Part shown: positions 1-64,000 of the stretch, in pieces
How the letters are laid out: each line of letters starts with the position of its first letter
Position numbering within the stretch: position 1 is the stretch's first letter
NCBI RefSeq assembly: GCF_002113885.1
Contig: NW_018405052.1
Span: forward strand, 11,418-75,417
Length of the DNA stretch: 64,000 nt
Direction: 5' to 3'
From: Mizuhopecten yessoensis
Lineage: Eukaryota
Made by a program: the position numbers and the translations under genes
Notes under the pieces: generated by a model
Database searches by the model: none
What the model saw: only the letters and a program-made list of their open reading frames with translations
Told to the model about the DNA's origin: nothing

Positions 1-1380
1 TGTAACTATAGAAATGTTAAGGTGTGTCTCCTCTAACATCTGTCCATGTAACTATAGAATTGTTAAGGTGTGTCTCCTCTAACACCTGTCCATGTAACTA
101 CAGAAATGTTGAGGTGTGTCTCCTCTAACATCTGTCCTTGTAACTATAGAAATGTTAAAGTGTGTCTCCTCTAAAATCTGTCCTTGTAACTATAGAAATG
201 TTAAGGTGTGTCTCCTCTAACTCCTGTCCTTGTAACTATAGAAATGTTAAGGGGTGTGTCCTCTTACATCTGTCCTTGTAACTATAGAAATGATAAGGTG
301 TGTCTCCTCTAACATCTGTCCTTGTAACTACATAAATGTTAGGGTGTGTCTCCTCTAACATCTGTCCTTGTAACTACATAAATTTTAGGTTGTGTCACCT
401 CTAACATCTGTCCTTGTAACTATAGAAATGTTAAGGTTTGTCTCCTCTAACACCTGTCCTTGTAACTATAGAAATGTTAAGGTTTGTCTCCTCTAACACC
501 TGTCCTTGTTGTCTCCTCTAACATCTGTCCTTGTAACTACATAAATTTTAGGTTGTGTCACCTCTAACATCTGTCCTTGTAACTATAGAAATGTTAAGGG
601 GTGTCTCCTCTAACACCTGTCCATGTAACTGTAGAAATGTTAAGGTGTGTCTCCTCTAACTCCTGTCCTTGTAACTATAGAAATGTTAAGGTGCGTCTCC
701 TCTAACACCTGTCCTTGTAACTATAGAAATCTTAAGGTGTGTCTCCTCTAACACCTGTCCATGTAACTGTAGAAATGTTAAGGTGTGTCTCCTCTAACGT
801 CTGTCCTTGTAACTATAGAAATGTTAAAGTGTGTGTCCTCTAAAATCTGTCCTTGTAACTATAGAAATGGTAAGGTGTGTCTCCTCTAACATCTGTCCTT
901 TTAACTATAGAAATGTTAAAGTGTGTCTCCTCTAACATCTGTCTAGATAACTCTAGAAATGTTAAGGTGTGTCTCCTCTAACTCCTGTCCTTGTAACTAT
1001 AGAAATGTTAAGGTGCGTCTCCTCTAACACCTGTCCTTGTAACTATAGAAATGTTAAGGGGTGTCTCCTCTAACACCTGTCCATGTAACTGTAGAAATGT
1101 TAAGGTGTGTCTCCTCTAACACCTGTCCTTGTAACTATAGAAATGTTAAGGTGTGTGTCCTCTTACATCTGTCCTTGTAACTATAGAAATGTTAAGGTGT
1201 GTCTCCGCTAACACCTGTCCTTGTAACTATAGAAATGTTAAGCTGTGTCTCCTCTAACATCTGTCCTTGTAACTACATAAATGTTAAGGTGTGTCTCCTC
1301 TAACACCTGTCCATGTCACTATAAATGTTAAGGTGTGTCTCCTCTAACACCTGTCTAGATATAGAAATGTATAGGTGTGT
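1..1380. repeat. 46-bp minisatellite, about 30 copies, runs off the window start
   Basis: Unit tgtaactatagaaatgttaaggtgtgtctcctctaacatctgtcct. Confidence 0.95.
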
Positions 1381-1647
1381 TGTTTTATGAAACTTGTTTA
1401 GACATTTTTAGCATATCAATTTTTAGGCAATTTATTGAACTTTTATCAGAAATTATTAATATACTAAGAAGTAACTTTAGCATATTAAAAAAAATGATTA
1501 TTGTAAAAAACTATTAACTACTGGTTTAATATTTCATTTCAGCACATGAAAATAATTAAATAATCATAAAAGTATGTGTATGTTGATTGATTTGATCTTA
1601 CTGACTGAAATGGTGAAGGGAAATGAAGCCAATTTTTTTATTGTCAA

Positions 1648-2086
1648 TTTTTATACGCCCATCAAATTTGATGGGAGTATTATGGTATGGCGTTGTCCAT
1701 CCGTCCGTCCGTCCGTCCGTCCGTCGTAAACTTTTGTTTGTCCAGCAATCTCCACCTACATTGTTCATTTCAGTATTTGAATTTTGTCCGGAGATCTACT
1801 CCTACATTTTTCGACCGATCTCTTTGAAACTTGGTATACATTATAATCATGATAGGAAATTGTGTCTCCCTTAAAAGGATTTTGATTAGACAATTTTTCC
1901 AAAAGTTATTGCCCTTTGTTCATTTCAGTATTTGATTTTTTTATCCAGAGATTTTTTCCTACATTTTTATAGCATGTCAGCTAACCACTCTTTGAATGAT
2001 GCAGATCTTATTTCAATGTAAGAAAGTATATAACGCTATATGGCATTCGACGGGCGTATATTGTTCCGCCACGCGGTACTCTTGTT
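1648..2086 (+). mobile_element. Non-autonomous Helentron-associated (HINE-like) element
   Basis: T-rich start, subterminal inverted repeat tatacgccc/gggcgtata, (GTCC)n microsatellite, short 3' hairpin followed by cttgtt. Confidence 0.7.
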
Positions 2087-2201
2087 GATGTTTTAAATTT
2101 GACTTAGACAATTTTTGTTGTTGGTATTTAAAATCTACAATTTCCAATTTTTGTTGTTATTTGGCATTGGCAATTTTTGTTGCTGTGATTTGACACTGAT
2201 A

Positions 2202-3130
2202 TTTTAAGCTCACCTGGTCCAATGAATTCGAACCAAGGTGAGCATATGCCATACTGCGGCATCCTTTGTCTGTTGTCTGCTTTTAAGTTGGACTTTAATG
2301 TAACTCTCACCCTAACCATATATACAATTGCTGAGTATACTAAAGACAAGTATACACATGCTATCAGGATGGCTTCATGGTCTGGCCCCACCCTTAGAGA
2401 CTTAGTCCTTTCGTCATAACTTTGAAACAATGGAGATGTGCAGCCATAACCATACAAATGCTGGGCATTAAGAGATAAACAATATCATGATATTAGAATT
2501 GATATTGGGGTCTGGCCCTACCCCAGAGACTTAATTCTTGGGCAATAACTTTGAAATGGTCGAGATTCCAACCCCTTAACCATATATACCATTTCTGGTA
2601 TAAAGAGGCCAACACAATTATGATACTGAAATTAATCCTGGGATCTGGTACCACCACCAGGGGCTTAATTAGGGACCACATCAGAAATGCCCGTGCCCTA
2701 TAGTAATCACAGTGTCTGTCCATCTGTCTGTCCACACTTTTGTTTCTGGGAATTTTCTCAAAATCTGTTTGAATTTTGTCATGATACACCGAGAAAGGTA
2801 GATGTACAATATGGGTTAAACATTTTTCTAAGGTCAAGGTCATTGTTGCTAAAAATACACAACGGGGTCTGGCTCCACCACAAGAGACTTAATTCCCAGG
2901 CCATAACTTTGAAACAATTGAGATGTGCAACCATAACCATACAAATGTTGGGCATTAAGAGATAAACAATATCATGATATTATAATTGACCCTTGGGTTT
3001 GGCCCTATTCCAGATACTTAATTCCTGGGCCATAACTTTAAAATGGTTGAGAATTCCACAACTCTAAAATCAAATTAACCATTACTGGGCATAATCCAGG
3101 TGGTAGTGACACAGGCCCTTTGGGTCTTTT
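2202..3130 (+). mobile_element. Degenerate/nested HINE-like elements
   Basis: ttttaagctcacctg..aggtgagc 5' hairpin, (GTCT)-like tracts, internal repeated block, 3' hairpin ggccctttgggtc; 29-bp-like sequence lies on both sides. Confidence 0.55.
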
Positions 3131-3139
3131 TGGCTATAA

Positions 3140-3890
3140 TTTGACATTGTCATTTTTTGTTGTTGTGAGTTGACATTAACAGTTTTTGTTGTTGTGATTT
3201 GACATTGACAGTTTTCGTTGTTGTTGTGGGTTGACATTGACAGTTTCTGTTGTTGTGAGTTGACATTGACAGTTTTTGTTGTTGTGGGTTGACATTGACA
3301 GTTTTTGTTGTGGTGAGTTTACATTGACTGTTTCTGTTGTTGTGATTTGACATTGACAGTTTTTGTTGTTGTGAGTTGACATTGACAGTTTTTGTTGTTG
3401 TGAGTTGACATTGACAGTTTAAGTTGTGGTGAGTTGACATTGACAGTTTTGTTGTTGTGGGTTGACATTGACAGTTTTTGTTGTGGTGAGTTTAACTTAA
3501 CTGTTTCTGTTGTTGTGATTTGACATTGACAGTTTTCGTTGTTGTGAGTTGGCATTGACAGTTTTTGTTGTTGTGTGTTGACATTGACAGTTTTTTGTTG
3601 TTGTGAGTTGACATTGACAGATATACAAATGGGTTTTCTTCCATGACAGTTTTTGTTGTTGTGATTTGACATTGACAGTTTTCGTTGTTGTGAGTTGACA
3701 TTGACAGTTTTTGTTGTTGTGTGTTGACATTGACAGTTTTACTGTGGTGAGTTTACATTGACAGTTTTTGTTGTTGTGAGTTGACATTGACAGTTTTTGT
3801 TGTTGTGGGTTGACATTGACAGTTTTTGTTTTTGTGAGTTGACATTGACAGTTTTTGTTGTTGTTGGTTGACATTGACAGATTTACTGTG
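3140..3890. repeat. 29-bp minisatellite, about 25 copies
   Basis: Unit ttgacattgacagtttttgttgttgtgag; accounts for the repetitive minus-strand ORFs. Confidence 0.95.
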
Positions 3891-4010
3891 GTTTGTCATT
3901 ATTTATTTATTTGTGATTCCTTAAGGTTTATAAATGATAGCCATTTCAAAAATAGGAGTTATGAGTACGACATGAAATGTATATGTTTGTAATGCTCTAT
4001 TTACTTTCAG

Positions 4011-4169
4011 ACACTTGCCCGAGAGGTTTTATGTCTGATGATGGTTTTCCTCCCTGCCGTCCCTGCGCTAAAGATTATTACTGGAGCAATTCTACATATT
4101 GTGAACAATGTCCACCCAATACCAGCACTGTAGAACAGAATGGCATGGGAGTTCTTGGGGATTGTAAAG
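4011..4169 (+). CDS. Exon 1 (in window): GCC2/GCC3 ephrin-receptor-like Cys-rich repeat
   Basis: tttcag|AC..AAAG|gtatgt, 159 nt, phase 1-1; TCPRGFMSDDGFPPCRPCAKDYY..CEQCP..DCK. Confidence 0.92.
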
Positions 4170-7100
4170 GTATGTTAAGCATTTATCTAATATTTTAAGT
4201 ATTTTCCCATTTGAACATAATACAGTAAACTTACACATTTTTGTGATGTGGCCACACGAGCCTTTAGACACACCTACCTTTTGAAAAACTAATATACACA
4301 GGCATTCGTCACAATTTATTACCCCTGTCCAATGAGGTTGGTAGGGGATATACAAATGGGTTTTCTTCCATGTGTCCGGTATTGCTTAAAAAGTCTTCTA
4401 GTTAACCTCATGAAACTTTGAAGGCGCATCATTCCAGTAGTCTAGTGTTGCTGTTTGATATTGAGGAGTTTTCATTTTTGACATTTTCCCAGTTGCCATG
4501 GAAATAAATAGCTGGAAATGCAAAAATTGTCGTTTCCGTAGCATACGTCAGGAACTGCTAGAGATAACTACCTAACTCTCTAACCACATGCATCTAGTTG
4601 TCCAGTAGTGCCTTCTGCTATTAGGGTAACCATAAGACTAAATAGCAGGAAATGCAAAAATAGTCAACTTATTCTTGATTAAATGCGTTCAACCTAGCAC
4701 ACTGTTGTCATGGTCATGTTTAACTATAGATAACTCTACTACTACAGCCGAACTCTTGCACAGAGATGTTGGATCTCCCAATCCCCGCAATTTATCTCAT
4801 GATGAAATCTGCCAGTAATTAATTCATAAAGAATAGAAATATCTTTGGTTTTAATGGTGTAAGATGGATTGATTTCTGACAAAAGGGGCAATTTCAGTGT
4901 ATTTTTTTCTTTTTTCATGGTTTGAATTACGTAGAAAAGAGGGAAAATGCAAATGAGTTTATTTAAAGGTCATAAAGGATATTTGAAATATATTCTTTCA
5001 GCTTAAGTAAGTCAAGTAAGGGATTGGTGCTGGAGTTTGTAAGGGGGAGGGGGGAACATAAGGATTTTAAATGTGGACATCTCCCCTTGCACACAAATTC
5101 TCCCTTAAAGACCCCCCCCCCCCCCCCTTTCCTCCCCTGTGTTGAATTTATTTGTATATTGTTTTTAGCTCACCTGCCCAAAGGGCAAGTGGGCTTATGC
5201 TATGACGCGCCATCCGTCTTCCGTCTGTTTGGCGTCAACTTTTTACTTTAAACAACTTTTTCTCAATAACCAAACAGCCTTGGATGATAATATTTGGCCA
5301 GGAGCATGCTGGGATAAAGGGCTACCAAGTTTGTTCAAACAAATGACCTTCACCCATTTTCAAGGTCACAGGGGTCAAATATGTTTAAAACTTTTGAACA
5401 ACTTCTCCTGAATACCAAAGATGCATAGGATCAAGATATTTGACAAGTATCATGCTCTGATGAAGGGCTACCAAGTTTGTTCAAATGAATGACCTTAATC
5501 TATTTTCAAGGTCACATATGTTTAAAACCTTTAAACAACTTCTTCTCAATAACAAAAAGGCCTTAGATGATGATATTTGGTCAGTAACATGGTGGGATGA
5601 AGGGCTACCAAGTTTTTTCAATCAATTGACCTGCACCCATCTTCAAGGTCACAGGGGTCAAATATATTTAAAACCTTTAAACAACTTCTCCTGAATACCC
5701 TACAAGATGCTTAGGATAATGATATTTGACCAGTATCACGCTGAGATGAAGGGCTACCAAGTTTGTTCAAACAAATGACCTTCACCCATTTTTAAAGTCA
5801 CAGGGGTGAAACATATTAAAAACCTTTCAACAACTTCTCCTCAATAACCAAAAGGCCTAGGATGATGATATTTGGCTAATATCATGCTTGGATGACTCAC
5901 GTTTTGACATACATATTTACTCGCATATTGACACACATACTGACATACATATTGACTCACTTACATATTGACACACATACTGACATACATATTGACTCAC
6001 ATATTGGCACACATACTGACATACATATTGACTCACTTACATATTAACACTCATACTGACAAACATATTGACTCACTTATGTATTGACACTCATACTGAC
6101 AAACATATTAACTCACTAATGTATTGACACTCATACTGACATACATATTAAGTCCCTTACGTATTGAAACACATATTGACACACATATTGACTCGCTTAC
6201 ATATTGACTCACATACTGACATACATATTGACTCACATACTGACAAACATATTGTCTAATTTACATATTGACTCACATTTTGACATACATATTGACACAA
6301 ACTGACAAACATATTGACTCACTTACATACTGACATATACTGACAAACATAATGACTCACTTACGTACTGACATATAATGACAAACATATTGACTCACTT
6401 ACATACTGATCGACATATACTGACAAACATATTGACTCGCTTACGTACTGACATACTGACAAACATTGACTCACTTACGTACTGACATATACTGACAAAC
6501 ATATTGACTCACTTACATACTGACATTAAGTGACAAACATATTGACTCACTTACATACTGACATACATATTGAATGGTGGTTGCAACTGATAAAATGTAG
6601 AACTGGATTTATATGATACTGACACAAAATGACCTGCTAATAAAATGTACCACATACGCTTTCCTTTTTTAGCTGAATGTCAGGCTGGAATGTTTTCCCC
6701 TACTGGCTATGAGCCATGTAAACCATGCCCAACAAATTTCTATCAGGTGTTGACTGGGCAGAAGGGATGTTTGGAATGTCCTGAAACACAGATAACAAAC
6801 AGTACTGGCAGTAACAGCTCAAACCAGTGTTGGACACCAGGTAAACCATTGTTTTGTGTGATATATAACGAGATATATAACTACCAGTACTAGCAGTATA
6901 AAGAACTTGAAGTAACAACTCAGCCCTGTGTGTTGTGTCAGTTAAACCATTGTTTTGTGAGATATATCACGACCAGTACTAGCAGTAACAACTCAGCCCT
7001 GTGTGTTATGTCAGTTAAACCGTGATTGTTTTGTGAGATATATAACGACCAGTACTGGCAGTAACAACTCAGCCCTGTGTGTTGTGTCAGGTAAACCATT

Positions 7101-10100
7101 GTTTTGTGAGATATATCATGACCAGTACTAGCAGTAACAACTCAGCTCTGTGTGTTGTGTCAGTTAAACCATTGTTTTGTGTGATATATCACGACCAGTA
7201 CTAGCAGTGACAACTCAGTCCTGTGTGTTATGTTAGGTAAACCATTTGTAAGAATTATTTATGATCATTCTTTGACTGCTATCTACTCTGTCACAATCAA
7301 AATGTCACACAAAAACTTTTCAATTGTTGTCATATATTAACCTGTATACAGTCTTCAATTACAAATCTAAAGAAAATGTTAAAAAAGCAGGAACTTATAC
7401 ATAGGAACCAATCACTAGTATCGGTACCACTTTGATATAGTTTATATAGTCTGTGGTATCATAGGAACCAATCACTAGTATAGGTACCACTTTGATATAG
7501 TTTATATAGTCTGTGATATCATAGGAACCAATCACTAGTATAGGTACCACTTTGTTATAGTTTGGGTAATCTGTGGTATCAAAGGAACCAATCACAAGTA
7601 TAGGTACCACTTTGATATAGTTTATATAGTCTGTGGTATCATAAGAACCAATCACTAGTATAGGTACCACTTTGTTATAGTTTATATAATCTGTGGTATC
7701 ACAGGAACCAATCACTAGTATAGGTACCACTTTGATATAGTTTATGTAATCTGTGATATCACAGGAACCAATCACTAGTATAGGTACCACTTTGTTATAG
7801 TTTATATAATCTGTGGTATCATAGGAACCAATCTCTAGTATAGGTACCACTTTGATTTAGTTTATATAATCTGTGGTATCATAGGAACCAATCACTAGTA
7901 TAGGTACTACTTTGATTTAGTTTATATAATCTGTGGTATCATAGGAACCAATCTCTAGTATAGGTACCACTTTGATTTAGTTTATATAATCTGTGGTATC
8001 ACAGGAACCAATCACTAGTATAGGTACCACTTTGTTATAGTTGATGTAATCTGTGGTATCACAGGAACCAATCACTAGTATAGGTACCACTTTGTTATAG
8101 TTGATGTAATCTGTGGTATCACAGGAACCAATCACTAGTATAGGTACCACTTTGATATAGTTTATATAATCTGTGGTATCATAGGAACCAATCACAAGTA
8201 TAGGTACCACTTCGTTATAGTTTATATAATCTGTGGTATCACAGGAACCAATCACTAGTATAGGTACTACTTTGTTATAGTTGATATAATCTGTGGTATC
8301 ACAGGAACCAATCACTAGTATAGGTAATATTTTGATATTATTCATATAATCTGTGGTGTCATAGGAACCAATCTCTAGTATAGGTACCAATTTGTTATAG
8401 TTTATATATCTGTGGTATCATAGGAACCAAGCTCTATTATAGGTACCACTTTGTAATAGTTTATGTAATCTGTGGTATCATAGGAACCAATCTCTATTAG
8501 TTTATATAGTCTGTGATATCATAGGAACCAATCACTAGTATAGGTACCACTTTGTTATAGTTGATGTAATCTGTGGTATCACAGGAACCAATCACTAGTA
8601 TAGGTACTATTTTGATATAGTTTATGTAATATGTGGTATCACAGGAACCAATCACTAGTATAGGTACTATTTTGATATTATTCATATAATCTGTGGTATC
8701 ATAGGAACCAATCTCTAGTATAGGTACCACTTTGTTATAGTTTATATATCTGTGGTATCATAGGAACCAATCTCTATTATAGGTACCACTTTGTAATAGT
8801 TTATGTAATCTGTGGTATCATAGGAACCAATCTCTAGTATAGGTACGATTTTGATATAGTTTATTTAATCTGTGGTATAATAGGAACCAATCACTAGTAT
8901 AGGTACTATTTTGTTATAGTTTATTTAATCTGTGGTATCATAGGAACCAATCTCTATTAGTTTATATAGTCTGTGATATCATAGGAACCAATCACTAGTA
9001 TAGGTACCACTTTGTTATAGTTGATGTAATCTGTGGTATCACAGGAACCAATCACAAGTATAGGTACCACTTCGTTATAGTTTATATAATCTGTGGTATC
9101 ATAGGAACCAATCTCTATTATACGTACCACTTTGTAATAGTTTATGTAATCTGTGGTATCATAGGAAACAGGAACCAATCACTAGTATAGGTACTATTGT
9201 GATATAGTTTATATAATCTGTGGTATCACAGGAACCAAGCACTAGGATAGGAACCACTTTGTTATAGTTTAGGTAATCTGTGGTATCATAGGAACCAATC
9301 TCTAGTATAGGTACCACTTTGTTATAGTTTCTGTAATCTGTGGTATCATAGGAACCAATCACTAGTATGGGTACCACTTTGATATAGTTTATATAATCTG
9401 TAGTATCACAGGAACCAATCACTAGGATAGGAACCATTTTGTTATAGTTTATGTAATCTGTGGTATCATAGGAACCAATCACAAGTATAGGTACCACTTC
9501 GTTATAGTTTATATAATCTGTGGTATCATAGGAACCAATCAATAGTATAGGTACCACTTTGATATAGTTTATATAATCTGTGGTATCACAGGAACCAATC
9601 ACTAGGATAGGAACCACTTTGTTATAGTTTATGTAATCTGTGGTATCATAGGAACCAATCTCTAGTATAGGTACCACTTTGTTATAGTTTATGTAATCTG
9701 TGGTATCATAGGAACCAATCTCTAGTATAGGTACTATTTTGATATAGTTTATTTAATCTGTGGTATCATAGGAACCAATCTCTAGTATAGATACCACTTT
9801 GTTATAGTTTATATAATCTGTGGTATCACAGGAACCAATCACAAGTATAGGTACCACTTTGTTATAGTTTATGTAATCTGTGGTATCATAGGAACCAATC
9901 TCTAGTATAGATACCACTTTGTTATAGTTTATATAATCTGTGGTATCACAGGAACCAATCTCTAGTATAGGTACCACTTTGTTATAGTTTATATAAGCTT
10001 TTTGAAGTACACCTCTTTCATTCATGTTTTAGAATTATGTCCTGCATCTCCCACACCATGCAGTGGAAATGGTTCATGCAGTGTGAAAAACCATGAAAAG

Positions 10101-13100
10101 TTCTGCAACTGCAATTCAGGTATTTAGAGTGACACCGCCAATACCAGCCTGTATTAATAACAATGTTACAATATAATTAAAAGGAAAATATGTTTTGTAG
10201 CTTTTGGATTAGCAATTACATGAATAAAATTGGAACGTTGTATAAAAGATTATTGTGGCCCCTTATATATATAATTAGGGCGGAGGAGCAGAACTGAATA
10301 GGGTAAATAGGAGACTTAAGTCTGCATGTGTCAGGTGCAAGGCAGGCTAGTCTGAGACCAGTGAAATCTCCATCTGGACTAGCTAGTGGTTTTAAAAGCT
10401 GCTAGTCCAATTTTCTAGACAAAATTTTAAATTACTTATAACGTTCAATGATATTGGGTGAGTAGAATTTGCACAAGGACTAGTAAAATGAAGTATACCG
10501 TTGATGATCCTGAAGAGATGAAAACACTCAGGCTACCAATATATTTGACATGGCATAATCATTTGTGTGTGAGGTGTAATGGCGGATACCTATTGGATGT
10601 ATATGGTAGGGCTAGTGACATCAAATATCCCTAATCCTTTACCTGGGCCCGTATATATGAAACCGTTCTCATGCTCAAGCATGGATTCTGATGTGCTGAA
10701 GCCAACTTTCTTGTTACTCGCTTAAATCCTGTAAAACAATCAAAAAGTCAAATGTAAACATTGAAACAGTAGTTAGCTTCAAGTCTCTTCAAAATGTTTC
10801 CAAAGCATTGACAAAATAAGATGTATTTATTAAGTTACAACAAGAACAATAAGTTAGACTTGAGCACAAAATCCATGCTTGAGCATGAGAACGGTTTCAT
10901 GAATACGGGCCCTGTACTAATGGAGAAAAGTAGTCTTTTTACATTATACATTGTATTGGTATGGAAGTTAGACCATTATGTATTTTAATTATTCAGATGA
11001 TTTGTTTAAGGAAGTATTCAGAAATGCAATCCTGATTGCAATGTGAATTTCTGGTGATTAAGGTGTTGTATTTTTTGTGTGCTATATTTTTAACAGGATA
11101 CTATGGTATGTGTAAGTTTTGTGTGCTATATTTTGGACAGGATACTATGGTATGTGTAATTTTTGTGTGCTATATTTTTGACAGAATACTATGGTATGTA
11201 TGTATGTGTAAGTTTTGTGTGCTATATTTTGGACAGGATACTATGGTATGTGTAATTTTTGTGTGCTATATTTTTTGACAGAATACTATGGTATGTATGT
11301 ATGTGTAAATTTTGTGTGCTATATGTTTGACAGGATACTCTGGAAGCGATTGTCAACTCATGAACAATTTCTGTGATGAGAGTCCTTGTGTCAGAGGAAC
11401 TTGTAATAATAACCAAGGTATTAGCTTCACCTGCACATGCGATACAGGTAAGTTATTTAAATTTTCAGAGAAAATTGGGGATATTAATTTGAGTGTATCT
11501 GTATGTTTTAAACATAGTATTGGAATGTTGGGAGAAAAATAATCATCCCCTACCTTGAGGGTGTGAAAGGGAATTCTCCAACCCTTGAAATGATTGTTTG
11601 AGCCAAGGGTTGGACAACCAAATGATCAACCTGAGAGTTGGAGATTCTTTGTCACACCCTCAACGTAGGAAAAGATTCTATTTATCCTACATATGAATAT
11701 TACTTCCTCCTTTATATAAAAATGAAGTCGTTCAGACTCCCCTTTTATTTTAAGGTTCTATTTTCGATTCAAAAGTCACCATTTTTGGTGGCCAGGTGAT
11801 GCTGTTTCTTTTCTAGACCAACTTTTTTTCAAAAACTAGTGCTCAACAAATTCTGTGGACAATGTCAGTCAATACTCAGAATTAATGCTTACAGGTTTTA
11901 CTGGGGACCGGTGTGATAGAGACACTACAAACCGTTGTACACCAAACACTTGCCAAGCTGGATCATGTAGAAATATAAAGAACGGTGCTGACTGTCTCTG
12001 TCCTCTTACTGGAGGATTCACACAGCCAAGGTAAGTAAAATATCTGGTCCTATATATCATAAACAGAACACAGCTTCATATTTTGATTCCCAAAATTTAC
12101 TTTTTGCTTTTCAGTAACAGGTCATTTCAGTTTATTAGGCCCCCGCATTGGAGATGGGGGTGCACTATAGTAATCAGTGTCCATTCACAATTTTATTTCC
12201 GACCTTATCTCCGAAACCAAAAGGCCTACCTTTCTGAAATTTGAAACGGTGATACCCTGTGAAATGTAAATGACAATACAGGATCATACCTGCTAATCCC
12301 TGAATCTCCCAATGGGGGTCATGACCCCTATTGGAAAAATCTGTGGGCGGTGATAACGCATGACAAAAAATTCACGTCAAAATTAATCATTTAATTTTTG
12401 CGACGTCACGGCATAACATATGTAATTGTGTCTTCTGGTATGGTTTAGGACTTTTTTAAAATAAATAAAACAACTCTTATTTTCACACATTTTGTTTTAT
12501 TACATTCTCTCTTTTCAAAATACTGATTTCCCTGTACATACAGGTAGTTTGAGTTAATTGTAGAAAACTTGGCATCTGATGCATACTGGAAGCATGAACT
12601 CATCTAGAAGCTCCTCTATCTATTTCTCCCTCTCATCTGCATGTACTACATTGGGAATCTGACTGTCTGCAGGTTGGAAACTGGAAAAAATAAAATATGC
12701 ATTTATGTTAAATACAGATTTTAAAGCAATCTTGCGATCGCGATATGGGAAAGCATTTTCATGCAGATTTTGGTAAATTAGAATGATCTGTCGTTGAGAA
12801 AGTAATATGCTCAGCACTGAAGTTGCTTAATAACGTGACTTTGCGTTTATAACCTTGTCGTCAGACATTGGAAATTCGATAATCGTATGTTTTATCATAA
12901 AACGCACCCCTACCTATCGAAAATAATTAAGTATACAGTACAGTTTACAATAAGAATGATCAGGCTCAATATTTTTATGACATAACAAAGCCACTCAAAA
13001 TCCCTTTTCCACAAAGTATTACAATAGCAGACATACTTTTTTTTTTTCTACGTTTAACGCAGTCCGAATTACGGTTGTGCATGTGAAATCGCACTGTTGT

Positions 13101-16100
13101 AATAGTAAACAGTACTCGCCTTTCAAATTTGCCTGGCTTCCACGAAAGAGAGACTGCCATTGTGAAAACATTTCAAATGGTGTACAGACTTTACCCATAA
13201 GTTAATGCTAAGACATACTAATACGAGCATGGATGCGAGTGATTCCGGGTCATGTTGACGGAATGCGGGAGATTTGTATCACCGGCGTGGGTCATAAGTT
13301 GGTTGCATTGCGGGTGATAAGTTAATTTTGCGGGTGTGACCCGCAGGATGCAGGTCATTTAGCAGGTATGCAGGTTGAGCAATTTTATAAGGTCCAGGGT
13401 TGAGGTCATTGTTACTAAAGCTAGACCATAGGAGTACATTCCTTATCTTGGAGAATCCGGAAGTCTATTGTTTGGAAGTTTGGTGATATACTGTGATAAT
13501 TATGTAGATGTGCAAGAGCTTGAGAGGTTTAAAAAGTTACGGCCAAGATAAGGGTCACTGTTACTAAAAACAGATTTTGGGGGTGGTCAGTCACGCACAT
13601 GGTGAGGCCTTTGCTGACCTGTCAGTGTTCTGGTTCATGCTAATTCACTTAAAAGTAAAGGTATATATAGCAAATGGTCCGTCCATCTGATTCTAATTTT
13701 GTCAGCTGAATCTTCTCTAATAAAAACCTCACAGATATGTTTATCAAGAGCCGATGATGTGTGTCCTGTAACATTCTCAGCTCTATAACCTACAGGTCAA
13801 GGTCAGATCAAAGGCCAAATAACCATAAAGCATAAGGTCATATCTTCTAAATGGCTCAGATAACTGATATTTAGCCGGAAGCTTTCTGAGGTAAAGTGGT
13901 ATCACAATTGTTGAGATAAATGTTCTTCACAGACATTTTCAAGGTCACAAGTCCCTTGAGAAATATGTGTTCAAATCATCGAATGACACATTCTTCAGAA
14001 CCATTTAGCATAGAGTTCTGTATTTTGCCTTTAAATTATTGTTGGGTGAAGCCAGCTTACTTTTATTCAAATAAATGCCCTTGACCTTCAATCAAAATTA
14101 CAAGGGTCAAAAGTTGTTAAAAAGGTTTAAAGGACTCCTTCTGATGAAACACGAGTAATACTATTAAGCCTGTATTGTTGTGGGGTCAGGTACATTGGTA
14201 AATACCCAGGTTAAATTGATCTTAATTTCACAGGGACCAACTGCCTTGATATTTTGAATACTTTCTTCTTGATAACGATGAAAAATGCAGTTGTGATATT
14301 TAGCCTTAATCAGCTTGTACCTGTTGGGAGTAACTGCTCAAATATGCATCAAAGCTGTTGTAATAAATAAGAAATAACTTAGTCAGAAGTTACAGTTGGT
14401 TAGCTCACCAGACCATTAGACTAACAGAACTACTAGGCCTGTATTCATTAGCTTTTCAGGAGTTATAGGCTATAATTGAGCAAGCTAGCCTCTAGTTTTG
14501 AGAAAGCTTGCTTATATACTTATTTATTTAGTAAAAGAACATCAGTCTTTCCTTTAATTTATCTGTGTTTTGAAAACCTAGATACATATTGTGAGTTGCT
14601 TTTACTGTTATATTTATGAAAGGCAATGATAATAATACAAGCATCACTCATTTCCTGTTTTATTTTGAAACTGAATAATTGTTGTAAAAAGGCAGATTTA
14701 GTATTGTGTAAAAGTTATTTTCTAAGTCTTTGTTATTTCCTTTGATTATAGCTGTGAACGTTTGGACAACTTGTGTGCTGGCATCCAGTGTTCTAATGGC
14801 GGTACCTGTGTCGCCTTTGGGTCTGTTCGTAAACAATGTCTCTGTCAGCCGGGATATACTGGTGAAAACTGTGAAATCAATATAAGTAAGTAAAGTGTGG
14901 CGTGTAATGGAACACCTAGAGCTCACAATAATGTATTGTAAAAAAAGAAGTCACGTTAGAGAGAAGGATATCGTTATTGTTTGGTAACATAGCATCTGGT
15001 ACAGCATACAAGTAATGTTTTATATTATAAGTGTCCTAATGGTATGAACTCAGTGGCTTAATACAAACATACTTATTATTGAGTCTTACGTAATAAAGCA
15101 ATACATTTGTTTTATGCAGATGAGTGTACTTTGAACCCACAAGGCTGTTTGTATAATGGCACATGTAGTGACGGTGTCAACGCCTACAGCTGCCAGTGTA
15201 GACCTGGCTTCAGTGGTAACAGGTGCCATGTCCGTAACAACTTCTGCAGCACTGACCCTTGTGCAGATGCTGAATGCTACAACGACTATGACAACTATAA
15301 ATCAGTATGCGTATGTCATGATGGATTTGAAGGTACTATCATGGAGTGTTAAAATTCATTTTGCATCCATATTCAGAATTTCTTTAAATCTTAAAAGGGT
15401 TACAAATCTGAAAGATGAATATCTTGTTTGAAAAAGAAAATATAATTATACATTTTTGCCAAAGATTGTGCTATTAAATCCCAAACTGTTTGATACAGCA
15501 ACAGTATCATTGTTGTTGGTAATTTTAAAATGCAATAAAGAGAAAATTTAATGGATTTCCATTTCGATACCATATGTATCTATTTCACTTGTATGGGATA
15601 ATATTCTGATGTTTCCACTCATGAAAAATATATATTGTACTCAACATAAAAAACCAATATATATTCACAAAACATTCGTATGGCAAACTTTACCGTTATT
15701 TTTACTGTGAAAAATATCAGTATCCTGCAATACTCGTGACATTAGCTCTGAAGAGCTAGAAGAGTTATTATGACGACAAAACATAAGAATAAATATCATT
15801 GCAAGGTAATAAAACATATTTATCATCTATACATATACTACTTTATACCACCTACCAGTAGCATGATAAATTCATTATCATTGGTTGTCAGTATGAAAAA
15901 TAGTTGAGAAAGGCTTGAGAAGAACTTAAGAACGGATTTCCCCATCTCCAGCACTTGGGAACGTATTTTCTCAAAAAAGAACGTCTGCTCGCTCCAGATG
16001 ACGTCCGAAACCGGAAATAGTGTCCAAACAAAAATGATCTGTGTAAGAAAATGGTCTGTCATAAACATATCAATACAAAGTTAGGAAAAATATTGTGAGA

Positions 16101-19100
16101 ATAACAACACCATTTCAGTTGTAAATGTGCATCTGGAAAAGCCAATGACGATAGGATTGTTTTAAAAATATTTATTCTATGTAGTTTTAAGGTTCATTGT
16201 ATTCCTCCGTGCAAAACTTCTATTTGTTTACGTTTGTCATCCTTGACCATTGAGCTTAAAAGTCATTTGGAAAACATGGTGTTTAGTTGAGTTTTTTAAA
16301 TGGAGAAATATATAAGGTAGTAGTATATAGATGATAAATAGTTTACCTTACAGTATTTTCAGTGTTTGTCATCCATATACAGTGATAATCTATAAATAAA
16401 AACTACTAAAGCTAGGTATAAGAGATTTTTTTCAAACATGATAATAAAAAGTACGTAGATAAGAGCAAGCACAAATCTCATGCAAATCTGATTGTGTAAG
16501 GATATATCTTTGAAGGGGCTTAAACAGTTTTACCTATCCTTAGTTTATAATTAATGTTATGGAACTGACTTATTTCATTAGGACTGGTAGGTGGTATGAA
16601 GAAAAATGTGTAAATTAGATTGAATAGATCTGTGATAACTTTACCTGTGCTCAACTTAAGTTTTCTACTCATAACTTGACCAAAATAGAAAACTATTCCT
16701 TACATTATAGTACTTTTCTGTAAATGTTTCCCAACTATTTTTGACATTTTCATAACTTAATGATGTATAATCAGTTCAATAAAAGTAACAGCCAGAAATT
16801 TGCAGAAATCTTGGTTTACTCTGCCAACATCTACTGTTGATAAGTTCCTGTAATAGTGTCTCGTTAATGGAAAGTTTGCGTAGCTCGGCTCGACTTTCTG
16901 AATTGTCAACACCATGGAAACTTGTTCAGGTTTTATGGTCAGACTATAAGATGATACCTCCAGTTTGTGAGGACAATGGTTATTGAGTGAATGTCTGTGT
17001 AAACAGTATATAAACAATAAAAATCAGACTAACAAAAATATTCAACTTATCAGATGGTACAACTATTGTTGTATACTGTAGGAGCACTTGGTCAAATAGA
17101 TACTAACATTGTATAGCAGTAAAATGAATTATTGATTACTGTATTACAGTTTTAATCATCAACAAATTACATAAGTATTGGTCATGAAAAGTTCTTTTTT
17201 ACACAACCAATAAAAGTTTCTATGTGACGTTTCAATGACTAGTACGGTATGTACACTGTCACCTTCATCAGACAAATGACCAGTGAAGCATGGTGCTGGA
17301 TCGAGACAACTTACCTGAGACTAATTGGCTCCTTTAAACCTTCCGACTTAAGCTACGGAAATACAGTAATGAAAAATTAAAAGAAAAACTCAGAATGAAC
17401 ATAACAAATAATTTGAATGTTTTTCTTGTGTTACATTTGTAGTACAAGATGCTGGAAATGGGAAATGTACATCTACGGTGAAGTGTCCTCTGGGTAATGC
17501 ATTCTGTAATAATGGCAGCTGCAACAACGATAAGTGTTTCTGTCTGAATGGCTATACAGGTTCACGCTGTCAGCATGACTTTACAGACTGTACCATGAAC
17601 TCGTGCAAGAATGGTGGAACATGTGTAGACAAACATTCGGGTTTTGACTGTATGTGTATGTCTGGCTATACAGGTGAGTCTGTCTGACGTACACCATCTG
17701 TGTAATACTGTAATAAAATGTCTTAACTATACAGGTGAGTCTGTCTGACGTACACCATCTGTGTAATACTGTAATAAAATGTCTTAACTATACAGGTGAG
17801 TCTGTCTGACGTACACCATCCGTGTAATACTGTAATAAAATGTGTTAACTATACAGGTGCGTCTGTCTGACGTACATCATCTGTGTAATACTGTAATAAA
17901 ATGTGTTTACTATACAGGTGAGTCTGTCTAACGTACACCATCTGTGTAATACTGTACTATAATCTGTTAACTATACAGGTAAGTCTGTCTAACGTACACC
18001 ATCTGTGTAATACTGTACTATAATCTGTTTACTATACAGGTGAGTCTGCCTAACGTACACCATCTGTGTAATACTGCCTGTAAATTTTTAACCGTTTAAG
18101 ATATCTTGATCAAACTTGAAGTATACCTGCATCCCTAACAGAAGGTGTGCAGTGCACTGGAATTAGGTCTTGTGCCCCACTATATACAGAGTTATTGCCC
18201 TTTGTTTATTTTTTATACGGAAGTTTGTCCCGAGCATAAGTTCCATGTTATTTCACCTTCATTGACCAAATTTACCATATTCATGTATCTTGGGAAGGCG
18301 GAATCTCTCGCACTGCAATCGGGTCTTGTGCCCCACTATATTAAAAGTTTAAATAAAGTAAACGAAGAAGCATCAACACCAAGGATTCCGTTACAGGAAG
18401 AGGTTTTATTGTTGACATGTTTAAGTTTATAAAAAATAATGAGCCATTAGAGGAACCAGATTGTAATCAGATGTGTGAAAATTCCTATTTTTATATACAT
18501 GTTAATGTTTCTATTATAAGTACCAAAGCTGCCGAAACTTAACAAAATTGTTAAGACAATAATTTAAATGTTTAATGGTTTAGGATATACACACCTTTAT
18601 CTTGATGTGACCTTTCTATTCTTCCTAATATTGGCTAATAAGGAGACATTCTAGTTTAAACTAATGTTCTTGAACCACTTTCAAGGTCTTAGGGGTCGAA
18701 TGTATGAAACAATTGCTTCTGAATTACTAAGAAGTATTGGGCAATGATATTTTTCCTGTAGCTTAATAGTAAAGTGATATGAAGTGTTGGAGCTGAAAAA
18801 AAGATCTAGACAAGGTCACGTTAGTAACAGAAGTAAATCTTTGACCTTTAAACTCTTTGAAGGTCACAGATGTAAGATGAATAACAGGTAAGAGCAATAA
18901 AGACCACTTGAGTTTGATAAGATGAACACAATTTGATCGTGCTATCAGAATAGGCAATGGGGGTCTGTCTCTTCCTTTTAAGACTAAGTCCATGGGGCAC
19001 AACGAGACCCAAACTGTTTAACCATATAAACAATTTCTTGGTGTAAAAGACCAATAGACATTCTACCCGATTGATATTTAAGGGTAAAAACCCCTTCCCT

Positions 19101-22100
19101 TAGGGACTTAGTCTTTGGCTTATACCCATGGGTTTGGAAACATAGCCCAAATGGAGAGCCAAAGTTAGATTTGTTATACTCAAGAAACTAAATTTTAATA
19201 AACCAGCTCTAGGATTGTCTACGCCTTATCTTGTATGTCGTGTATACAATCTAGTTTAAAAAAAAGGAAGAATCCAAGTCGAACAAATATACTCATAATC
19301 TCATATTGCCAAATAATGTGCATTTTTGAAAATATTGACTTGCAGCAAATTTATATTTGATTAACCATTTGAAATGCTATAACGGAATGACTGTTGTTTT
19401 GTAGGGAACGACTGCAGTGTCAACATTAATGATTGTTTGGGTCAGTGCCAAGGTGAACATGTCATTTCAACAAGCGTAGGATGTATGGACAAAGTTAATG
19501 ACTTCATGTGCAACTGTGAAGCAGGATGGACAGGCAAAAACTGCACAGTGAGTCTTATTTCTACATTGAAGTAATAAGGGATGATATAGTGTTTAAAGCA
19601 CTAAATGGTCCCTTCATTATGACAAACCCCTTCCAACTAATTGAGGGGGTAGGAGGTATATAATAGTCACTGTCAGTGCATCCAAATTTAGTTTTTATTG
19701 GCTCACCAGTCCGAAGGGCTAGTGCTATGGCGAAGCGTCTGACATTGGTCCGTCGTTCATCAACTTTTCCTTTAAGCAACTTCTACTGAAGAAAGGATAG
19801 GACTAGAGTCATGATATTTGGCTGAAAGCATCGTTGGTAAAAGCACCACTAAATTTGAGAATGAAAAATGACCTTGACCTTCTTTCAAGGTCACAGGGGT
19901 CTCAAATGTGTCAAATACTTAAAAAGACTTCTTCTGCAGAACTGAAAGGTATAGAATCTTAATATTGGCGGGTAACTTCTTTTGATTGAGCACTACAAAG
20001 TTTGAGAATGAAAATGACCTTGACCTACACTTTAATGATCACAGGGGTAAAATATGTCGAACCCTTCAAACAACTTCTTCTGTAGAACTGAAAGAACTGA
20101 AGACGCCATCATCCAAATATTGAGATTGTGTTATCATTTGGCTGGTGGCTTCTTGGAATAGAGCCTGACAAAGTTTGAGAATGAAAATGACCTTGACCTA
20201 CTTTCAAGGTCACAGGGGTAAAATATAGCAAAAACATCAGAAGATTTCTGATGAATAATTAAATGGCATAAAATCATAATATTTGGCTGTAGGTTTCACG
20301 GATTGAGCTCAACTAAGTTTGCAATTGAAAATTACTTCAACCTGCTATCAAGGTCACAGGGGTCAAATATAGCAAAAACTGTAAACAGCTTTTTTTGAGA
20401 AAGGGAATGGCATAGACTTCCAAGTGTTACAACTGAATGAGTTTGTAAGACTTTCAAGTCACTGTGGTGAAATGTGTTGAAATCTTATAACAGGTTGTTT
20501 TGAATAACCAAGAAACATAGGTAAAGAGTTTGATCCTATAGGTTTATATAAATCTTATTTGGTATAAAGTATTCTTTGATCCTAAAGGTTTATATAAATC
20601 TTATTTGATATAAAGTATTCTTTGATCCTATAGGTTTATATAAATTGTATTTGATATAAAGTATTCTTTGATCCTATAGGTTTATATAAATCTTATTAGA
20701 TATAAAGTATTCTTTGGTCCTATAGGTTTATATAAATCTTATTTGATATAAAGTATTCTTTGATCCTATAGGTTTGTATAAATCTTATTTGATATAAAGT
20801 ATTCTTTGATCCTATAGCTATATATAGGTTTATATAAATCTTATTTGATATAAAGTATTCTTCGATCCTGTAGGTTTATATAAATCTTATTTGATATTAA
20901 GTATTCTTTGATCCTATAGGATTATATAAATCTTATTTGATATAAAGTATTCTTGGCCCAATATGATTATTCTTGACCAAATATGATTCAATGTTGTATA
21001 AACCATGCCCCAACCCCAAAGGGTACAAAGGAATGGGACCCAATAAGGTAAGGGTGTTGCTGAGGGACAGAGCCAATGTTTGGAATATGTGTAGTACAGT
21101 AAAACATTTAATGAAAACTTTTGCTATGACTGCTTTAATGTCCTGGTGAGCAATACAGTCCCACTGGGCATTATAGTATGGTAACATTAAGTCAAACACT
21201 TGATTATATTTTTGGTCATTGGTCAAGGTTAAAGGGTCAAAAGTTATGAGAAAATCAGGATGGGAAGGAATGAGGGTGGTGTAGTGGGGTATATCAATGT
21301 GAGCCTCTGATCACTTATTTACCAAAATCTGAAACAACTGTTAAACCCTGATGTAAAGTTTAATGTTTTGATAGCAAGAGACCTGGTGTCATTATAACTG
21401 GTCTTCAGCATGCTAGTGTATTTGTTGAATGACTTAACATACTTTTAAGGCAACTCGTTTGATTTATTGGAACACTTTGCTGAAATGATGAGAGGAAGCA
21501 TAATACATACAATTGGTACCATCTTGGTGCATCACTACTGCTTTTTATTTACAGGAGAACATTGATGAATGTGCTAGCTACCCTTTTTACTTACAGGAGA
21601 ACATTGATGAATGTACTAGCTACCCTTTTTATTTACAGGAGAACATCGATGAATGTGCTAGCTACCCTTTTTATTTACAGGAGAACATCGATGAATGTGC
21701 TAGCTACCCTTTTTATTTACAGGCGAACATTGATGAATGTGCTAGCTACCCTTTTTATTTCCAGGAGAACATTGATGAATGTACTAGCTACCCTTTTTAT
21801 TTACAGGAGAACATTGATGAATGTACTAGCTACCCTTTTTATTTACAGGAGAACATTTGTGAATGTGCTAGCTACCCTTTTTATTTACAGGAGAACATTG
21901 ATGAATGTACTAGCTACCCTTTTTATTTACAGGAGAACATTTATGAATGTGCTAGCTACCCTTTTTATTTACAGGAGAACAGTGATGAATGTGCTAGCTA
22001 CCCTTTTTATTTACAGGAGAACATTGATGAATGTACTAGCTACCCTTTTTATTTACAGGAGAACATCGATGAATGTGCTAGCTACCCTTTTTATTTACAG

Positions 22101-25100
22101 GAGAACAGTGATGAATGTGCTAGCTACCCTTTTTATTTACAGGAGAACATCGATGAATGTGCTAGCTACCCTTTTTATTTACAGGCGAACATTGATGAAT
22201 GTGCTAGCTACCCTTTTTATTTACAGGAGAACATTGATGAATGTGCTAGCTACCCTTGCAGGCATGGAGCAAGCTGTACTGATGGGGATAATACCTACAC
22301 ATGTAATTGTACAATAGGTTGGACTGGACAAAATTGTGATACTGCAATAAACAACTGCCCTGACAATAAATGCAAAAATGAAGGAAACTGCTTCAACATG
22401 AATGAAGGATTCTTCTGCAGGTATAGGATATTTTCTGTGTGCATATCATCCATTCTACACTTGTATCAGACATTTAAAAAGTATGTAAAAAAAAGTAGAC
22501 ATTTTAGAGGTATATCATTAAGAATTACCAGGTATATAAGACATTATACAGTTAAATTAGACTACCTACAGGTATATTAATCAACCTACAGGTATATTAA
22601 TCATCCTACAGGTATATCAGACAACTAACAGAAATATCAGACAACCTACACGTATATTAAATATTCTTATAAATATTCTTCAGGTACATCAGACACTCTT
22701 AAGGTACATCAGACACTCTTCAGGTACATCAGACACATCAGGCACTCTAAAGGTACATCAGACAATCTAAAGGTACATCAGACACTCACTCTAAAGGTAT
22801 ATCAGACACTCCCTCTAAAGGTACATCAGACACTCTTCAGGTACATCAGACACTCTTAAGGTTCATAAGACACTCTAAAGGTACATCAGACACTCTCCAG
22901 GTACATCAGACACTCTCCAGGTACATCAGACACTCTTCAGGTACATCAGACACTCTTCAGGTATATCAGACACTCTAAAGGTACATCAGACACTCTAAAG
23001 GTACATCAAACACTCACTCTAAAAGTACATCAGACACTCTAAAGGTACATCAGACACTCTTCAGGTACATCAGACACTCACTCTAAAGGTACATCAGACA
23101 CTCTAAAGGTACATCAGACACTCTAAAGGTACATCAGACACTCTAAAGGTACATCAGACACTCTAAAGGTACATCAGACACTCTAAAGGTACATCAGACA
23201 CTCTAAAGGTACATCAGACACTCTAAAGGTACATCAGACACTCTAAAGGTACATCAGACACTCTAAAGGTACATCAGACACTCTAAAGGTACATCAGACA
23301 CTCTAAAGGTACATCAGACACTCTAAAGGTACATCAGACACTCTACAGGTACATCAGATACTCTAAAGGTACATCAGACACTCTAAAGGTACATCAGACA
23401 CTCACTCTAAAGGTACATCAGACACTCACTCTAAAGGTACATCAGACACTCTTCAGGTAACTTAGACAACCTTCAAATATATCAAACATTTTTCAGGTAA
23501 ATCAGACAACTTACACATATATTTAATATTCTTTAGGTAAATCAGACAACCTACACATATATTTCACATTCTTTAGGTAAATCAGACAACCTTCACATAT
23601 ATTTTACATTCTTTAGGTAAATCAGACAACCTACACATATATTTTACATTCATTAGGTAAATCAGACAACCTACACATATATTTTAAATTCAAGTAAATC
23701 TGACTACCTACAGGTATATTAACTCATTCAGCCCTGGAGACACATTTTAACTCTTCCAATGCAAAGGTTGGAATAGTTCATTATGAAATTTAAGGGATTA
23801 ATGAGTACAACATTCTTCAGATAAATCAGACAACCTACAGTTATATTAGACAACCTACAGGTAAATCAGACAATGTACAGGTATATCAGACAATCTACAG
23901 ATATAACATACAACCTATAGGTATATCAGACAACCTATAGGTATATCAGACATTCTACAGGTAAATCAGACAATGTACAGGTATATCAGACAATCTACAG
24001 ATATAACATACAACCTACAGGTATATCAGACAACCTACTGGTATATCAGACATTCTACAGGTATATCAGACAACCTTCTGGTATATCAGACATTCTACAG
24101 GTATATCAGACAACCTACAGGTATATTTGACTACCGACAGGTATATCAGACATTCTTCTAGGGCCTTTTGTTGTATTGAGGTATAATGCTCAGGCATATG
24201 GGTCTGTTATTTATTAATATTTGTTTATTAGAGAATCTTTTTTGATTCAGTTGCCTTGGAGGAACAACAGGGAAAACATGCTCCAACTTCCCTCCTGTTT
24301 GTAACACCATCACTCCATGTACTGCAGCCAAAGGACAGTGTGTTGATGAGGAAGGCACAGCAAAGTGTGACTGCATACCAAGTAAATTTCTCATTGTCAT
24401 TTATTGATTGCTTGTTGTTTATTTCTGGTAGATTTATCATCACTAGTTGTCTGCTTGTTGACTTGACCTGTAACATGGTACTGGTCCAGCCTCTAAACTA
24501 TGTCTTTAACTTCAACATGTAGATTGTTCATCCTGCAGTACTCTTGTTAATGAAGTTCCAGAAGGCCTTGAGAAATAGGGGTTGTCAATGTGTTTGAAAT
24601 GATTAACCTTGAAATTGGTTCAAGGTCACTGAGACAAAATCTGTTAGTATTACTGCAAACAACATTATATCAAAAAGTTCCTAAGGTCTAGAGCAGTATG
24701 TTATGAAGACCAGCCATGCACAATATGTATGCCCCGCCATAAAATGGGGGGGGGGGGGGGGGATATAGTGTTGCCCATGTCTGTCCCGTCCCGTCCCACC
24801 CATGAGCGGGGGCATTTATGTCTTACAAACATTTTCTAGTTCTTAAATATTGTGTTGAGGTCAAGGTAAGTTTTAAGAGCTGGCAGGGATGAAAGGTTCA
24901 TTCGAGGTTTTGTATTCAAGACTACTTCTCCTGAAACATTTGCTGGATTTTAATTGCTGTTGACATTTAACATCATTAGGACAGGTCTTTGTCCCCTAGA
25001 GGCAGAGAAAGGACAATTTGGATGTTTTAAACATTAGATGTAGACTCCCAAGTATTTTTAATTTTAACTAAAATTATGATTTATAGGAAATAAATGAAGG

Positions 25101-28100
25101 CTGTAGCCATCCAGGATCACAGGGTCAGAGGCAGTTTGACTGTTTTGATATTAAAATGTCTACTTCCTATGAATTATTGGACAGATTTCAACTTACTTTT
25201 TATTTACTATTACGACTAAGAAATGATCAAGAAAATGTTGTAAAATGAAAACTGTGTCCCCAACCCATAGGAATATCCTTCAATTTCTAGGAGGGTACTT
25301 TTGCCCGTTGGTTAACCATTTCCATTCAGGCTATCACCTAAACACCAAAGTTATTTAGGCTCTAATGTTAAAAATCTTTTCATCTTTCAGATTGGTGAAA
25401 CAAAATAGTGAAATTCGCAACTTCATAGCTTAGGTATTCTTGCAACATTTTTGGCCTGATTACTTTGATATTACATTGAAGTGTATTGAGGTAATTTTCA
25501 AAACCCTAAGGCCTTGTGTTTTATATTCTGGTTTTGATTAATTTTGTTTGTCCTTTAGATTACACAGGATCTTCCTGTCAGCTGACAACTTACCATTGTG
25601 GAACTGACCCCTGTCAAAACGATGGCACCTGTGTGACCGGTAGTGGCATGGATTTCTCCTGTAATTGTCGTGATTGTAAGTCAGAACTCATACTCTGATC
25701 CTACACTTCTCGTTTTCTTCTTATAGGTGACAAGATATTAGGTTATACCAGAGACATTGATTAAGATCATAAAAATGATTACATACCATCTTTAACTATA
25801 AATGAATGAAGAAATGTCACATAACTATCTTTAATTATAAGTTATTGTAGAAATGAACACCTAACTGTATGTCCTTAACTCTGAATGGTTGTAGAAATGG
25901 TCAAATAACTATTCTTAACTGTACATTTGTGTAGAAAGGGTCACATAACTATCCATAACTATAAACTATAATAGAAATAGACTCGATCATCACTATCCTA
26001 ACTCTGAATGGTTGTAGAAATGGTCAAATAACTATTCTTAACTGTACATTTGTGTAGAAAAGATCGCATATAACTGTCCTTTACTATAAATACAGGGTTG
26101 CTAACCTCTAAGGAGTCGAGTGTGGGAGATCTCCCTCCACTGGGTTTTACAATGTGTGAGACTTTGGATGGTGTCACGGCGTAGTGCCGTTTTGGGTGTT
26201 GAGATAACATTTACCTAATTATCAAATAATCCTGGCTTTCTCCAACTACTTCAACATCGGCATTGTTGATCTTTCCACTTCAAAATCTTTGTAGGAAATA
26301 GAAACAAAACATATACAGATATATATTAGATTTTTATTTATCACACAAACAACCTGACATCAGAAATGGAACACATTATAATCAAAGGCCTTTCTTGTAA
26401 CGATTTCTCTCTTTGGCTAGAACAGGTACCAGTCACTTTTTTTTTTATTTGCTGTCAATTTTGCTTTATGGCATGGGATGTTCCATGACCTGTTAAAAAA
26501 GTAGTAGTTCATATTAAAAGCAAGAACTTTACCACAGAAGTAATATAAAAAGTTCAATAACATGAAAGATAAAAAAAATATGATAATTTAACAATGAAAA
26601 ATATTTTCCAAATATGTAATTTTTTCATCACATCAGATTGAAAGTGTTTAGTCCTACAAGTCTTCTGCGTGTTACATCATCATGATCATATATATACGCC
26701 ACCATACTTAATACTGCGAAAATAACTTTTAACTTTTCATCAGCCTTCATTCGTCTGTTCGTGTTTCAAGAATCGTTTTCTCTTAGTATTTGTGAAGGCA
26801 TGACCCGACAACAATCTTTCCTAAAACGCAATGACATTATTAGTAGAACTTTCTTTTCAGTGCGATATGTATGTTCAATATTAAGTTTACGAGTGAAAAC
26901 AACATGCCTTACAGTATTTTACATTCGTTTCCACCAGATGTAAAGCGACACCTCGCGTCAGCTGACTTCCAAAGCACAACTTCCCTTTGTACGGTCCAAG
27001 CTAAAAAATGCCAATTTATGGCTTCGCGTGGAATGGAGGGAGAATATTTTCGAATGCATGAGATTTATGGCTCTCATGGCGTGAGACATGTTTCAGCATG
27101 AGGAAGGACGTCTCAGCGTGAGATTTTGTCTCACGCCGTGAGAGTTGGCAACTCTGTAAATAAATTATTGCAGATATTGTCGCGTAACTGTCCTTACTGT
27201 TTGTTAGTAGACTCAATACTGTTTATCTCTCTTATTGAAAGTTGGAATTGTCACACTCCTTTCCATCACTCTTAAATATCATAGAATTGGTTATATTATT
27301 ATCTAGCAAATTTTCAGTAGTTCAATGAGCATTGATTTGCTATTGAAGGCTTATATTTATTCAGATCTACAAGATTAATATTATTACCAAATTGCCTGAT
27401 TCTCTATGTATGACAAATATTTTACTACAGCTTACTATGGTACAAACTGTGATGGGTATACAGATCCATGTAGTTCAAAACCATGTACACCAGGAGCCAA
27501 CTGTTTGTCAGATAAGGATAAGTACTTATGTTCCTGTCCTGGAGGAGCAGTCCCTACAGATAATCAGTGTAAAAGTAAGTTAGACGGTACACCTGTTTCA
27601 TTCTCAAACTCATCCATAAATAAAATCCACTGTAACAATCTACTAGTAATCAACAATGTTTTAGTATAAATCATAATCAATGTAACAGTATACATCATCA
27701 ACAATGTAACAGTTTAAATCATCTACAATGTAACAGTATACATCATCAACAATGTAACAGTTTAAATCATCTACAATGTAACAGTATACATCATCAACAA
27801 TGTAACAGTATAAATCATCAACAATGTAACAGTATAAATCATCTACAATGTAACAGTTTACATCGTCTACACTATAACAGTATACATCGTCTACACTATA
27901 ACAGTATACATCATCAACAATGTAACAGTTTACATCATCAACAATGTAACAGTATACATCATCTACAATGTAACAGTATACATCATCAACAATGTAACAG
28001 TAGAAATCATCTACAATGTAACAGTATACATCATCAACAATGTAACAGTATACATCATCTACAATGTAACAGTATACATCATCTACAATGTAACAGTATA

Positions 28101-31100
28101 CATCATCTACAATGTAACAGTATAAAACATCAACAATGTAACAGTATACATCATCTACAATGTAATGTATAAATCATCTACAATGTAACAGTATACATCA
28201 ACAATGTAACAGTATACATCAACAATGTAACAGTTTACATCATCTACAATGTAACAGTATAAATCCTAAACAATGTAACAGTATACATCATCAACAATGT
28301 AATGTATAAATCAACTACAATGTAACAGTATACATCATCAACAATGTAATGTATAAATCAACTACAATGTAACAGTAGAAATCATCTACAATGTAATGTA
28401 TAAATCATCAACAATGTAACAGTATAAATCATCTACAATGTAATGTATAAATCATCTACAATGTGACAGTTTACATCATCAACAATGTAACAGTATACAT
28501 CATCAACAATGTAACAGTGTACATCATCAACAATGTAATGTATAAATCAACTTCAATGTAACAGTAGAAATCATCTACAATGTAATGTATAAATCATCTA
28601 CAATGTTACAGTTTACATCATCAACAATGTAACAGTATAAATCATCAACATTGTAACAGTATAAATCATCTACAATGTAACAGTTTACATCATCAACAAT
28701 GTAACAGTATACATCATCAACAATGTAACAGTGTACATCATCAACAATGTAANNNNNNNNNNNNNNNNNNNNNNNNNNNNNNNNNNNNNNNNNNNNNNNN
28801 NNNNNNNNNNNNNNNNNNNNNNNNNNNNNNNNNNNNNNNNNNNNNNNNNNNNNNNNNNNNNNNNNNNNNNNNNNNNNNNNNNNNNNNNNNNNNNNNNNNN
28901 NNNNNNNNNNNNNNNNNNNNNNNNNNNNNNNNNNNNNNNNNNNNNNNNNNNNNNNNNNNNNNNNNNNNNNNNNNNNNNNNNNNNNNNNNNNNNNNNNNNN
29001 NNNNNNNNNNNNNNNNNNNNNNNNNNNNNNNNNNNNNNNNNNNNNNNNNNNNNNNNNNNNNNNNNNNNNNNNNNNNNNNNNNNNNNNNNNNNNNNNNNNN
29101 NNNNNNNNNNNNNNNNNNNNNNNNNNNNNNNNNNNNNNNNNNNNNNNNNNNNNNNNNNNNNNNNNNNNNNNNNNNNNNNNNNNNNNNNNNNNNNNNNNNN
29201 NNNNNNNNNNNNNNNNNNNNNNNNNNNNNNNNNNNNNNNNNNNNNNNNNNNNNNNNNNNNNNNNNNNNNNNNNNNNNNNNNNNNNNNNNNNNNNNNNNNN
29301 NNNNNNNNNNNNNNNNNNNNNNNNNNNNNNNNNNTACATCATCTACAATGTAACAGTATACATCATCTACAATGTAACAGTATACATCATCAACAATGTA
29401 ACAGTATACATCATCTACAATGTAACAGTTTACATCATCTACACTGTAACAGTATAAATCATCTACAATGTAACAGTATACATCATCAACAATGTAATGT
29501 ATAAATCAACTACAATGTAACAGTATACATCATCAACAATGTAACAGTTTACATCATCTACAATGTAACAGTAGAAATCATCAACAATGTAACAGTATAC
29601 ATCATCAACAATGTAATGTATAAATCAACTACAATGTAACAGTATACATCATCAACAATGCAACAGTATACATCATCTACAATGTAACAGTATACATCAT
29701 CAACAATGTAACAGTGTACATCATCAACAATGTAACAGTATAAATCATCAACAATGTAACAGTATAAATCATCAACATTGTAACAGTATCAATCATCTAC
29801 AATGTTACAGTATACATCATCAAAAATGTAACAGTATAAATCATCTACAATGTAACGATATACATCATCTACAATGTAACGATATACATCATCTACAATG
29901 TAACGATATACATCATCTACAATGTAACAGTATAAATCATCAACAATGTAACAGTATACATAATCTACAATGTAACAGTTTACATCATCTACACTTTAAC
30001 AGTATAAATCATCTACAATGTAACAGTATAAATCATCTACAATGTTACAGTATACATCATCAAAAATGTAACAGTATAAATCATCTACAATGTAACGATA
30101 TACATCATCTACAATGTAACGATATACATCATATACAATGTAACAGTATAAATCATCTACAATGTAACAGTATACATCATCAACAATGTAACAGTGTACA
30201 TCATCAACAATGTAACAGTATAAATCATCAACAATCTAACAGTATAAATCATCTACAATGTAACGATATACATCATCTACAATGTAACGATATACATCAT
30301 CTACAATGTAACGATATACATCATCTACAATGTAACAGTATAAGTCATCTACAATGTTACAGTATAAATCATCTACAATGTAACAGTATAAATCATCTAA
30401 AATGCAAGTCTAAGTCACCAACAGTGTAAATTAAATTTATCAACAATGTAACAGTATAAATCATCTACACTGTAACAGTTTACATCATCAACAATGTAAC
30501 AGTATAAATCATCTACAATGTAACAGCATACATCATCAACAATGTAACAGTATACATCATCTACAATGTAACAGTATAAATCATCTAAAATGCAAGTCTA
30601 AGTCACCAACAGTGTAAATTAAATTTTGTGTCTGAATACACCTTTGATCAATTTCATCGATGACTTGATTGTTTTTAGGTTCAGCACCAATTGGTGAATT
30701 ATCTGTGGATGGAATGGTAGACACTAGGGGAACCTATTTGAATAATCCCTTTGTGTTCTCCAATGCTGACATGTTTTCTGTGATGCTGTGGGTGCTGTGT
30801 AGTAATGACACCTACAACAATCCTATTATCCTTGCATTGGAAGAAAGGTAAGACCATCATCCTGTGAATACATAGGCCCTCTTAATTTATTGCCATGGTG
30901 AGAAATAAGGTAATTTCACCTTTGCATGGTTTCTTATCTGTAAATACAGCGTATTTTGGATGATTGTGATAATTAACGTTTATCCAGACATTTCTGCATA
31001 ATTTAGTTCAGACAAAACAACAGCAACATAATCCCCCATAGATAAAACCTACTTTATGACAATGGAAAATAATTTGATATTTCTTCTTCTCCTGGAAGGG

Positions 31101-34100
31101 TAAGAAATGGTGACTAGTGAGAAAACATGTCACCCATACTACCATATTTATCCTGCAATAAGCCCAGGGGGCCAACACATAATCTCTGACTGAAAGTAGA
31201 GGGATGGGCTTATTACAGGACAATGGGGAAGCTTTTCATTCTAACTGCAATATATATTGGTGGGCTTATTACCAAGCATGGACTTATTGTTGGATAAATA
31301 CGGTAATGTTTTTAGCTCACATGGCCCTCCGTACTGCATCGTGCATCATTCGTCTGTCGGTCCGTCAACTTTTTCTTTGAGCGACTTCTTCTGAGGAACT
31401 TGAGGGCCTAGAGTTATGATATTTGGCCAGTAGGTACCTGTGATAGACTACTATAAAGTTTTCTCTTTAAAATGACCTTGACTTACTTTCAAGGTCACAG
31501 GGGTCAAATATGTCAAAAACTTTAACAATCTTCTTCTCAAGTTCCATAAGGCATAGGGTCATGATATTTTGCCAGTAGGTACCTAGGTTAGAGTGCTATA
31601 AAGTTTACTGATTAAAATTACCTTGACCGACTTTCAAGGTCACAGGGGTCAAATATGTTGAAAACTTTAACAGTCTTCTTCTCCAGTTCCATAAGCCCCA
31701 GGGTCATAATATTTTGCTAATAGGTACCTGTGATGGAATGCTATTAAGTTTCCTCATTAAAAGGACATTGACCTACCTTCAAGGTCACAGCGGTCAAATA
31801 TGTCAAAACACTTCAAACGACTTCTCATGAAGAACTAAAAGGTATAGAATCTTCATATTTGGATGATGGCTTTCTAGGATGGAGCCTGACAAAGTTTGAT
31901 TATGAAAATGACTTTGACCTACTTTCAATGTCACAGGTATCAAATGTGCCAAACTTTTAAAACAAATTCTCCTGGAGAACTGAAAAGTATAGAATCTTTA
32001 TATTTTGGTGGTTGCTTCCTTGGATATAGAGCCCAACAAAGTTTGAGAATGAAAAGGACTTTGACCTACTTTCAAGGTCACAGCGGTCAAATATGTCAAT
32101 TTCTTTAAACGACCTTTTCTGAAGAACTAAATGGTATAGAACCTTCATATTTAGCTGTTGGCTTCCTGAGAAAGAGCCTGACAAAGTTTGAGAATGAAAA
32201 TGACCTTGAACTAATTTCAATGTCACAGATATTAAATATGTCCAAAACATCAAACGACTTCTGAATAATCAAAAGGAATAAAATTATAATATTTGGCTGG
32301 TGGCTTCCTTGGATAAAGATCGACAAAGTTTGAGAATAAAAATGACTTCAACCTACTTTCAAGGTCACAGCGGTCAAATATGTCAAACTCTTTAAACAAC
32401 TTCTTCTGAAGAACTAAATGGTATAGAACCTTCATATTTGGCTGTTGGCTTCCTGAGATAGACCCCGACAAAGTTTGAGAATGAAAATGACCTCAACTTA
32501 CTTTCAAGGTCACAGGTATTAAGTATGTCAAAAATATCAAACGACTTCTCCGAAAATCGAAAGGCATAAAATTATAATATTTGGCTGGTGGCTTCCTTGG
32601 ATAGAGCTCACCAAAGTTTGTAAATGAAAATGACCTCAACCTACTTTAAAGGTCACAGGGGTCAACATCATTTCAAAGGATTTGTTCTGAAGAACCAAAA
32701 GGAATGGGTTCATAAGATTTGGCTGGTAGCTTTTTGGGATAAAGCTTACAAAGTTTGAGAAGGACAATGACTTTGACCTACTTACAAGGTCACAGGGGAA
32801 AATATGTCAAGCAACTTCTGAAGAAGAACCAAAAAATATAGAATCTTATAATAATATTTGGCTGGTAGTTTTAACAGATGGAGCCAACAAAGTTTGCGTG
32901 GGAAATATTTGTAGTGCAATATAATATTTAATGACAATATATTGCTATGACTGCTTAAATATTCAGGTGAGCGATACAGACACTCTGGGCCTCTTGTTTT
33001 GTTTACAAACATGGCAGACTACTGTCGGTTGAGTTGTTACTGAAATATTGGGATGGGAGAAAAATAAGCATCCCCTCCCTTGAGGGTGTAACAGTGAAAT
33101 CTCCAACCCTCTGGGTGATTTCTTTGGGTTGTCTTACCCTCAGCAGAGCCTCAGGTTAGACAACCAAAAAAGATCACTACTTGAGTAGGAGATTTCTCTT
33201 TCACACCCTAAAGGTAAGAGAAGATTCTATTAATAATTATATACATTTAACATTAAATCATTCAGAAATAAATGTATCAACACAACCTCACATATGACAA
33301 TTCAAAACAAATATATACATTATAAATCAAAAGACAGGGATATCACTGTAGTTATATATGAACAATAATTTAATATTACATATCACATTACCATCTTAAT
33401 CTTTATTGTTTCTTGTTTCTGTAGAGATATTCATCACCAAGAACCAGGCTGGATGGACTCTCCTCCTACTTCTAATTATTTGCTGAAAGTGACTAATGAA
33501 GGTGTAGTTTTTGACAATGGTACTGACTTAAAAATGGTGGAGTTTGGGAAGAACATCTGTGACAAGATCTGGCATCATGTATCAGTGACTTATCACAAAA
33601 ACGGTACAACCTATGTTAAACTGGACTCAACTCCCAAGGATCCCTTTACGCAGACTGTGCCGCGGTCATTTTCAAAAGTGTGAGTGAAAATGTGGTTAAA
33701 AAAGTAATGTACTATTGTATCACCTCATTAAGTAGTTCAAGATGAGTTTAATAGCCAATTTAATTGAACAGATGAGTACACCTCAGTCACACTTCGGTAA
33801 GGGGGTTTGGTATAAATAGATAGGTTTCAGTTCACCTGGCCAGGCAGAGCTTGTGAGATGGCACAGCATCTGTCATCTGTTGGCCATCATCAACTTTCAC
33901 TTCAAAAGCCTATACCTCCAATATGACTCCACAGATTGGCACCAAATTTGATGTGAATATGCCCCCCAGGGGGAAAAAGGGCAGGGCCAAAGAAGGGAAA
34001 ATAGAGGTTTTAATTTAAATGCCTAATCTTACCAATTTTTATTTTTATTTTTTATTAACCAATTATTTTTCATCTGATGTCATGGGGCAATGCAACTTTT

Positions 34101-37100
34101 TAGAATTAAATGAAGGTAGTGCAAATCCTGGGGACAGATAGCCCCGCCCCTGTAGACTTACTCCTTGGATTATAGAGTGGTTGGATGACACAATGGATAG
34201 TGCACTTGTCTTTTACCAAGATGGTCAGATTTTATTTCCTACTCAAATATGAAAAGGTAGCAGGGTGCCTTCCTGATGGCCATGCATGTTTTCTCTGACC
34301 ACTCTAGTTCTTCCAAAGTTTAAGACCACCTTGGCACTTATATTGTTGATAAAATAGAAAAAGTATATTTATTTCTGTTGTAACTACTGGGCATGAGAAG
34401 ACAAACATACTCATGCTACCATGATTTCCTGTAGGGTCCTTTCGACTGCTGGTGACCAAAGCCTTGGATCATAACATGAATATGATTGAGATCCCAAATC
34501 TAAAACCATATTATTTTTTACAATTGCTGAGCATTATGAGACATATGCACTCAAGCTACAATGGTTGTGCTGGGATTCGTCCATGTCCCTGTAGACTTAG
34601 TCTGTGGATCATAACATTGGAACCTATAACCCACAACCTATACCCACATCATACAATAGCTGGGCATGAAGAGACAGATACAAGCATGCTACCAGGATTA
34701 GCTCATGGGTCAGGTCCTGCCCTTTCATTACCAAGTCACCTGTTCCCCCCTGGGGGAGAGGGTTAAGACTGCTCTAGCTTTAATAGAGAAATAACACTTT
34801 TATTTTCTTTTTTTCTCTCTCTTATTTTCACTGAACGATAATTCAAACTTGGTTGGAATATCATGTGATTGCAGTTTGATGTTATCAATATTAGGACACT
34901 TAACTTGAGCTCGTCCCTTAAAGGGCCTGAGAGACGAGACCTAAAAGGGGTCAAATTGGCTAAAATTTCAACAGTCTTCTTTTCAGACCAAGATATGCTG
35001 AAACCTATCCCTTTTCAAGGATGTAAAGGTCCGAAGGTGCTTTATTAAAATTGTGTATTTCCCTACCCATAGGTCAACTATTTCTCCCTGGGTTGAGGGT
35101 AAATTTGACTTTGTTATACGATTTTATCATTTCCGTTATTCTGAAGTTAGCCAGCTATATATCATATATGATCTATGTATGTCACTCTCCAACATCATTT
35201 TGTCAAAGAAACAACTGTCAAAAAGGCATATTTGGCTAATATGTACTATTTTTTTGTGTCTAATCACAATAACATATATAACAATTACAACTCGGGTGAC
35301 CTTTAGGGCCCATGGGCCTCTTATATATGTTCATTTAACTCACATTTGTTTATTTGAAATTGTATAAGACACTTGGTAAACCTTAGCTTGTGTCTTAAAT
35401 TAATTGAAAATTTTTCACTCACAATCAACACCCTTTGGGATCTTTCACATGAAGTTTTCTCATGATCCCTAGTAACGCATATCTGGATTGCAACCATGCA
35501 AACAGTCATCTTGAAAATTGACAGTTCAATTTTGTTACCACTTTTTCTTAAGAAGTACTGCATGGACAGATCTTTATAAAATTTCCTATATTGATTTTCA
35601 TAGGTCCTAAGTTGTGCATGTTTAATTTTGAGGCTGATCAGAAAAAACAATCTTGTTGCCAGGAAGCCATCTTGCATTTCAACAGTTCCAATTTGTTATA
35701 ACTATTTCTTAGAAGTATGATTAACAGATCTGTTTCAAATTTCACAGTTGGGTTACCCTTGTTACACCTAAGGACTGTGCTAGTATATAGGTCAAACAAT
35801 CACCTCACTTTGACAGAACAAGATCATACACAGCAGTATGAAGTTCTGATCAAAAGTTACCACAAGATGCACCAACTGTTTACATGCCTCAATCCTACAG
35901 ATAAGAAAAATAGTAAAAGTGTCTTGCTTCTGTCGGAATATACCAGGCGCTTATTACAAGCTCTTGGATAACTCGGATATCAATTTCATTTTTAAACAGG
36001 AATAGCATAAAACCTAAAGGCGTTCCAAATTTCCCACGGGAATTACATATAACCTAAAGATGTTCCGAGTATGAATCGGGCACCTTTGAGGTTCCCGAAG
36101 GGGTAAACTGTCGTATTATAAATTGCTATTGACTGATTTAAGTATTTTATGTCTGACCAACGACTACCGTTAATATTAATTAATATATATGCTAAGAATC
36201 AATTTCGACTAGAGTCATGATACATGGTTATGTTATGTAGACCAGCTGTGAATTGTTTTCTTTATTACAGTAATGAGGTCAAATATCAACTTTAAGTGCT
36301 AGCCCGAGTCAAAGGTCAAAGTGGGTTAAAAGCTTTAAAATAAAAATTTCAAATTTCAAACAACAATATCGAATCGTTTAAGAGATGTTAAAATGTGTTG
36401 TGTTCTAGTTACCAAATTTAGTCTGAAGTTACCTATATGTCAGTTTCATGTAACAAAAGAAACAGGTGAGCCAAACAGGCCCTCTGGGCCTCTTGTTCCA
36501 TGATTGCTTTAGTTTCCAAGTCAGTGGTTCAGGCCCATTGGGCCGCTTTTTATGCCCCCACCATGGAATGAGGGGGGCATATAGTGTTTCCCATGTCCGT
36601 CCCGTCCCGTCGCGATTCAATGTAAACACCCGTCCCGATTCAATGTGAACACTTAGCAACTTCATTCTTTGACAGATTTTGGTCAAACTTTATACGAAGG
36701 TATAACCCTCCATAAAATGGGGGGGGGCATATAGTGTTGCCCATGTCCGTCCCATCCCGTCCTGTCCCGTCCTGTCCCGTCCCCATTGAATGTAAACACT
36801 TGACAGATATTTTGGTCATTTTGGTCAAACTTTATACAAAGGTCAAGTATGAGTATATTTCGGACATTGTTGTGTTCCAAGGTCAAGGCCAAGGTCACTT
36901 GCTATATATAGAAAATCATCAACTGATTCAATTTAAACACTTAGCAACTTCATTCTTTCACAGATTTTGGTCAAACTTTACACAAAGGTCAAGTATGAGT
37001 ATATTTCGGACATTGTTGTGTTCCAAAGTCAAGGCCAAGGTCACTTGCTATATATAGAAAATCATCAACTGATTCAATTTAAACACTTAGCAACTTCATT

Positions 37101-40100
37101 CTTTCACAGATTTTGGTCAAACTTTATACAAAGGTCAAATATGGGTATACCTCTGACATACTTGTTATTCAGGGTTCCAAGGTCAAGGCCAAGGTCACTG
37201 TTGCTATATGTAGAAAATCATCAACTGATTCAATTTAAACACTTATCAACTTCATTCTTTCATGGATTTTGGTCAAACTTTATGCAAAGGTCAAGTATGA
37301 GTATACTTCAGACATTGTTGTGTTTCAGGGTTCCAAGGTCAAGGCCAAGGTCACTTGCTATATATAGAAAAGCATTAACTGATTCAATTTTAACACTTAG
37401 CAACTTCATTCAATATGTTATGCAGATGGTAATAACATACAGAAAAAACATATGAATATTAAAATCAACTTGTCAACTTTAAGTGTAGTACCTTGTGTGT
37501 GTGCATGTTTCAGGGCATCAAGATCAAAGTAGTTGTAACTTTTTATAGAGCACTGAAACTAATTTCACATGGCAGCGGGGGCATTTATGTCTTACAGACA
37601 TTTTCTAGTTTTATTATCGTCATGGTATAAGAAAACGAAAACTTTGAATTGTTGGAAAGGATTCTTAAAAATTAAAAAAAAAATGAGTACATGAATAAAT
37701 ACGAAAAAAAAAACGTTCATAAAAATGCAATTTTTTGTTTTTTTTCCTGTAGGTTTCAAGTACTCTTGGGACAATCTTTTCTTGGAAAAATAAGTCAAGT
37801 GATGATTTGGAATAAAATTTTGTCCACATCTGACCAGTTCTTAGCATTTGGTAATGTATACACCATACCAGATCCCAATGAGATAGTTCAAAAGTGGATG
37901 AACTATGCACAGACTAAAAGTGTGACGTTTAGTTCTACCATTACTGTACATGACAATAATCCAACGTTGGAAGATGAGTTTCAAATGACAGCAGGTAAGT
38001 ATTCTATAGCTAGAGATAAGATTAGGTTATAAGGCTAGCTCTGAGAGACCATACAATTTGAATTATACACTGTGGCCATTGATCAATGTACGATAGCTGC
38101 TTTCAGAAGCTCAGTTTTTTCATACATTGATCATATAGGATTTTACATGAGTTTCCATGTCATATGAGATTTATGAAACGAGTCTTAAGATTTTTCATTT
38201 TAGCGAGCCTCTTTGATAATCCTTCGTCGTTTCACTGGTTTGAAAAGTGATGTGGGAGATTGTTGATCAATGTCAACCCAATGAAATGGGTGTATTCACT
38301 GCATAACAGGGGAGTTATAATATACTTACACATACAATTACTGTTGAAAGGCTGTTGAAAGGATATTGCCTAAATAATGAAAACGCTAAAAGGTACAAAG
38401 TCTTCAGTCAAAAGACTGATTATTTGATAGGCATATCAGTAAAGTAAGCAACGTTTTTACAGGTTTTAATTAAGCATACAAATCATCTTTCCCAGAAAAA
38501 AAAGGTGCACGAATTAGGAAGAATAGGGTAATGTAACTGCCTGATATTGAGCTTGTCAGGAAACTCTTAATAATAATTGATTGTTATATTTCACAGATAA
38601 GATGCCTCCAACTGTGGTCAGTTGTCCACCATTTAGGAAAGAGTTTCCAATGCCTGATGAACAGATAGTAAACTTCCCAGGTTTGAAGAACAGCATCAGT
38701 TTTAATCATCCTACAGATATCACTAAATATTCTTCTGTAGCAGATGGTAAGATATATTACACACAGATCTGATATTAGGATATACATGTGCTGGAGTTAA
38801 TCTGTTTATCTTTCATTTCTCTGTCTAACTGTTCATTTCCCTGTTCATCTAGCTGTCTTGCTATCTATCTACCTATCCATCAATCTTTATACGACTGTCA
38901 ACATTTTTTATGGGATGTATAATGGTATGGGGAGTGTCCGCCCACACTTTGGTTTCCGATAGATAACTTGCTAAATAGAATACATCATTCAATTTTGATG
39001 AAACTTAGTAAGCATGTACAATATATACAAAGACTGAGGTAAAGACGAAGTTGAACAAAATCTTTTCGTGATAGATTAGCATACTGTGCTCCAAATAATC
39101 AGCATCCGCTCTGGTAAGATAACTTGCTTAATTATTGGTTGATTTTTATGAAACTTGGTCAGCATGTACAATATACAGAGACTGAGGCTAAGATCGAAGT
39201 TTACCGATTTGTGCATATAATTAACTAGCATACCAGCCGTGTTCCCATTGTTCGATGCCCACAATTTGGTTTATGCAAGATAATTTGCTTAAATGTCATT
39301 AGATTTTGATGAAGTTTAGTTAGCATAAACATTATAAAAGGACTGAGGCAAAGTTTGGAGTCAAACAAATTCATGCATAATTAATTAGCATACTGTGCTC
39401 TGAAGGGTTGACAGTTTCTGCGCATTATGTTATAGTCAAATATGACTGGATTCTGATTTAAAGTCAATATGTATGTTATACAATGACAATGGCTAAGCAT
39501 AAACGTGAGAAAAACCTGTGCGTAATTTATTTTTAGCTCACATGGCCCTTTGGTCAGTTTTGCATGGGATCAGTATATGTCACTGTTACCTATGATTTGA
39601 CTTTTGAAAAAGTTAGCCTGGGGTGTATCTGCTATACTATTTCACCTGGAGTAACCAGATTTGGTATGCCATAATTTCTTGGCTGCGGAGAGTGTGGAGT
39701 ACAAGAAGCATGCCACTAGCTCTGTGAATATAAAGAAATCTTTACAGGAGGTATAAATTAGCCATTCCGGCAATATTTCTAGTAAAATAAGGCTTGTTAT
39801 CAAGACTTTAAGTTATGTTGCACTCTGCCCATTGGTTAACCTGTACAGGGCATCAGGCGTTATCTCTTTAACTGTACTTACAGGAGCTTGTCACTCTCTG
39901 TCAGATAGCCAGATAATAAAGATCGCAGTTGGAATCCTTTACCTCAGTGCTAATTTAATACTGTGACCTATTCATGGTACAGACATATCTGGTAAAATTG
40001 AATCATTTCATGTCAAAACCTGCTGCCATGGCATTAGCTATATATTATATATAAATAATAAGATAATACTGTAATGGCATTAGCTATATATTATATATAA

Positions 40101-43100
40101 ATAATAAGATAATACTGTAATGGCATTAGCTATATATTATATATAAATAATAAGATAATACTGTAATGGCATTAGCTATATATTATATATAAATAATAAG
40201 ATAATACTGTAATGGCATTAGCTATATATTATATATAAATAATAAGATAATACTGTAATGGCATTAGCTATATATTATATATAAATAATAAGATAATACT
40301 GTAATGGCATTAGCTATATATTATATATAAATAATAAGATAATACTGTAATGGCATTAGCTATATATTATATATAAATAATAAGATAATACTGTAATGGC
40401 ATTAGCTATATATTATATATAAATAATAAGATAATACTGTAATGGCATTAGCTATATATTATATATAAATAATAAGATAATACTGTAATGGCATTAGCTA
40501 TATATTATATATAAATAATAAGATAATACTGTAATGGCATTAGCTATATATTATATATAAATAATAAGATAATACTGTAATGGCATTAGCTATATATTAT
40601 ATATAAATAATAAGATAATACTGTAATGGCATTAGCTATATATTATATATAAATAATAAGATAATACTGTAATGGCATTAGCTATATATTATATATAAAT
40701 AATAAGTAAATAATGTAATGGCTTCATTCACCTGGCTATTGATTGAACTAAAGAGAATTTTTTCTAGATGAACAGTTATATATAAACATGCAACTAGATA
40801 TAAGTTCATTAGTGACATACTTCGATCCACATCGATGAGGACTTTTTCCCAGTTTTCCAGAGTACCTCAACCTTAGCCTGTGAGAGCAAGGTTAAAGAGA
40901 AAATCCCATCTAGATCCCTGTATGGGAAACATTGTAACAAGCAACTTGACTTTACCACTATGCCAGATATATGATCAGCAGTTTTTAAGTTGATTGTATG
41001 ATATTCTCTTTTGTTTGCCCTCTGTTACAGGTGAATCGTACACTCGTGGGCGAATTGTCTTGGTTTTCTACGCCATAGATGGAATGAAAAACTTTGCTAT
41101 GTGCCGGTTTCCGCTATACGTTCAATGTAAGTGTGTTTACTTTTAATTGTTTGTAAAGTCAGTGTTAAATTTACAGGTAAAAGTCTAGTTTAAGGTCAGT
41201 GTGACCTTTACCTTATTTACTTATTCAAGTCAGTTTAGTCCAGGGTTAGTGTTACTATGATCTAATTTAATTATAAAAGCTAGGTTAGTCGAGGATCAGT
41301 ATGACATTGATCTAATATATATAATTATATAAGTCAGTTTAGTATAGGGTCAATGGAACTTAATTGATCTCATTTATTTATAAAAGTTTATTTACTCTAG
41401 AGTCAGTTGGGTCTTGATTTAATTATATTATAAATATTTGTTTACCGTAGTTTAGGGTCAATGTGACCTTGATCTAAAAAACTCTTTTTTAAAACTTTAT
41501 ACAAAGGTACAACCCTCCATAAAATGGGGGGGGGGGGTCATATAGTGCTGCCTAAATGTCCGTCCCGTCTCGTCCCGATTCCATGTTAACACGTAGCAAC
41601 TTCATTCTTTGACAGATTTTGGTCAAACTTTATACAAAGGTCAAGTTTGAGTTTACTTCGGACATCGTTGTGTTTCAGGGTTTTAAGGTCAAGGCCAAGG
41701 TCACTGTTGCTATATATAGAAAATCATCAACTGATTCAATTTTAACACTTAGAAACTTCATTCAATATGTTATGCAGATGGTAATAACATACAGAAAAAA
41801 CATGAATATTAAAATCAACTTGTCAGCTTTAAGTGTAGTACCTTGTGTGTGTGCATGTTTCAGGGCATCAAGATCAAAGTAGTTGTAACTTTTTATAGAG
41901 CACTGAAACTAATTTCTCATGGCAGCGGGGGCATTTATGTCTTACAGACATTTTCTAGTTTGTTTAGGGTCAGTGTGACTTTGATTTATTAGTTTACTCG
42001 TAAAAGTCTATTAAGTATTGAGTCAGTACAACATTAATGTAATTTGCTTGTAAAAGTGTACTTTGTTTGGGATGAATTTGAAATATTTATGGAGAAACCA
42101 TATAATCATCATGCTGAAATTGTGTGTTTTTTAATCCTTATTCTCAAACATTATTAAGAAAATGTTATGATTTTCACATCATTTTCATTGATGATATTGT
42201 GTTTTAAAATCCTTATAACATATGATTTGTATCTATGTTTAGATGATGACTGCCCTGCTCCAGTTTTTAATGGTGCTTTGACAGATTTTACTGTGGGTTC
42301 CAACATGAAAGCTCACAAAGCCACTTGCTCTAACAATTTGGCAATATCTGGACCCATACCAGAGTTTTTCCACTGCACCAATTTAGGCGTGTACAACCCA
42401 GATGAACCCTATGATTCCTTCCTTCTGCCTGCCTGTGGAGGTTTGTAGTAGATTTTTTGGAATAAGTCGGGATTGGGAGATAGTGTAGTATTTGACCATT
42501 AAATGGTGTTTCTCCTGTACTATGTCATTAGGATAATCAAATTTGGGAGTGAGTTACATTGAGGGGAGGGGAAGTGATGCAAACCAAAAAGTTATTCACT
42601 GTGACTTAAGTTTTGAAATCTGACCTTAATCATGGCAAAACTGTTTCTAAAGCATTTCTCTTATAGTATTTTATGTACGATCACCAGTCATAGTGTGTTG
42701 GTGCATGTAAGAAAGGTGAAACGTTACGAGCCAAAAAAAGGTCATTGTGACTCAAATTTGGCCTGACAGCATGACTTCAATAAAAAAATCACTGTTTCAT
42801 GTAAATTTCTTATGTGCTAAATCATGTCAGATCCCCAGACTTTGTATGAAAGCCCGATGAACATTTTAAAAATATTCATGAAGTCACTGCTTCAAGTTCC
42901 ATCTAGTTTCGCGATGGTGTTTGTCCACCAAGATGTCAGATCTACCACTATCCTTCTATATTTCTGGATATGATATCTATAGTCTCGGTGCTCTAGCCTA
43001 CCCGGTACTCCATTGAACAGAGATGTCAGATCTAACACTACCCTTCTATATTTCGGGATATGATATCTAGTCTCGGTGCTCTAGCCTACCAGTACTTTAT

Positions 43101-46100
43101 TGAACTGAGATGTCAGATCTAACACTACCCTTCTATATTTCTGGATATGATATCTAGTCTCGGTGCTCTAGCCTACCAGTACTCCATTGAACTGAGATGT
43201 CAGATCTAACACTACCCTTCTATATTTCTGGATATGATATCTAGTCTCAGTACTCTAGCCTACCGGTACTCCATTGAACAGAGATGTCAGATCTAACACT
43301 ACCCTTCTATATTTCTGGATATGATATCTAGTCTCGGTGCTCTAGCCTACCGATACTTCATTGAACTGTACATTTTTCTTCTGATTTGTTTTAATAACAT
43401 AACTGTTGTTTGTAGACTGGAATCTCTTTGTTTCTCTGCCCATCTGATAAAAAGTTTATGTAAGCCTTATGCAATGGCACACCTTTCATCATCCAACCCT
43501 CAGACATCCGTGTTTCCATTAAACAACTTCTTTCTCAGACCCATAAGGCCTATATTCATGCTATTTAGTCTGACTTTTGTCATGGAAGGGGAATGTCGTT
43601 TCTTTTTCTGTGGAATATATTGACTGTGATGAAAGCACAGACATCAATTTTCAGGTCAACTAAGACTTTTTGCCTTTTGTCTGTTATCATCTGTCATACA
43701 TTGTCTATCGTGCATCTGTAAACATTTCACTTTTTCAACTTCTTCAAAACCACTGAATCAATTTTAATAAAATTTTGCAGGAAAGAACCAAAACTATGAA
43801 TGAAATAGGTCTTATCCTTCAGGGGTCTTTGGGGCAGGGACCAAAAGTGTCAAAATGCGCCTTAATGGCTATATTTCAACAATCTTCTTCAGACCAAGAT
43901 TGCTAGATTCAAAAAAATACTCTTAATGGATGGAAAGGTCTTAAGGTGCTTTAACAAAGTTGAGAATTTCACAACCAACAGGTCACCTATTCCCATCTTG
44001 AAAAGGGGTAAAGTTTATACTTTAGTACATTATGGAAATAATACTTTCAGGAATATTTTGTTTATTTTTGATGGGAAATAAATCAAACTTGTACCTGTAT
44101 TATATCTGAAATATCACCTAATATACAGTTAAAGTATGGTTATAAGGGATATAACAAGTTTCTGGTTCCCGGCGACTTCGCCGTGGGGAAATAGACCTGG
44201 TCAAGGGCAACCAGAAACTTGCTATATCCCAAAATAACCATACCAGTACTTTAACTGTTTTATTATATTGATACAAAAACATCAATCTGACAATATACAA
44301 TAAAAACATGATGAACAGTTATATCATTTTTTTAATTTTTAACAGCATCAAAATAAGCAAATTGCAGACTACAGTACAACAATATCACTTGGCAAGAGTA
44401 GGGTGTTGATTTAATTTCAACATTGACAAACTTATTTGTAGCCCCACCTTCCTCGACGCTGATTGGTCGATATCTTGATCAAGCCACACGCATCCTCTGT
44501 ACTAATTCACTGGGTCTTAGTTCTCCAAACTAACACACCCTTTTTGTGAGCTAATTCCCTAATGTTGGGATTTCAGGGAAAAAGCCAATTCTATGATATT
44601 ACTTTCATATAGTGTAATAATAATACATGTTAATATCTAACAGGTGCTAGACATAAACTGGTCTGTCCTATTGACCCATGAAAATACCCCCCTCCAAATC
44701 AATGTAAACAACACACATATGCCGGTAGCCTGTTCCGAGACGATAGAGCAGCCATTTATTCATTATGCATGTTATCTTTTAAACACTTGTGACAAATGTG
44801 TACAAATTATTTCAAATTCTCACTCTTCCATGTCATCTGGACAATGATATATGCATTACATTACATGGAACCACCTCCCTCAACATGCAGGGTTAAAAAG
44901 CAGAGATAAAACAAACAATTATTAACTACTGTACTATGTAACGCAGTAAAATTTAAATATCTCTCATTTGAAATAATATAATGTTATAATTGAGATGGCC
45001 TCATCAATGATATCTTTGTTTCTTGTATTTATAGCTGTTGGAATAACTTCGTATCAAGTCGCGGTGGATTTGCTTTATGACCTTGTCATTTCGTGCAAGT
45101 CTGCTGATCTGGATGTCTTTGTCGATAGATTGAGTACCCGCCTGAGGGCTGTTGGTGTTTGTAAACCTAATTGTGTAATAGTACCCAATCTGAGGTGTGA
45201 AACTCTAGAGGGGAAGTTATTGAGAGTCAGCTTCACATTGACCGGATTAGAGTAAGTTCCTTACATTTAACATGTCATCCTCAAATTACTTAAGTCAAAA
45301 TAAACAGTGAAAATATGCATAGCTTAGCTGAATAGCTTATGAATTACCATATAAACAGACCCATTGTTTATAGTGTCTGTGTACCACTATATACATAGCC
45401 CCAGTGTTTATTGTGTCTGTGTTTCGCTATATACATAGCCCCAGTGTTTATAGTGTCTGTGTACCACAATATACATAGCCCCAGTGTTTATTGTGTCTGT
45501 GTTTCGCTATATACATAGCCCCAGTGTTTATAGTGTCTGTGTTTGACTATATACATAGCCCCAGTGTTTATAGTGTCTGTGTTTCACTATATACATAGCC
45601 CCAATGTGTATTGTGTCTGTGTACCACTATATTCATAGCCCCAGTGTGTATTGTGTCTGTGTACCTCTATATACATAGCCCCAGTGTTTATTGTGTCTGT
45701 GTTTTGCTATATACATAACCCCAGTGTTTATAGTGTCTGTGTACCACTATATACATAGGCCCAGTGTGTATTGTGTCTGTGTACCACTATATACATAACC
45801 CCAGTGTTTATAGTGTCTGTGTTTCACTATATACATAGCCCCAGTGTGTATTGTGTCTGTGTACCTCTATATACATAGCCCCAGTGTTTATTGTGTCTGT
45901 GTTTCGCTATATACATAGCCCCAGTGTTTATAGTGTCTGTGTTTTGATATATACATAACCCCTGTGTTTATAGTGTCTGTGTACCACTATATACATAGGC
46001 CCAGTGTGTATTGTGTCTGTGTACCACTATATATATAACCCCAGTGTTTATAGTGTCTGTGTTTCACTATATACATAGCCCCTGTGTTTATAGTGTGAAT

Positions 46101-49100
46101 AGCTTATGAATTACCATATAAACAGACCCATTGTTTATAGTGTCTGTGTACCACTATATACATAGGCCCAGTGTGTATTGTGTCTGTGTACCACTATATA
46201 TATAACCCCAGTGTTTATAGTGTCTGTGTTTCACTATATACATAGCCCCTGTGTTTATAGTGTCTGTGTACCACAATATACATAGCCCCAGTGTTTATTG
46301 TGTCTGTGTTTTGATATATACATATCCCCTGTGTTTATAGTGTCTGTGTTTCACTATATACATAGCCCCTGTGTTTATAGTGTGAATAGCTTATGAATTA
46401 CCATATAAACAGACCCATTGTTTATAGTGTCTGTGTACCACTATATACATAGCCCCAGTGTGTTCACTATATACATAGCCCCAGTGTGTATTGTGTCTGT
46501 GTACCACTATATCCATAGCCCCAGTGTTTATTGTGTCTGTGTTTCACTATATACATAGCTCCATTGTTTATAGTTTCTGTGTTCCACTATATACATAGCC
46601 CCAGTGTTTATTGTGTCTGTGTTTCACTATATACATAGCTCCATTGTTTATAGTGTCTGTGTACCACTATATACATAGCCCCAGTGTGTATTGTGTCTGT
46701 GTTTCACTATATACATAGCCCCAATGTGTATTGTGTCTGTGTACCACTATATACATAGCCCCAGTGTGTATTGTGTCTGTGTACCACTATATCCATAGCC
46801 CCAGTGTTTATTGTGTCTGTGTTTCACTATATACATAGCCCCAATGTGTATTGTGTCTGTGTACCACTATATACATAGCCCCAGTGTTTATAGTGTCTGT
46901 GTTTGACTATATACATAGCCCCAGTGTGTATTGTGTCTGTGTTTCACTATATACATAGCCCCAATGTGTATTGTGTCTGTGTACCACTATATACATAGCC
47001 CCAGTGTTCATAGTGTCTGTGTACCACTATATACATAGCCCCAGTGTTTATAGTGTCTGTGTTTTGATATATACATAACCCCTGTGTTCATAGTGTCTGT
47101 GTTTCACTATATACATAGCCCCTGTGTTTATAGTGTCTGTGTTTCACTATATACATAGCCCCAATGTGTATTGTGTCTGTGTACCACTATATACATAGCC
47201 CCAGTGTGTATTGTGTCTGTGTTTCACTATATACATAGCCCCAATGTGTATTGTGTCTGTGTACCACTATATACATAGCCCCAGTGTTTATAGTGTCTGT
47301 GTTTCACTATATACATAGCCCCTGTGTTTATAGTGTCTGTGTTTCACTATATACATAGCCCCTGTGTTTATAGTGTCTGTGTTTCACTATATACATAGCC
47401 CCAGTGTTTATTGTGTCTGTGTACCACTATATATACATAGCCCCAGTGTTTATTGTGTCTGTGTTCTGATATATACATAGCCCCAGTGTTTATAGTGTCT
47501 GTGTTTTGATATATACATAACCCCAGTGTTTATTGTGTCTGTGTTTATAGTGTATGTGTACCTGTTTATACATAACCCCAGTGTTTATAGTGTCTGTGTT
47601 TCACTATATACATAGCCCCAGTGTGTATTGTGTCTATGTACCACTATATACATAGCCCCAGTGTTTATTGTGTCTGTGTACCACTATATACATAGCCCCA
47701 GTGTGTATTGTGTGTGTTTCACTATATACATAGCCCCAGTGTTTATTGTGTCTGTGTACCACTATATACATAGCCCCAGAGTTTATAGTGTCTGTGTACC
47801 ACTATATACATAGCCCCAGAGTTTATAGTGTCTGTGTACCACTATATACATAGCCCAAGTGTTCATAGTGTCTGTGTACCACTATATACATAGCCCCAGT
47901 GTGTATTGTGTGTGTTTCACTATATACATAGCCCCAGTGTTTATTGTGTCTGTGTTTCACTATATACATAGCTCCAATGTGTATTGTGTCTGTGTACCAC
48001 TATAGTCATAGCCCCAGTGTTTATTGTGTCTGTGTACCACTATATACATAGCCCCAGAGTTTATAGTGTCTGTGTACCACTATATACATAGCCCCAGTGT
48101 GTATTGTGTCTGTGTTAGACTATATACATAGCCCCCGTGTGTATTGTGTCTATGTACCACTATATACATAGCCCCAGTGTTTATAGTGTCTGTGTTTCAC
48201 TATATACATAGTCCCAGTGTTTATTGTTTTTGTGTTAGACTATATACATAGTCCCAGTGTTCATAGTATCTGTATACCACTATATACATAGTCCCAGTGT
48301 TCATAGTGTCTGTATACCACTATATACATAGTCCCAGTGTTCATAGTGTCTGTATACCACTATATACATAGTCCCAGTGTTCATAGTGTCTGTATACCAC
48401 TATATACATAGCCCCAGTGTTTATAGTGTCTATGTACAACTATGTATTCATAGCCCCAGTTTTTATAGTGTCTGTGTACCACTATATACATAGCCCAAGT
48501 GTTCATAGTGTCTGTGTACCACTATATACAAAGCCCCAGTGTTCATAGTGTCTATGTACCACTATGTATTCATAGCCCCAGTTTTTATAGTGTCTGCGTA
48601 CCACTATATACATAGCCCCAGTGTTTATTGTGTCTGTGTACCACTATATACATAGCCCCAGAGTTTATAGTGTCTGTGTACCACTATATACATAGCCCAA
48701 GTGTTCATAGTGTCTGTGTACCACTATATACAAAGCCCCAGTGTTCATAGTGTCTATGTACCACTATGTATTCATAGCCCCAGTTTTTATAGTGTCTGTG
48801 TACCACTATATACATAGCCCAAGTGTTCATAGTGTCTGTGTACCACTATATACAAAGCCCCAGTGTTCATAGTGTCTATGTACCACTATGTATTCATAGC
48901 CCCAGTTTTTATTGTGTCTGTGTACCACTATATACATAGCCCCAGAGTTTATAGTGTCTGTGTACCACTATATACATAGCCCAAGTGTTCATAGTGTCTG
49001 TGTACCACTATATACATAGCCCAAGTGTTCATAGTGTCTGTGTACCACTATATACATAGCCCCAGTGTTTATAGTGTCTATGTACCACTATGTATTCATA

Positions 49101-52100
49101 GCCCCAGTTTTTATAGTGTCTGTGTACCACTATATACATAGCCCCAGTGTTCATAGTGTCTATGTACCACTATGTATTCATAGCCCCAGTTTTTATAGTG
49201 TCTGTGTACCACTATATACGTAGCCCAGGGTTTATAGTGTCTGTGTCATTCTTTGGAAGGTCAGTAAATTTAATATTATTTTTCTTTCCAGGGAAATACT
49301 GTCAGTTCCTGTGGATGGTGTCTCAGTGACCTTTTTGCCCTTTGAAGCCTTGACATATGTAGTGTATAATACTGATACTATGGATTTTGAGGTAAGCAGG
49401 AGTTTTTAGTGAATATTGTGTCCTTATATTACATGTCTCAATACGGGATTCACTAGATGTCAGATTTTGTAGAGTGAATTTTTACTCCATCATAGGTCAG
49501 TGTTTTATTTTGTATGAGGTTTAACATTCACTAATGCCCATTTTCCCCATCATTAAATCTGTGTAACATTTTTTTTGGAGGATTTGTTTGCCTACATACT
49601 ATAATTGTTTCAGCCCTTGCCCTTATTCTCAAGGAACAGAAACAGTGTGTAATTTTCATCTTCTCTGTTCTTTTCAGCTAGTTACAGCTGGAGCTATTCT
49701 ACGAAAAAATGTTCAGTCTATCACTATAACACAGTCAATGTCTTGTGCCAGTGGATACCAGCTTGTTGGTGAACAATGTGGTAAGTATACACAAATGATG
49801 GGACTGGACATCAGATAGTGGTCAGTGTGGTAAGTATACACAACTGATGGGACTGGACATCAGATGGGGGTCAGTGTGGTAAGTATACATAACTGATGGG
49901 ACTGGACATCAGATGGGGGTCAGTGTGGTAAGTATACATAACTGATGGGACTGGACATCAGATGGGGGTCAGTGTGGTAAGTATACATAACTGATGGGAC
50001 TGGACATCAGATGGTGGTAAGTGTAATAAGTATACACAACTGATGGGATTGGATATCAGATGGTGGCCAGTGTGGTAAGTATACATAACTGATGGGACTG
50101 GACATCAGATGGTGGTCAGAGTGATAAGTATACACAACTGATGGGACTGGACATCAGATGGTGGTCAGTGTGATAAGTATACACAATTGATGGGACTGCA
50201 TATCAGATGGTGGTCAGTGTGATAAGTATACACAATTGATGGGACTGCATATCAGATGGTGGTCAGTGTGATAAGTATACACAACTGATTGGACTGGACT
50301 TCAGATGGTGGTCAGTGTGATAAGTATACACAATTGATGGGACTGCATATCAGATGGTGGTCAGTGTGGTAAGTATACACAACTGATGGGGCTGGACATC
50401 AGATGGTGGTCAGTGTGATAAGTATACACAACTGATTGGACTGGACATCAGATGGTGGTCAGTGTGATAAGAATACATAACTGATGGGACTGGATATTTG
50501 ATGGTGGTCAGTGTGGTAAGTATACACAACTGATGGGGCTGGACATCAGATGGTGGTCAGTGTGATAAGTATACACAACTGATGGGACTGCATATCAGAT
50601 TGTGGTCAGTGTGGTAAGTATACACAACTGATGGGGCTGGACATCAGATGGTGGTCAGTGTGATAAGTATACACAATTGATGGGACTGCATATCAGATGG
50701 TGGTCAGTGTGATAAGTATACACAACTGATGGGACTGCATATCAGATTGTGGTCAGTGTGGTAAGTATACACAACTGATGGGGCTGGACATCAGATGGTG
50801 GTCAGTGTGATAAGTATACACAATTGATGGGACTGCATATCAGATGGTGGTCAGTGTGATAAGTATACACAACTGATTGGACTGGACTTCAGATGGTGGT
50901 CAGTGTGATAAGTATACACAACTGATGGGACTGCATATCAGATTGTGGTCAGTGTGGTAAGTATACACAACTGATGGGACTGGACATCAGATGGGGGTCA
51001 GTGTGGTAAGTATACATAACTGATGGGACTGGACATCAGATGGGGGTCAGTGTGGTAAGTATACATAACTGATGGGACTGGACATCAGATGGTGGTCAGT
51101 GTGATAAGTATACACAACTGATGGGACTGGACATCAGATGGTGGTCAGTGTAATAAGTATACACAACTGATGGGATTGGATATCAGATGGTGGTCAGTGT
51201 GGTAAGTATACATAACTGATGGGACTGGACATCAGATGGTGGTCAGAGTGATAAGTATACACAACTGATGGGACTGGACATCAGATGGTGGTCAGTGTGA
51301 TAAGAATACATAACTGATGGGACTGGATATTTGATGGTGGTCAGTGTGGTAAGTATACACAACTGATGGGCCTGGACATCAGATGGTGGTCAGTGTGATA
51401 AGTATACACAACTGATGGGACTGNTGTTCATGCTCCTGTGTTTCAGTTCAATGCTATAACTGTGGTGACTAGTATGTTCATGCTCCTGTGTTTCAGTTCA
51501 GTGATATAACTGGTGACTAGTATGTTCATGTTCCTTTGTTTGGGTTCAATGCATTAACTGTGGTGACTAGTATGTTCATGTTCCTGAGTTTGTGTTCAAT
51601 GCTTTAACTGTGGTGACTAGTATGTTCATGTTCCTTTGTGTGTGTTCAATGCTTTAACTGTGGTGACTAGTATGTTCATACTCCTGTGTTTGTGTTCAAT
51701 GCTAGAACTGTGGTGACTAGTATGTTCATGCTCCTGTGTTTGTGTTCAATGATATAACTGTGGTGACTAGTATGTTCATACTCCTGTGTTTGTGTTCAAT
51801 GCTAGAACTGTGGTGACTAGTATGTTCATGCTCCTGTGTTTCAGTTCAGTGATATAACTGGTGACTAGTATGTTCATGTTCCTTTGTTTGTGTTCAATGC
51901 TTTAACTGTGGTGACTAGTATGTTCATGCTCCTGTGTTTGTGTTCAATGCTATAACTGGTGACTAGAATGTTCATGTTCCTTTGTTTGTGTTCAATGCTT
52001 TAACTGGTGACTAGTATGTTCATGTTCCATTGTTTGTGTTATATGCTATAACTGTGGTGACTAGTATGTTCATGCTCCTGTGTTTGTGTTCAATGCTATA

Positions 52101-55100
52101 ATTGGTGACCAGTATTTCATGCTCCTGTGTTTCAGTTCAATGCTATAATTGTGGAGACTATGATGTTCATGTTCCTTTGTTTGTGATCTATGCTATAACT
52201 GTGGAGACTAGTATGTTCATGCTCCTGTGTTTCATTTCATTGCTATAACTGTGGAGACTAGTATGTTCATGCTCCTGTGTTTCAGTTCAATGCTTATAAC
52301 TGTGGAGACTAAAATGTTCATGCTCCTGTGTTTCAGTTCAATGCTATAACTGTGGTGACTTTAATATATTCATGTTTCTGTGTTTCAGTTCAATGCTATT
52401 ACTGTGGAGACTAAAATGTTCATGCTCCTGTGTTTCAGTTCAATGCTTATAACTGTGGAGACTAGTATGTTCATGCCCCTGTGTTTCAGTTCAATGCTTA
52501 TAACTGTGGTGACTAGTAAGTTCATGCTCCTGTGGTTCAGTTCATTGCTATAACTGTGGAGACTAGTATGTTCATGCTCCTGTGTTTCAGTTCAATGCTA
52601 AAACTGTGGAGACTAAAATGTTCATGCTCCTGCCTGTGTTTCAGTTCAATGCTATAACTGTGGTGACTAGAAGTTCATGCTCCTGTGTTTCAGTTCAATG
52701 CTATAACTGTGGAGACTAAAATGTTCATGCTCCTGTGTTTCAGTTCAATGCTTATAACTGTGGAGACTAAAATGTTCATGCTCCTGTGTTTCAGTTCAAT
52801 GCTATAACTGTGGTGACTAGTATGTTCATGCTCCTGTGTTTCATTTCAATGCTATAACTGTGGAGAGTAGTATGTTCATACTCCTGTGTTTGTGTTCAAT
52901 GCTATAACTGTTGTGACAAGTATGTTCATGCTCCTGTGTTTCAGTTCAATGCTATAACTGTGGAGACTAAAATGTTCATGCTCCTGTGTTTCAGTTCAAT
53001 GCTATAACTGTGGTGACTTTAATATGTTCATGTTTCTGTGTTTCATTTCAATGCTATAACTATGGAGACTAAAATGTTCATGTTCCTTTGTTTGTGTTCA
53101 ATGCTATAACTGTGGTGACTAGTATGTTCATGCTCCTGTATTTGTGTTCAATGCTATAACTGGGGACCAGTATGTTCATGCTCCTGTGTTTGTGTTCAAT
53201 GCTATAACTTGTGACTAGTATGTTCATGCTCCTGTATTTGTGTTCAATGCTATAACTGGTGACCAGTATGTTCATGCTCCTGTGTTTGTGTTCAATGCTA
53301 GAACTGGTGACTAGTATGTCATGTTCCTTTGTTTGTGTTCAATGCTTTAACTGTGGTGACTAGTATGTTCATGTTCCTTTGTCTTTGTTCAATGCTTTAA
53401 CTGTGGTGACTAGTATGTTCATGTTCCTTTGTTTGTGTTATATGCTATAACTGTGGTGACAAGTATGTATGTTCATGCTCCTGTGTTTGTGTTCAATGCT
53501 ATAACTGGTGACTAGTATGTTCATGTTCATTTATTTTTGTTCAATGCTTTAACTGTGGTGACTAGTATGTTCATGCTCCTGTGTTTCATTTCAATGCTAT
53601 AACTGTGGAGACTAGTATGTTCATGCTCCTGTATTTCAGTTCAATGCTATAACTGTGGTGACTAGTATGTTCATTCTCCATTGTTTCAGTTCAATACTAT
53701 AACTGTGGAGACTAGTATGTTCATGCTCCTGTGTTTCATTTCAATGCTATAACTGTGGAGACTAGTATGTTCATGCTCCTGTATTTCATGTGTTTGTGTT
53801 CAATGCTATAACTGGTGACTAGTTTGTTCATGCTCCTGTGTTTGTGTTCAATGCTATAACTGTGGTGACTAGTATGTTCATACTCCTGTGTTTGTGTTCA
53901 ATGCTATAACTGGTGACCAGTATGTTCATGCTCCTGTGTTTGTGTTCAATGCTATAACTGTGGTAACTAGTATGTTCATACTCCTGTGTTTTTGTTCAAT
54001 GCTTTAACTGTGGTGACTAGTATGTTCATACTCCTGTGTTTGTGTTCAATGCTATAACTGGTGACTAGTTTGTTCATGCTCCTGTGTTTGTGTTCAATGC
54101 TATAACTGGTGACCACTATGTTCATGCTCCTGTGTTTGTGTTCAATGCTATAACTGGTGACTAGTATGTTCATGTTCCTTTGTTTGTGTTCAATGCTTTA
54201 ACTGTGGTGACTAGTATGTTCTTGTTCCATTGTTTGTGTTATATGCTATTACTTAGGTGACTAGTATGTTCATGCTCCTGTGTTTGTGTTCAATGCTTTA
54301 ACTGTGGAGACTAGTATGTTCATGCTCCTGTGTTTCAGTTCAATGCTATAATTGGTGACCAGTATGTTCATGTTCCTTTGTTTGTGTTCTATGCTATAAT
54401 TGTGGAGACTATGATGTTCATGCTCCTGTGTTTCATTTCAATGCTATAACTGTGGAGAATAGTATGTTCATGTTCCAGTGTTTCAGTTCAATGTTATAAC
54501 TGTGGTGACTAAAATGTTCATTCGCCTGTGTTTGTGTTCAATGCTATTACCGGTACTGTAGAGACTACTATGTTCATGCTCCTGCGTTTCAGCTCAATGC
54601 TATTACTGTGGAGACTAGGATGTTCATGCTCCTGTTTTTGTGTTCAATGCTATTACTGTGGAGACTAGTATGTGCATGCTCCTGTGTTTTATTTCAATGC
54701 TATAACTTGTGACTAGTATGTTCTTGTTCCATTGTTTGTGTTATATGCTTTAACTGTGGTGACTTGTATGTTCATGCTCCAGTGTTTCAGTTCAATGTTA
54801 TAACTGTGGTGACTAGAAGTTCATGCTCCTGTGTTCCAGTTCAATGATATAATTGGTGACTAGTATGTTCTTGTTCCATTGTTTGTGTTATATTCTATAA
54901 CTGTGGTAACTAGTATGTTCATGCTGTGTTTTTGTTCAATGCTTTAACTCTGGTGACTAGTATGTTCTTGTTCCATTGTTTGTGTTATATTCTATAACTG
55001 TGGTAACTAGTATGTTCATGCTGTGTTTTTGTTCAATGCTTTAACTCTGGTGACTAGTATGTTTATGTTCCTTTGTTTGTGTTATATTCTATAACTGTGG

Positions 55101-58100
55101 AGACTTAAATGTTCATGCTCCTGAGTTTCAGTTCAATGATATGACTGTGGAGACTAGTATTTTCATGCTCCTGTGTTCCAGTTCAATGATATAATTGGTG
55201 ACTAGTATGTTTATGTTCCTTTGTTTGTGTTCAATGCTATTACCGGTACTGTAGAGACTACTATGTTCATGCTCCTGCGTTTCAGCTCAATGCTATTACT
55301 GTGGAGACTAACATGATCATGCTCCTGAGTTTCATTTTAATGCTATAACTGTGGTAACTAGTATGTTCATGTTCATTTATTTTTGTTCAATGCTTTAACT
55401 CTGGTGACTAGTATGTTCAAGTTCCTTTGTTTGTGTTATATTCTATAACTGTGGTAACTAGTATGTTCATGCTTCTGTGTTTCAGTTCAAGGCTGTAACT
55501 GTGGTGACTAAAATGTTCATGCTACTGTGTTTCAGTTCAACGCTATAACTGTGGAGAATAGTATGTTCATGTTTCTGTGTTTCAGGTCAATGCTATAACT
55601 GTGGAAACTAGTATGTTCATGCTCTTGTGTTTGTGTTCAATGCTTTAACTGTGGTGACTTGTATGTTCATGCTCCTAGTATGTTCATACTCCTGTGTTTG
55701 TGTTCAATGCTTTAACTCTGGTGACTAGTATGTTTATGTTCCTTTGTGTTCAATGCACTAACTGTGGTGACTAAAATGTTCATTCGCCTGTGTTTGTGTT
55801 CAATGCTATAACGGTGGTGACTAGTATGTTCTTGTTCCATTGTTTGTGTTATATGCTTTAACTGTGGAGACTAAAATGTTCATGCTCCGGTGTTTCAGTT
55901 CAATGTTATAACTGTGGTGACAAGTATGTATGTTCATGCTCCAGTGTTTCAGTTCAATGTTATAACTGTGGTGACTAAAATGTTCATGCTACTGTGTTTC
56001 AGTTCAACGCTATAACTGTGGAGACCAAAATGTTCATGCTCATGTGTTTCAGTTCAACGCTATAACTGTGGAGACCAAAATGTTCATGCTCATGTGTTTC
56101 AGTTCAAGGCTGTAACTGTGGTGACTAAAATGTTCATTCGCCTGTGTTTGTGTTCAATGCTTTAACTGTGGTGACTAGTATGTTCATGCTCCTGTGTTTC
56201 AGTTCAATGCTGTAACTGTGGTTACTTTAATATATTCATGTTTCTGTGTTTCAGTTCAATGCTGTAACTGTGGTGACTAAAATGTTCATGCTCCTGTGTT
56301 TGTGTTCAATGCTATTACCGGTACTGTAGAGACTACTATGTTCATGCTCCTGTGTTTCAGTTCAATGCTATAACTGTGGTGACTAGTATGTTCATGTTTC
56401 TGTGTTTCAGTTCAATGATATAACTGTGGAGACTAGTATGTTCATGCTCCAGTGTTTCAGTTCAATGCTTATAACTGTGGTGACTAGTATTTTCATGCTC
56501 CTGTGTTTCAGTTCAATGCTATAACTGTGGAGACTTAAATGTTCATGCTCCTGTGTTTCAGTTCAATGCTTTAACTGTGGAGACTAGTATGTTCATGCTC
56601 CTGTGTTTCATTTCATTGCTATAACTGTGGAGACTAAAATGTTCATGCTCCTGTGTTTGTATTCAATGCTATAACTGTGGAAACTAGTATGTTCATGTTC
56701 CAGTGTTTCAGTTCAATGCTATAACGGTGGTGACTATAATGTTCATGTTCCTGTGTTTCAGTTCAATGCTATAACTGTTGTGACTAGTATTTTCTTGCTC
56801 TTGTGTTTCAGTTCAATGCTATAACTGTGGAGACTAGTATGTTCATGCTCCTGTGTTTCATTTCAATGCTATAACTGTGGAGACTAAAATGTTCATGTTC
56901 CTGTGTTTGTGTTCAATGCTTTTTTTGGAGACTCGTATGTTCATGCTCCTGTGTTTCAGTTCAATGTTCCGCGGGCCAGTACTATGACACTAACACCAAG
57001 ATGTGTAAGTTTTGCCAGAAGAACACCTACCTGGATGAAGCTGGACAAACCATCTGTAAACCTTGTGATGGCAATAAGGTTACGTTGAATGAGGGAGCTA
57101 CTTCTCAAAGTCTTTGTGTTGGTATGTTACCTTACCGGTAATTTGTAAATTGATGGTTAAGATCTGTATATTTCCATGTTGATGACATTTCTATATGCCT
57201 GTCGTTAACAAAACGTTGCATAATAGTAAACCTTACTATGGTCTATCAATCCATCCATCTGTTAAATTTCCCTTGTCATTGCTCTCCTGCCTTTATAAAT
57301 AGATTGTCTTGAACCCCAGATAACTTGTATATGCTTGTCTACTCTTTTGACAAGTACATTGGTATCAGAAGCATGTATCTGTCCATCTGCACTTCAAGAT
57401 TACTTGCTTAGATATATCTTTCAATTTTGTTGATAATTATTGTACTCTTTATGTAAAACAACTTGACGTACATGAATTAATATTGAGTGTAGCCCCAGCA
57501 AAATGCATTTTAGAAGCTATGTGTTTTAAGTCACAGTGTTTTACGAATATCATTAAACAGATATCTTATGCTTTTTCTAGTGAACTTTTGTCACTTAAAA
57601 ATTGAGTATACATGATATGGCCTACGAAATCATTTCTTTGTGATTAAGTAACTGTTCCAAACTTTATATAAATGGGAGTGATAGTATGTTTACTACTGAG
57701 CAATAAGGACATGAAAAACTGTCTGATGTCTTGTACTTAATCTTCAACAACAACAAGAGCATCAGTATTTTTTTCTGTTCTTTAACTCATTCACCCCTGA
57801 AATTTCTTAATGAACTATTCCAACCTTTGAATTGGAAGAGTTCAAATGTGTCTTTAGGGGTGAATGAGCTGGTACTCAAGGATACTTGTACCTCGCCAAA
57901 AATGTAACTAAGTATTGGAAAGCTGTTTTTTCCACATGAATATAGGTTTGATAAATAACTTATGAAGAGAAAAGCACACCTTGCAGGACCTAATGAAAAA
58001 AATTGCAAAGGTGAAATAAACACAATGTCATCAACAACAGTGCCTGAACAGTAAAAATTCCCTGGACATTACACCACCAGTATTCAAACCCTGGACTTCA

Positions 58101-61100
58101 GGTTGTTATACTGTCACTCTAACCGACTCCCCTAAATGGTCAGCAGAAGTGTCCTAACCCAACTGTACTACAGTTTTTTCAAAACAAAATTAAGGGGAGA
58201 TTATTGTATATGCCAAAAACCGAGCAGTGGGCCAGGGATCTTTCAGGTTTGGTAAAAGATTTTGAAATCTAAAGTGTGGAAGAGGGGAAAACTGGACCCC
58301 TACCAGGCTACCCCCACTAGATCAGCCACTGCAGTATGTCAATTTACATATTTTCAGGCATATAATATAAAACAAACATGAATTTAATGTGAAATATTAC
58401 CTTAACAGGTCTTCTGAAATAATTTTACACATTGCTGATACTTTTAATGCAAGAATGATTAAAAATAAGCTCCTGGCCCTTTCCAATGGAATATTTCAAC
58501 TTTCATGTTTAGAAATATATATAAGGAAGGTATGTGCATGATTGATCTTGAAATTTTCCTTTTTTTTCATCTAGAAAACTGCACTGCTGGTAACTTTTAC
58601 AATAAGTCATCAACCAGCTGTCAGGTGTGTGCAAAGAATTTCTACCAAGAAAATAATGGCATGGATTACTGTGCTTTTTGTCCAATCCAAAAAATCACCA
58701 CTGGCACTGGGTCAGATTCATTTACTGACTGCAATGGTAAGTTTAACTTGGACGGTTAACATTAAAACCAAAATTCACTCACTGTGATACATTCTTCAAA
58801 GGACATATGTGTTAACATTAACTACAGACTTTGATAAAACAAGTACTGTGCTGTTAATTTTATGACACAAGAATAAAGATTATTTTCATTTTTTTTCCCC
58901 ACAGATGACTGTCCGGTAGGGGAGGAGAGAGTTGAGAGTAACCAGGCGTGTGTTCAATGTCCTATTGGGATGTACCGCACACAGTTAAATGTCAAGTGTA
59001 TACCTTGCCCATCAGAATTTACAACAGAACAGAAAGGCACAACTGATGAATCTGGATGTAACATCAGTATGTATATTGACTTTTGGCTAAATCTTTAAAG
59101 CTATCATATAATACATCTCTAAAACTCTTTTATGTATGCCATTTAGGTTTTCGGTACATGTATGTATGTTTCCTTTCTAACAGATCAAGACCGTCATATT
59201 ATTCCATAACGGTTTCTAGCTGCGTGTTACTGTATGATTATTTTATCTGTAGGAATTTGTTACAATGGAACCTTCCGGAATAAATCTAATTCATGTGAGG
59301 ATTGCGCAACTGGTTATTACCAGGACGAGAATTTCAAGGATGAATGTAAAAAGTGCCCATCATCAGAATCCACAAGAAATATGGGATCTAACAGTTCTTC
59401 GCAGTGTGAATGTAAGTTTTATCTTTTGAAAACCAAAATTATAAGAGTGCAGTTCAAATAAATCAGTGAATGATAAAAATAGTTCAATATGTTATAGAGA
59501 TGTTGTGATTAAAATCACTTTTCTCGAGTACAATATATGTACAGGGTGTCCAACCTGAAGTAGCTCGTTATTTAATGGTTTTTTTTTATCCCCTCCCAAC
59601 CAAGTTGGCGGGGATAAAGAAATGTGTCCTATCCGTCTGTATGTATGTCCAGGCATCATTCTGGTAGTGTTTCCAGGTTATAAATAAAAAAACATTGAGA
59701 TAAGTAAATACTTAGTTTGTTTTGATTAGATAATTTTGTGTCTGCATATCATTCCTGTAAAGTAGTAGTGTCTTGGCAAAATTATTACAAAATAATTGTT
59801 ATTTGTGACCTGCCATAAAAAAAAAATTAAAATAACAAGACATTTCTATTTACATCAGCGTATAGTATTTCAGAAATGCCTTTTCTTATTATTTAATAAA
59901 TTTGACTTTGATTTTCATTATTCAACTTTATGTATGCATACTATTTCTATACATCACTTTGTCCCCGTAGGAATATACATCACTTTGTCCCCATACGAAT
60001 ATACATCACTTCATCCCCGTACAAATATACATCACTTCATCCCCGTACGAATATACATCACTTCATCCCCGTACGAATATACATCACTTTGTCCCCATAC
60101 GAATATACATCACTTTGTCCCCATACGGATATACATCACTTCATCCCCGTACGGACATACATCACGTTGTCCCCGTACGAATATACATCACTTTGTCCCC
60201 ATACGAATATACATCACTTTGTCCCCATACAGATATACATCACTTCATCCCCGTACGGACATACATCACTTTGTCCCCTTACGGCTATACATCACTTTGT
60301 CCACATATGGATATACATCACTTCGTCCCCGTACGGATATACATCACTTCATCCCCATGGGAATATACATTGCTTCGTCCCCGTAGTAACCGTACAGATA
60401 TACATTTGACTTTGATTTTCATTATTCAACTTTATGTATGCATACTATTTCTATACATCACTTTGTCCCCGTACGAATATACATCTCTTTGTCCCCATAC
60501 GGATATACATCACTTCATCCCCGTATGGATATACATCACTTCGTCCCCGTACGGATATACATCACTTTGTCCCCGTACGGATATACATCACTTTGTCCCC
60601 GTATGAATATACACCACTTCATCCCCATAGTAACCATACAGATTTACATCACTTTGTCCCCGTACAAATATACATCACTTTGTCCCCGTACGAATATACA
60701 TCACTTTGTCCCTGTACGAATAAACATCACTTTGTCCCTGTACGAGTATACATCACTTTGTCCGCGTACGAATATACATCCCTTTGTCCCCATATTGATT
60801 TACATCCCTTTGTCCCCGCACTGTTATACATCCCTTTGTCTCGTATGAATATACAACACTTCGTCCCCGTATGGATATACATCACTATGTCCCCGTACGG
60901 ATAAACATCACTTTGTCCCTGTACAAATATACATCACTTTGTCCGCGTACGAATATACATCCCTTTGTCCCCGCACTGTTATACATCCCTTTGTCCCTGT
61001 ACGAATATAAATCACTTTGTCCCCGGACAGATATAAATCACTTTGTCCCCGTAAAGATATACATCACTTTGTCCCCGTACGGATATACATCACTTCGTCC

Positions 61101-63917
61101 CCATACCGATATACATCACTTCGTCCCCGTACGGATAAACATCACTTTGTCCCCGTACAGATATACATCACTTCGTCCCTGTACAAACATACATCACTTC
61201 ATCCCCGTACGGATATACATCACTTTGTCCCCGTACAGATATACATCCCTTCGTCTCCATACGGGTATGCATCACTTTGTCCTCGTATGGATATACATCA
61301 AATCTTAGCTAAAAAACAATGTTCAAACCTTCCCATAAACCATGATGTTACCTGATGGTCTAACCATGATGTTACCTGATGGTCTCACCATGATGTTACC
61401 TGATGGTCTAACCATGATGTTACCTGATGGTCTAACCTTGATGTTACCTGATGGTCGAACTATGATGTTACCCGATGGTCTAACCATGATGTTACCTGAT
61501 GGTCTCACCATGATGTTACCTGTTGGTCTAACCTTGATGTTACCTGATTTTCTTACCATGATGTTACCTGGTGGTCGAACCTTGATGTTACCTGATGGTC
61601 TAACCATGATTTTACCTGTTGGTCTAACCATGATGTTACCTGATGGGCTCACCATGATGTTACCTGATGGTCGAACCATTATGTTACCTGATGGTCGAAC
61701 CATGATGTTCCCTGATGGTCTCACCATGATGTTACCTGATGGTCTAACTATGATGTTACCTGATGGTCTAACAATGATGTTATACTTGATGGTCTAACCT
61801 TGATGTTACCTGATTGTCTTACCATGATGTTACCTGGTGGTCTAACCTTGATGTTACCTGATGGTCTAACCATGCTGTTACATGATGGTCTAACCATGAT
61901 GTTACCTGATGGTCGATCCATGATGTTACCTGATGGTATAACCATGATGTTACCTGTCGGTCTAACCATGATGTTACCCGATGGTCTAACCATGATGTTA
62001 CATGATGGTCTAACCACGATGTTACCTGATGGTCTAACCATGATGATTCCTGATGGTCTAACCATGATGCTACCTGATGGTCTCACCATGATGTTACCTG
62101 ATTTTCTTACCATGATGTTACCTGATGTTCTAACCATGATGTTACCTGATGGTCTAACCATGATGTTACCTGATGGTCTAACCTTGATGTTACCATGATA
62201 AAAAATTGGTGACTGTTTGAACATTAACCAAGACTAACTATGGCCAGTTATTTGCCTGGACGGTTAGGTAATGTCTTTGTCACACCCTCCTTATCAATCT
62301 GTTACTCGCCTTCCATCCTTCCACCTTAGGGGTAGGGGATCTGAATTACACCTTTATTTTGTTTATTTCTAGTTGTTTGTGGAGCAGGAGAAGAAATTAT
62401 CACAGGACAAAGGAAATGTAAACAATGCGATAGAAGATTCTACCATACTGGTGATCATCCTGATATTTTTGATCCCTGTTCAGAATGCCCTACCAACAAA
62501 ACCACAGAGGTCACGGGCTCCACTCATAGGGAGAACTGTACCATAGGTAAGCACAGTATGGTATTGTAGCCAAACATAATCTAAAGCATTTTATTGGCCA
62601 TTTACTGCATTAGAATTTCATACAACCCTGTCCACAGCTCTTAATTCATGTAGAACTGTTTTCATGTTGGGGATGAAGAAATTTAATCTTTTGAAAGTTT
62701 TTGTTTGGGATATTAGTACTGATTGTTAAGCTGTGGTCAGATGTGCTGAAATAAATCAGTCTTTTATTTGGGTGAAAAGATAACCTTGACCAAGAATCAA
62801 GGTTACGTGTAATTGAATCATCTAAATTTTCTAAAAGAACTATTGGAAACTACTGTATTGGATTGCTCGGATGAAGGGCTAACAAAAGTGTCCAAATAAG
62901 TCCTTTTGATTGACCTTTCTAGTCAAAGAAATTAAATACATGTAAAGTTCCAACTTAATTCTTTTGAATGATTAGTGACACAAATCAATAGGGCCTTTTG
63001 ATTTTCTTATGTTTCACTGATGATTTCTGGCTTGCTATACTTAAGTTTGTTGTATTTATATTAACAGAAATCTGTGCCATGGGTCAGGAAGTAAATAGCA
63101 GTGGTGACAGCTGTATAGACTGTCCCTACAACACATTCCAGGACAAAGACGTGCCGACATCACATCAACGTTGTGTACAGTGTTCAGGCAGCAAAGCCAC
63201 CAAATACATGAAGACTATCAGCTTTAGTGACTGTCTTTGTAAGTCAAATACATAATTTTCATGTGAAAACACGAAACCAGAGAACCCAGTTTTCTTTTAG
63301 ACCTACATTCAACAGTCATGATCCACTTATAGGTCACACTGTTTAAGTGGTGGCTCAGCTTTATACACAATCATACATAGGATTTGGCACCCCTTGAACG
63401 AATTGATAAATATTAATTGAATTTGTTCTATTTCTATCTATATATGAGAAAAGGATGGTGGAGACAAAAAGAANNNNNNNNNNNNNNNNNNNNNNNNNNN
63501 NNNNNNNNNNNNNNNNNNNNNNNNNNNNNNNNNNNNNNNNNNNNNNNNNNNNNNNNNNNNNNNNNNNNNNNNNNNNNNNNNNNNNNNNNNNNNNNNNNNN
63601 NNNNNNNNNNNNNNNNNNACACACTGTCACACATACACTGTCACACACACACTTTCACAAACACCCATGTTTCTGTTATTGATTGAATGTATATTAATGT
63701 TTCAGATTTTCACATTTAAGATTATATTTCAATTTTTCAGTCTATTGTCCACTTGCTGGTACACAAGACGATGGAAATGGCAACTGTATGTCCTGTCCCA
63801 GGGGAACCTTCCGTTCAGTCGATGACCACAGTACAGCCTTCTTACCATGTGAAAACTGTACTGCTGGTAAGACTACAGAAACTACAGGCAGCATGAGTTC
63901 CCACAACTGTTCTATAG
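4011..63917 (+). CDS. Partial multi-exon gene (29 internal exons, 1556 codons) for a large extracellular GCC/EGF/LamG/HYR/sushi protein, Uninflatable/SVEP1-like
   Basis: Exons listed below all have AG/GT boundaries, consecutive phases match across all 28 introns, and the summed length of 4668 nt is open. Domain order was read from Cys spacing and motifs. Orthology is not established. Confidence 0.9.
5162..5895 (+). mobile_element. 3'-truncated HINE-like element with about 145-bp internal tandem repeats
   Basis: tttttagctcacctgcccaaagggcaagtgggct start; caaggtcaca core recurs near 5361, 5507, 5644, 5793. Confidence 0.7.
5895..6572. repeat. Degenerate short-unit satellite
   Basis: Mosaic of acatattgactcactt and acatactgac units. 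Confidence 0.9.
6673..6840 (+). CDS. Exon 2: GCC2/GCC3 repeat
   Basis: ttttag|CT..CCAG|gtaaac, 168 nt, phase 1-1; ECQAGMFSPTGYEPCKPCPTNFYQ..GQKGCLECP..TGSNSSNQC. Confidence 0.93.
6800..7245 (+). repeat. 73-bp repeat derived from the exon 2 donor junction, about 5 extra copies
   Basis: Unit accagtactagcagtaacaactcagccctgtgtgttgtgtcag(g/t)taaaccattgttttgtg matches exon end AGTACTGGCAGTAACAGCTC..CAG plus intron start gtaaaccattgttttgtg. Confidence 0.88.
7400..9995. repeat. 60-bp minisatellite, about 43 copies
   Basis: Unit ataggaaccaatcactagtataggtaccactttgatatagtttatataatctgtggtatc stays in register with the 60-base lines. Confidence 0.97.
10033..10119 (+). CDS. Exon 3: EGF-like repeat (not in ORF track)
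   Basis: ttttag|AA..TCAG|gtattt, 87 nt, phase 1-1; ELCPASPTPCSGNGSCSVKNHEKFCNCNSG. Confidence 0.88.
10646..10911. mobile_element. MITE with about 42-bp TIRs and CTG target duplication (PIF/Harbinger-like)
   Basis: ctg|GGCCCGTATATATGAAACCGTTCTCATGCTCAAGCATGGATT ... AATCCATGCTTGAGCATGAGAACGGTTTCATGAATACGGGCC|ctg. Confidence 0.85.
11072..11343 (+). repeat. 44-52-bp repeat derived from the exon 4 acceptor junction, 6 copies
   Basis: Unit ttttgtgtgctatattttggacag|gatactatggtatgtgtaa; AGs end at 11096, 11140, 11184, 11236, 11281, 11333. Confidence 0.9.
11334..11447 (+). CDS. Exon 4: EGF-like repeat
   Basis: tgacag|GA..ACAG|gtaagt, 114 nt, phase 1-1; GYSGSDCQLMNNFCDESPCVRGTC..FTCTCDTG. Confidence 0.9.
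11525..11683. repeat. Palindromic dispersed element, copy 1
   Basis: ttgagggtgtga..tctccaac / gttggaga..tcacaccctcaa arms; homologous to 33044..33232. Confidence 0.65.
11895..12030 (+). CDS. Exon 5: EGF-like repeat
   Basis: ttacag|GT..CAAG|gtaagt, 136 nt, phase 1-2; GFTGDRCDRDTTNRCTPNTCQAGSCRNIKNGADCLCP. Confidence 0.9.
12285..13370. mobile_element. Non-autonomous TIR DNA transposon (about 1.09 kb), probable 6-bp TSD, nested in a HINE-like element
   Basis: catacctgctaa ... ttagcaggtatg (perfect 12-bp TIR); flanks caggat / caggtt. Confidence 0.7.
14752..14885 (+). CDS. Exon 6: EGF-like repeat
   Basis: ttatag|CT..ATAA|gtaagt, 134 nt, phase 2-1; CERLDNLCAGIQCSNGGTCV..CLCQPGYTGENCEINI. Confidence 0.92.
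15120..15332 (+). CDS. Exon 7: two EGF repeats (one calcium-binding type)
   Basis: atgcag|AT..GAAG|gtacta, 213 nt, phase 1-1; [44 protein letters not shown]. Confidence 0.9.
15817..16340. repeat. Imperfect inverted-repeat pair, probable decayed DNA element
   Basis: tatttatcatctatacatatactactttata versus tataaggtagtagtatatagatgataaata. Confidence 0.5.
17443..17673 (+). CDS. Exon 8: two EGF repeats
   Basis: ttgtag|TA..ACAG|gtgagt, 231 nt, phase 1-1; ..CFCLNGYTGSRC..CKNGGTCVDKHSGFDCMCMSGYTG. Confidence 0.92.
17666..18076 (+). repeat. 61-bp repeat derived from the exon 8 donor junction, 6 full units plus a partial
   Basis: ctatacag|gt at 17674, 17735, 17796, 17857, 17918, 17979, 18040 (exact 61-bp period). 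Confidence 0.95.
19405..19547 (+). CDS. Exon 9: calcium-binding EGF (not in ORF track)
   Basis: ttgtag|GG..CACA|gtgagt, 143 nt, phase 1-0; GNDCSVNINDCLGQC..CMDKVNDFMCNCEAGWTGKNCT. Confidence 0.92.
19692..21178 (+). mobile_element. HINE-like element with internal caaggtcacagggg repeats, carrying a 46-bp satellite
   Basis: tttttattggctcaccag start; tggtgagc..cccactggg 3' inverted repeat and hairpin; core shared with the 5162 and 31309 elements. Confidence 0.65.
20529..20955. repeat. 46-bp AT-rich minisatellite, about 9 copies
   Basis: Unit tttgatcctataggtttatataaatcttatttgatataaagtattc. Confidence 0.93.
21541..22256 (+). repeat. 42-bp repeat of the exon 10 acceptor junction, 17 copies, in frame and stop-free
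   Basis: Unit ctttttatttacag|GAGAACATTGATGAATGTGCTAGCTACC; first exon start 21555, last 22227 (672 = 16 x 42). Confidence 0.97.
22227..22420 (+). CDS. Exon 10: cbEGF + EGF; 5' end ambiguous (16 further in-frame acceptors back to 21555)
   Basis: ttacag|GAG..GCAG|gtatag, 194 nt, phase 0-2; [45 protein letters not shown]..FFC. Confidence 0.88.
22560..24158. repeat. About 20-bp minisatellite filling most of intron 10
   Basis: Units aggtacatcagacactctaa / aggtatatcagacaacctac; homogeneous core about 23085..23400. Confidence 0.93.
24251..24381 (+). CDS. Exon 11: EGF-like repeat
   Basis: attcag|TT..CCAA|gtaaat, 131 nt, phase 2-1; CLGGTTGKTCSNFPPVCNTITPCTAAKGQC..CDCIP. Confidence 0.88.
24728..24841 (+). 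mobile_element. Minimal internally deleted HINE-like copy (ends only)
   Basis: tatgccccgccataaaatgggg..atatagtgttgcccatgtc(tcccg)n joined directly to gcgggggcatttatgtcttacaaacattttctagtt. Confidence 0.75.
25559..25675 (+). CDS. Exon 12: EGF-like repeat
   Basis: ctttag|AT..GATT|gtaagt, 117 nt, phase 1-1; YTGSSCQLTTYHCGTDPCQNDGTCV..FSCNCRD. Confidence 0.92.
26093..27156. mobile_element. Non-autonomous TIR DNA transposon (1064 bp) with 6-bp TSD TAAATA
   Basis: taaata|cagggttgctaac ... gttggcaactctg|taaata; interrupts a degenerate tandem repeat (about 25780..27270). Confidence 0.8.
27431..27574 (+). CDS. Exon 13: EGF-like repeat
   Basis: ctacag|CT..AAAA|gtaagt, 144 nt, phase 1-1; YYGTNCDGYTDPCSSKPCTPGANC..YLCSCPGG. 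Confidence 0.92.
27670..30615. repeat. 24-bp minisatellite spanning an assembly gap
   Basis: Unit catcatcaacaatgtaacagtata on both sides of the N run. Confidence 0.95.
28753..29334. other. Assembly gap (582 N)
   Basis: Run of n. Confidence 0.99.
30679..30847 (+). CDS. Exon 14: N-terminal part of a LamG/pentraxin-like domain
   Basis: ttttag|GT..AAAG|gtaaga, 169 nt, phase 1-2; contains FSVMLWV (F-S/T-V-x-x-W-V strand typical of ConA-like folds). Confidence 0.85.
31309..32998 (+). mobile_element. Apparently complete HINE-like element with about 10 internal 145-bp repeats
   Basis: tttttagctcac start, gtctgtcggtccgtc tract, periodic caaggtcacag, 3' caggtgagc..ctgggcctcttgtt. Confidence 0.8.
33044..33232. 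repeat. Palindromic dispersed element, copy 2
   Basis: gggagaaaaataagcatcccctcccttgagggtgt..tcacaccct..aagattctatt; homologous to 11525..11683. Confidence 0.65.
33425..33679 (+). CDS. Exon 15: LamG/pentraxin-like domain core
   Basis: ctgtag|AG..AAGT|gtgagt, 255 nt, phase 2-2; ICDKIWHHVSVTY..GTTYVKLD matches the D-x-x-WHHV-x-V-T motif. Confidence 0.9.
36547..37610 (+). mobile_element. HINE-like element with duplicated 5' end and about 4 internal repeats
   Basis: ttttatgccccc..gggggcatatagtg, (GTCCC)n tract, internal caaggtcaaggccaaggtcac repeats, 3' gcgggggcatttatgtcttacagacattttctagtt. Confidence 0.8.
37753..37994 (+). CDS. Exon 16: LamG/pentraxin-like C-terminal part
   Basis: ctgtag|GT..GCAG|gtaagt, 242 nt, phase 2-1; LLGQSFLGKISQVMIWNKILS matches the pentraxin-type F-x-G-x-I-x-x-V-x-I-W motif. 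Confidence 0.9.
38597..38746 (+). CDS. Exon 17: HYR domain, first half
   Basis: tcacag|AT..GATG|gtaaga, 150 nt, phase 1-1; DKMPPTVVSCP (D-x-x-PP-x-x-x-x-CP HYR start). Confidence 0.87.
40028..40706. repeat. Perfect 46-bp AT-rich minisatellite, about 14.7 copies
   Basis: Unit atggcattagctatatattatatataaataataagataatactgta; no variant units seen. Confidence 0.97.
41031..41126 (+). CDS. Exon 18: HYR domain, second half (not in ORF track)
   Basis: ttacag|GT..CAAT|gtaagt, 96 nt, phase 1-1; GESYTRGRIVLVFYAIDGMKNFAMCRFPLYVQ. Confidence 0.88.
41492..41960 (+). mobile_element. Shorter copy of the 36547 HINE-like family
   Basis: Near-identical to the start at 36686 and to the last about 280 bp of 36547..37610, with fewer internal repeats. 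Confidence 0.82.
42243..42440 (+). CDS. Exon 19: sushi/CCP-like module
   Basis: gtttag|AT..GGAG|gtttgt, 198 nt, phase 1-1; CPAPVFNG..ATC..FHCTNLGVY..LPAC (4 Cys). Confidence 0.85.
42931..43368. repeat. 87-bp tandem repeat, 5 copies
   Basis: agatgtcagatct at 42931, 43021, 43108, 43195, 43282. Confidence 0.93.
44120..44264. repeat. About 145-bp imperfect palindrome, probable end of a DNA element
   Basis: acagttaaagtatggttat..gggatataacaagtttctggtt / aaccagaaacttgctatatccc..ataaccatac..tactttaactgt. Confidence 0.7.
45035..45251 (+). CDS. Exon 20: unassigned extracellular region
   Basis: ttatag|CT..TAGA|gtaagt, 217 nt, phase 1-2; open and phase-compatible with both neighbours. Confidence 0.82.
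45360..49247. repeat. 40-bp minisatellite, about 95 copies, filling intron 20
   Basis: Unit ccagtgtttatagtgtctgtgtaccactatatacatagcc. Confidence 0.97.
49292..49391 (+). CDS. Exon 21: unassigned region
   Basis: ttccag|GG..TGAG|gtaagc, 100 nt, phase 2-0; EILSVPVDGVSVTFLPFEALTYVVYNTDTMDFE. Confidence 0.82.
49678..49780 (+). CDS. Exon 22: linker into the GCC repeats
   Basis: tttcag|CTA..TGTG|gtaagt, 103 nt, phase 0-1; ..MSCASGYQLVGEQC. Confidence 0.87.
49775..51423 (+). repeat. 49-bp repeat derived from the exon 22 donor junction, about 33 copies
   Basis: Unit gtg|gtaagtatacacaactgatgggactggacatcagatggtggtcagt begins at the real donor TGTG|gtaagtatacaca. Confidence 0.96.
51425..56966 (+). repeat. 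48-50-bp repeat derived from the exon 23 acceptor junction, about 110 copies
   Basis: Unit tgttcatgctcctgtgtttcag|ttcaatgctataactgtggtgactagta; the last copy is the real acceptor tttcag|TTCAATG. Confidence 0.96.
56960..57121 (+). CDS. Exon 23: GCC2/GCC3 repeat
   Basis: tttcag|TT..GTTG|gtatgt, 162 nt, phase 1-1; VQCSAGQYYDTNTKMCKFCQKNTYLDEAGQTICKPC..GATSQSLC. Confidence 0.92.
58575..58736 (+). CDS. Exon 24: GCC2/GCC3 repeat
   Basis: atctag|AA..AATG|gtaagt, 162 nt, phase 1-1; NCTAGNFY..CQVCAKNFYQ..CAFCP..TGSDSFTDC. Confidence 0.93.
58905..59066 (+). CDS. Exon 25: GCC2/GCC3 repeat (not in ORF track)
   Basis: ccacag|AT..ATCA|gtatgt, 162 nt, phase 1-1; DCPVGEE..ACVQCPIGMYR..CIPCP..GTTDESGC. Confidence 0.92.
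59253..59411 (+). CDS. Exon 26: GCC2/GCC3 repeat
   Basis: ctgtag|GA..GAAT|gtaagt, 159 nt, phase 1-1; ICYNGTF..CEDCATGYYQDENFKDECKKCP..GSNSSSQC. Confidence 0.93.
59947..61300. repeat. 26-bp minisatellite, about 50 copies
   Basis: Unit atatacatcactttgtccccgtacga. Confidence 0.95.
61339..62198. repeat. 24-bp minisatellite, about 35 copies
   Basis: Unit accatgatgttacctgatggtcta. Confidence 0.96.
62373..62546 (+). CDS. Exon 27: GCC2/GCC3 repeat (not in ORF track)
   Basis: ttctag|TT..ATAG|gtaagc, 174 nt, phase 1-1; VCGAGEE..CKQCDRRFYH..PCSECP..TGSTHRENC. Confidence 0.92.
   Translation: MFVEQEKKLSQDKGNVNNAIEDSTILVIILIFLIPVQNALPTKPQRSRAPLIGRTVP
63068..63238 (+). CDS. Exon 28: GCC2/GCC3 repeat
   Basis: taacag|AA..CTTT|gtaagt, 171 nt, phase 1-1; ICAMGQE..CIDCPYNTFQ..CVQC..SFSDC. 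Confidence 0.92.
63474..63618. other. Assembly gap (145 N)
   Basis: Run of n inside intron 28. Confidence 0.99.
63741..63917 (+). CDS. Exon 29: GCC2/GCC3 repeat; gene continues beyond the window
   Basis: tttcag|TC..ATAG|gtaggt, 177 nt, phase 1-1; YCPLAG..CMSCPRGTFR..PCENC..TGSMSSHNC. Confidence 0.92.
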
Positions 63918-64000
63918 GTAGGTAGAAAGTGGTTGTGTCCATCTCACCACCCTCTGACACCATACTTATCACTTTCAATGTCTTTGGGTTAAAATGTGTT

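What the first reader, a model, noticed from the sequence alone, without database searches (positions are those of the whole stretch)
6800..56966. Gene-wide pattern: intronic tandem arrays seeded at the gene's own splice junctions
Seen: six unrelated arrays have a unit that spans an exon-intron boundary of this gene. Three are donors (exon 2, 73 bp; exon 8, 61 bp; exon 22, 49 bp) and three are acceptors (exon 4, 44-52 bp; exon 10, 42 bp; exon 23, about 50 bp). Three more are candidates (exon 13 donor, exon 10 donor, the array at 1..1380). In each case the exon-proximal copy is the one compatible with an intact domain, and the array extends into the intron as decoy splice sites. Inference: junctions are a tiny fraction of the 60-kb gene, so this looks like a strong positional bias. 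It suggests either a mutational process focused on splice junctions (e.g. transcription/splicing-coupled breaks with slippage or rolling-circle copying) or a tolerated route to new splice variants. Tandem duplication of AG|GT segments is an established route to new introns, but I do not recognise this recurrence in one gene as a described system.
Basis: partly seen in the sequence, partly recalled or inferred. Interest (0 to 1): 0.9.

Follow-up and report, generated by a model that had tools for sequence, protein, structure and literature searches.

The report
Splice-junction minisatellites in a scallop gene
Six repeat arrays in the introns of one large Yesso scallop gene really are copied from the gene's own exon-intron junctions, but this repeat type is already known ("mirages") and its excess over chance here is modest.

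Summary
The window carries 29 exons of a Mizuhopecten yessoensis gene (public model "Fibropellin-1": Ephrin-receptor-like, EGF and LamG-like repeats). About 46% of the window is minisatellite arrays.

All six named arrays contain a splice junction plus 4 to 49 nt of exon: donors of exons 2, 8 and 22, and acceptors of exons 4, 10 and 23. Of the three candidates:
- The array at 1..1380 runs upstream, through a gap, to the donor of an exon outside the window.
- The exon 10 and exon 13 donor arrays start 88 and 54 nt inside the intron, so they do not span a junction.

An mRNA contig uses the first donor of the exon 8 array. It also fits the last acceptor of the exon 10 array.

The kind is known: amphioxus "mirages", and human F7, IFI6, CBS, LMNB2 and PDGF minisatellites. 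This scan has also noted it on other DNA of this genome.

The "strong positional bias" is weak. With arrays collapsed to one unit, 1.3 to 2.0 junction arrays are expected in the window and 6 are seen (P about 0.002 to 0.01, post hoc). At 134 junctions elsewhere I found 3 against 2.4 expected. The likeliest reading is ordinary local tandem duplication, tolerated because splicing keeps the exon-proximal site.

The parts
4011..63917 (+). 29 exons of a large extracellular-matrix-type gene (public model P0001 'Fibropellin-1', Mizuhopecten yessoensis; Ephrin_rec_like, EGF and LamG_3 repeats). The gene continues beyond both ends of the window.
   Evidence: tblastn of P0001 gives 95-100% identity and all junctions are GT..AG. 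Pfam exon by exon and on P0001. Name and species.
6792..7246 (+). Exon 2 donor array: 73-bp unit, about 6 copies. The first copy is the true junction (49 nt of exon plus the intron start).
   Evidence: The unit is found only at this locus in the 988-Mb genome.
11073..11343 (+). Exon 4 acceptor array: 44/52-bp units (96-bp higher order), about 6 copies. The last copy is the true acceptor plus 10 nt of exon.
   Evidence: Unique to this locus.
17666..18076 (+). Exon 8 donor array: 61-bp unit x6.7. Each copy carries CAG|GTGAGT. The first copy is the donor used in mRNA.
   Evidence: RNA joint 17673->19405. Unique to this locus.
21541..22257 (+). Exon 10 acceptor array: 42-bp unit x17, in frame. The last copy is the true acceptor plus 31 nt of exon.
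   Evidence: The RNA contig matches only the 31 nt shared with true exon 10, and there is no RNA depth on array copies. Unique to this locus.
49777..51423 (+). Exon 22 donor array: 49-bp unit x33.6. It starts 4 nt before the donor, with weak further likeness to the exon tail.
   Evidence: The same unit family also forms an array on contig C3950.
51425..56966 (+). Exon 23 acceptor array: 50-bp unit x110. It ends 7 nt into exon 23.
   Evidence: Found at this locus plus small unplaced contigs only.
1..1380 (+). 3' part of a 46-bp array. It reaches, across a 2730-N gap, to 3 nt after the donor of an upstream exon outside the window (C1725:8223|8224).
   Evidence: The degenerate unit copy at C1725:8227-8286 beat all 2000 shuffles.
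22508..24158 (+). Two 20-bp arrays in intron 10. They start 88 nt after the exon 10 donor and do not span a junction.
27628..30592 (+). 24-bp array in intron 13 with the assembly gap 28753-29334 inside it. It starts 54 nt after the exon 13 donor and does not span a junction.
51424..51424 (.). Single N (scaffold join) between the donor-type and acceptor-type arrays of intron 22. The sequence between them is unknown.

Best explanation
These are 'mirage'-type minisatellites. Short segments of 40-75 bp that straddle an exon-intron junction were duplicated in tandem, by replication slippage or unequal exchange, and then expanded like any other minisatellite of this repeat-rich genome.

They persist because they cost little. 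At a duplicated donor the first copy, and at a duplicated acceptor the last copy, still adjoins the intact exon. That copy is the one spliced, so all further copies lie in the intron.

Arrays seeded wholly inside exons are removed by selection, and arrays in introns are tolerated. In a gene with many small exons, whose introns are now mostly arrays, several arrays will sit on junctions.

Shown: the anatomy, the local origin of five units, and use of the proximal site at exon 8. The RNA at exon 10 is consistent with use of the proximal acceptor.

Inferred: the duplication mechanism and near-neutrality.
For: - Anatomy: six arrays contain a junction plus 4-49 nt of exon.
- Local origin: five of six units occur nowhere else in the 988-Mb assembly.
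- RNA: an mRNA contig (7.4 kb, run X17) joins exon 8 from its first donor to exon 9. It then joins exon 9 to just the 31 nt that an array unit shares with true exon 10. RNA depth on further copies is zero or about 2.
- Independent DNA: contigs of another study reproduce the entries into both arrays without differences (X7).
- Array-collapsed null: 1.3-2.0 expected against 6 in the window, and 1.8-2.5 against 7 for the sampled gene.
- Replicate elsewhere in the genome: 3 observed against 2.4 expected at 134 junctions.
- The same type at other genes: C835, C4809 x2 and C1012.
- The literature describes the same structures with normal splicing (PMC3087553, PMC1557585).
Against: - This gene still shows a roughly 3-fold excess (P 0.002-0.013), though the test is post hoc on a window picked for this pattern.
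- Four of six arrays carry only 4-10 nt of exon, fewer than a uniform seed would give.
- The 49-bp unit also forms a large array on another contig, which simple local duplication does not explain.
- Copy numbers come from a gapped short-read-era assembly.
Confidence: 0.6

Rival explanations
1. A mutational process focused on splice junctions seeds tandem duplications there more often than elsewhere. Candidates are breaks coupled to transcription or splicing, or copying from RNA templates.
For: There is a roughly 3-fold excess in this gene. Array edges lie within 10 nt of the junction in four of six cases. Further arrays in the 3' part of the gene start 3-7 and 22 nt after donors. Splice-like motifs in array units are somewhat more often on the sense strand, 17 against 10.
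Against: The replicate at 134 other junctions gave 3 against 2.4 expected (P=0.43). The strand asymmetry is not significant. The window was chosen because of the pattern. The excess shrinks further if younger transposon DNA is removed from the null.
Confidence: 0.2
2. Some arrays were not born from the junction. An intronic minisatellite whose unit happens to hold a good splice site expanded, or lost its spacer, up to the exon edge, which is a selective barrier. It now supplies the working splice site.
For: The 49-bp family also exists as an array of at least 5.3 kb on C3950, with no exon of this gene nearby. The acceptor arrays of exons 4 and 23 show no likeness to the exon beyond 10 and 7 nt. 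An array at C835:223697 ends exactly at the acceptor AG with 0 nt of exon.
Against: The exon 2 and exon 10 arrays carry 49 and 31 nt of exon sequence. The exon 22 tail resembles the unit, most clearly the C3950 consensus (p=0.016), and the exon 8 tail marginally (p=0.06). Both point to a junction origin. A precise fusion to a unit's GT or AG is a rare event.
Confidence: 0.1
3. The arrays are functional. They would act as decoy or recursive splice sites that tune splicing, or as a copy-number-coded in-frame insert (the 42-bp array adds 14 codons per copy).
For: The 42-bp array stays open in frame across 17 copies. The 61-bp units look like complete mini-introns, GT..TTAAC..CAG|GT.
Against: RNA contigs show only the proximal sites, with zero to about 2x depth on the other copies. 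One 14-codon unit is stop-free by chance about half the time, and its near-identical copies are not independent tests. No conservation test was possible.
Confidence: 0.06
4. The arrays are assembly artefacts.
For: The assembly is gapped, with N runs inside two of the arrays. Short-read contigs break inside the arrays.
Against: DNA contigs from a separate 2022 study match the exon-to-array entries exactly. They also show raised depth on the first 42-bp units, about 111 against about 10. The arrays have internal variants and higher-order periods. The same structure type is seen at other loci.
Confidence: 0.03

Closest known systems
[quoted passage not shown]
   Same: Tandem units contain a splice junction with exon and intron parts. 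Both donor and acceptor sides occur. Units are 10-160 bp. Regular splicing is kept, and the mechanism is stated as unclear (PMC3087553).
   Different: This is a mollusc, not a cephalochordate. There are up to 110 copies and at least 7 such arrays in one gene. Somatic or allelic length instability, shown for Adh3, could not be tested here.
Human F7 intron 7 37-bp VNTR, and the similar minisatellites of IFI6 (6-16), CBS, LMNB2 and PDGF
   Same: The first monomer spans the exon-intron boundary, so the donor is reiterated as pseudo-sites. In F7, LMNB2 and PDGF only the most upstream site is used (PMC1557585). The exon 8 array here behaves the same way.
   Different: Those are single arrays per gene and donor-side only. 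Here acceptor-side arrays are equally common. IFI6 and CBS use the first two pseudo-sites as well, which was not seen here.
Intron gain by tandem duplication of an AGGT-containing exon segment
   Same: It also rests on a tandem duplication that creates paired splice signals (PMC3265369 and PMC4974935, listed; not read in full).
   Different: That process duplicates exon-internal sequence and creates a new intron. Here the existing junctions are duplicated and no new intron or exon is seen in RNA.

Membership tests
Mirage-type splice-junction minisatellite | Head-to-tail array of a short unit (about 10-160 bp) | tested here: met
   TRF: units of 42-73 bp, 4.6 to 110 copies, 79-95% matches.
Mirage-type splice-junction minisatellite | The unit contains an exon-intron boundary, with both an exon part and an intron part | tested here: met
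   Six arrays carry 4-49 nt of exon. The case is clearest for exons 2 and 10 (49 and 31 nt). For exon 22 only 4 nt are strictly periodic.
Mirage-type splice-junction minisatellite | The authentic site is still used and the mRNA is normal | tested here: met
   Shown for the exon 8 donor by an RNA joint. The RNA at the exon 10 acceptor is consistent with this. The other four rest on the predicted protein P0001 only.
Mirage-type splice-junction minisatellite | The unit derives from the local junction and not from a dispersed repeat | tested here: inconclusive
   Five units are unique to the locus. The 49-bp unit also forms an array on C3950.
Mirage-type splice-junction minisatellite | Copy-number instability between alleles or tissues | not testable with these tools
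   Short-read contigs collapse the arrays, and no long reads were available.
Intron gain by AGGT tandem duplication | A duplication inside an exon creates a new intron that is spliced out | tested here: not met
   The arrays sit on existing junctions. The RNA contig shows no extra exon or intron at exons 8-10.
Recursive (ratchet-point) splicing | Juxtaposed AG|GT sites inside an intron that are used stepwise | tested here: inconclusive
   The motif is present in every 61-bp unit. The final mRNA is the same with or without stepwise removal, and contigs cannot show intermediates.

The most novel reading that the evidence does not exclude
Scallop genomes may have a real splice-junction-focused process that seeds minisatellites several-fold above chance. 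Junction-born minisatellites may then escape to found arrays elsewhere, as the exon 22 donor unit may have done on contig C3950. Gene junctions would then be a source of new satellite DNA.
Probability: 0.15. Interest if true: 0.6.

Novelty: new member of a known kind. Interest (0 to 1): 0.3.

Why it matters
The finding adds a mollusc, and an unusually loaded gene with at least seven junction arrays, to a little-studied repeat class.

That class offers natural tests of how the spliceosome chooses among identical sites. It has also been proposed as a route to new introns.

The main practical points are cautionary:
- Apparent hot spots at junctions must be judged against an array-collapsed null.
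- Gene models in such loci are fragile, and the public model of this gene is cut short at its 5' end.

Tried and rejected
- The original mirage paper (PMC117041) is not held.
I laid 17300-21960 instead, so true exon 10 itself was not in the laid stretch.
- The cross-species comparison failed. The orthologues in Ylistrum balloti and Argopecten irradians span 136 and 119 kb and no DNA was returned.
Only about 20 kb of its 3' part was examined.
- Exon likeness beyond the strict array edge was marginal for exon 22 (p=0.05, or 0.016 against the C3950 consensus) and exon 8 (p=0.06). It was absent for exons 4 and 23.
- Sense-strand excess of AGGT or splice-like motifs in array units was not significant.
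- Array ends within 10 nt of a junction: my rough count is 4 against about 1.7 expected, which is not significant.
- The C3950 array is not next to a paralogue, and its flanks are essentially single-copy.
- I found no paper on such repeats in scallops in the held library.
Exons were searched one by one by reference. Junctions were placed by comparing short exon-end translations with the public protein P0001 inside a script.
Full report
**What is there.** The window is G000:C1725:11418-75417 of a 988-Mb assembly. The public protein P0001 ("Fibropellin-1 [Mizuhopecten yessoensis]", 2563 aa, encoded on a 743,724-base contig) maps to it at 95-100% identity. Residue-exact GT..AG junctions give 28 exons, and one more Ephrin_rec_like exon lies upstream at 4011-4169. 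Exon-by-exon Pfam searches by reference, and Pfam on P0001, show Ephrin_rec_like, EGF and LamG_3 repeats. I built no joined spliced model and sent none to a search. TRF finds about 24 distinct arrays covering 29.6 kb, which is 46% of the window.

**The observation.** All six main arrays include a junction:
- Exon 2 donor: 49 nt of exon in the unit.
- Exon 4 acceptor: 10 nt.
- Exon 8 donor: 8 nt.
- Exon 10 acceptor: 31 nt.
- Exon 22 donor: 4 nt strictly periodic.
- Exon 23 acceptor: 7 nt.

Two candidates fail. The exon 13 and exon 10 donor arrays begin 54 and 88 nt inside the intron. The third candidate is supported. The 46-bp array at 1..1380 continues across 2730 N to C1725:8227, which is 3 nt after the donor of an upstream Ephrin_rec_like exon. 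The degenerate copy there scored above all 2000 shuffles.

**The gaps.**
- 28753-29334 lies inside the 24-bp array of intron 13. The flanking units agree at 23 of 24 positions. Their phase differs by 1 nt at the estimated gap length, so continuity cannot be established. No coding frame is at stake, and exons 13 and 14 are consecutive in P0001.
- The single N at 51424 lies between the two arrays of intron 22. Whether that intron holds anything besides the arrays is therefore unknown.

**Are the arrays real, and which sites are used?** I laid reads on 17300-21960.
- A 7.4-kb RNA contig (run X17) covers exon 8 and joins 17673 to 19405, so the first donor of the 61-bp array is used.
- The same contig joins 19547 to an array acceptor for exactly 31 letters. 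That is the length an array unit shares with true exon 10, so this fits use of the last acceptor at 22227. The true exon was outside the laid stretch because the tool refuses repeats of over 12 copies.
- RNA depth on further array copies is zero or about 2.
- DNA contigs from a separate study (X7) match the exon 8-to-array and intron-to-42-bp-array entries with no differences. They also show raised depth on the first 42-bp units.
- Copy numbers remain uncertain.

**Local origin.** Units of the exon 2, 4, 8, 10 and 23 arrays occur only at this locus, apart from small unplaced contigs. The 49-bp exon 22 unit is different.
- It also forms an array of at least 5.3 kb at C3950:102672-112008.
- No exon of this gene lies within 76 kb of that array, and almost no other DNA is shared.
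- Its flanks are essentially single-copy.
- The C3950 consensus is closer to the exon 22 tail than the window's own array is (p=0.016).

This remains unexplained.

- Window. Collapsing each array to one unit gives 35.4 kb with 58 junctions. Random seeds that are not wholly exonic span a junction 1.3-2.0 times among 19-24 arrays, against 6 observed (P=0.0016-0.011).
- Whole sampled gene. Adding about 20 kb of the gene's 3' part contributes one more spanning array, a 51-bp acceptor array at L047:3348-3487. The totals become 7 observed against 1.8-2.5 expected (P=0.002-0.013).
- These tests are post hoc, on a window flagged for this very pattern.
- Independent replicate. I took 83 other Ephrin_rec_like exon hits in the genome. 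Their exon structure is conserved: 45 of 49 full-length hits have AG exactly 16-15 nt before the domain start. I inferred 134 junctions and ran TRF on 181 kb. Three true junction arrays appeared, at C835:250685, C4809:333560 and C4809:333136, against 2.4 expected (P=0.43).
- Inspection found two more cases at exons not in that test: C1012, with 21 nt of exon, and C835:223697, where the array ends at the AG.
- Arrays cover 15% of those loci against 46% here.
- Sense-strand excess of splice-like motifs in array units is not significant.

So the structures are common in this genome. Their excess over random seeding is at most 2- to 4-fold, and my replicate did not reproduce it.

**Mechanism.**
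- Most likely (about 0.6) these are ordinary minisatellites. They were born by local tandem duplication of a 40-75-bp segment that happened to straddle a junction, then expanded. They are tolerated because the exon-proximal site keeps being used.
- A real junction-focused mutational bias stays possible (about 0.2).
- For the arrays with only 4-10 nt of exon, an intronic array carrying a usable splice site may have come to abut the exon (about 0.1). The C3950 array and the sharp acceptor edges fit that reading. The 31-49-nt exon parts of the exon 10 and exon 2 arrays do not.
- Function (about 0.06) and assembly artefact (about 0.03) are unlikely on the RNA and DNA evidence.

**Known or new.** Tandem repeats spanning exon-intron boundaries are described as "mirages" in amphioxus Adh3 and globin genes. 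Those cases show normal splicing, both junction types and an unknown mechanism (PMC3087553). Human F7, IFI6, CBS, LMNB2 and PDGF have donor-spanning minisatellites, and in F7, LMNB2 and PDGF only the first site is used (PMC1557585). Earlier notes of this scan gave me the term and report the same repeat type on other DNA of this genome. I checked the literature myself and tested the genome-wide claim only in part. I found no scallop paper in the held library. The finding is a new member of a known kind. It is notable for the load in one gene, not for a new principle.

Noticed in passing
G000:C3950:102672-112008 (L008, L012): The 49-bp unit of the exon 22 donor array forms a second array of at least 5.3 kb on another contig. 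No exon of this gene is nearby and the flanks are essentially single-copy. Its consensus is nearer to the exon 22 tail than the window's own array is.
   Followed up: partly
window 6645 and 4011-4169; G000:C1725:~8090-8223: The public protein model P0001 starts at an ATG inside intron 1 (6645). It misses at least two upstream Ephrin_rec_like exons, so the annotated gene is cut short at its 5' end.
   Followed up: partly
window 19640-20420; also 5246-5895 and 31405-32818: This is a very high-copy dispersed repeat. Summed DNA contig depth reaches 3x10^5 against about 10 for unique sequence, and it is also abundant in RNA runs. It shares the roughly 146-bp unit that forms arrays at 5246-5895 and 31405-32818. 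It is probably a transposon-linked satellite family and not locally derived.
   Followed up: partly
L047:3348-3487, L047:777-1232 and L048:8042-8849 (G000:C1725, 3' of the window): The 3' part of the same gene has one more acceptor-spanning array (51-bp unit, about 24 nt of exon). It also has two arrays that begin 22 nt and 3-7 nt after donors.
   Followed up: partly
L030 (C835:250685), L020 (C4809:333136 and 333560), L037 (C1012), L028 (C835:223697): Other genes with Ephrin_rec_like exons carry the same kind of junction array. Units are 20-53 bp with 0-29 nt of exon.
   Followed up: partly
G000:C1725:885-2078 (L009): A 42-bp array (x28) sits near the contig start, and its unit contains a donor-like GAG|GTAAGG. 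Its relation to any exon was not examined.
   Followed up: no
window 1-64000 against 34 other loci: Minisatellite arrays cover 46% of this window but 15% of 181 kb around comparable exons elsewhere in the genome. I do not know why this locus is so loaded.
   Followed up: no

Follow-up and report, generated by a model that had tools for sequence, protein, structure and literature searches.

In Mizuhopecten yessoensis, the tandem array of 61-nt units that follows exon 8 of a large EGF-domain gene is very probably a duplication of the exon-intron boundary, likely neutral: only the first donor is found in use in assembled RNA, and the intron carrying the copies is likely removed in one step. The window analysed here is a stretch of 64,000 nucleotides (RefSeq assembly GCF_002113885.1, contig NW_018405052.1, positions 11,418 to 75,417 of the forward strand), and positions are given within it unless another contig or locus is named; the main features are collected in Table 1. 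The host gene spans 4011-63917 and beyond, and its transcript contig measures about 13.4 kb. Twenty-nine exons were read in the window, the first 27 forming a single open frame; 28 of the 29 were used for the matrices and junction counts, exon 28 (putative acceptor at 63049) being left out. Pfam matches over the cut-offs were obtained for EGF and Ephrin_rec_like, together with a weak LamG match (6 of the 10 exons scanned had a match), while a Toxin_32 match in exon 8 was weak, fell below the cut-off and was taken as the EGF cysteine pattern. A protein homologue search with exon 15 returned 11 candidates, none of them significant, among proteins up to 2000 aa; thus, the host gene is named by its domains only. 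Exon 8 joins exon 9 in frame via a split glycine codon (phase 1), and it is matched without differences by a transcript contig in all three RNA assemblies.

Table 1. Features of the host gene discussed in the text (window positions).
Feature	Position	Strand	Description
Exon 8	17443..17673	+	EGF-like; open frame, Pfam EGF PF00008 over cut-off
Authentic donor GTGAGT	17674..17679	+	Sole donor seen in use
61-nt array	17674..18039	+	6x 61 nt: intron head and exon-tail copy
Seventh copy (partial)	18040..18100	+	Alignment to units 1 and 5
Exon 9	19405..19547	+	Its acceptor closes the 1731-nt intron; open frame and RNA joint
Donor array, 73-nt unit, exon 2	6841..7246	+	Internal joints 2/5 AG/GT, 3/5 AG/TT
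Acceptor array, 44-52-nt unit, exon 4	11073..11343	+	Five copies: acceptor, 9 nt, GTATG
Acceptor array, 42 nt x 17	21541..22257	+	Open in frame; absent from transcript contigs
Donor array, 49 nt x 33	49777..51423	+	AG before GT nowhere; absent from transcript contigs
Acceptor array, 50 nt x 110	51425..56966	+	Last acceptor used; transcript contigs start at 56959

The six full units stand head to tail directly after the end of exon 8 (17673). Exon 8 terminates in CTATACAG, followed by gtgagt, and each of the six units likewise ends in CTATACAG; the next pseudo-donors lie at 17735, 17796, 17857, 17918, 17979 and 18040. Four units start with GTGAGT, unit 4 with GTGCGT and unit 6 with GTAAGT; units 1, 2, 3 and 5 contain TTAAC, units 4 and 6 TTTAC. 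These letters, including the 61-nt period, the GT starts and the TATACAG-type ends, are as the original prediction described them. Moreover, all six units contain CTGAC or CTAAC, with the A at -48 relative to the AG and no other AG intervening. Tandem Repeats Finder (TRF) reported period 61, 6.7 copies, 95% matches and a score of 696, which shows that the array does not arise by chance. The seventh copy starts with GTGAGT at 18040, is well preserved to about 18076 and then diverges; it also has TTAAC. Pairwise differences among units range from 0 to 7 nt, units 1 and 2 being identical and units 5 and 6 having variants in common, and this pattern fits stepwise growth. Beyond this locus no match to the 61-nt unit was found in the genome, a result that does not prove rarity.

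The repeated unit combines the intron head, donor included, with a copy of the exon tail, in agreement with the proposed duplication of the AG/GT boundary (the slash marks the joint). The exon-tail copy is exact over 8 nt and possibly extends up to 28 nt in diverged form, with 20 of 28 positions matched in a gapped alignment; the exact breakpoint is indeterminable because the unit tail resembles the flank too. Because at least the last 8 bases of exon 8, with the terminal CAG, are included in the unit, every copy takes on a GT...AG appearance. The units had been described as looking like complete mini-introns: this is real as far as the letters go, but it is merely expected, a by-product, as any duplication across a CAG/GT donor gives GT...CAG units. 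Exons ending in AG number 14 of 28 in the host gene and 42 of 205 in the genome sample described below. The array would have originated by local tandem duplication across the exon 8/intron 8 donor and subsequent amplification, likely by slippage or unequal crossing-over, to which the two unit sub-families and the decayed last copy point.

The RNA evidence is centred on the joint 17673-19405. It occurs in all three RNA assemblies, each from a different study, at contig depths of 236.2, 68.6 and 51.5, and in one read of a raw-read run that is shallow, with about one read per junction. Among the joints listed, no contig connecting the array to exon 9 occurs in any of the three assemblies, nor do the transcript contigs contain an additional exon. 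The bin 17706-17872 has zero depth in four of four RNA runs, while the depth in 17873-18039 is wholly due to a single 91-nt unspliced contig, present in two runs with depth 2.8 and 3.4, comparable to the other intronic contigs (2-6.6). Since only the first donor is seen in use in assembled RNA, the array is likely harmless. RNA contigs drop rare forms, so that minor use of the pseudo-donors lies below their reach; the animals that were the source of the RNA may have different alleles of the array, and the joint 17673 to 17735 is uninformative, units 1 and 2 having the same sequence.

The identity of units 1 and 2 could also be taken as a sign that the array is an assembly artefact or has a wrong copy number, and no single read or contig was seen across the whole array, the copy number being that of the assembly. 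We consider an artefact extremely unlikely, as the units differ in an ordered manner by 2-7 nt and the 91-nt contig, obtained independently in two RNA runs, covers an internal joint. It crosses that one joint unspliced in two of the three RNA assemblies, which indicates that the repeat is present in other samples too; its two base differences represent sequence variation only and say nothing on copy number.

A human gene provides the closest tested case for boundary duplication with a single donor in use. At the 37-bp VNTR of F7 intron 7, splicing takes the first donor alone, irrespective of the number of copies (PMC1557585); that report places CBS intron 13, LMNB2, PDGF and 6-16 alongside it. 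The likeness extends to a first unit that spans the exon end and is followed by identical pseudo-donors, to the use of the first donor only, and to a similar copy number (5-9 in F7); the differences are that the joints are TGG/GT in F7 and CAG/GT here, so that each joint of the scallop array offers an AG, and that the evidence on the F7 mechanism comes from tests in mammalian cells. By analogy, the spliceosome would keep to the donor adjoining the full exon, through exon definition or a 5'-to-3' choice of the first donor, and the copies would leave with the 1731-nt intron, likely in one step.

Alternatively, the pseudo-donors may be leaky, with some transcripts reading G-E-S-V-stop, being lost to nonsense-mediated decay (NMD) and thus allowing copy number to tune the output of the gene. 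That read-through from a downstream donor yields G-E-S-V-stop was borne out, so stable use of any of them would truncate the protein, and the same early stop results whichever one is chosen. The six pseudo-donors are strong, with 7.3-11.3 bits against 9.5 bits for the authentic donor, which unit 6 exceeds, and human CBS and 6-16 make use of one or two pseudo-donors, as stated in the introduction of the F7 report (PMC1557585). Nevertheless, leaky use is improbable: the zero count of array-to-exon 9 contigs in the three assemblies argues against it, although as a weak test because NMD targets would be rare here, and donor choice in F7 was unchanged when repeats were added or removed (PMC1557585).

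The second alternative is recursive removal, in which the internal CAGs act as acceptors and the donor is rebuilt at each step, so that the array clears itself like a ratchet. This too is unlikely, and steps of two or more units are more plausible than single-unit steps. Of the features of recursive sites, an AG directly before a strong, donor-like sequence is present at all six joints, whereas a very long intron is absent: recursion is known from very long introns (PMC13196383), and the intron here measures 1.7 kb. Further differences from such sites are the weak pyrimidine tract, the spacing of 61 nt and the position of the branch-like motif, 9 nt before the AG.

The intermediates of recursive sites are exon-to-site joints, lariats and saw-tooth coverage. 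None was seen among the contigs, which drop rare forms, or in the raw run, with its one or so read per junction. Recursion at a low level is compatible with the RNA data, because mature mRNA is the same for one-step and stepwise removal.

Acceptor strength was scored with a matrix built from 177 predicted acceptors of the genome sample. The internal AGs reach 4.4-7.8 bits (n = 6), compared with 5.4-13.6 bits in 28 real acceptors of the host gene; three of the six (6.0, 6.4 and 7.8 bits) lie within the range of the real ones, and all six rank above 85% or more of the 2727 intronic AGs, a point in favour of recursion. The internal acceptors are weak, though not impossible. Their pyrimidine share is 0.41-0.59, versus 0.53-0.94 in the 28 real acceptors, and the adenine of TTAAC lies 9 nt from the AG, a distance at which a YTRAY adenine occurs in none of the 177 sampled acceptors, the peak being at 23; both observations speak against recursion, and the weak acceptor signals had been correctly foreseen. 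The adenine of CTGAC or CTAAC, at -48, is about 14 nt from the donor of the same unit, which by spacing rules is too close for a one-unit intron. It could serve steps of two or more units (122 nt or more), and its presence in every unit with no intervening AG fits such steps. The shortest intron was 119 nt among 81 sampled and 168 nt among 27 of the host gene, a further point against recursion.

In favour of recursion, PMC3265369 gives a minimal intron of about 60 nt and, for a duplicated segment with AGGT, splicing of about 16% in human cells, so that the idea is not far-fetched. The same paper presents the gain of introns by AGGT duplication (Rogers model; ATP2A1), in which, as here, a duplicated AG/GT sets GT and AG around extra DNA. 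In that system, however, the duplicated segment is exonic and has to be removed as a new intron separating two exons; in the scallop gene it sits at a donor that was already present, wholly within the old intron, and no additional intron was observed.

The host gene contains five further junction-spanning arrays (six in total). In the 73-nt array GT is lost and AG retained at three of the five internal joints, which would be dead ends were the AG used. The 49-nt donor array has an AG at none of its 32 internal joints, and it is nevertheless spliced out whole: in the transcript contigs of three of three RNA assemblies the distance from exon 9 to exon 23 is 2116 nt, the exact sum of model exons 10-22, indicating that the 42-, 49- and 50-nt arrays are left out of the mRNA, provided that there are no compensating errors and no array-free alleles in the animals from which the RNA came. 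AG/GT is therefore not needed for tolerance. Arrays devoid of AG being tolerated as well, the idea that stepwise removal makes such repeats self-neutralising finds no support. Likewise, the AG/GT columns of the 61-nt array belong to the 50 of 61 columns that are invariant, and their conservation within the array does not exceed chance (P=0.44), which lends recursion no support.

Several observations on the sister arrays are reported in their own right. The array at 11073-11343 includes five copies of an acceptor followed by 9 nt and GTATG, resembling in-frame microexons of three codons. In the region 21541-22257, acceptors recur 17 times in tandem at a spacing of 42 nt, each of them in frame and with nearly equal scores (10.7-11.7 bits); an earlier acceptor would add 14 aa per unit, and none of three transcript contigs contains any such addition. 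In the 49-nt array (49781-51423), 18 of 32 internal donors have changed from GT to AT, while the remaining columns are 96% kept; a single variant unit may have spread, or selection may have acted against the pseudo-donors. The last 184 nt of the 50-nt acceptor array have a depth of 473-800 in a DNA run, versus about 20 beside it. Candidate junction-spanning arrays were also noticed in upstream and downstream parts of the host gene, at L005 885-2078, L007 3908-4047 and L008 7109-7911.

To place these repeats in the context of the genome, junctions were sampled from the DNA around 226 of 300 domain matches (135 of 150 LDLa, 91 of 150 sushi), after dropping very long open frames, small duplicate-looking contigs, duplicated loci and matches with stops. 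The sample comprises 205 donors and 177 acceptors, all of them predicted junctions, and a repeat was scored when a 20-nt word spanning the junction was found again at most 250 nt away. Junction-spanning repeats were found at 8 of 205 donors (three of them borderline) and 5 of 177 acceptors, 13 of 382 when pooled; the same test on intronic positions gave 218 of 8521 (donor) and 162 of 7425 (acceptor), altogether 380 of 15946 or 2.4%. The idea of junctions as repeat hot spots found no support, there being no significant enrichment over intronic positions (donors P=0.26, acceptors P=0.60, pooled P=0.23), although the background test counts low-complexity matches too, so that a modest enrichment could stay hidden. 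In the host gene 5 of 56 junctions have repeats, compared with 116 of 2596 intronic positions (P=0.11). This first rough count, with about 3% of sampled junctions carrying repeats, suggests no excess over the intronic repeat density.

Preferential survival of AG/GT arrays likewise found no support: two of the eight donor arrays are AG/GT, versus 40 of 197 other donors (P=0.67, with small numbers), and the remaining six lack the AG, so no enrichment accompanies the supposed self-neutralising joint. One of these two, a longer example of the same AG/GT kind, is a chain of about 63-nt units in which 39 of 45 matched joints are AG/GT; it follows the LDLa exon 354043-354153 of another contig (L079, G000:C2300:347520-356439, minus strand), and hence the 61-nt AG/GT array is not unique even in this genome. 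Such a chain would be a better case of a ratchet than the 61-nt array. The notion that a minisatellite AG/GT chain works as a ratchet, covering at least two units per step by means of the -48 branch, so that expansion creates recursive sites de novo, appears even a shade less probable than recursion in the 61-nt array itself; if recursion were true, it would represent a route by which recursive sites arise. Two other arrays emerged from the survey. The first, on contig G000:C76686 (L075, minus strand), is a 63-nt donor array after exon 24088-24201, with at least 19 copies that are 100% identical, about 37 nt of exon in the unit and TG/GT joints; it is either very young or collapsed in the assembly. 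The second surrounds the LDLa exon L089 (G000:C5415:637302-637409, minus strand), which has one repeat of 95 nt across the acceptor and another, 39 nt x 36, across the donor.

Tandem copies of splice boundaries have been described in amphioxus as mirage minisatellites, in Adh3, the globins BflGb6 and BflGb9, troponin C and PGBD5, and these leave splicing undisturbed (PMC3087553; PMC3902484). The 61-nt array resembles them in consisting of head-to-tail copies of an exon-intron boundary, in the size of its unit, which falls within the 10-160 bp given there, and in the 95% match among copies (PMC3087553; PMC3902484). In both systems the end copy is diverged from the others, donor and acceptor ends are affected in one gene, and a normal mRNA is produced from the authentic site, here through the joint 17673-19405. 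Three of the four listed mirage features are found in the 61-nt array, the fourth being copy-number variation between alleles; the scallop case differs in the animal and in having six arrays within a single gene. Searches of the open-access literature yielded no account of bivalve mirages, and none of recursive splicing through such arrays or of recursive sites arising in this way.

Taken alone, the 61-nt array adds little to what is known from amphioxus mirages and human F7. The set of arrays offers RNA evidence, for one gene, that the splice site closest to the exon prevails at donors and acceptors alike, even where 16 in-frame acceptors of equal strength compete. Arrays of this type can mislead gene prediction.

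Other repetitive elements were encountered besides the junction-spanning arrays. The interval L010 582-3488, inside an intron, has overlapping reading frames with reverse-transcriptase-like motifs and resembles a DIRS-type retrotransposon. Finally, short dispersed repeats that are present in very many copies occur in the window at 17196-17290 and 57780-57868, the latter reaching a summed contig depth near 10^6.

What the first reader, a model, noticed from the sequence alone, without database searches (positions are those of the whole stretch)
21541..22420. 17 tandem in-frame 3' splice sites: possible splice-tunable or VNTR-coded insert in an EGF chain
Seen: 17 copies of ctttttatttacag|GAGAACATTGATGAATGTGCTAGCTACC. 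All retain CAG|G and a pyrimidine tract, the period is exactly 42 nt, and there are no indels or stops. The upstream exon ends in phase 0, so every acceptor gives an in-frame mRNA adding 0-16 copies of ENIDECASYPFYLQ (up to 224 aa). Each copy has the start of a calcium-binding EGF motif and an unpaired Cys. Inference: either the spliceosome skips 16 near-identical acceptors, or the protein has a ladder of length isoforms in which intron sequence has been exonised. Absence of stops could simply reflect recent amplification.
Basis: partly seen in the sequence, partly recalled or inferred. Interest (0 to 1): 0.88.

Follow-up and report, generated by a model that had tools for sequence, protein, structure and literature searches.

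The report
Silent spare acceptors in scallop intron
A 42-base piece spanning an intron end and an exon start has been copied 17 times head to tail, but RNA shows only the copy next to the real exon is spliced, so this is an ordinary, already named kind of intron repeat ("mirage") and not a protein-length ladder.

Summary
The array is real as described. It has 17 copies of 42 nt at 21541-22254, with no indels. Every copy keeps CAG|G, the frame is open, and the upstream exon ends in phase 0.

The isoform ladder is not supported. In four RNA runs from two studies, the only joint across this intron is 19547->22227 (GT..AG), which uses the last acceptor. Exon 10 has contig depths of 212-704. The 16 upstream copies have none, apart from one 72-nt contig of depth 3.4.

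The variants in the array look neutral: 2 synonymous and 6 non-synonymous types, including loss of the calcium-binding Asp. The open frame and intact AGs are what chance gives.

Eleven of the 16 silent acceptors match the used one from -20 to +3. The choice must therefore depend on what lies beyond +28, meaning the real exon body and its donor 194 nt away.

This is an acceptor-side "mirage" minisatellite, known from amphioxus. It mirrors the human F7 intron 7 VNTR and extends the human CBS 844ins68 case. This scan has already reported the same kind of repeat on other DNA of this genome. At least five more such arrays lie in this window.

The copy number is unverified, because the assembly is fragmented.

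The parts
19405..19547 (+). Exon 9 of the EGF-repeat gene. It ends in phase 0 (ACA|GTGAGT).
   Evidence: Sequence. Pfam EGF hit. RNA contigs of X17 and X19 cover 19403-19547 and join directly to 22227 (tables 5 and 8).
19548..22226 (+). Intron 9 as actually spliced (GT..AG, 2679 nt). The whole array lies inside it.
   Evidence: Joint 19547->22227 in X17 (depth 236), X19 (depth 704), X23 (1 read) and X24 (1 read). No other GT..AG joint was found.
21541..22212 (+). Sixteen silent copies of the unit (14 nt of intron end plus 28 nt of exon start). Their unused acceptors would start exons at 21555 + 42k, for k = 0 to 15.
   Evidence: RNA depth is 0 in X23, X24 and X17. X19 has only a 72-nt contig of depth 3.4, against 632-704 on exon 10.
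22213..22226 (+). Intron part of the 17th unit: the pyrimidine tract and CAG of the acceptor that is used.
22192..22196 (+). TTGAT, a perfect yUnAy match with its A at -32. It is the candidate branch site of the used acceptor and lies in the exon-derived part of unit 16. This is inferred, not mapped.
   Evidence: The nearest upstream AG is at -21/-20, so by the first-AG rule (PMC1431707) the branch point must lie within about 36 nt of the acceptor.
22227..22420 (+). Exon 10 (194 nt). It encodes one calcium-binding-type EGF module plus the start of the next, and its donor is at 22421.
   Evidence: RNA contigs cover 22227-22420 and continue into the exon at 24251 (tables 7 and 8). Pfam EGF hit at residues 230-259 of the 288-aa read-through.
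22255..22257 (+). CTT shared by the unit start and the sequence after the last unit. This 3-nt microhomology marks the edges of the founding duplication.
   Evidence: (17.1 copies; the unit starts CTT and the exon continues CTTGCAGG).

Best explanation
This is an acceptor-side 'mirage' minisatellite. A 42-nt segment spanning the intron 9/exon 10 boundary was duplicated in tandem between two CTT microhomologies. It then grew to about 17 copies by slippage or unequal exchange. Because the true exon body follows only the last copy, the splicing machinery pairs that last acceptor (22227) with the exon's donor 194 nt downstream. The other 16 complete acceptor modules stay silent inside the intron. 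The mRNA and protein are unchanged, and the array drifts as neutral intron DNA. Shown here: the array, the single splice joint, the lack of RNA over the array, and the neutral variant pattern. Inferred: the origin by microhomology, the branch site inside the repeat unit, and exon definition as the reason why the last copy is chosen.
For: Array anatomy. Only joint 19547->22227, in 4 RNA runs from 2 studies, with exon depth 212-704 against 0-3.4 on the array. X19 carries SNPs (19473 A>G, 22315 T>C), so it is an individual or haplotype other than the assembly. 11 of 16 silent acceptors equal the used one from -20 to +3, and the only consistent difference starts after +28. There are 8 variant types, 2 synonymous and 6 non-synonymous, including Asp>Tyr and Asp>Cys in the DEC motif. 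No constraint is seen on AG or on the frame. Pfam sees an EGF domain only in the true exon. No RNA structure sets the last copy apart (z = +0.78). The unit is unique to this locus in the genome. The donor array at 17666-18076 in the same gene follows the same exon-proximal rule, since the contigs join the unique end of exon 8 to 19405. Literature: mirages do not disturb splicing (PMC3087553; PMC3902484). In F7 only the exon-proximal donor is used (PMC1557585). In CBS 844ins68 the distal of two duplicated acceptors is used (PMC2630376).
Against: Only four runs of unknown tissue were examined. The raw-read runs have a single junction read each. Assembled contigs drop rare variants, so a minor isoform of up to about 1% is not excluded. 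One 72-nt contig of array sequence (depth 3.4 in X19) could come from pre-mRNA or from rare use of an upstream acceptor. Exon definition is inferred, not tested. Early globin constructs with duplicated acceptors gave conflicting results (discussed in PMC1557585).
Confidence: 0.85

Rival explanations
1. Splice-tunable ladder: upstream acceptors are used in some tissues, stages or stresses. This would add 1-16 in-frame copies of a 14-aa unit to the EGF chain.
For: All 17 acceptors are intact and in frame. A 72-nt contig of array sequence exists in RNA run X19 at depth 3.4. Few tissues were sampled.
Against: No joint to any upstream acceptor in 4 runs. Array depth is at most 0.5% of exon depth. 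Each unit would add an unpaired Cys and only 9 residues of an EGF module. Variants destroy the calcium-binding Asp. No protein in two very large libraries carries the repeat.
Confidence: 0.06
2. Functional decoy array: the 16 silent acceptor modules bind U2AF/U2 and modulate the speed or efficiency of intron 9 removal. Copy number would then tune expression and not protein length.
For: Each unit carries a branch-like motif, a pyrimidine tract and an AG. X17 shows some unspliced intron at depth 6.4 against 236 on the exon.
Against: There is no sign of constraint on the units. The same gene holds at least five other boundary arrays with unrelated units, which fits a mutational by-product. Exon depth in the contigs is high, so splicing is efficient.
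Confidence: 0.05
3. Assembly artefact: the tandem array does not exist, or it is grossly mis-sized in the draft assembly.
For: The genome is in 82,659 contigs. A mirage array was mis-assembled in the amphioxus draft (PMC3087553).
Against: An independent RNA run (X19) holds a 72-nt contig that runs from the end of one unit through a whole unit into the next, with no mismatch. So at least the tandem junction is real. The 17 units carry an ordered mix of 8 variants, which is unlike a collapsed or stuttered artefact.
Confidence: 0.03

Closest known systems
'Mirage' minisatellites of amphioxus (Adh3, globins BflGb6/BflGb9, troponin C, PGBD5)
   Same: These are tandem repeats whose unit spans an exon-intron boundary. 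BflGb6 is the same acceptor-side type (3' end of the intron plus 5' part of the exon), with the authentic junction at the edge of the array. Many units keep their splice signals, and normal splicing is not disturbed (PMC3087553; PMC3902484).
   Different: The host is a mollusc, not a cephalochordate. The unit is shorter (42 nt against 150-160 in BflGb6) and there are more copies (17 against 3-6). The unit happens to be in frame and open. Length polymorphism, shown for amphioxus, could not be tested here.
Human F7 intron 7 37-bp VNTR with 5' pseudo-sites
   Same: A minisatellite whose edge unit contains the authentic splice site, followed by 5-9 identical silent copies. Only the exon-proximal site is used (PMC1557585).
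   Different: F7 duplicates a donor, and this array duplicates an acceptor (its mirror image). The F7 pseudo-sites were shown by mutagenesis to be functional, and nothing of that kind is known here. The donor array at 17666-18076 in this window is the direct counterpart of F7.
Human CBS 844ins68 (c.844_845ins68)
   Same: A duplication of an intron/exon acceptor junction. The machinery strongly favours the distal copy next to the remaining exon, so the mRNA is normal (PMC2630376).
   Different: CBS has two copies, not 17. The CBS choice has been ascribed to specific elements (Romano et al. 2002, cited in PMC2630376; that paper is not held, so I did not read it).
Tandem-acceptor alternative splicing (NAGNAG and longer in-frame tandem sites)
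   Same: Several in-frame AGs follow one another upstream of one exon.
   Different: In that class two or more sites are used and give alternative mRNAs. Here only one is used, and the sites are 42 nt apart, each with its own pyrimidine tract.

Membership tests
Mirage minisatellite (tandem repeat of an exon-intron boundary) | Head-to-tail array of minisatellite-size units | tested here: met
   17 units of 42 nt, 95% matches, no indels.
Mirage minisatellite (tandem repeat of an exon-intron boundary) | The unit spans a boundary of the host gene, and the authentic junction sits at the edge of the array | tested here: met
   The unit is 14 nt of intron end plus 28 nt of exon 10 start. The RNA-confirmed acceptor 22227 belongs to the last unit.
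Mirage minisatellite (tandem repeat of an exon-intron boundary) | Regular splicing is kept and the duplicated sites are not used | tested here: met
   The only joint is 19547->22227 in 4 RNA runs, with no exon-level depth on the array. Limits: few runs, and low raw-read depth.
Mirage minisatellite (tandem repeat of an exon-intron boundary) | Copy number unstable between haplotypes or individuals | not testable with these tools
F7-type pseudo-splice-site VNTR | Identical pseudo-sites follow the authentic site, and only the exon-proximal one is used | tested here: met
   11 of 16 silent acceptors are identical to the used one from -20 to +3. Only the exon-proximal one is joined. The arrangement is mirrored: acceptor, not donor.
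F7-type pseudo-splice-site VNTR | The pseudo-sites work when the authentic site is inactivated | not testable with these tools
   This needs minigene mutagenesis.
Tandem-acceptor alternative splicing / in-frame isoform ladder | Two or more of the tandem acceptors appear in mature mRNA | tested here: not met
   No joint to 21555...22185 in any of 4 runs. Bins 21460-22215 have depth 0, except 2.1 in one bin of X19.
Coding VNTR of EGF modules | The repeat unit encodes a domain and is part of the mRNA | tested here: not met
   The unit holds only 9 residues of an EGF start plus 5 intron-derived residues. Pfam finds EGF only at residues 230-259 of the 288-aa read-through. The array is not in the mRNA.

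The most novel reading that the evidence does not exclude
This array may be one product of a process that preferentially starts minisatellites at exon edges in this genome, with the introns of this gene grown largely by amplifying their own splice junctions. Six of 28 arrays in the window straddle an exon edge, against about one expected from random local duplication. Separately, rare or tissue-specific use of the silent acceptors is not excluded.
Probability: 0.2. Interest if true: 0.55.

Novelty: new member of a known kind. Interest (0 to 1): 0.22.

Why it matters
The case itself is ordinary: a neutral intron repeat that leaves the protein unchanged. It has two modest uses. First, it is a clean natural experiment on 3' splice-site choice. 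Seventeen acceptors share the same local sequence, and only the one next to the exon body is used. The ancestral branch point, now about 700 nt upstream, cannot be the one in use. Second, it warns annotators and sequence-only readers that in this genome an open, in-frame chain of perfect splice sites is likely to be a mirage array, not coding sequence.

Tried and rejected
1. Isoform ladder: rejected on the RNA evidence.
2. Selection to keep the AGs or the open frame: rejected, because both are what chance gives. The skew of changed cells towards the exon-derived part (P = 0.03 by cells) disappears when variant types are counted (P = 0.47).
3. RNA structure hiding the upstream acceptors: no support (z = +0.78).
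4. Dispersed repeat family: rejected. The unit occurs only here in the genome. The one weak hit (L002, 68% identity) is an unrelated 37-nt array.
5. Proteins carrying the repeat: none among proteins of 158-504 aa, and none among the best 150 of 1.84 billion representatives. The one hit aligned to the array part, P0244, is an unrelated 14-aa repeat protein. Multi-EGF proteins swamped the list, so the gene's own product was not identified.
6. Recursive re-splicing after use of an upstream acceptor: excluded by sequence, because the joint would read ACA|GAGAAC with no GT.
7. Romano et al. 2002 on CBS acceptor choice is not held in the library.
8. A paper search meant to confirm the species by assembly size gave nothing decisive. 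The name 'Yesso scallop' comes from earlier notes of this scan and was not checked here.
Exons were handled one by one, by reference.
Full report
OBSERVATION. The array is in the sequence as described. Tandem Repeats Finder reports 21541-22257, period 42, 17.1 copies, 95% matches and no indels. Cutting the region into units gives 17 full copies. Each has 14 nt of intron end (a pyrimidine tract and CAG) followed by the first 28 nt of the exon. All 17 keep CAG|G. There are 18 changed cells, which reduce to 8 variant types. The first and last units equal the consensus. The frame that reads ENIDECASYPFYLQ is open, but so is a second frame.

GENE CONTEXT. The window carries, on the + strand, a long gene made of EGF and ephrin-receptor-like cysteine-rich exons (Pfam PF00008, PF12661 and PF07699). 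The upstream exon 19405-19547 ends after a full codon at ACA|GTGAGT. Every one of the 17 acceptors would therefore be in frame, adding 0-16 units, up to 224 aa.

RNA EVIDENCE. One search for sequencing runs gave RNA runs of the same organism. I laid two raw-read runs (X23, X24) and two runs kept as contigs (X17, X19) on 19300-22520.
- The only GT..AG joint is 19547->22227. It appears in a 7384-nt contig of X17 (depth 236), in a 3772-nt contig of X19 (depth 704), and in one read each of X23 and X24.
- In both contigs the two exon pieces are adjacent in the record.
- The loose ends continue into the unique end of exon 8 on one side and into the exon at 24251 on the other.
- Depth over 21460-22215 is zero in X23, X24 and X17.
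- X19 has a single 72-nt contig (21994-22065, depth 3.4, no mismatch), against 632-704 on exon 10.
- That contig runs from the end of one unit through a whole unit into the next. It shows that the tandem junction exists in another sample. X19 also differs from the assembly at 19473 and 22315.
- Its depth is at pre-mRNA level. X17 likewise shows unspliced intron at depth 6.4.

The limits are four runs from two studies, unknown tissues, one junction read per raw-read run, and the fact that contigs drop rare variants. A minor isoform of up to about 1% is not excluded.

IS THE ARRAY UNDER CONSTRAINT? No.
- The 8 variant types split 2 in the 14-nt intron part and 6 in the 28-nt exon-derived part, which is the expected ratio (P = 0.47).
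- In the reading frame, 2 are synonymous and 6 are not. Random change gives 20 synonymous to 96 non-synonymous. Two of the observed changes replace the Asp of the DEC motif, with Tyr and with Cys.
- The chance of no stop among 8 random variant types is 0.52, and the chance of never hitting an AG is 0.68.
- Only 2 of the 6 boundary arrays in this window have a period divisible by 3.
- Pfam sees an EGF domain only in the true exon.
- No protein in two very large libraries carries the repeat.

ORIGIN (inferred). The unit starts with CTT, and the exon continues with CTT after the last unit (22255-22257). The founding duplication therefore lies between 3-nt microhomologies, as replication slippage would give. 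The same variants recur at scattered positions: G33A in copies 2, 6, 7, 9 and 12; T23C in 3, 4, 13 and 15; A16C in 5 and 16. This pattern points to later growth by multi-unit exchange. The unit occurs nowhere else in the 988-Mb assembly, so it arose locally.

WHY THE LAST ACCEPTOR? Shown: 11 of the 16 silent acceptors are identical to the used one from -20 to +3. The only consistent difference begins after +28, where the silent copies run into the next pyrimidine tract and the real one runs into the exon body. No RNA structure distinguishes the last copy (z = +0.78).

Inferred:
(a) The nearest upstream AG lies at -21/-20. The 3' splice site is normally the first AG downstream of the branch point, and AGs within 12-15 nt of the branch are bypassed (PMC1431707). 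The branch point in use must therefore lie within about 36 nt of 22227, in the exon-derived part of unit 16. A perfect yUnAy match, TTGAT, has its A at -32 (22195). The ancestral branch point, now upstream of copy 1, cannot be the one used. Every unit is thus a complete acceptor module.
(b) The choice is best explained by pairing across the exon with the donor at 22421, which gives the shortest exon (194 nt).

The donor-side array at 17666-18076 in the same gene obeys the same rule, because the contigs join the unique end of exon 8 (first donor, 17673) to 19405. Pairing across the intron would have favoured the opposite copies in both arrays. Re-splicing after use of an upstream acceptor is excluded, because the joint would read ACA|GAGAAC, without a GT.

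COMPARISON WITH WHAT IS KNOWN. Tandem repeats that span an exon-intron boundary were named 'mirages' in amphioxus. BflGb6 is the same acceptor-side type. Many units keep AG/GT signals, and RT-PCR shows regular splicing (PMC3087553; also PMC3902484). The human F7 intron 7 VNTR is the donor-side mirror image, with only the exon-proximal site used (PMC1557585). Human CBS 844ins68 duplicates an acceptor junction, and the distal copy is used (PMC2630376). Earlier notes of this scan report many such arrays elsewhere in this genome, which they call the Yesso scallop. I checked the cited literature but not the species name. This finding is therefore a new member of a known kind, already met by the scan on other DNA.

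SURROUNDINGS. Tandem arrays make up 47% of the window. Besides this one, five arrays are built from exon edges of the same gene:
- 6838-7246: donor side, 73-nt unit.
- 11073-11343: acceptor side.
- 17666-18076: donor side, 61-nt unit, 7 copies.
- 49777-51423: donor side, 49-nt unit.
- 51425-56966: acceptor side, 50-nt unit, about 110 copies.
These were verified. Six of 28 arrays straddle an edge, against about 1.0-1.4 expected if founding duplications fell at random (P about 0.0005-0.003). This is a rough, post hoc count with hand-drawn exon edges.

LIMITS. The copy number of 17 rests on one fragmented assembly (82,659 contigs). A mirage array was mis-assembled in the amphioxus draft. Copy-number variation, minor isoforms, the branch point and the role of exon definition remain untested.

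VERDICT. This is an ordinary, neutral, acceptor-side mirage minisatellite of modest interest as a natural splice-site competition experiment.

Noticed in passing
window 17666-18076: Donor-side mirage: 7 copies of a 61-nt unit that starts with the last 8 nt of exon 8 plus GTGAGT. The RNA contigs join the unique end of exon 8 (first donor, 17673) to 19405, so here too only the exon-proximal copy is used.
   Followed up: partly
window 49777-56966: An intron almost filled by two boundary arrays. One is a 49-nt unit that starts TGTG|GTAAGT, copied from the upstream donor (about 34 copies). The other is a 50-nt unit that ends TGTTTCAG|TTCAATG, copied from the downstream acceptor (about 110 copies). 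No RNA check was done.
   Followed up: partly
window 6838-7246 and 11073-11343: Two more boundary arrays. The first is a 73-nt donor-side unit that includes about 40 nt of exon end. The second is an acceptor-side array whose units carry an acceptor, 10 nt of exon start and a GTATGT donor-like motif.
   Followed up: partly
whole window: 47% of the window is tandem arrays. 6 of 28 arrays straddle an exon edge, against about 1.0-1.4 expected from random local duplication. The estimate is rough and post hoc.
   Followed up: partly
window 19732-20379: A dispersed repeat inside intron 9 has very high RNA depth (contig depths up to about 150,000). It shows many variant letters and 'goes back about 600' joints, so it belongs to an abundant family that is tandem or transcribed elsewhere. 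The loose-end sequences resemble the 145-nt repeats at 5246-5895 and 31405-32818.
   Followed up: no
window 22529-24158: The 20-nt repeats that fill most of intron 10 each carry CAG|GTA, which resembles the exon 10 donor CAG|GTATAG 108 nt upstream. This may be an old, diverged donor-side array. The RNA uses the first donor at 22421.
   Followed up: no
L002 1-1829 (G000:C167:202377-204205): A 37-nt array of about 49 copies whose unit contains an acceptor-like TTTATTGACAG|GAG. It may be another boundary array in a different gene.
   Followed up: no
window 19473 and 22315: Exonic differences in the RNA: A>G at 19473 in X19, and T>C at 22315 in X19, X23 and X24. They are probably alleles and show that these samples are not the assembled haplotype.
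   Followed up: no
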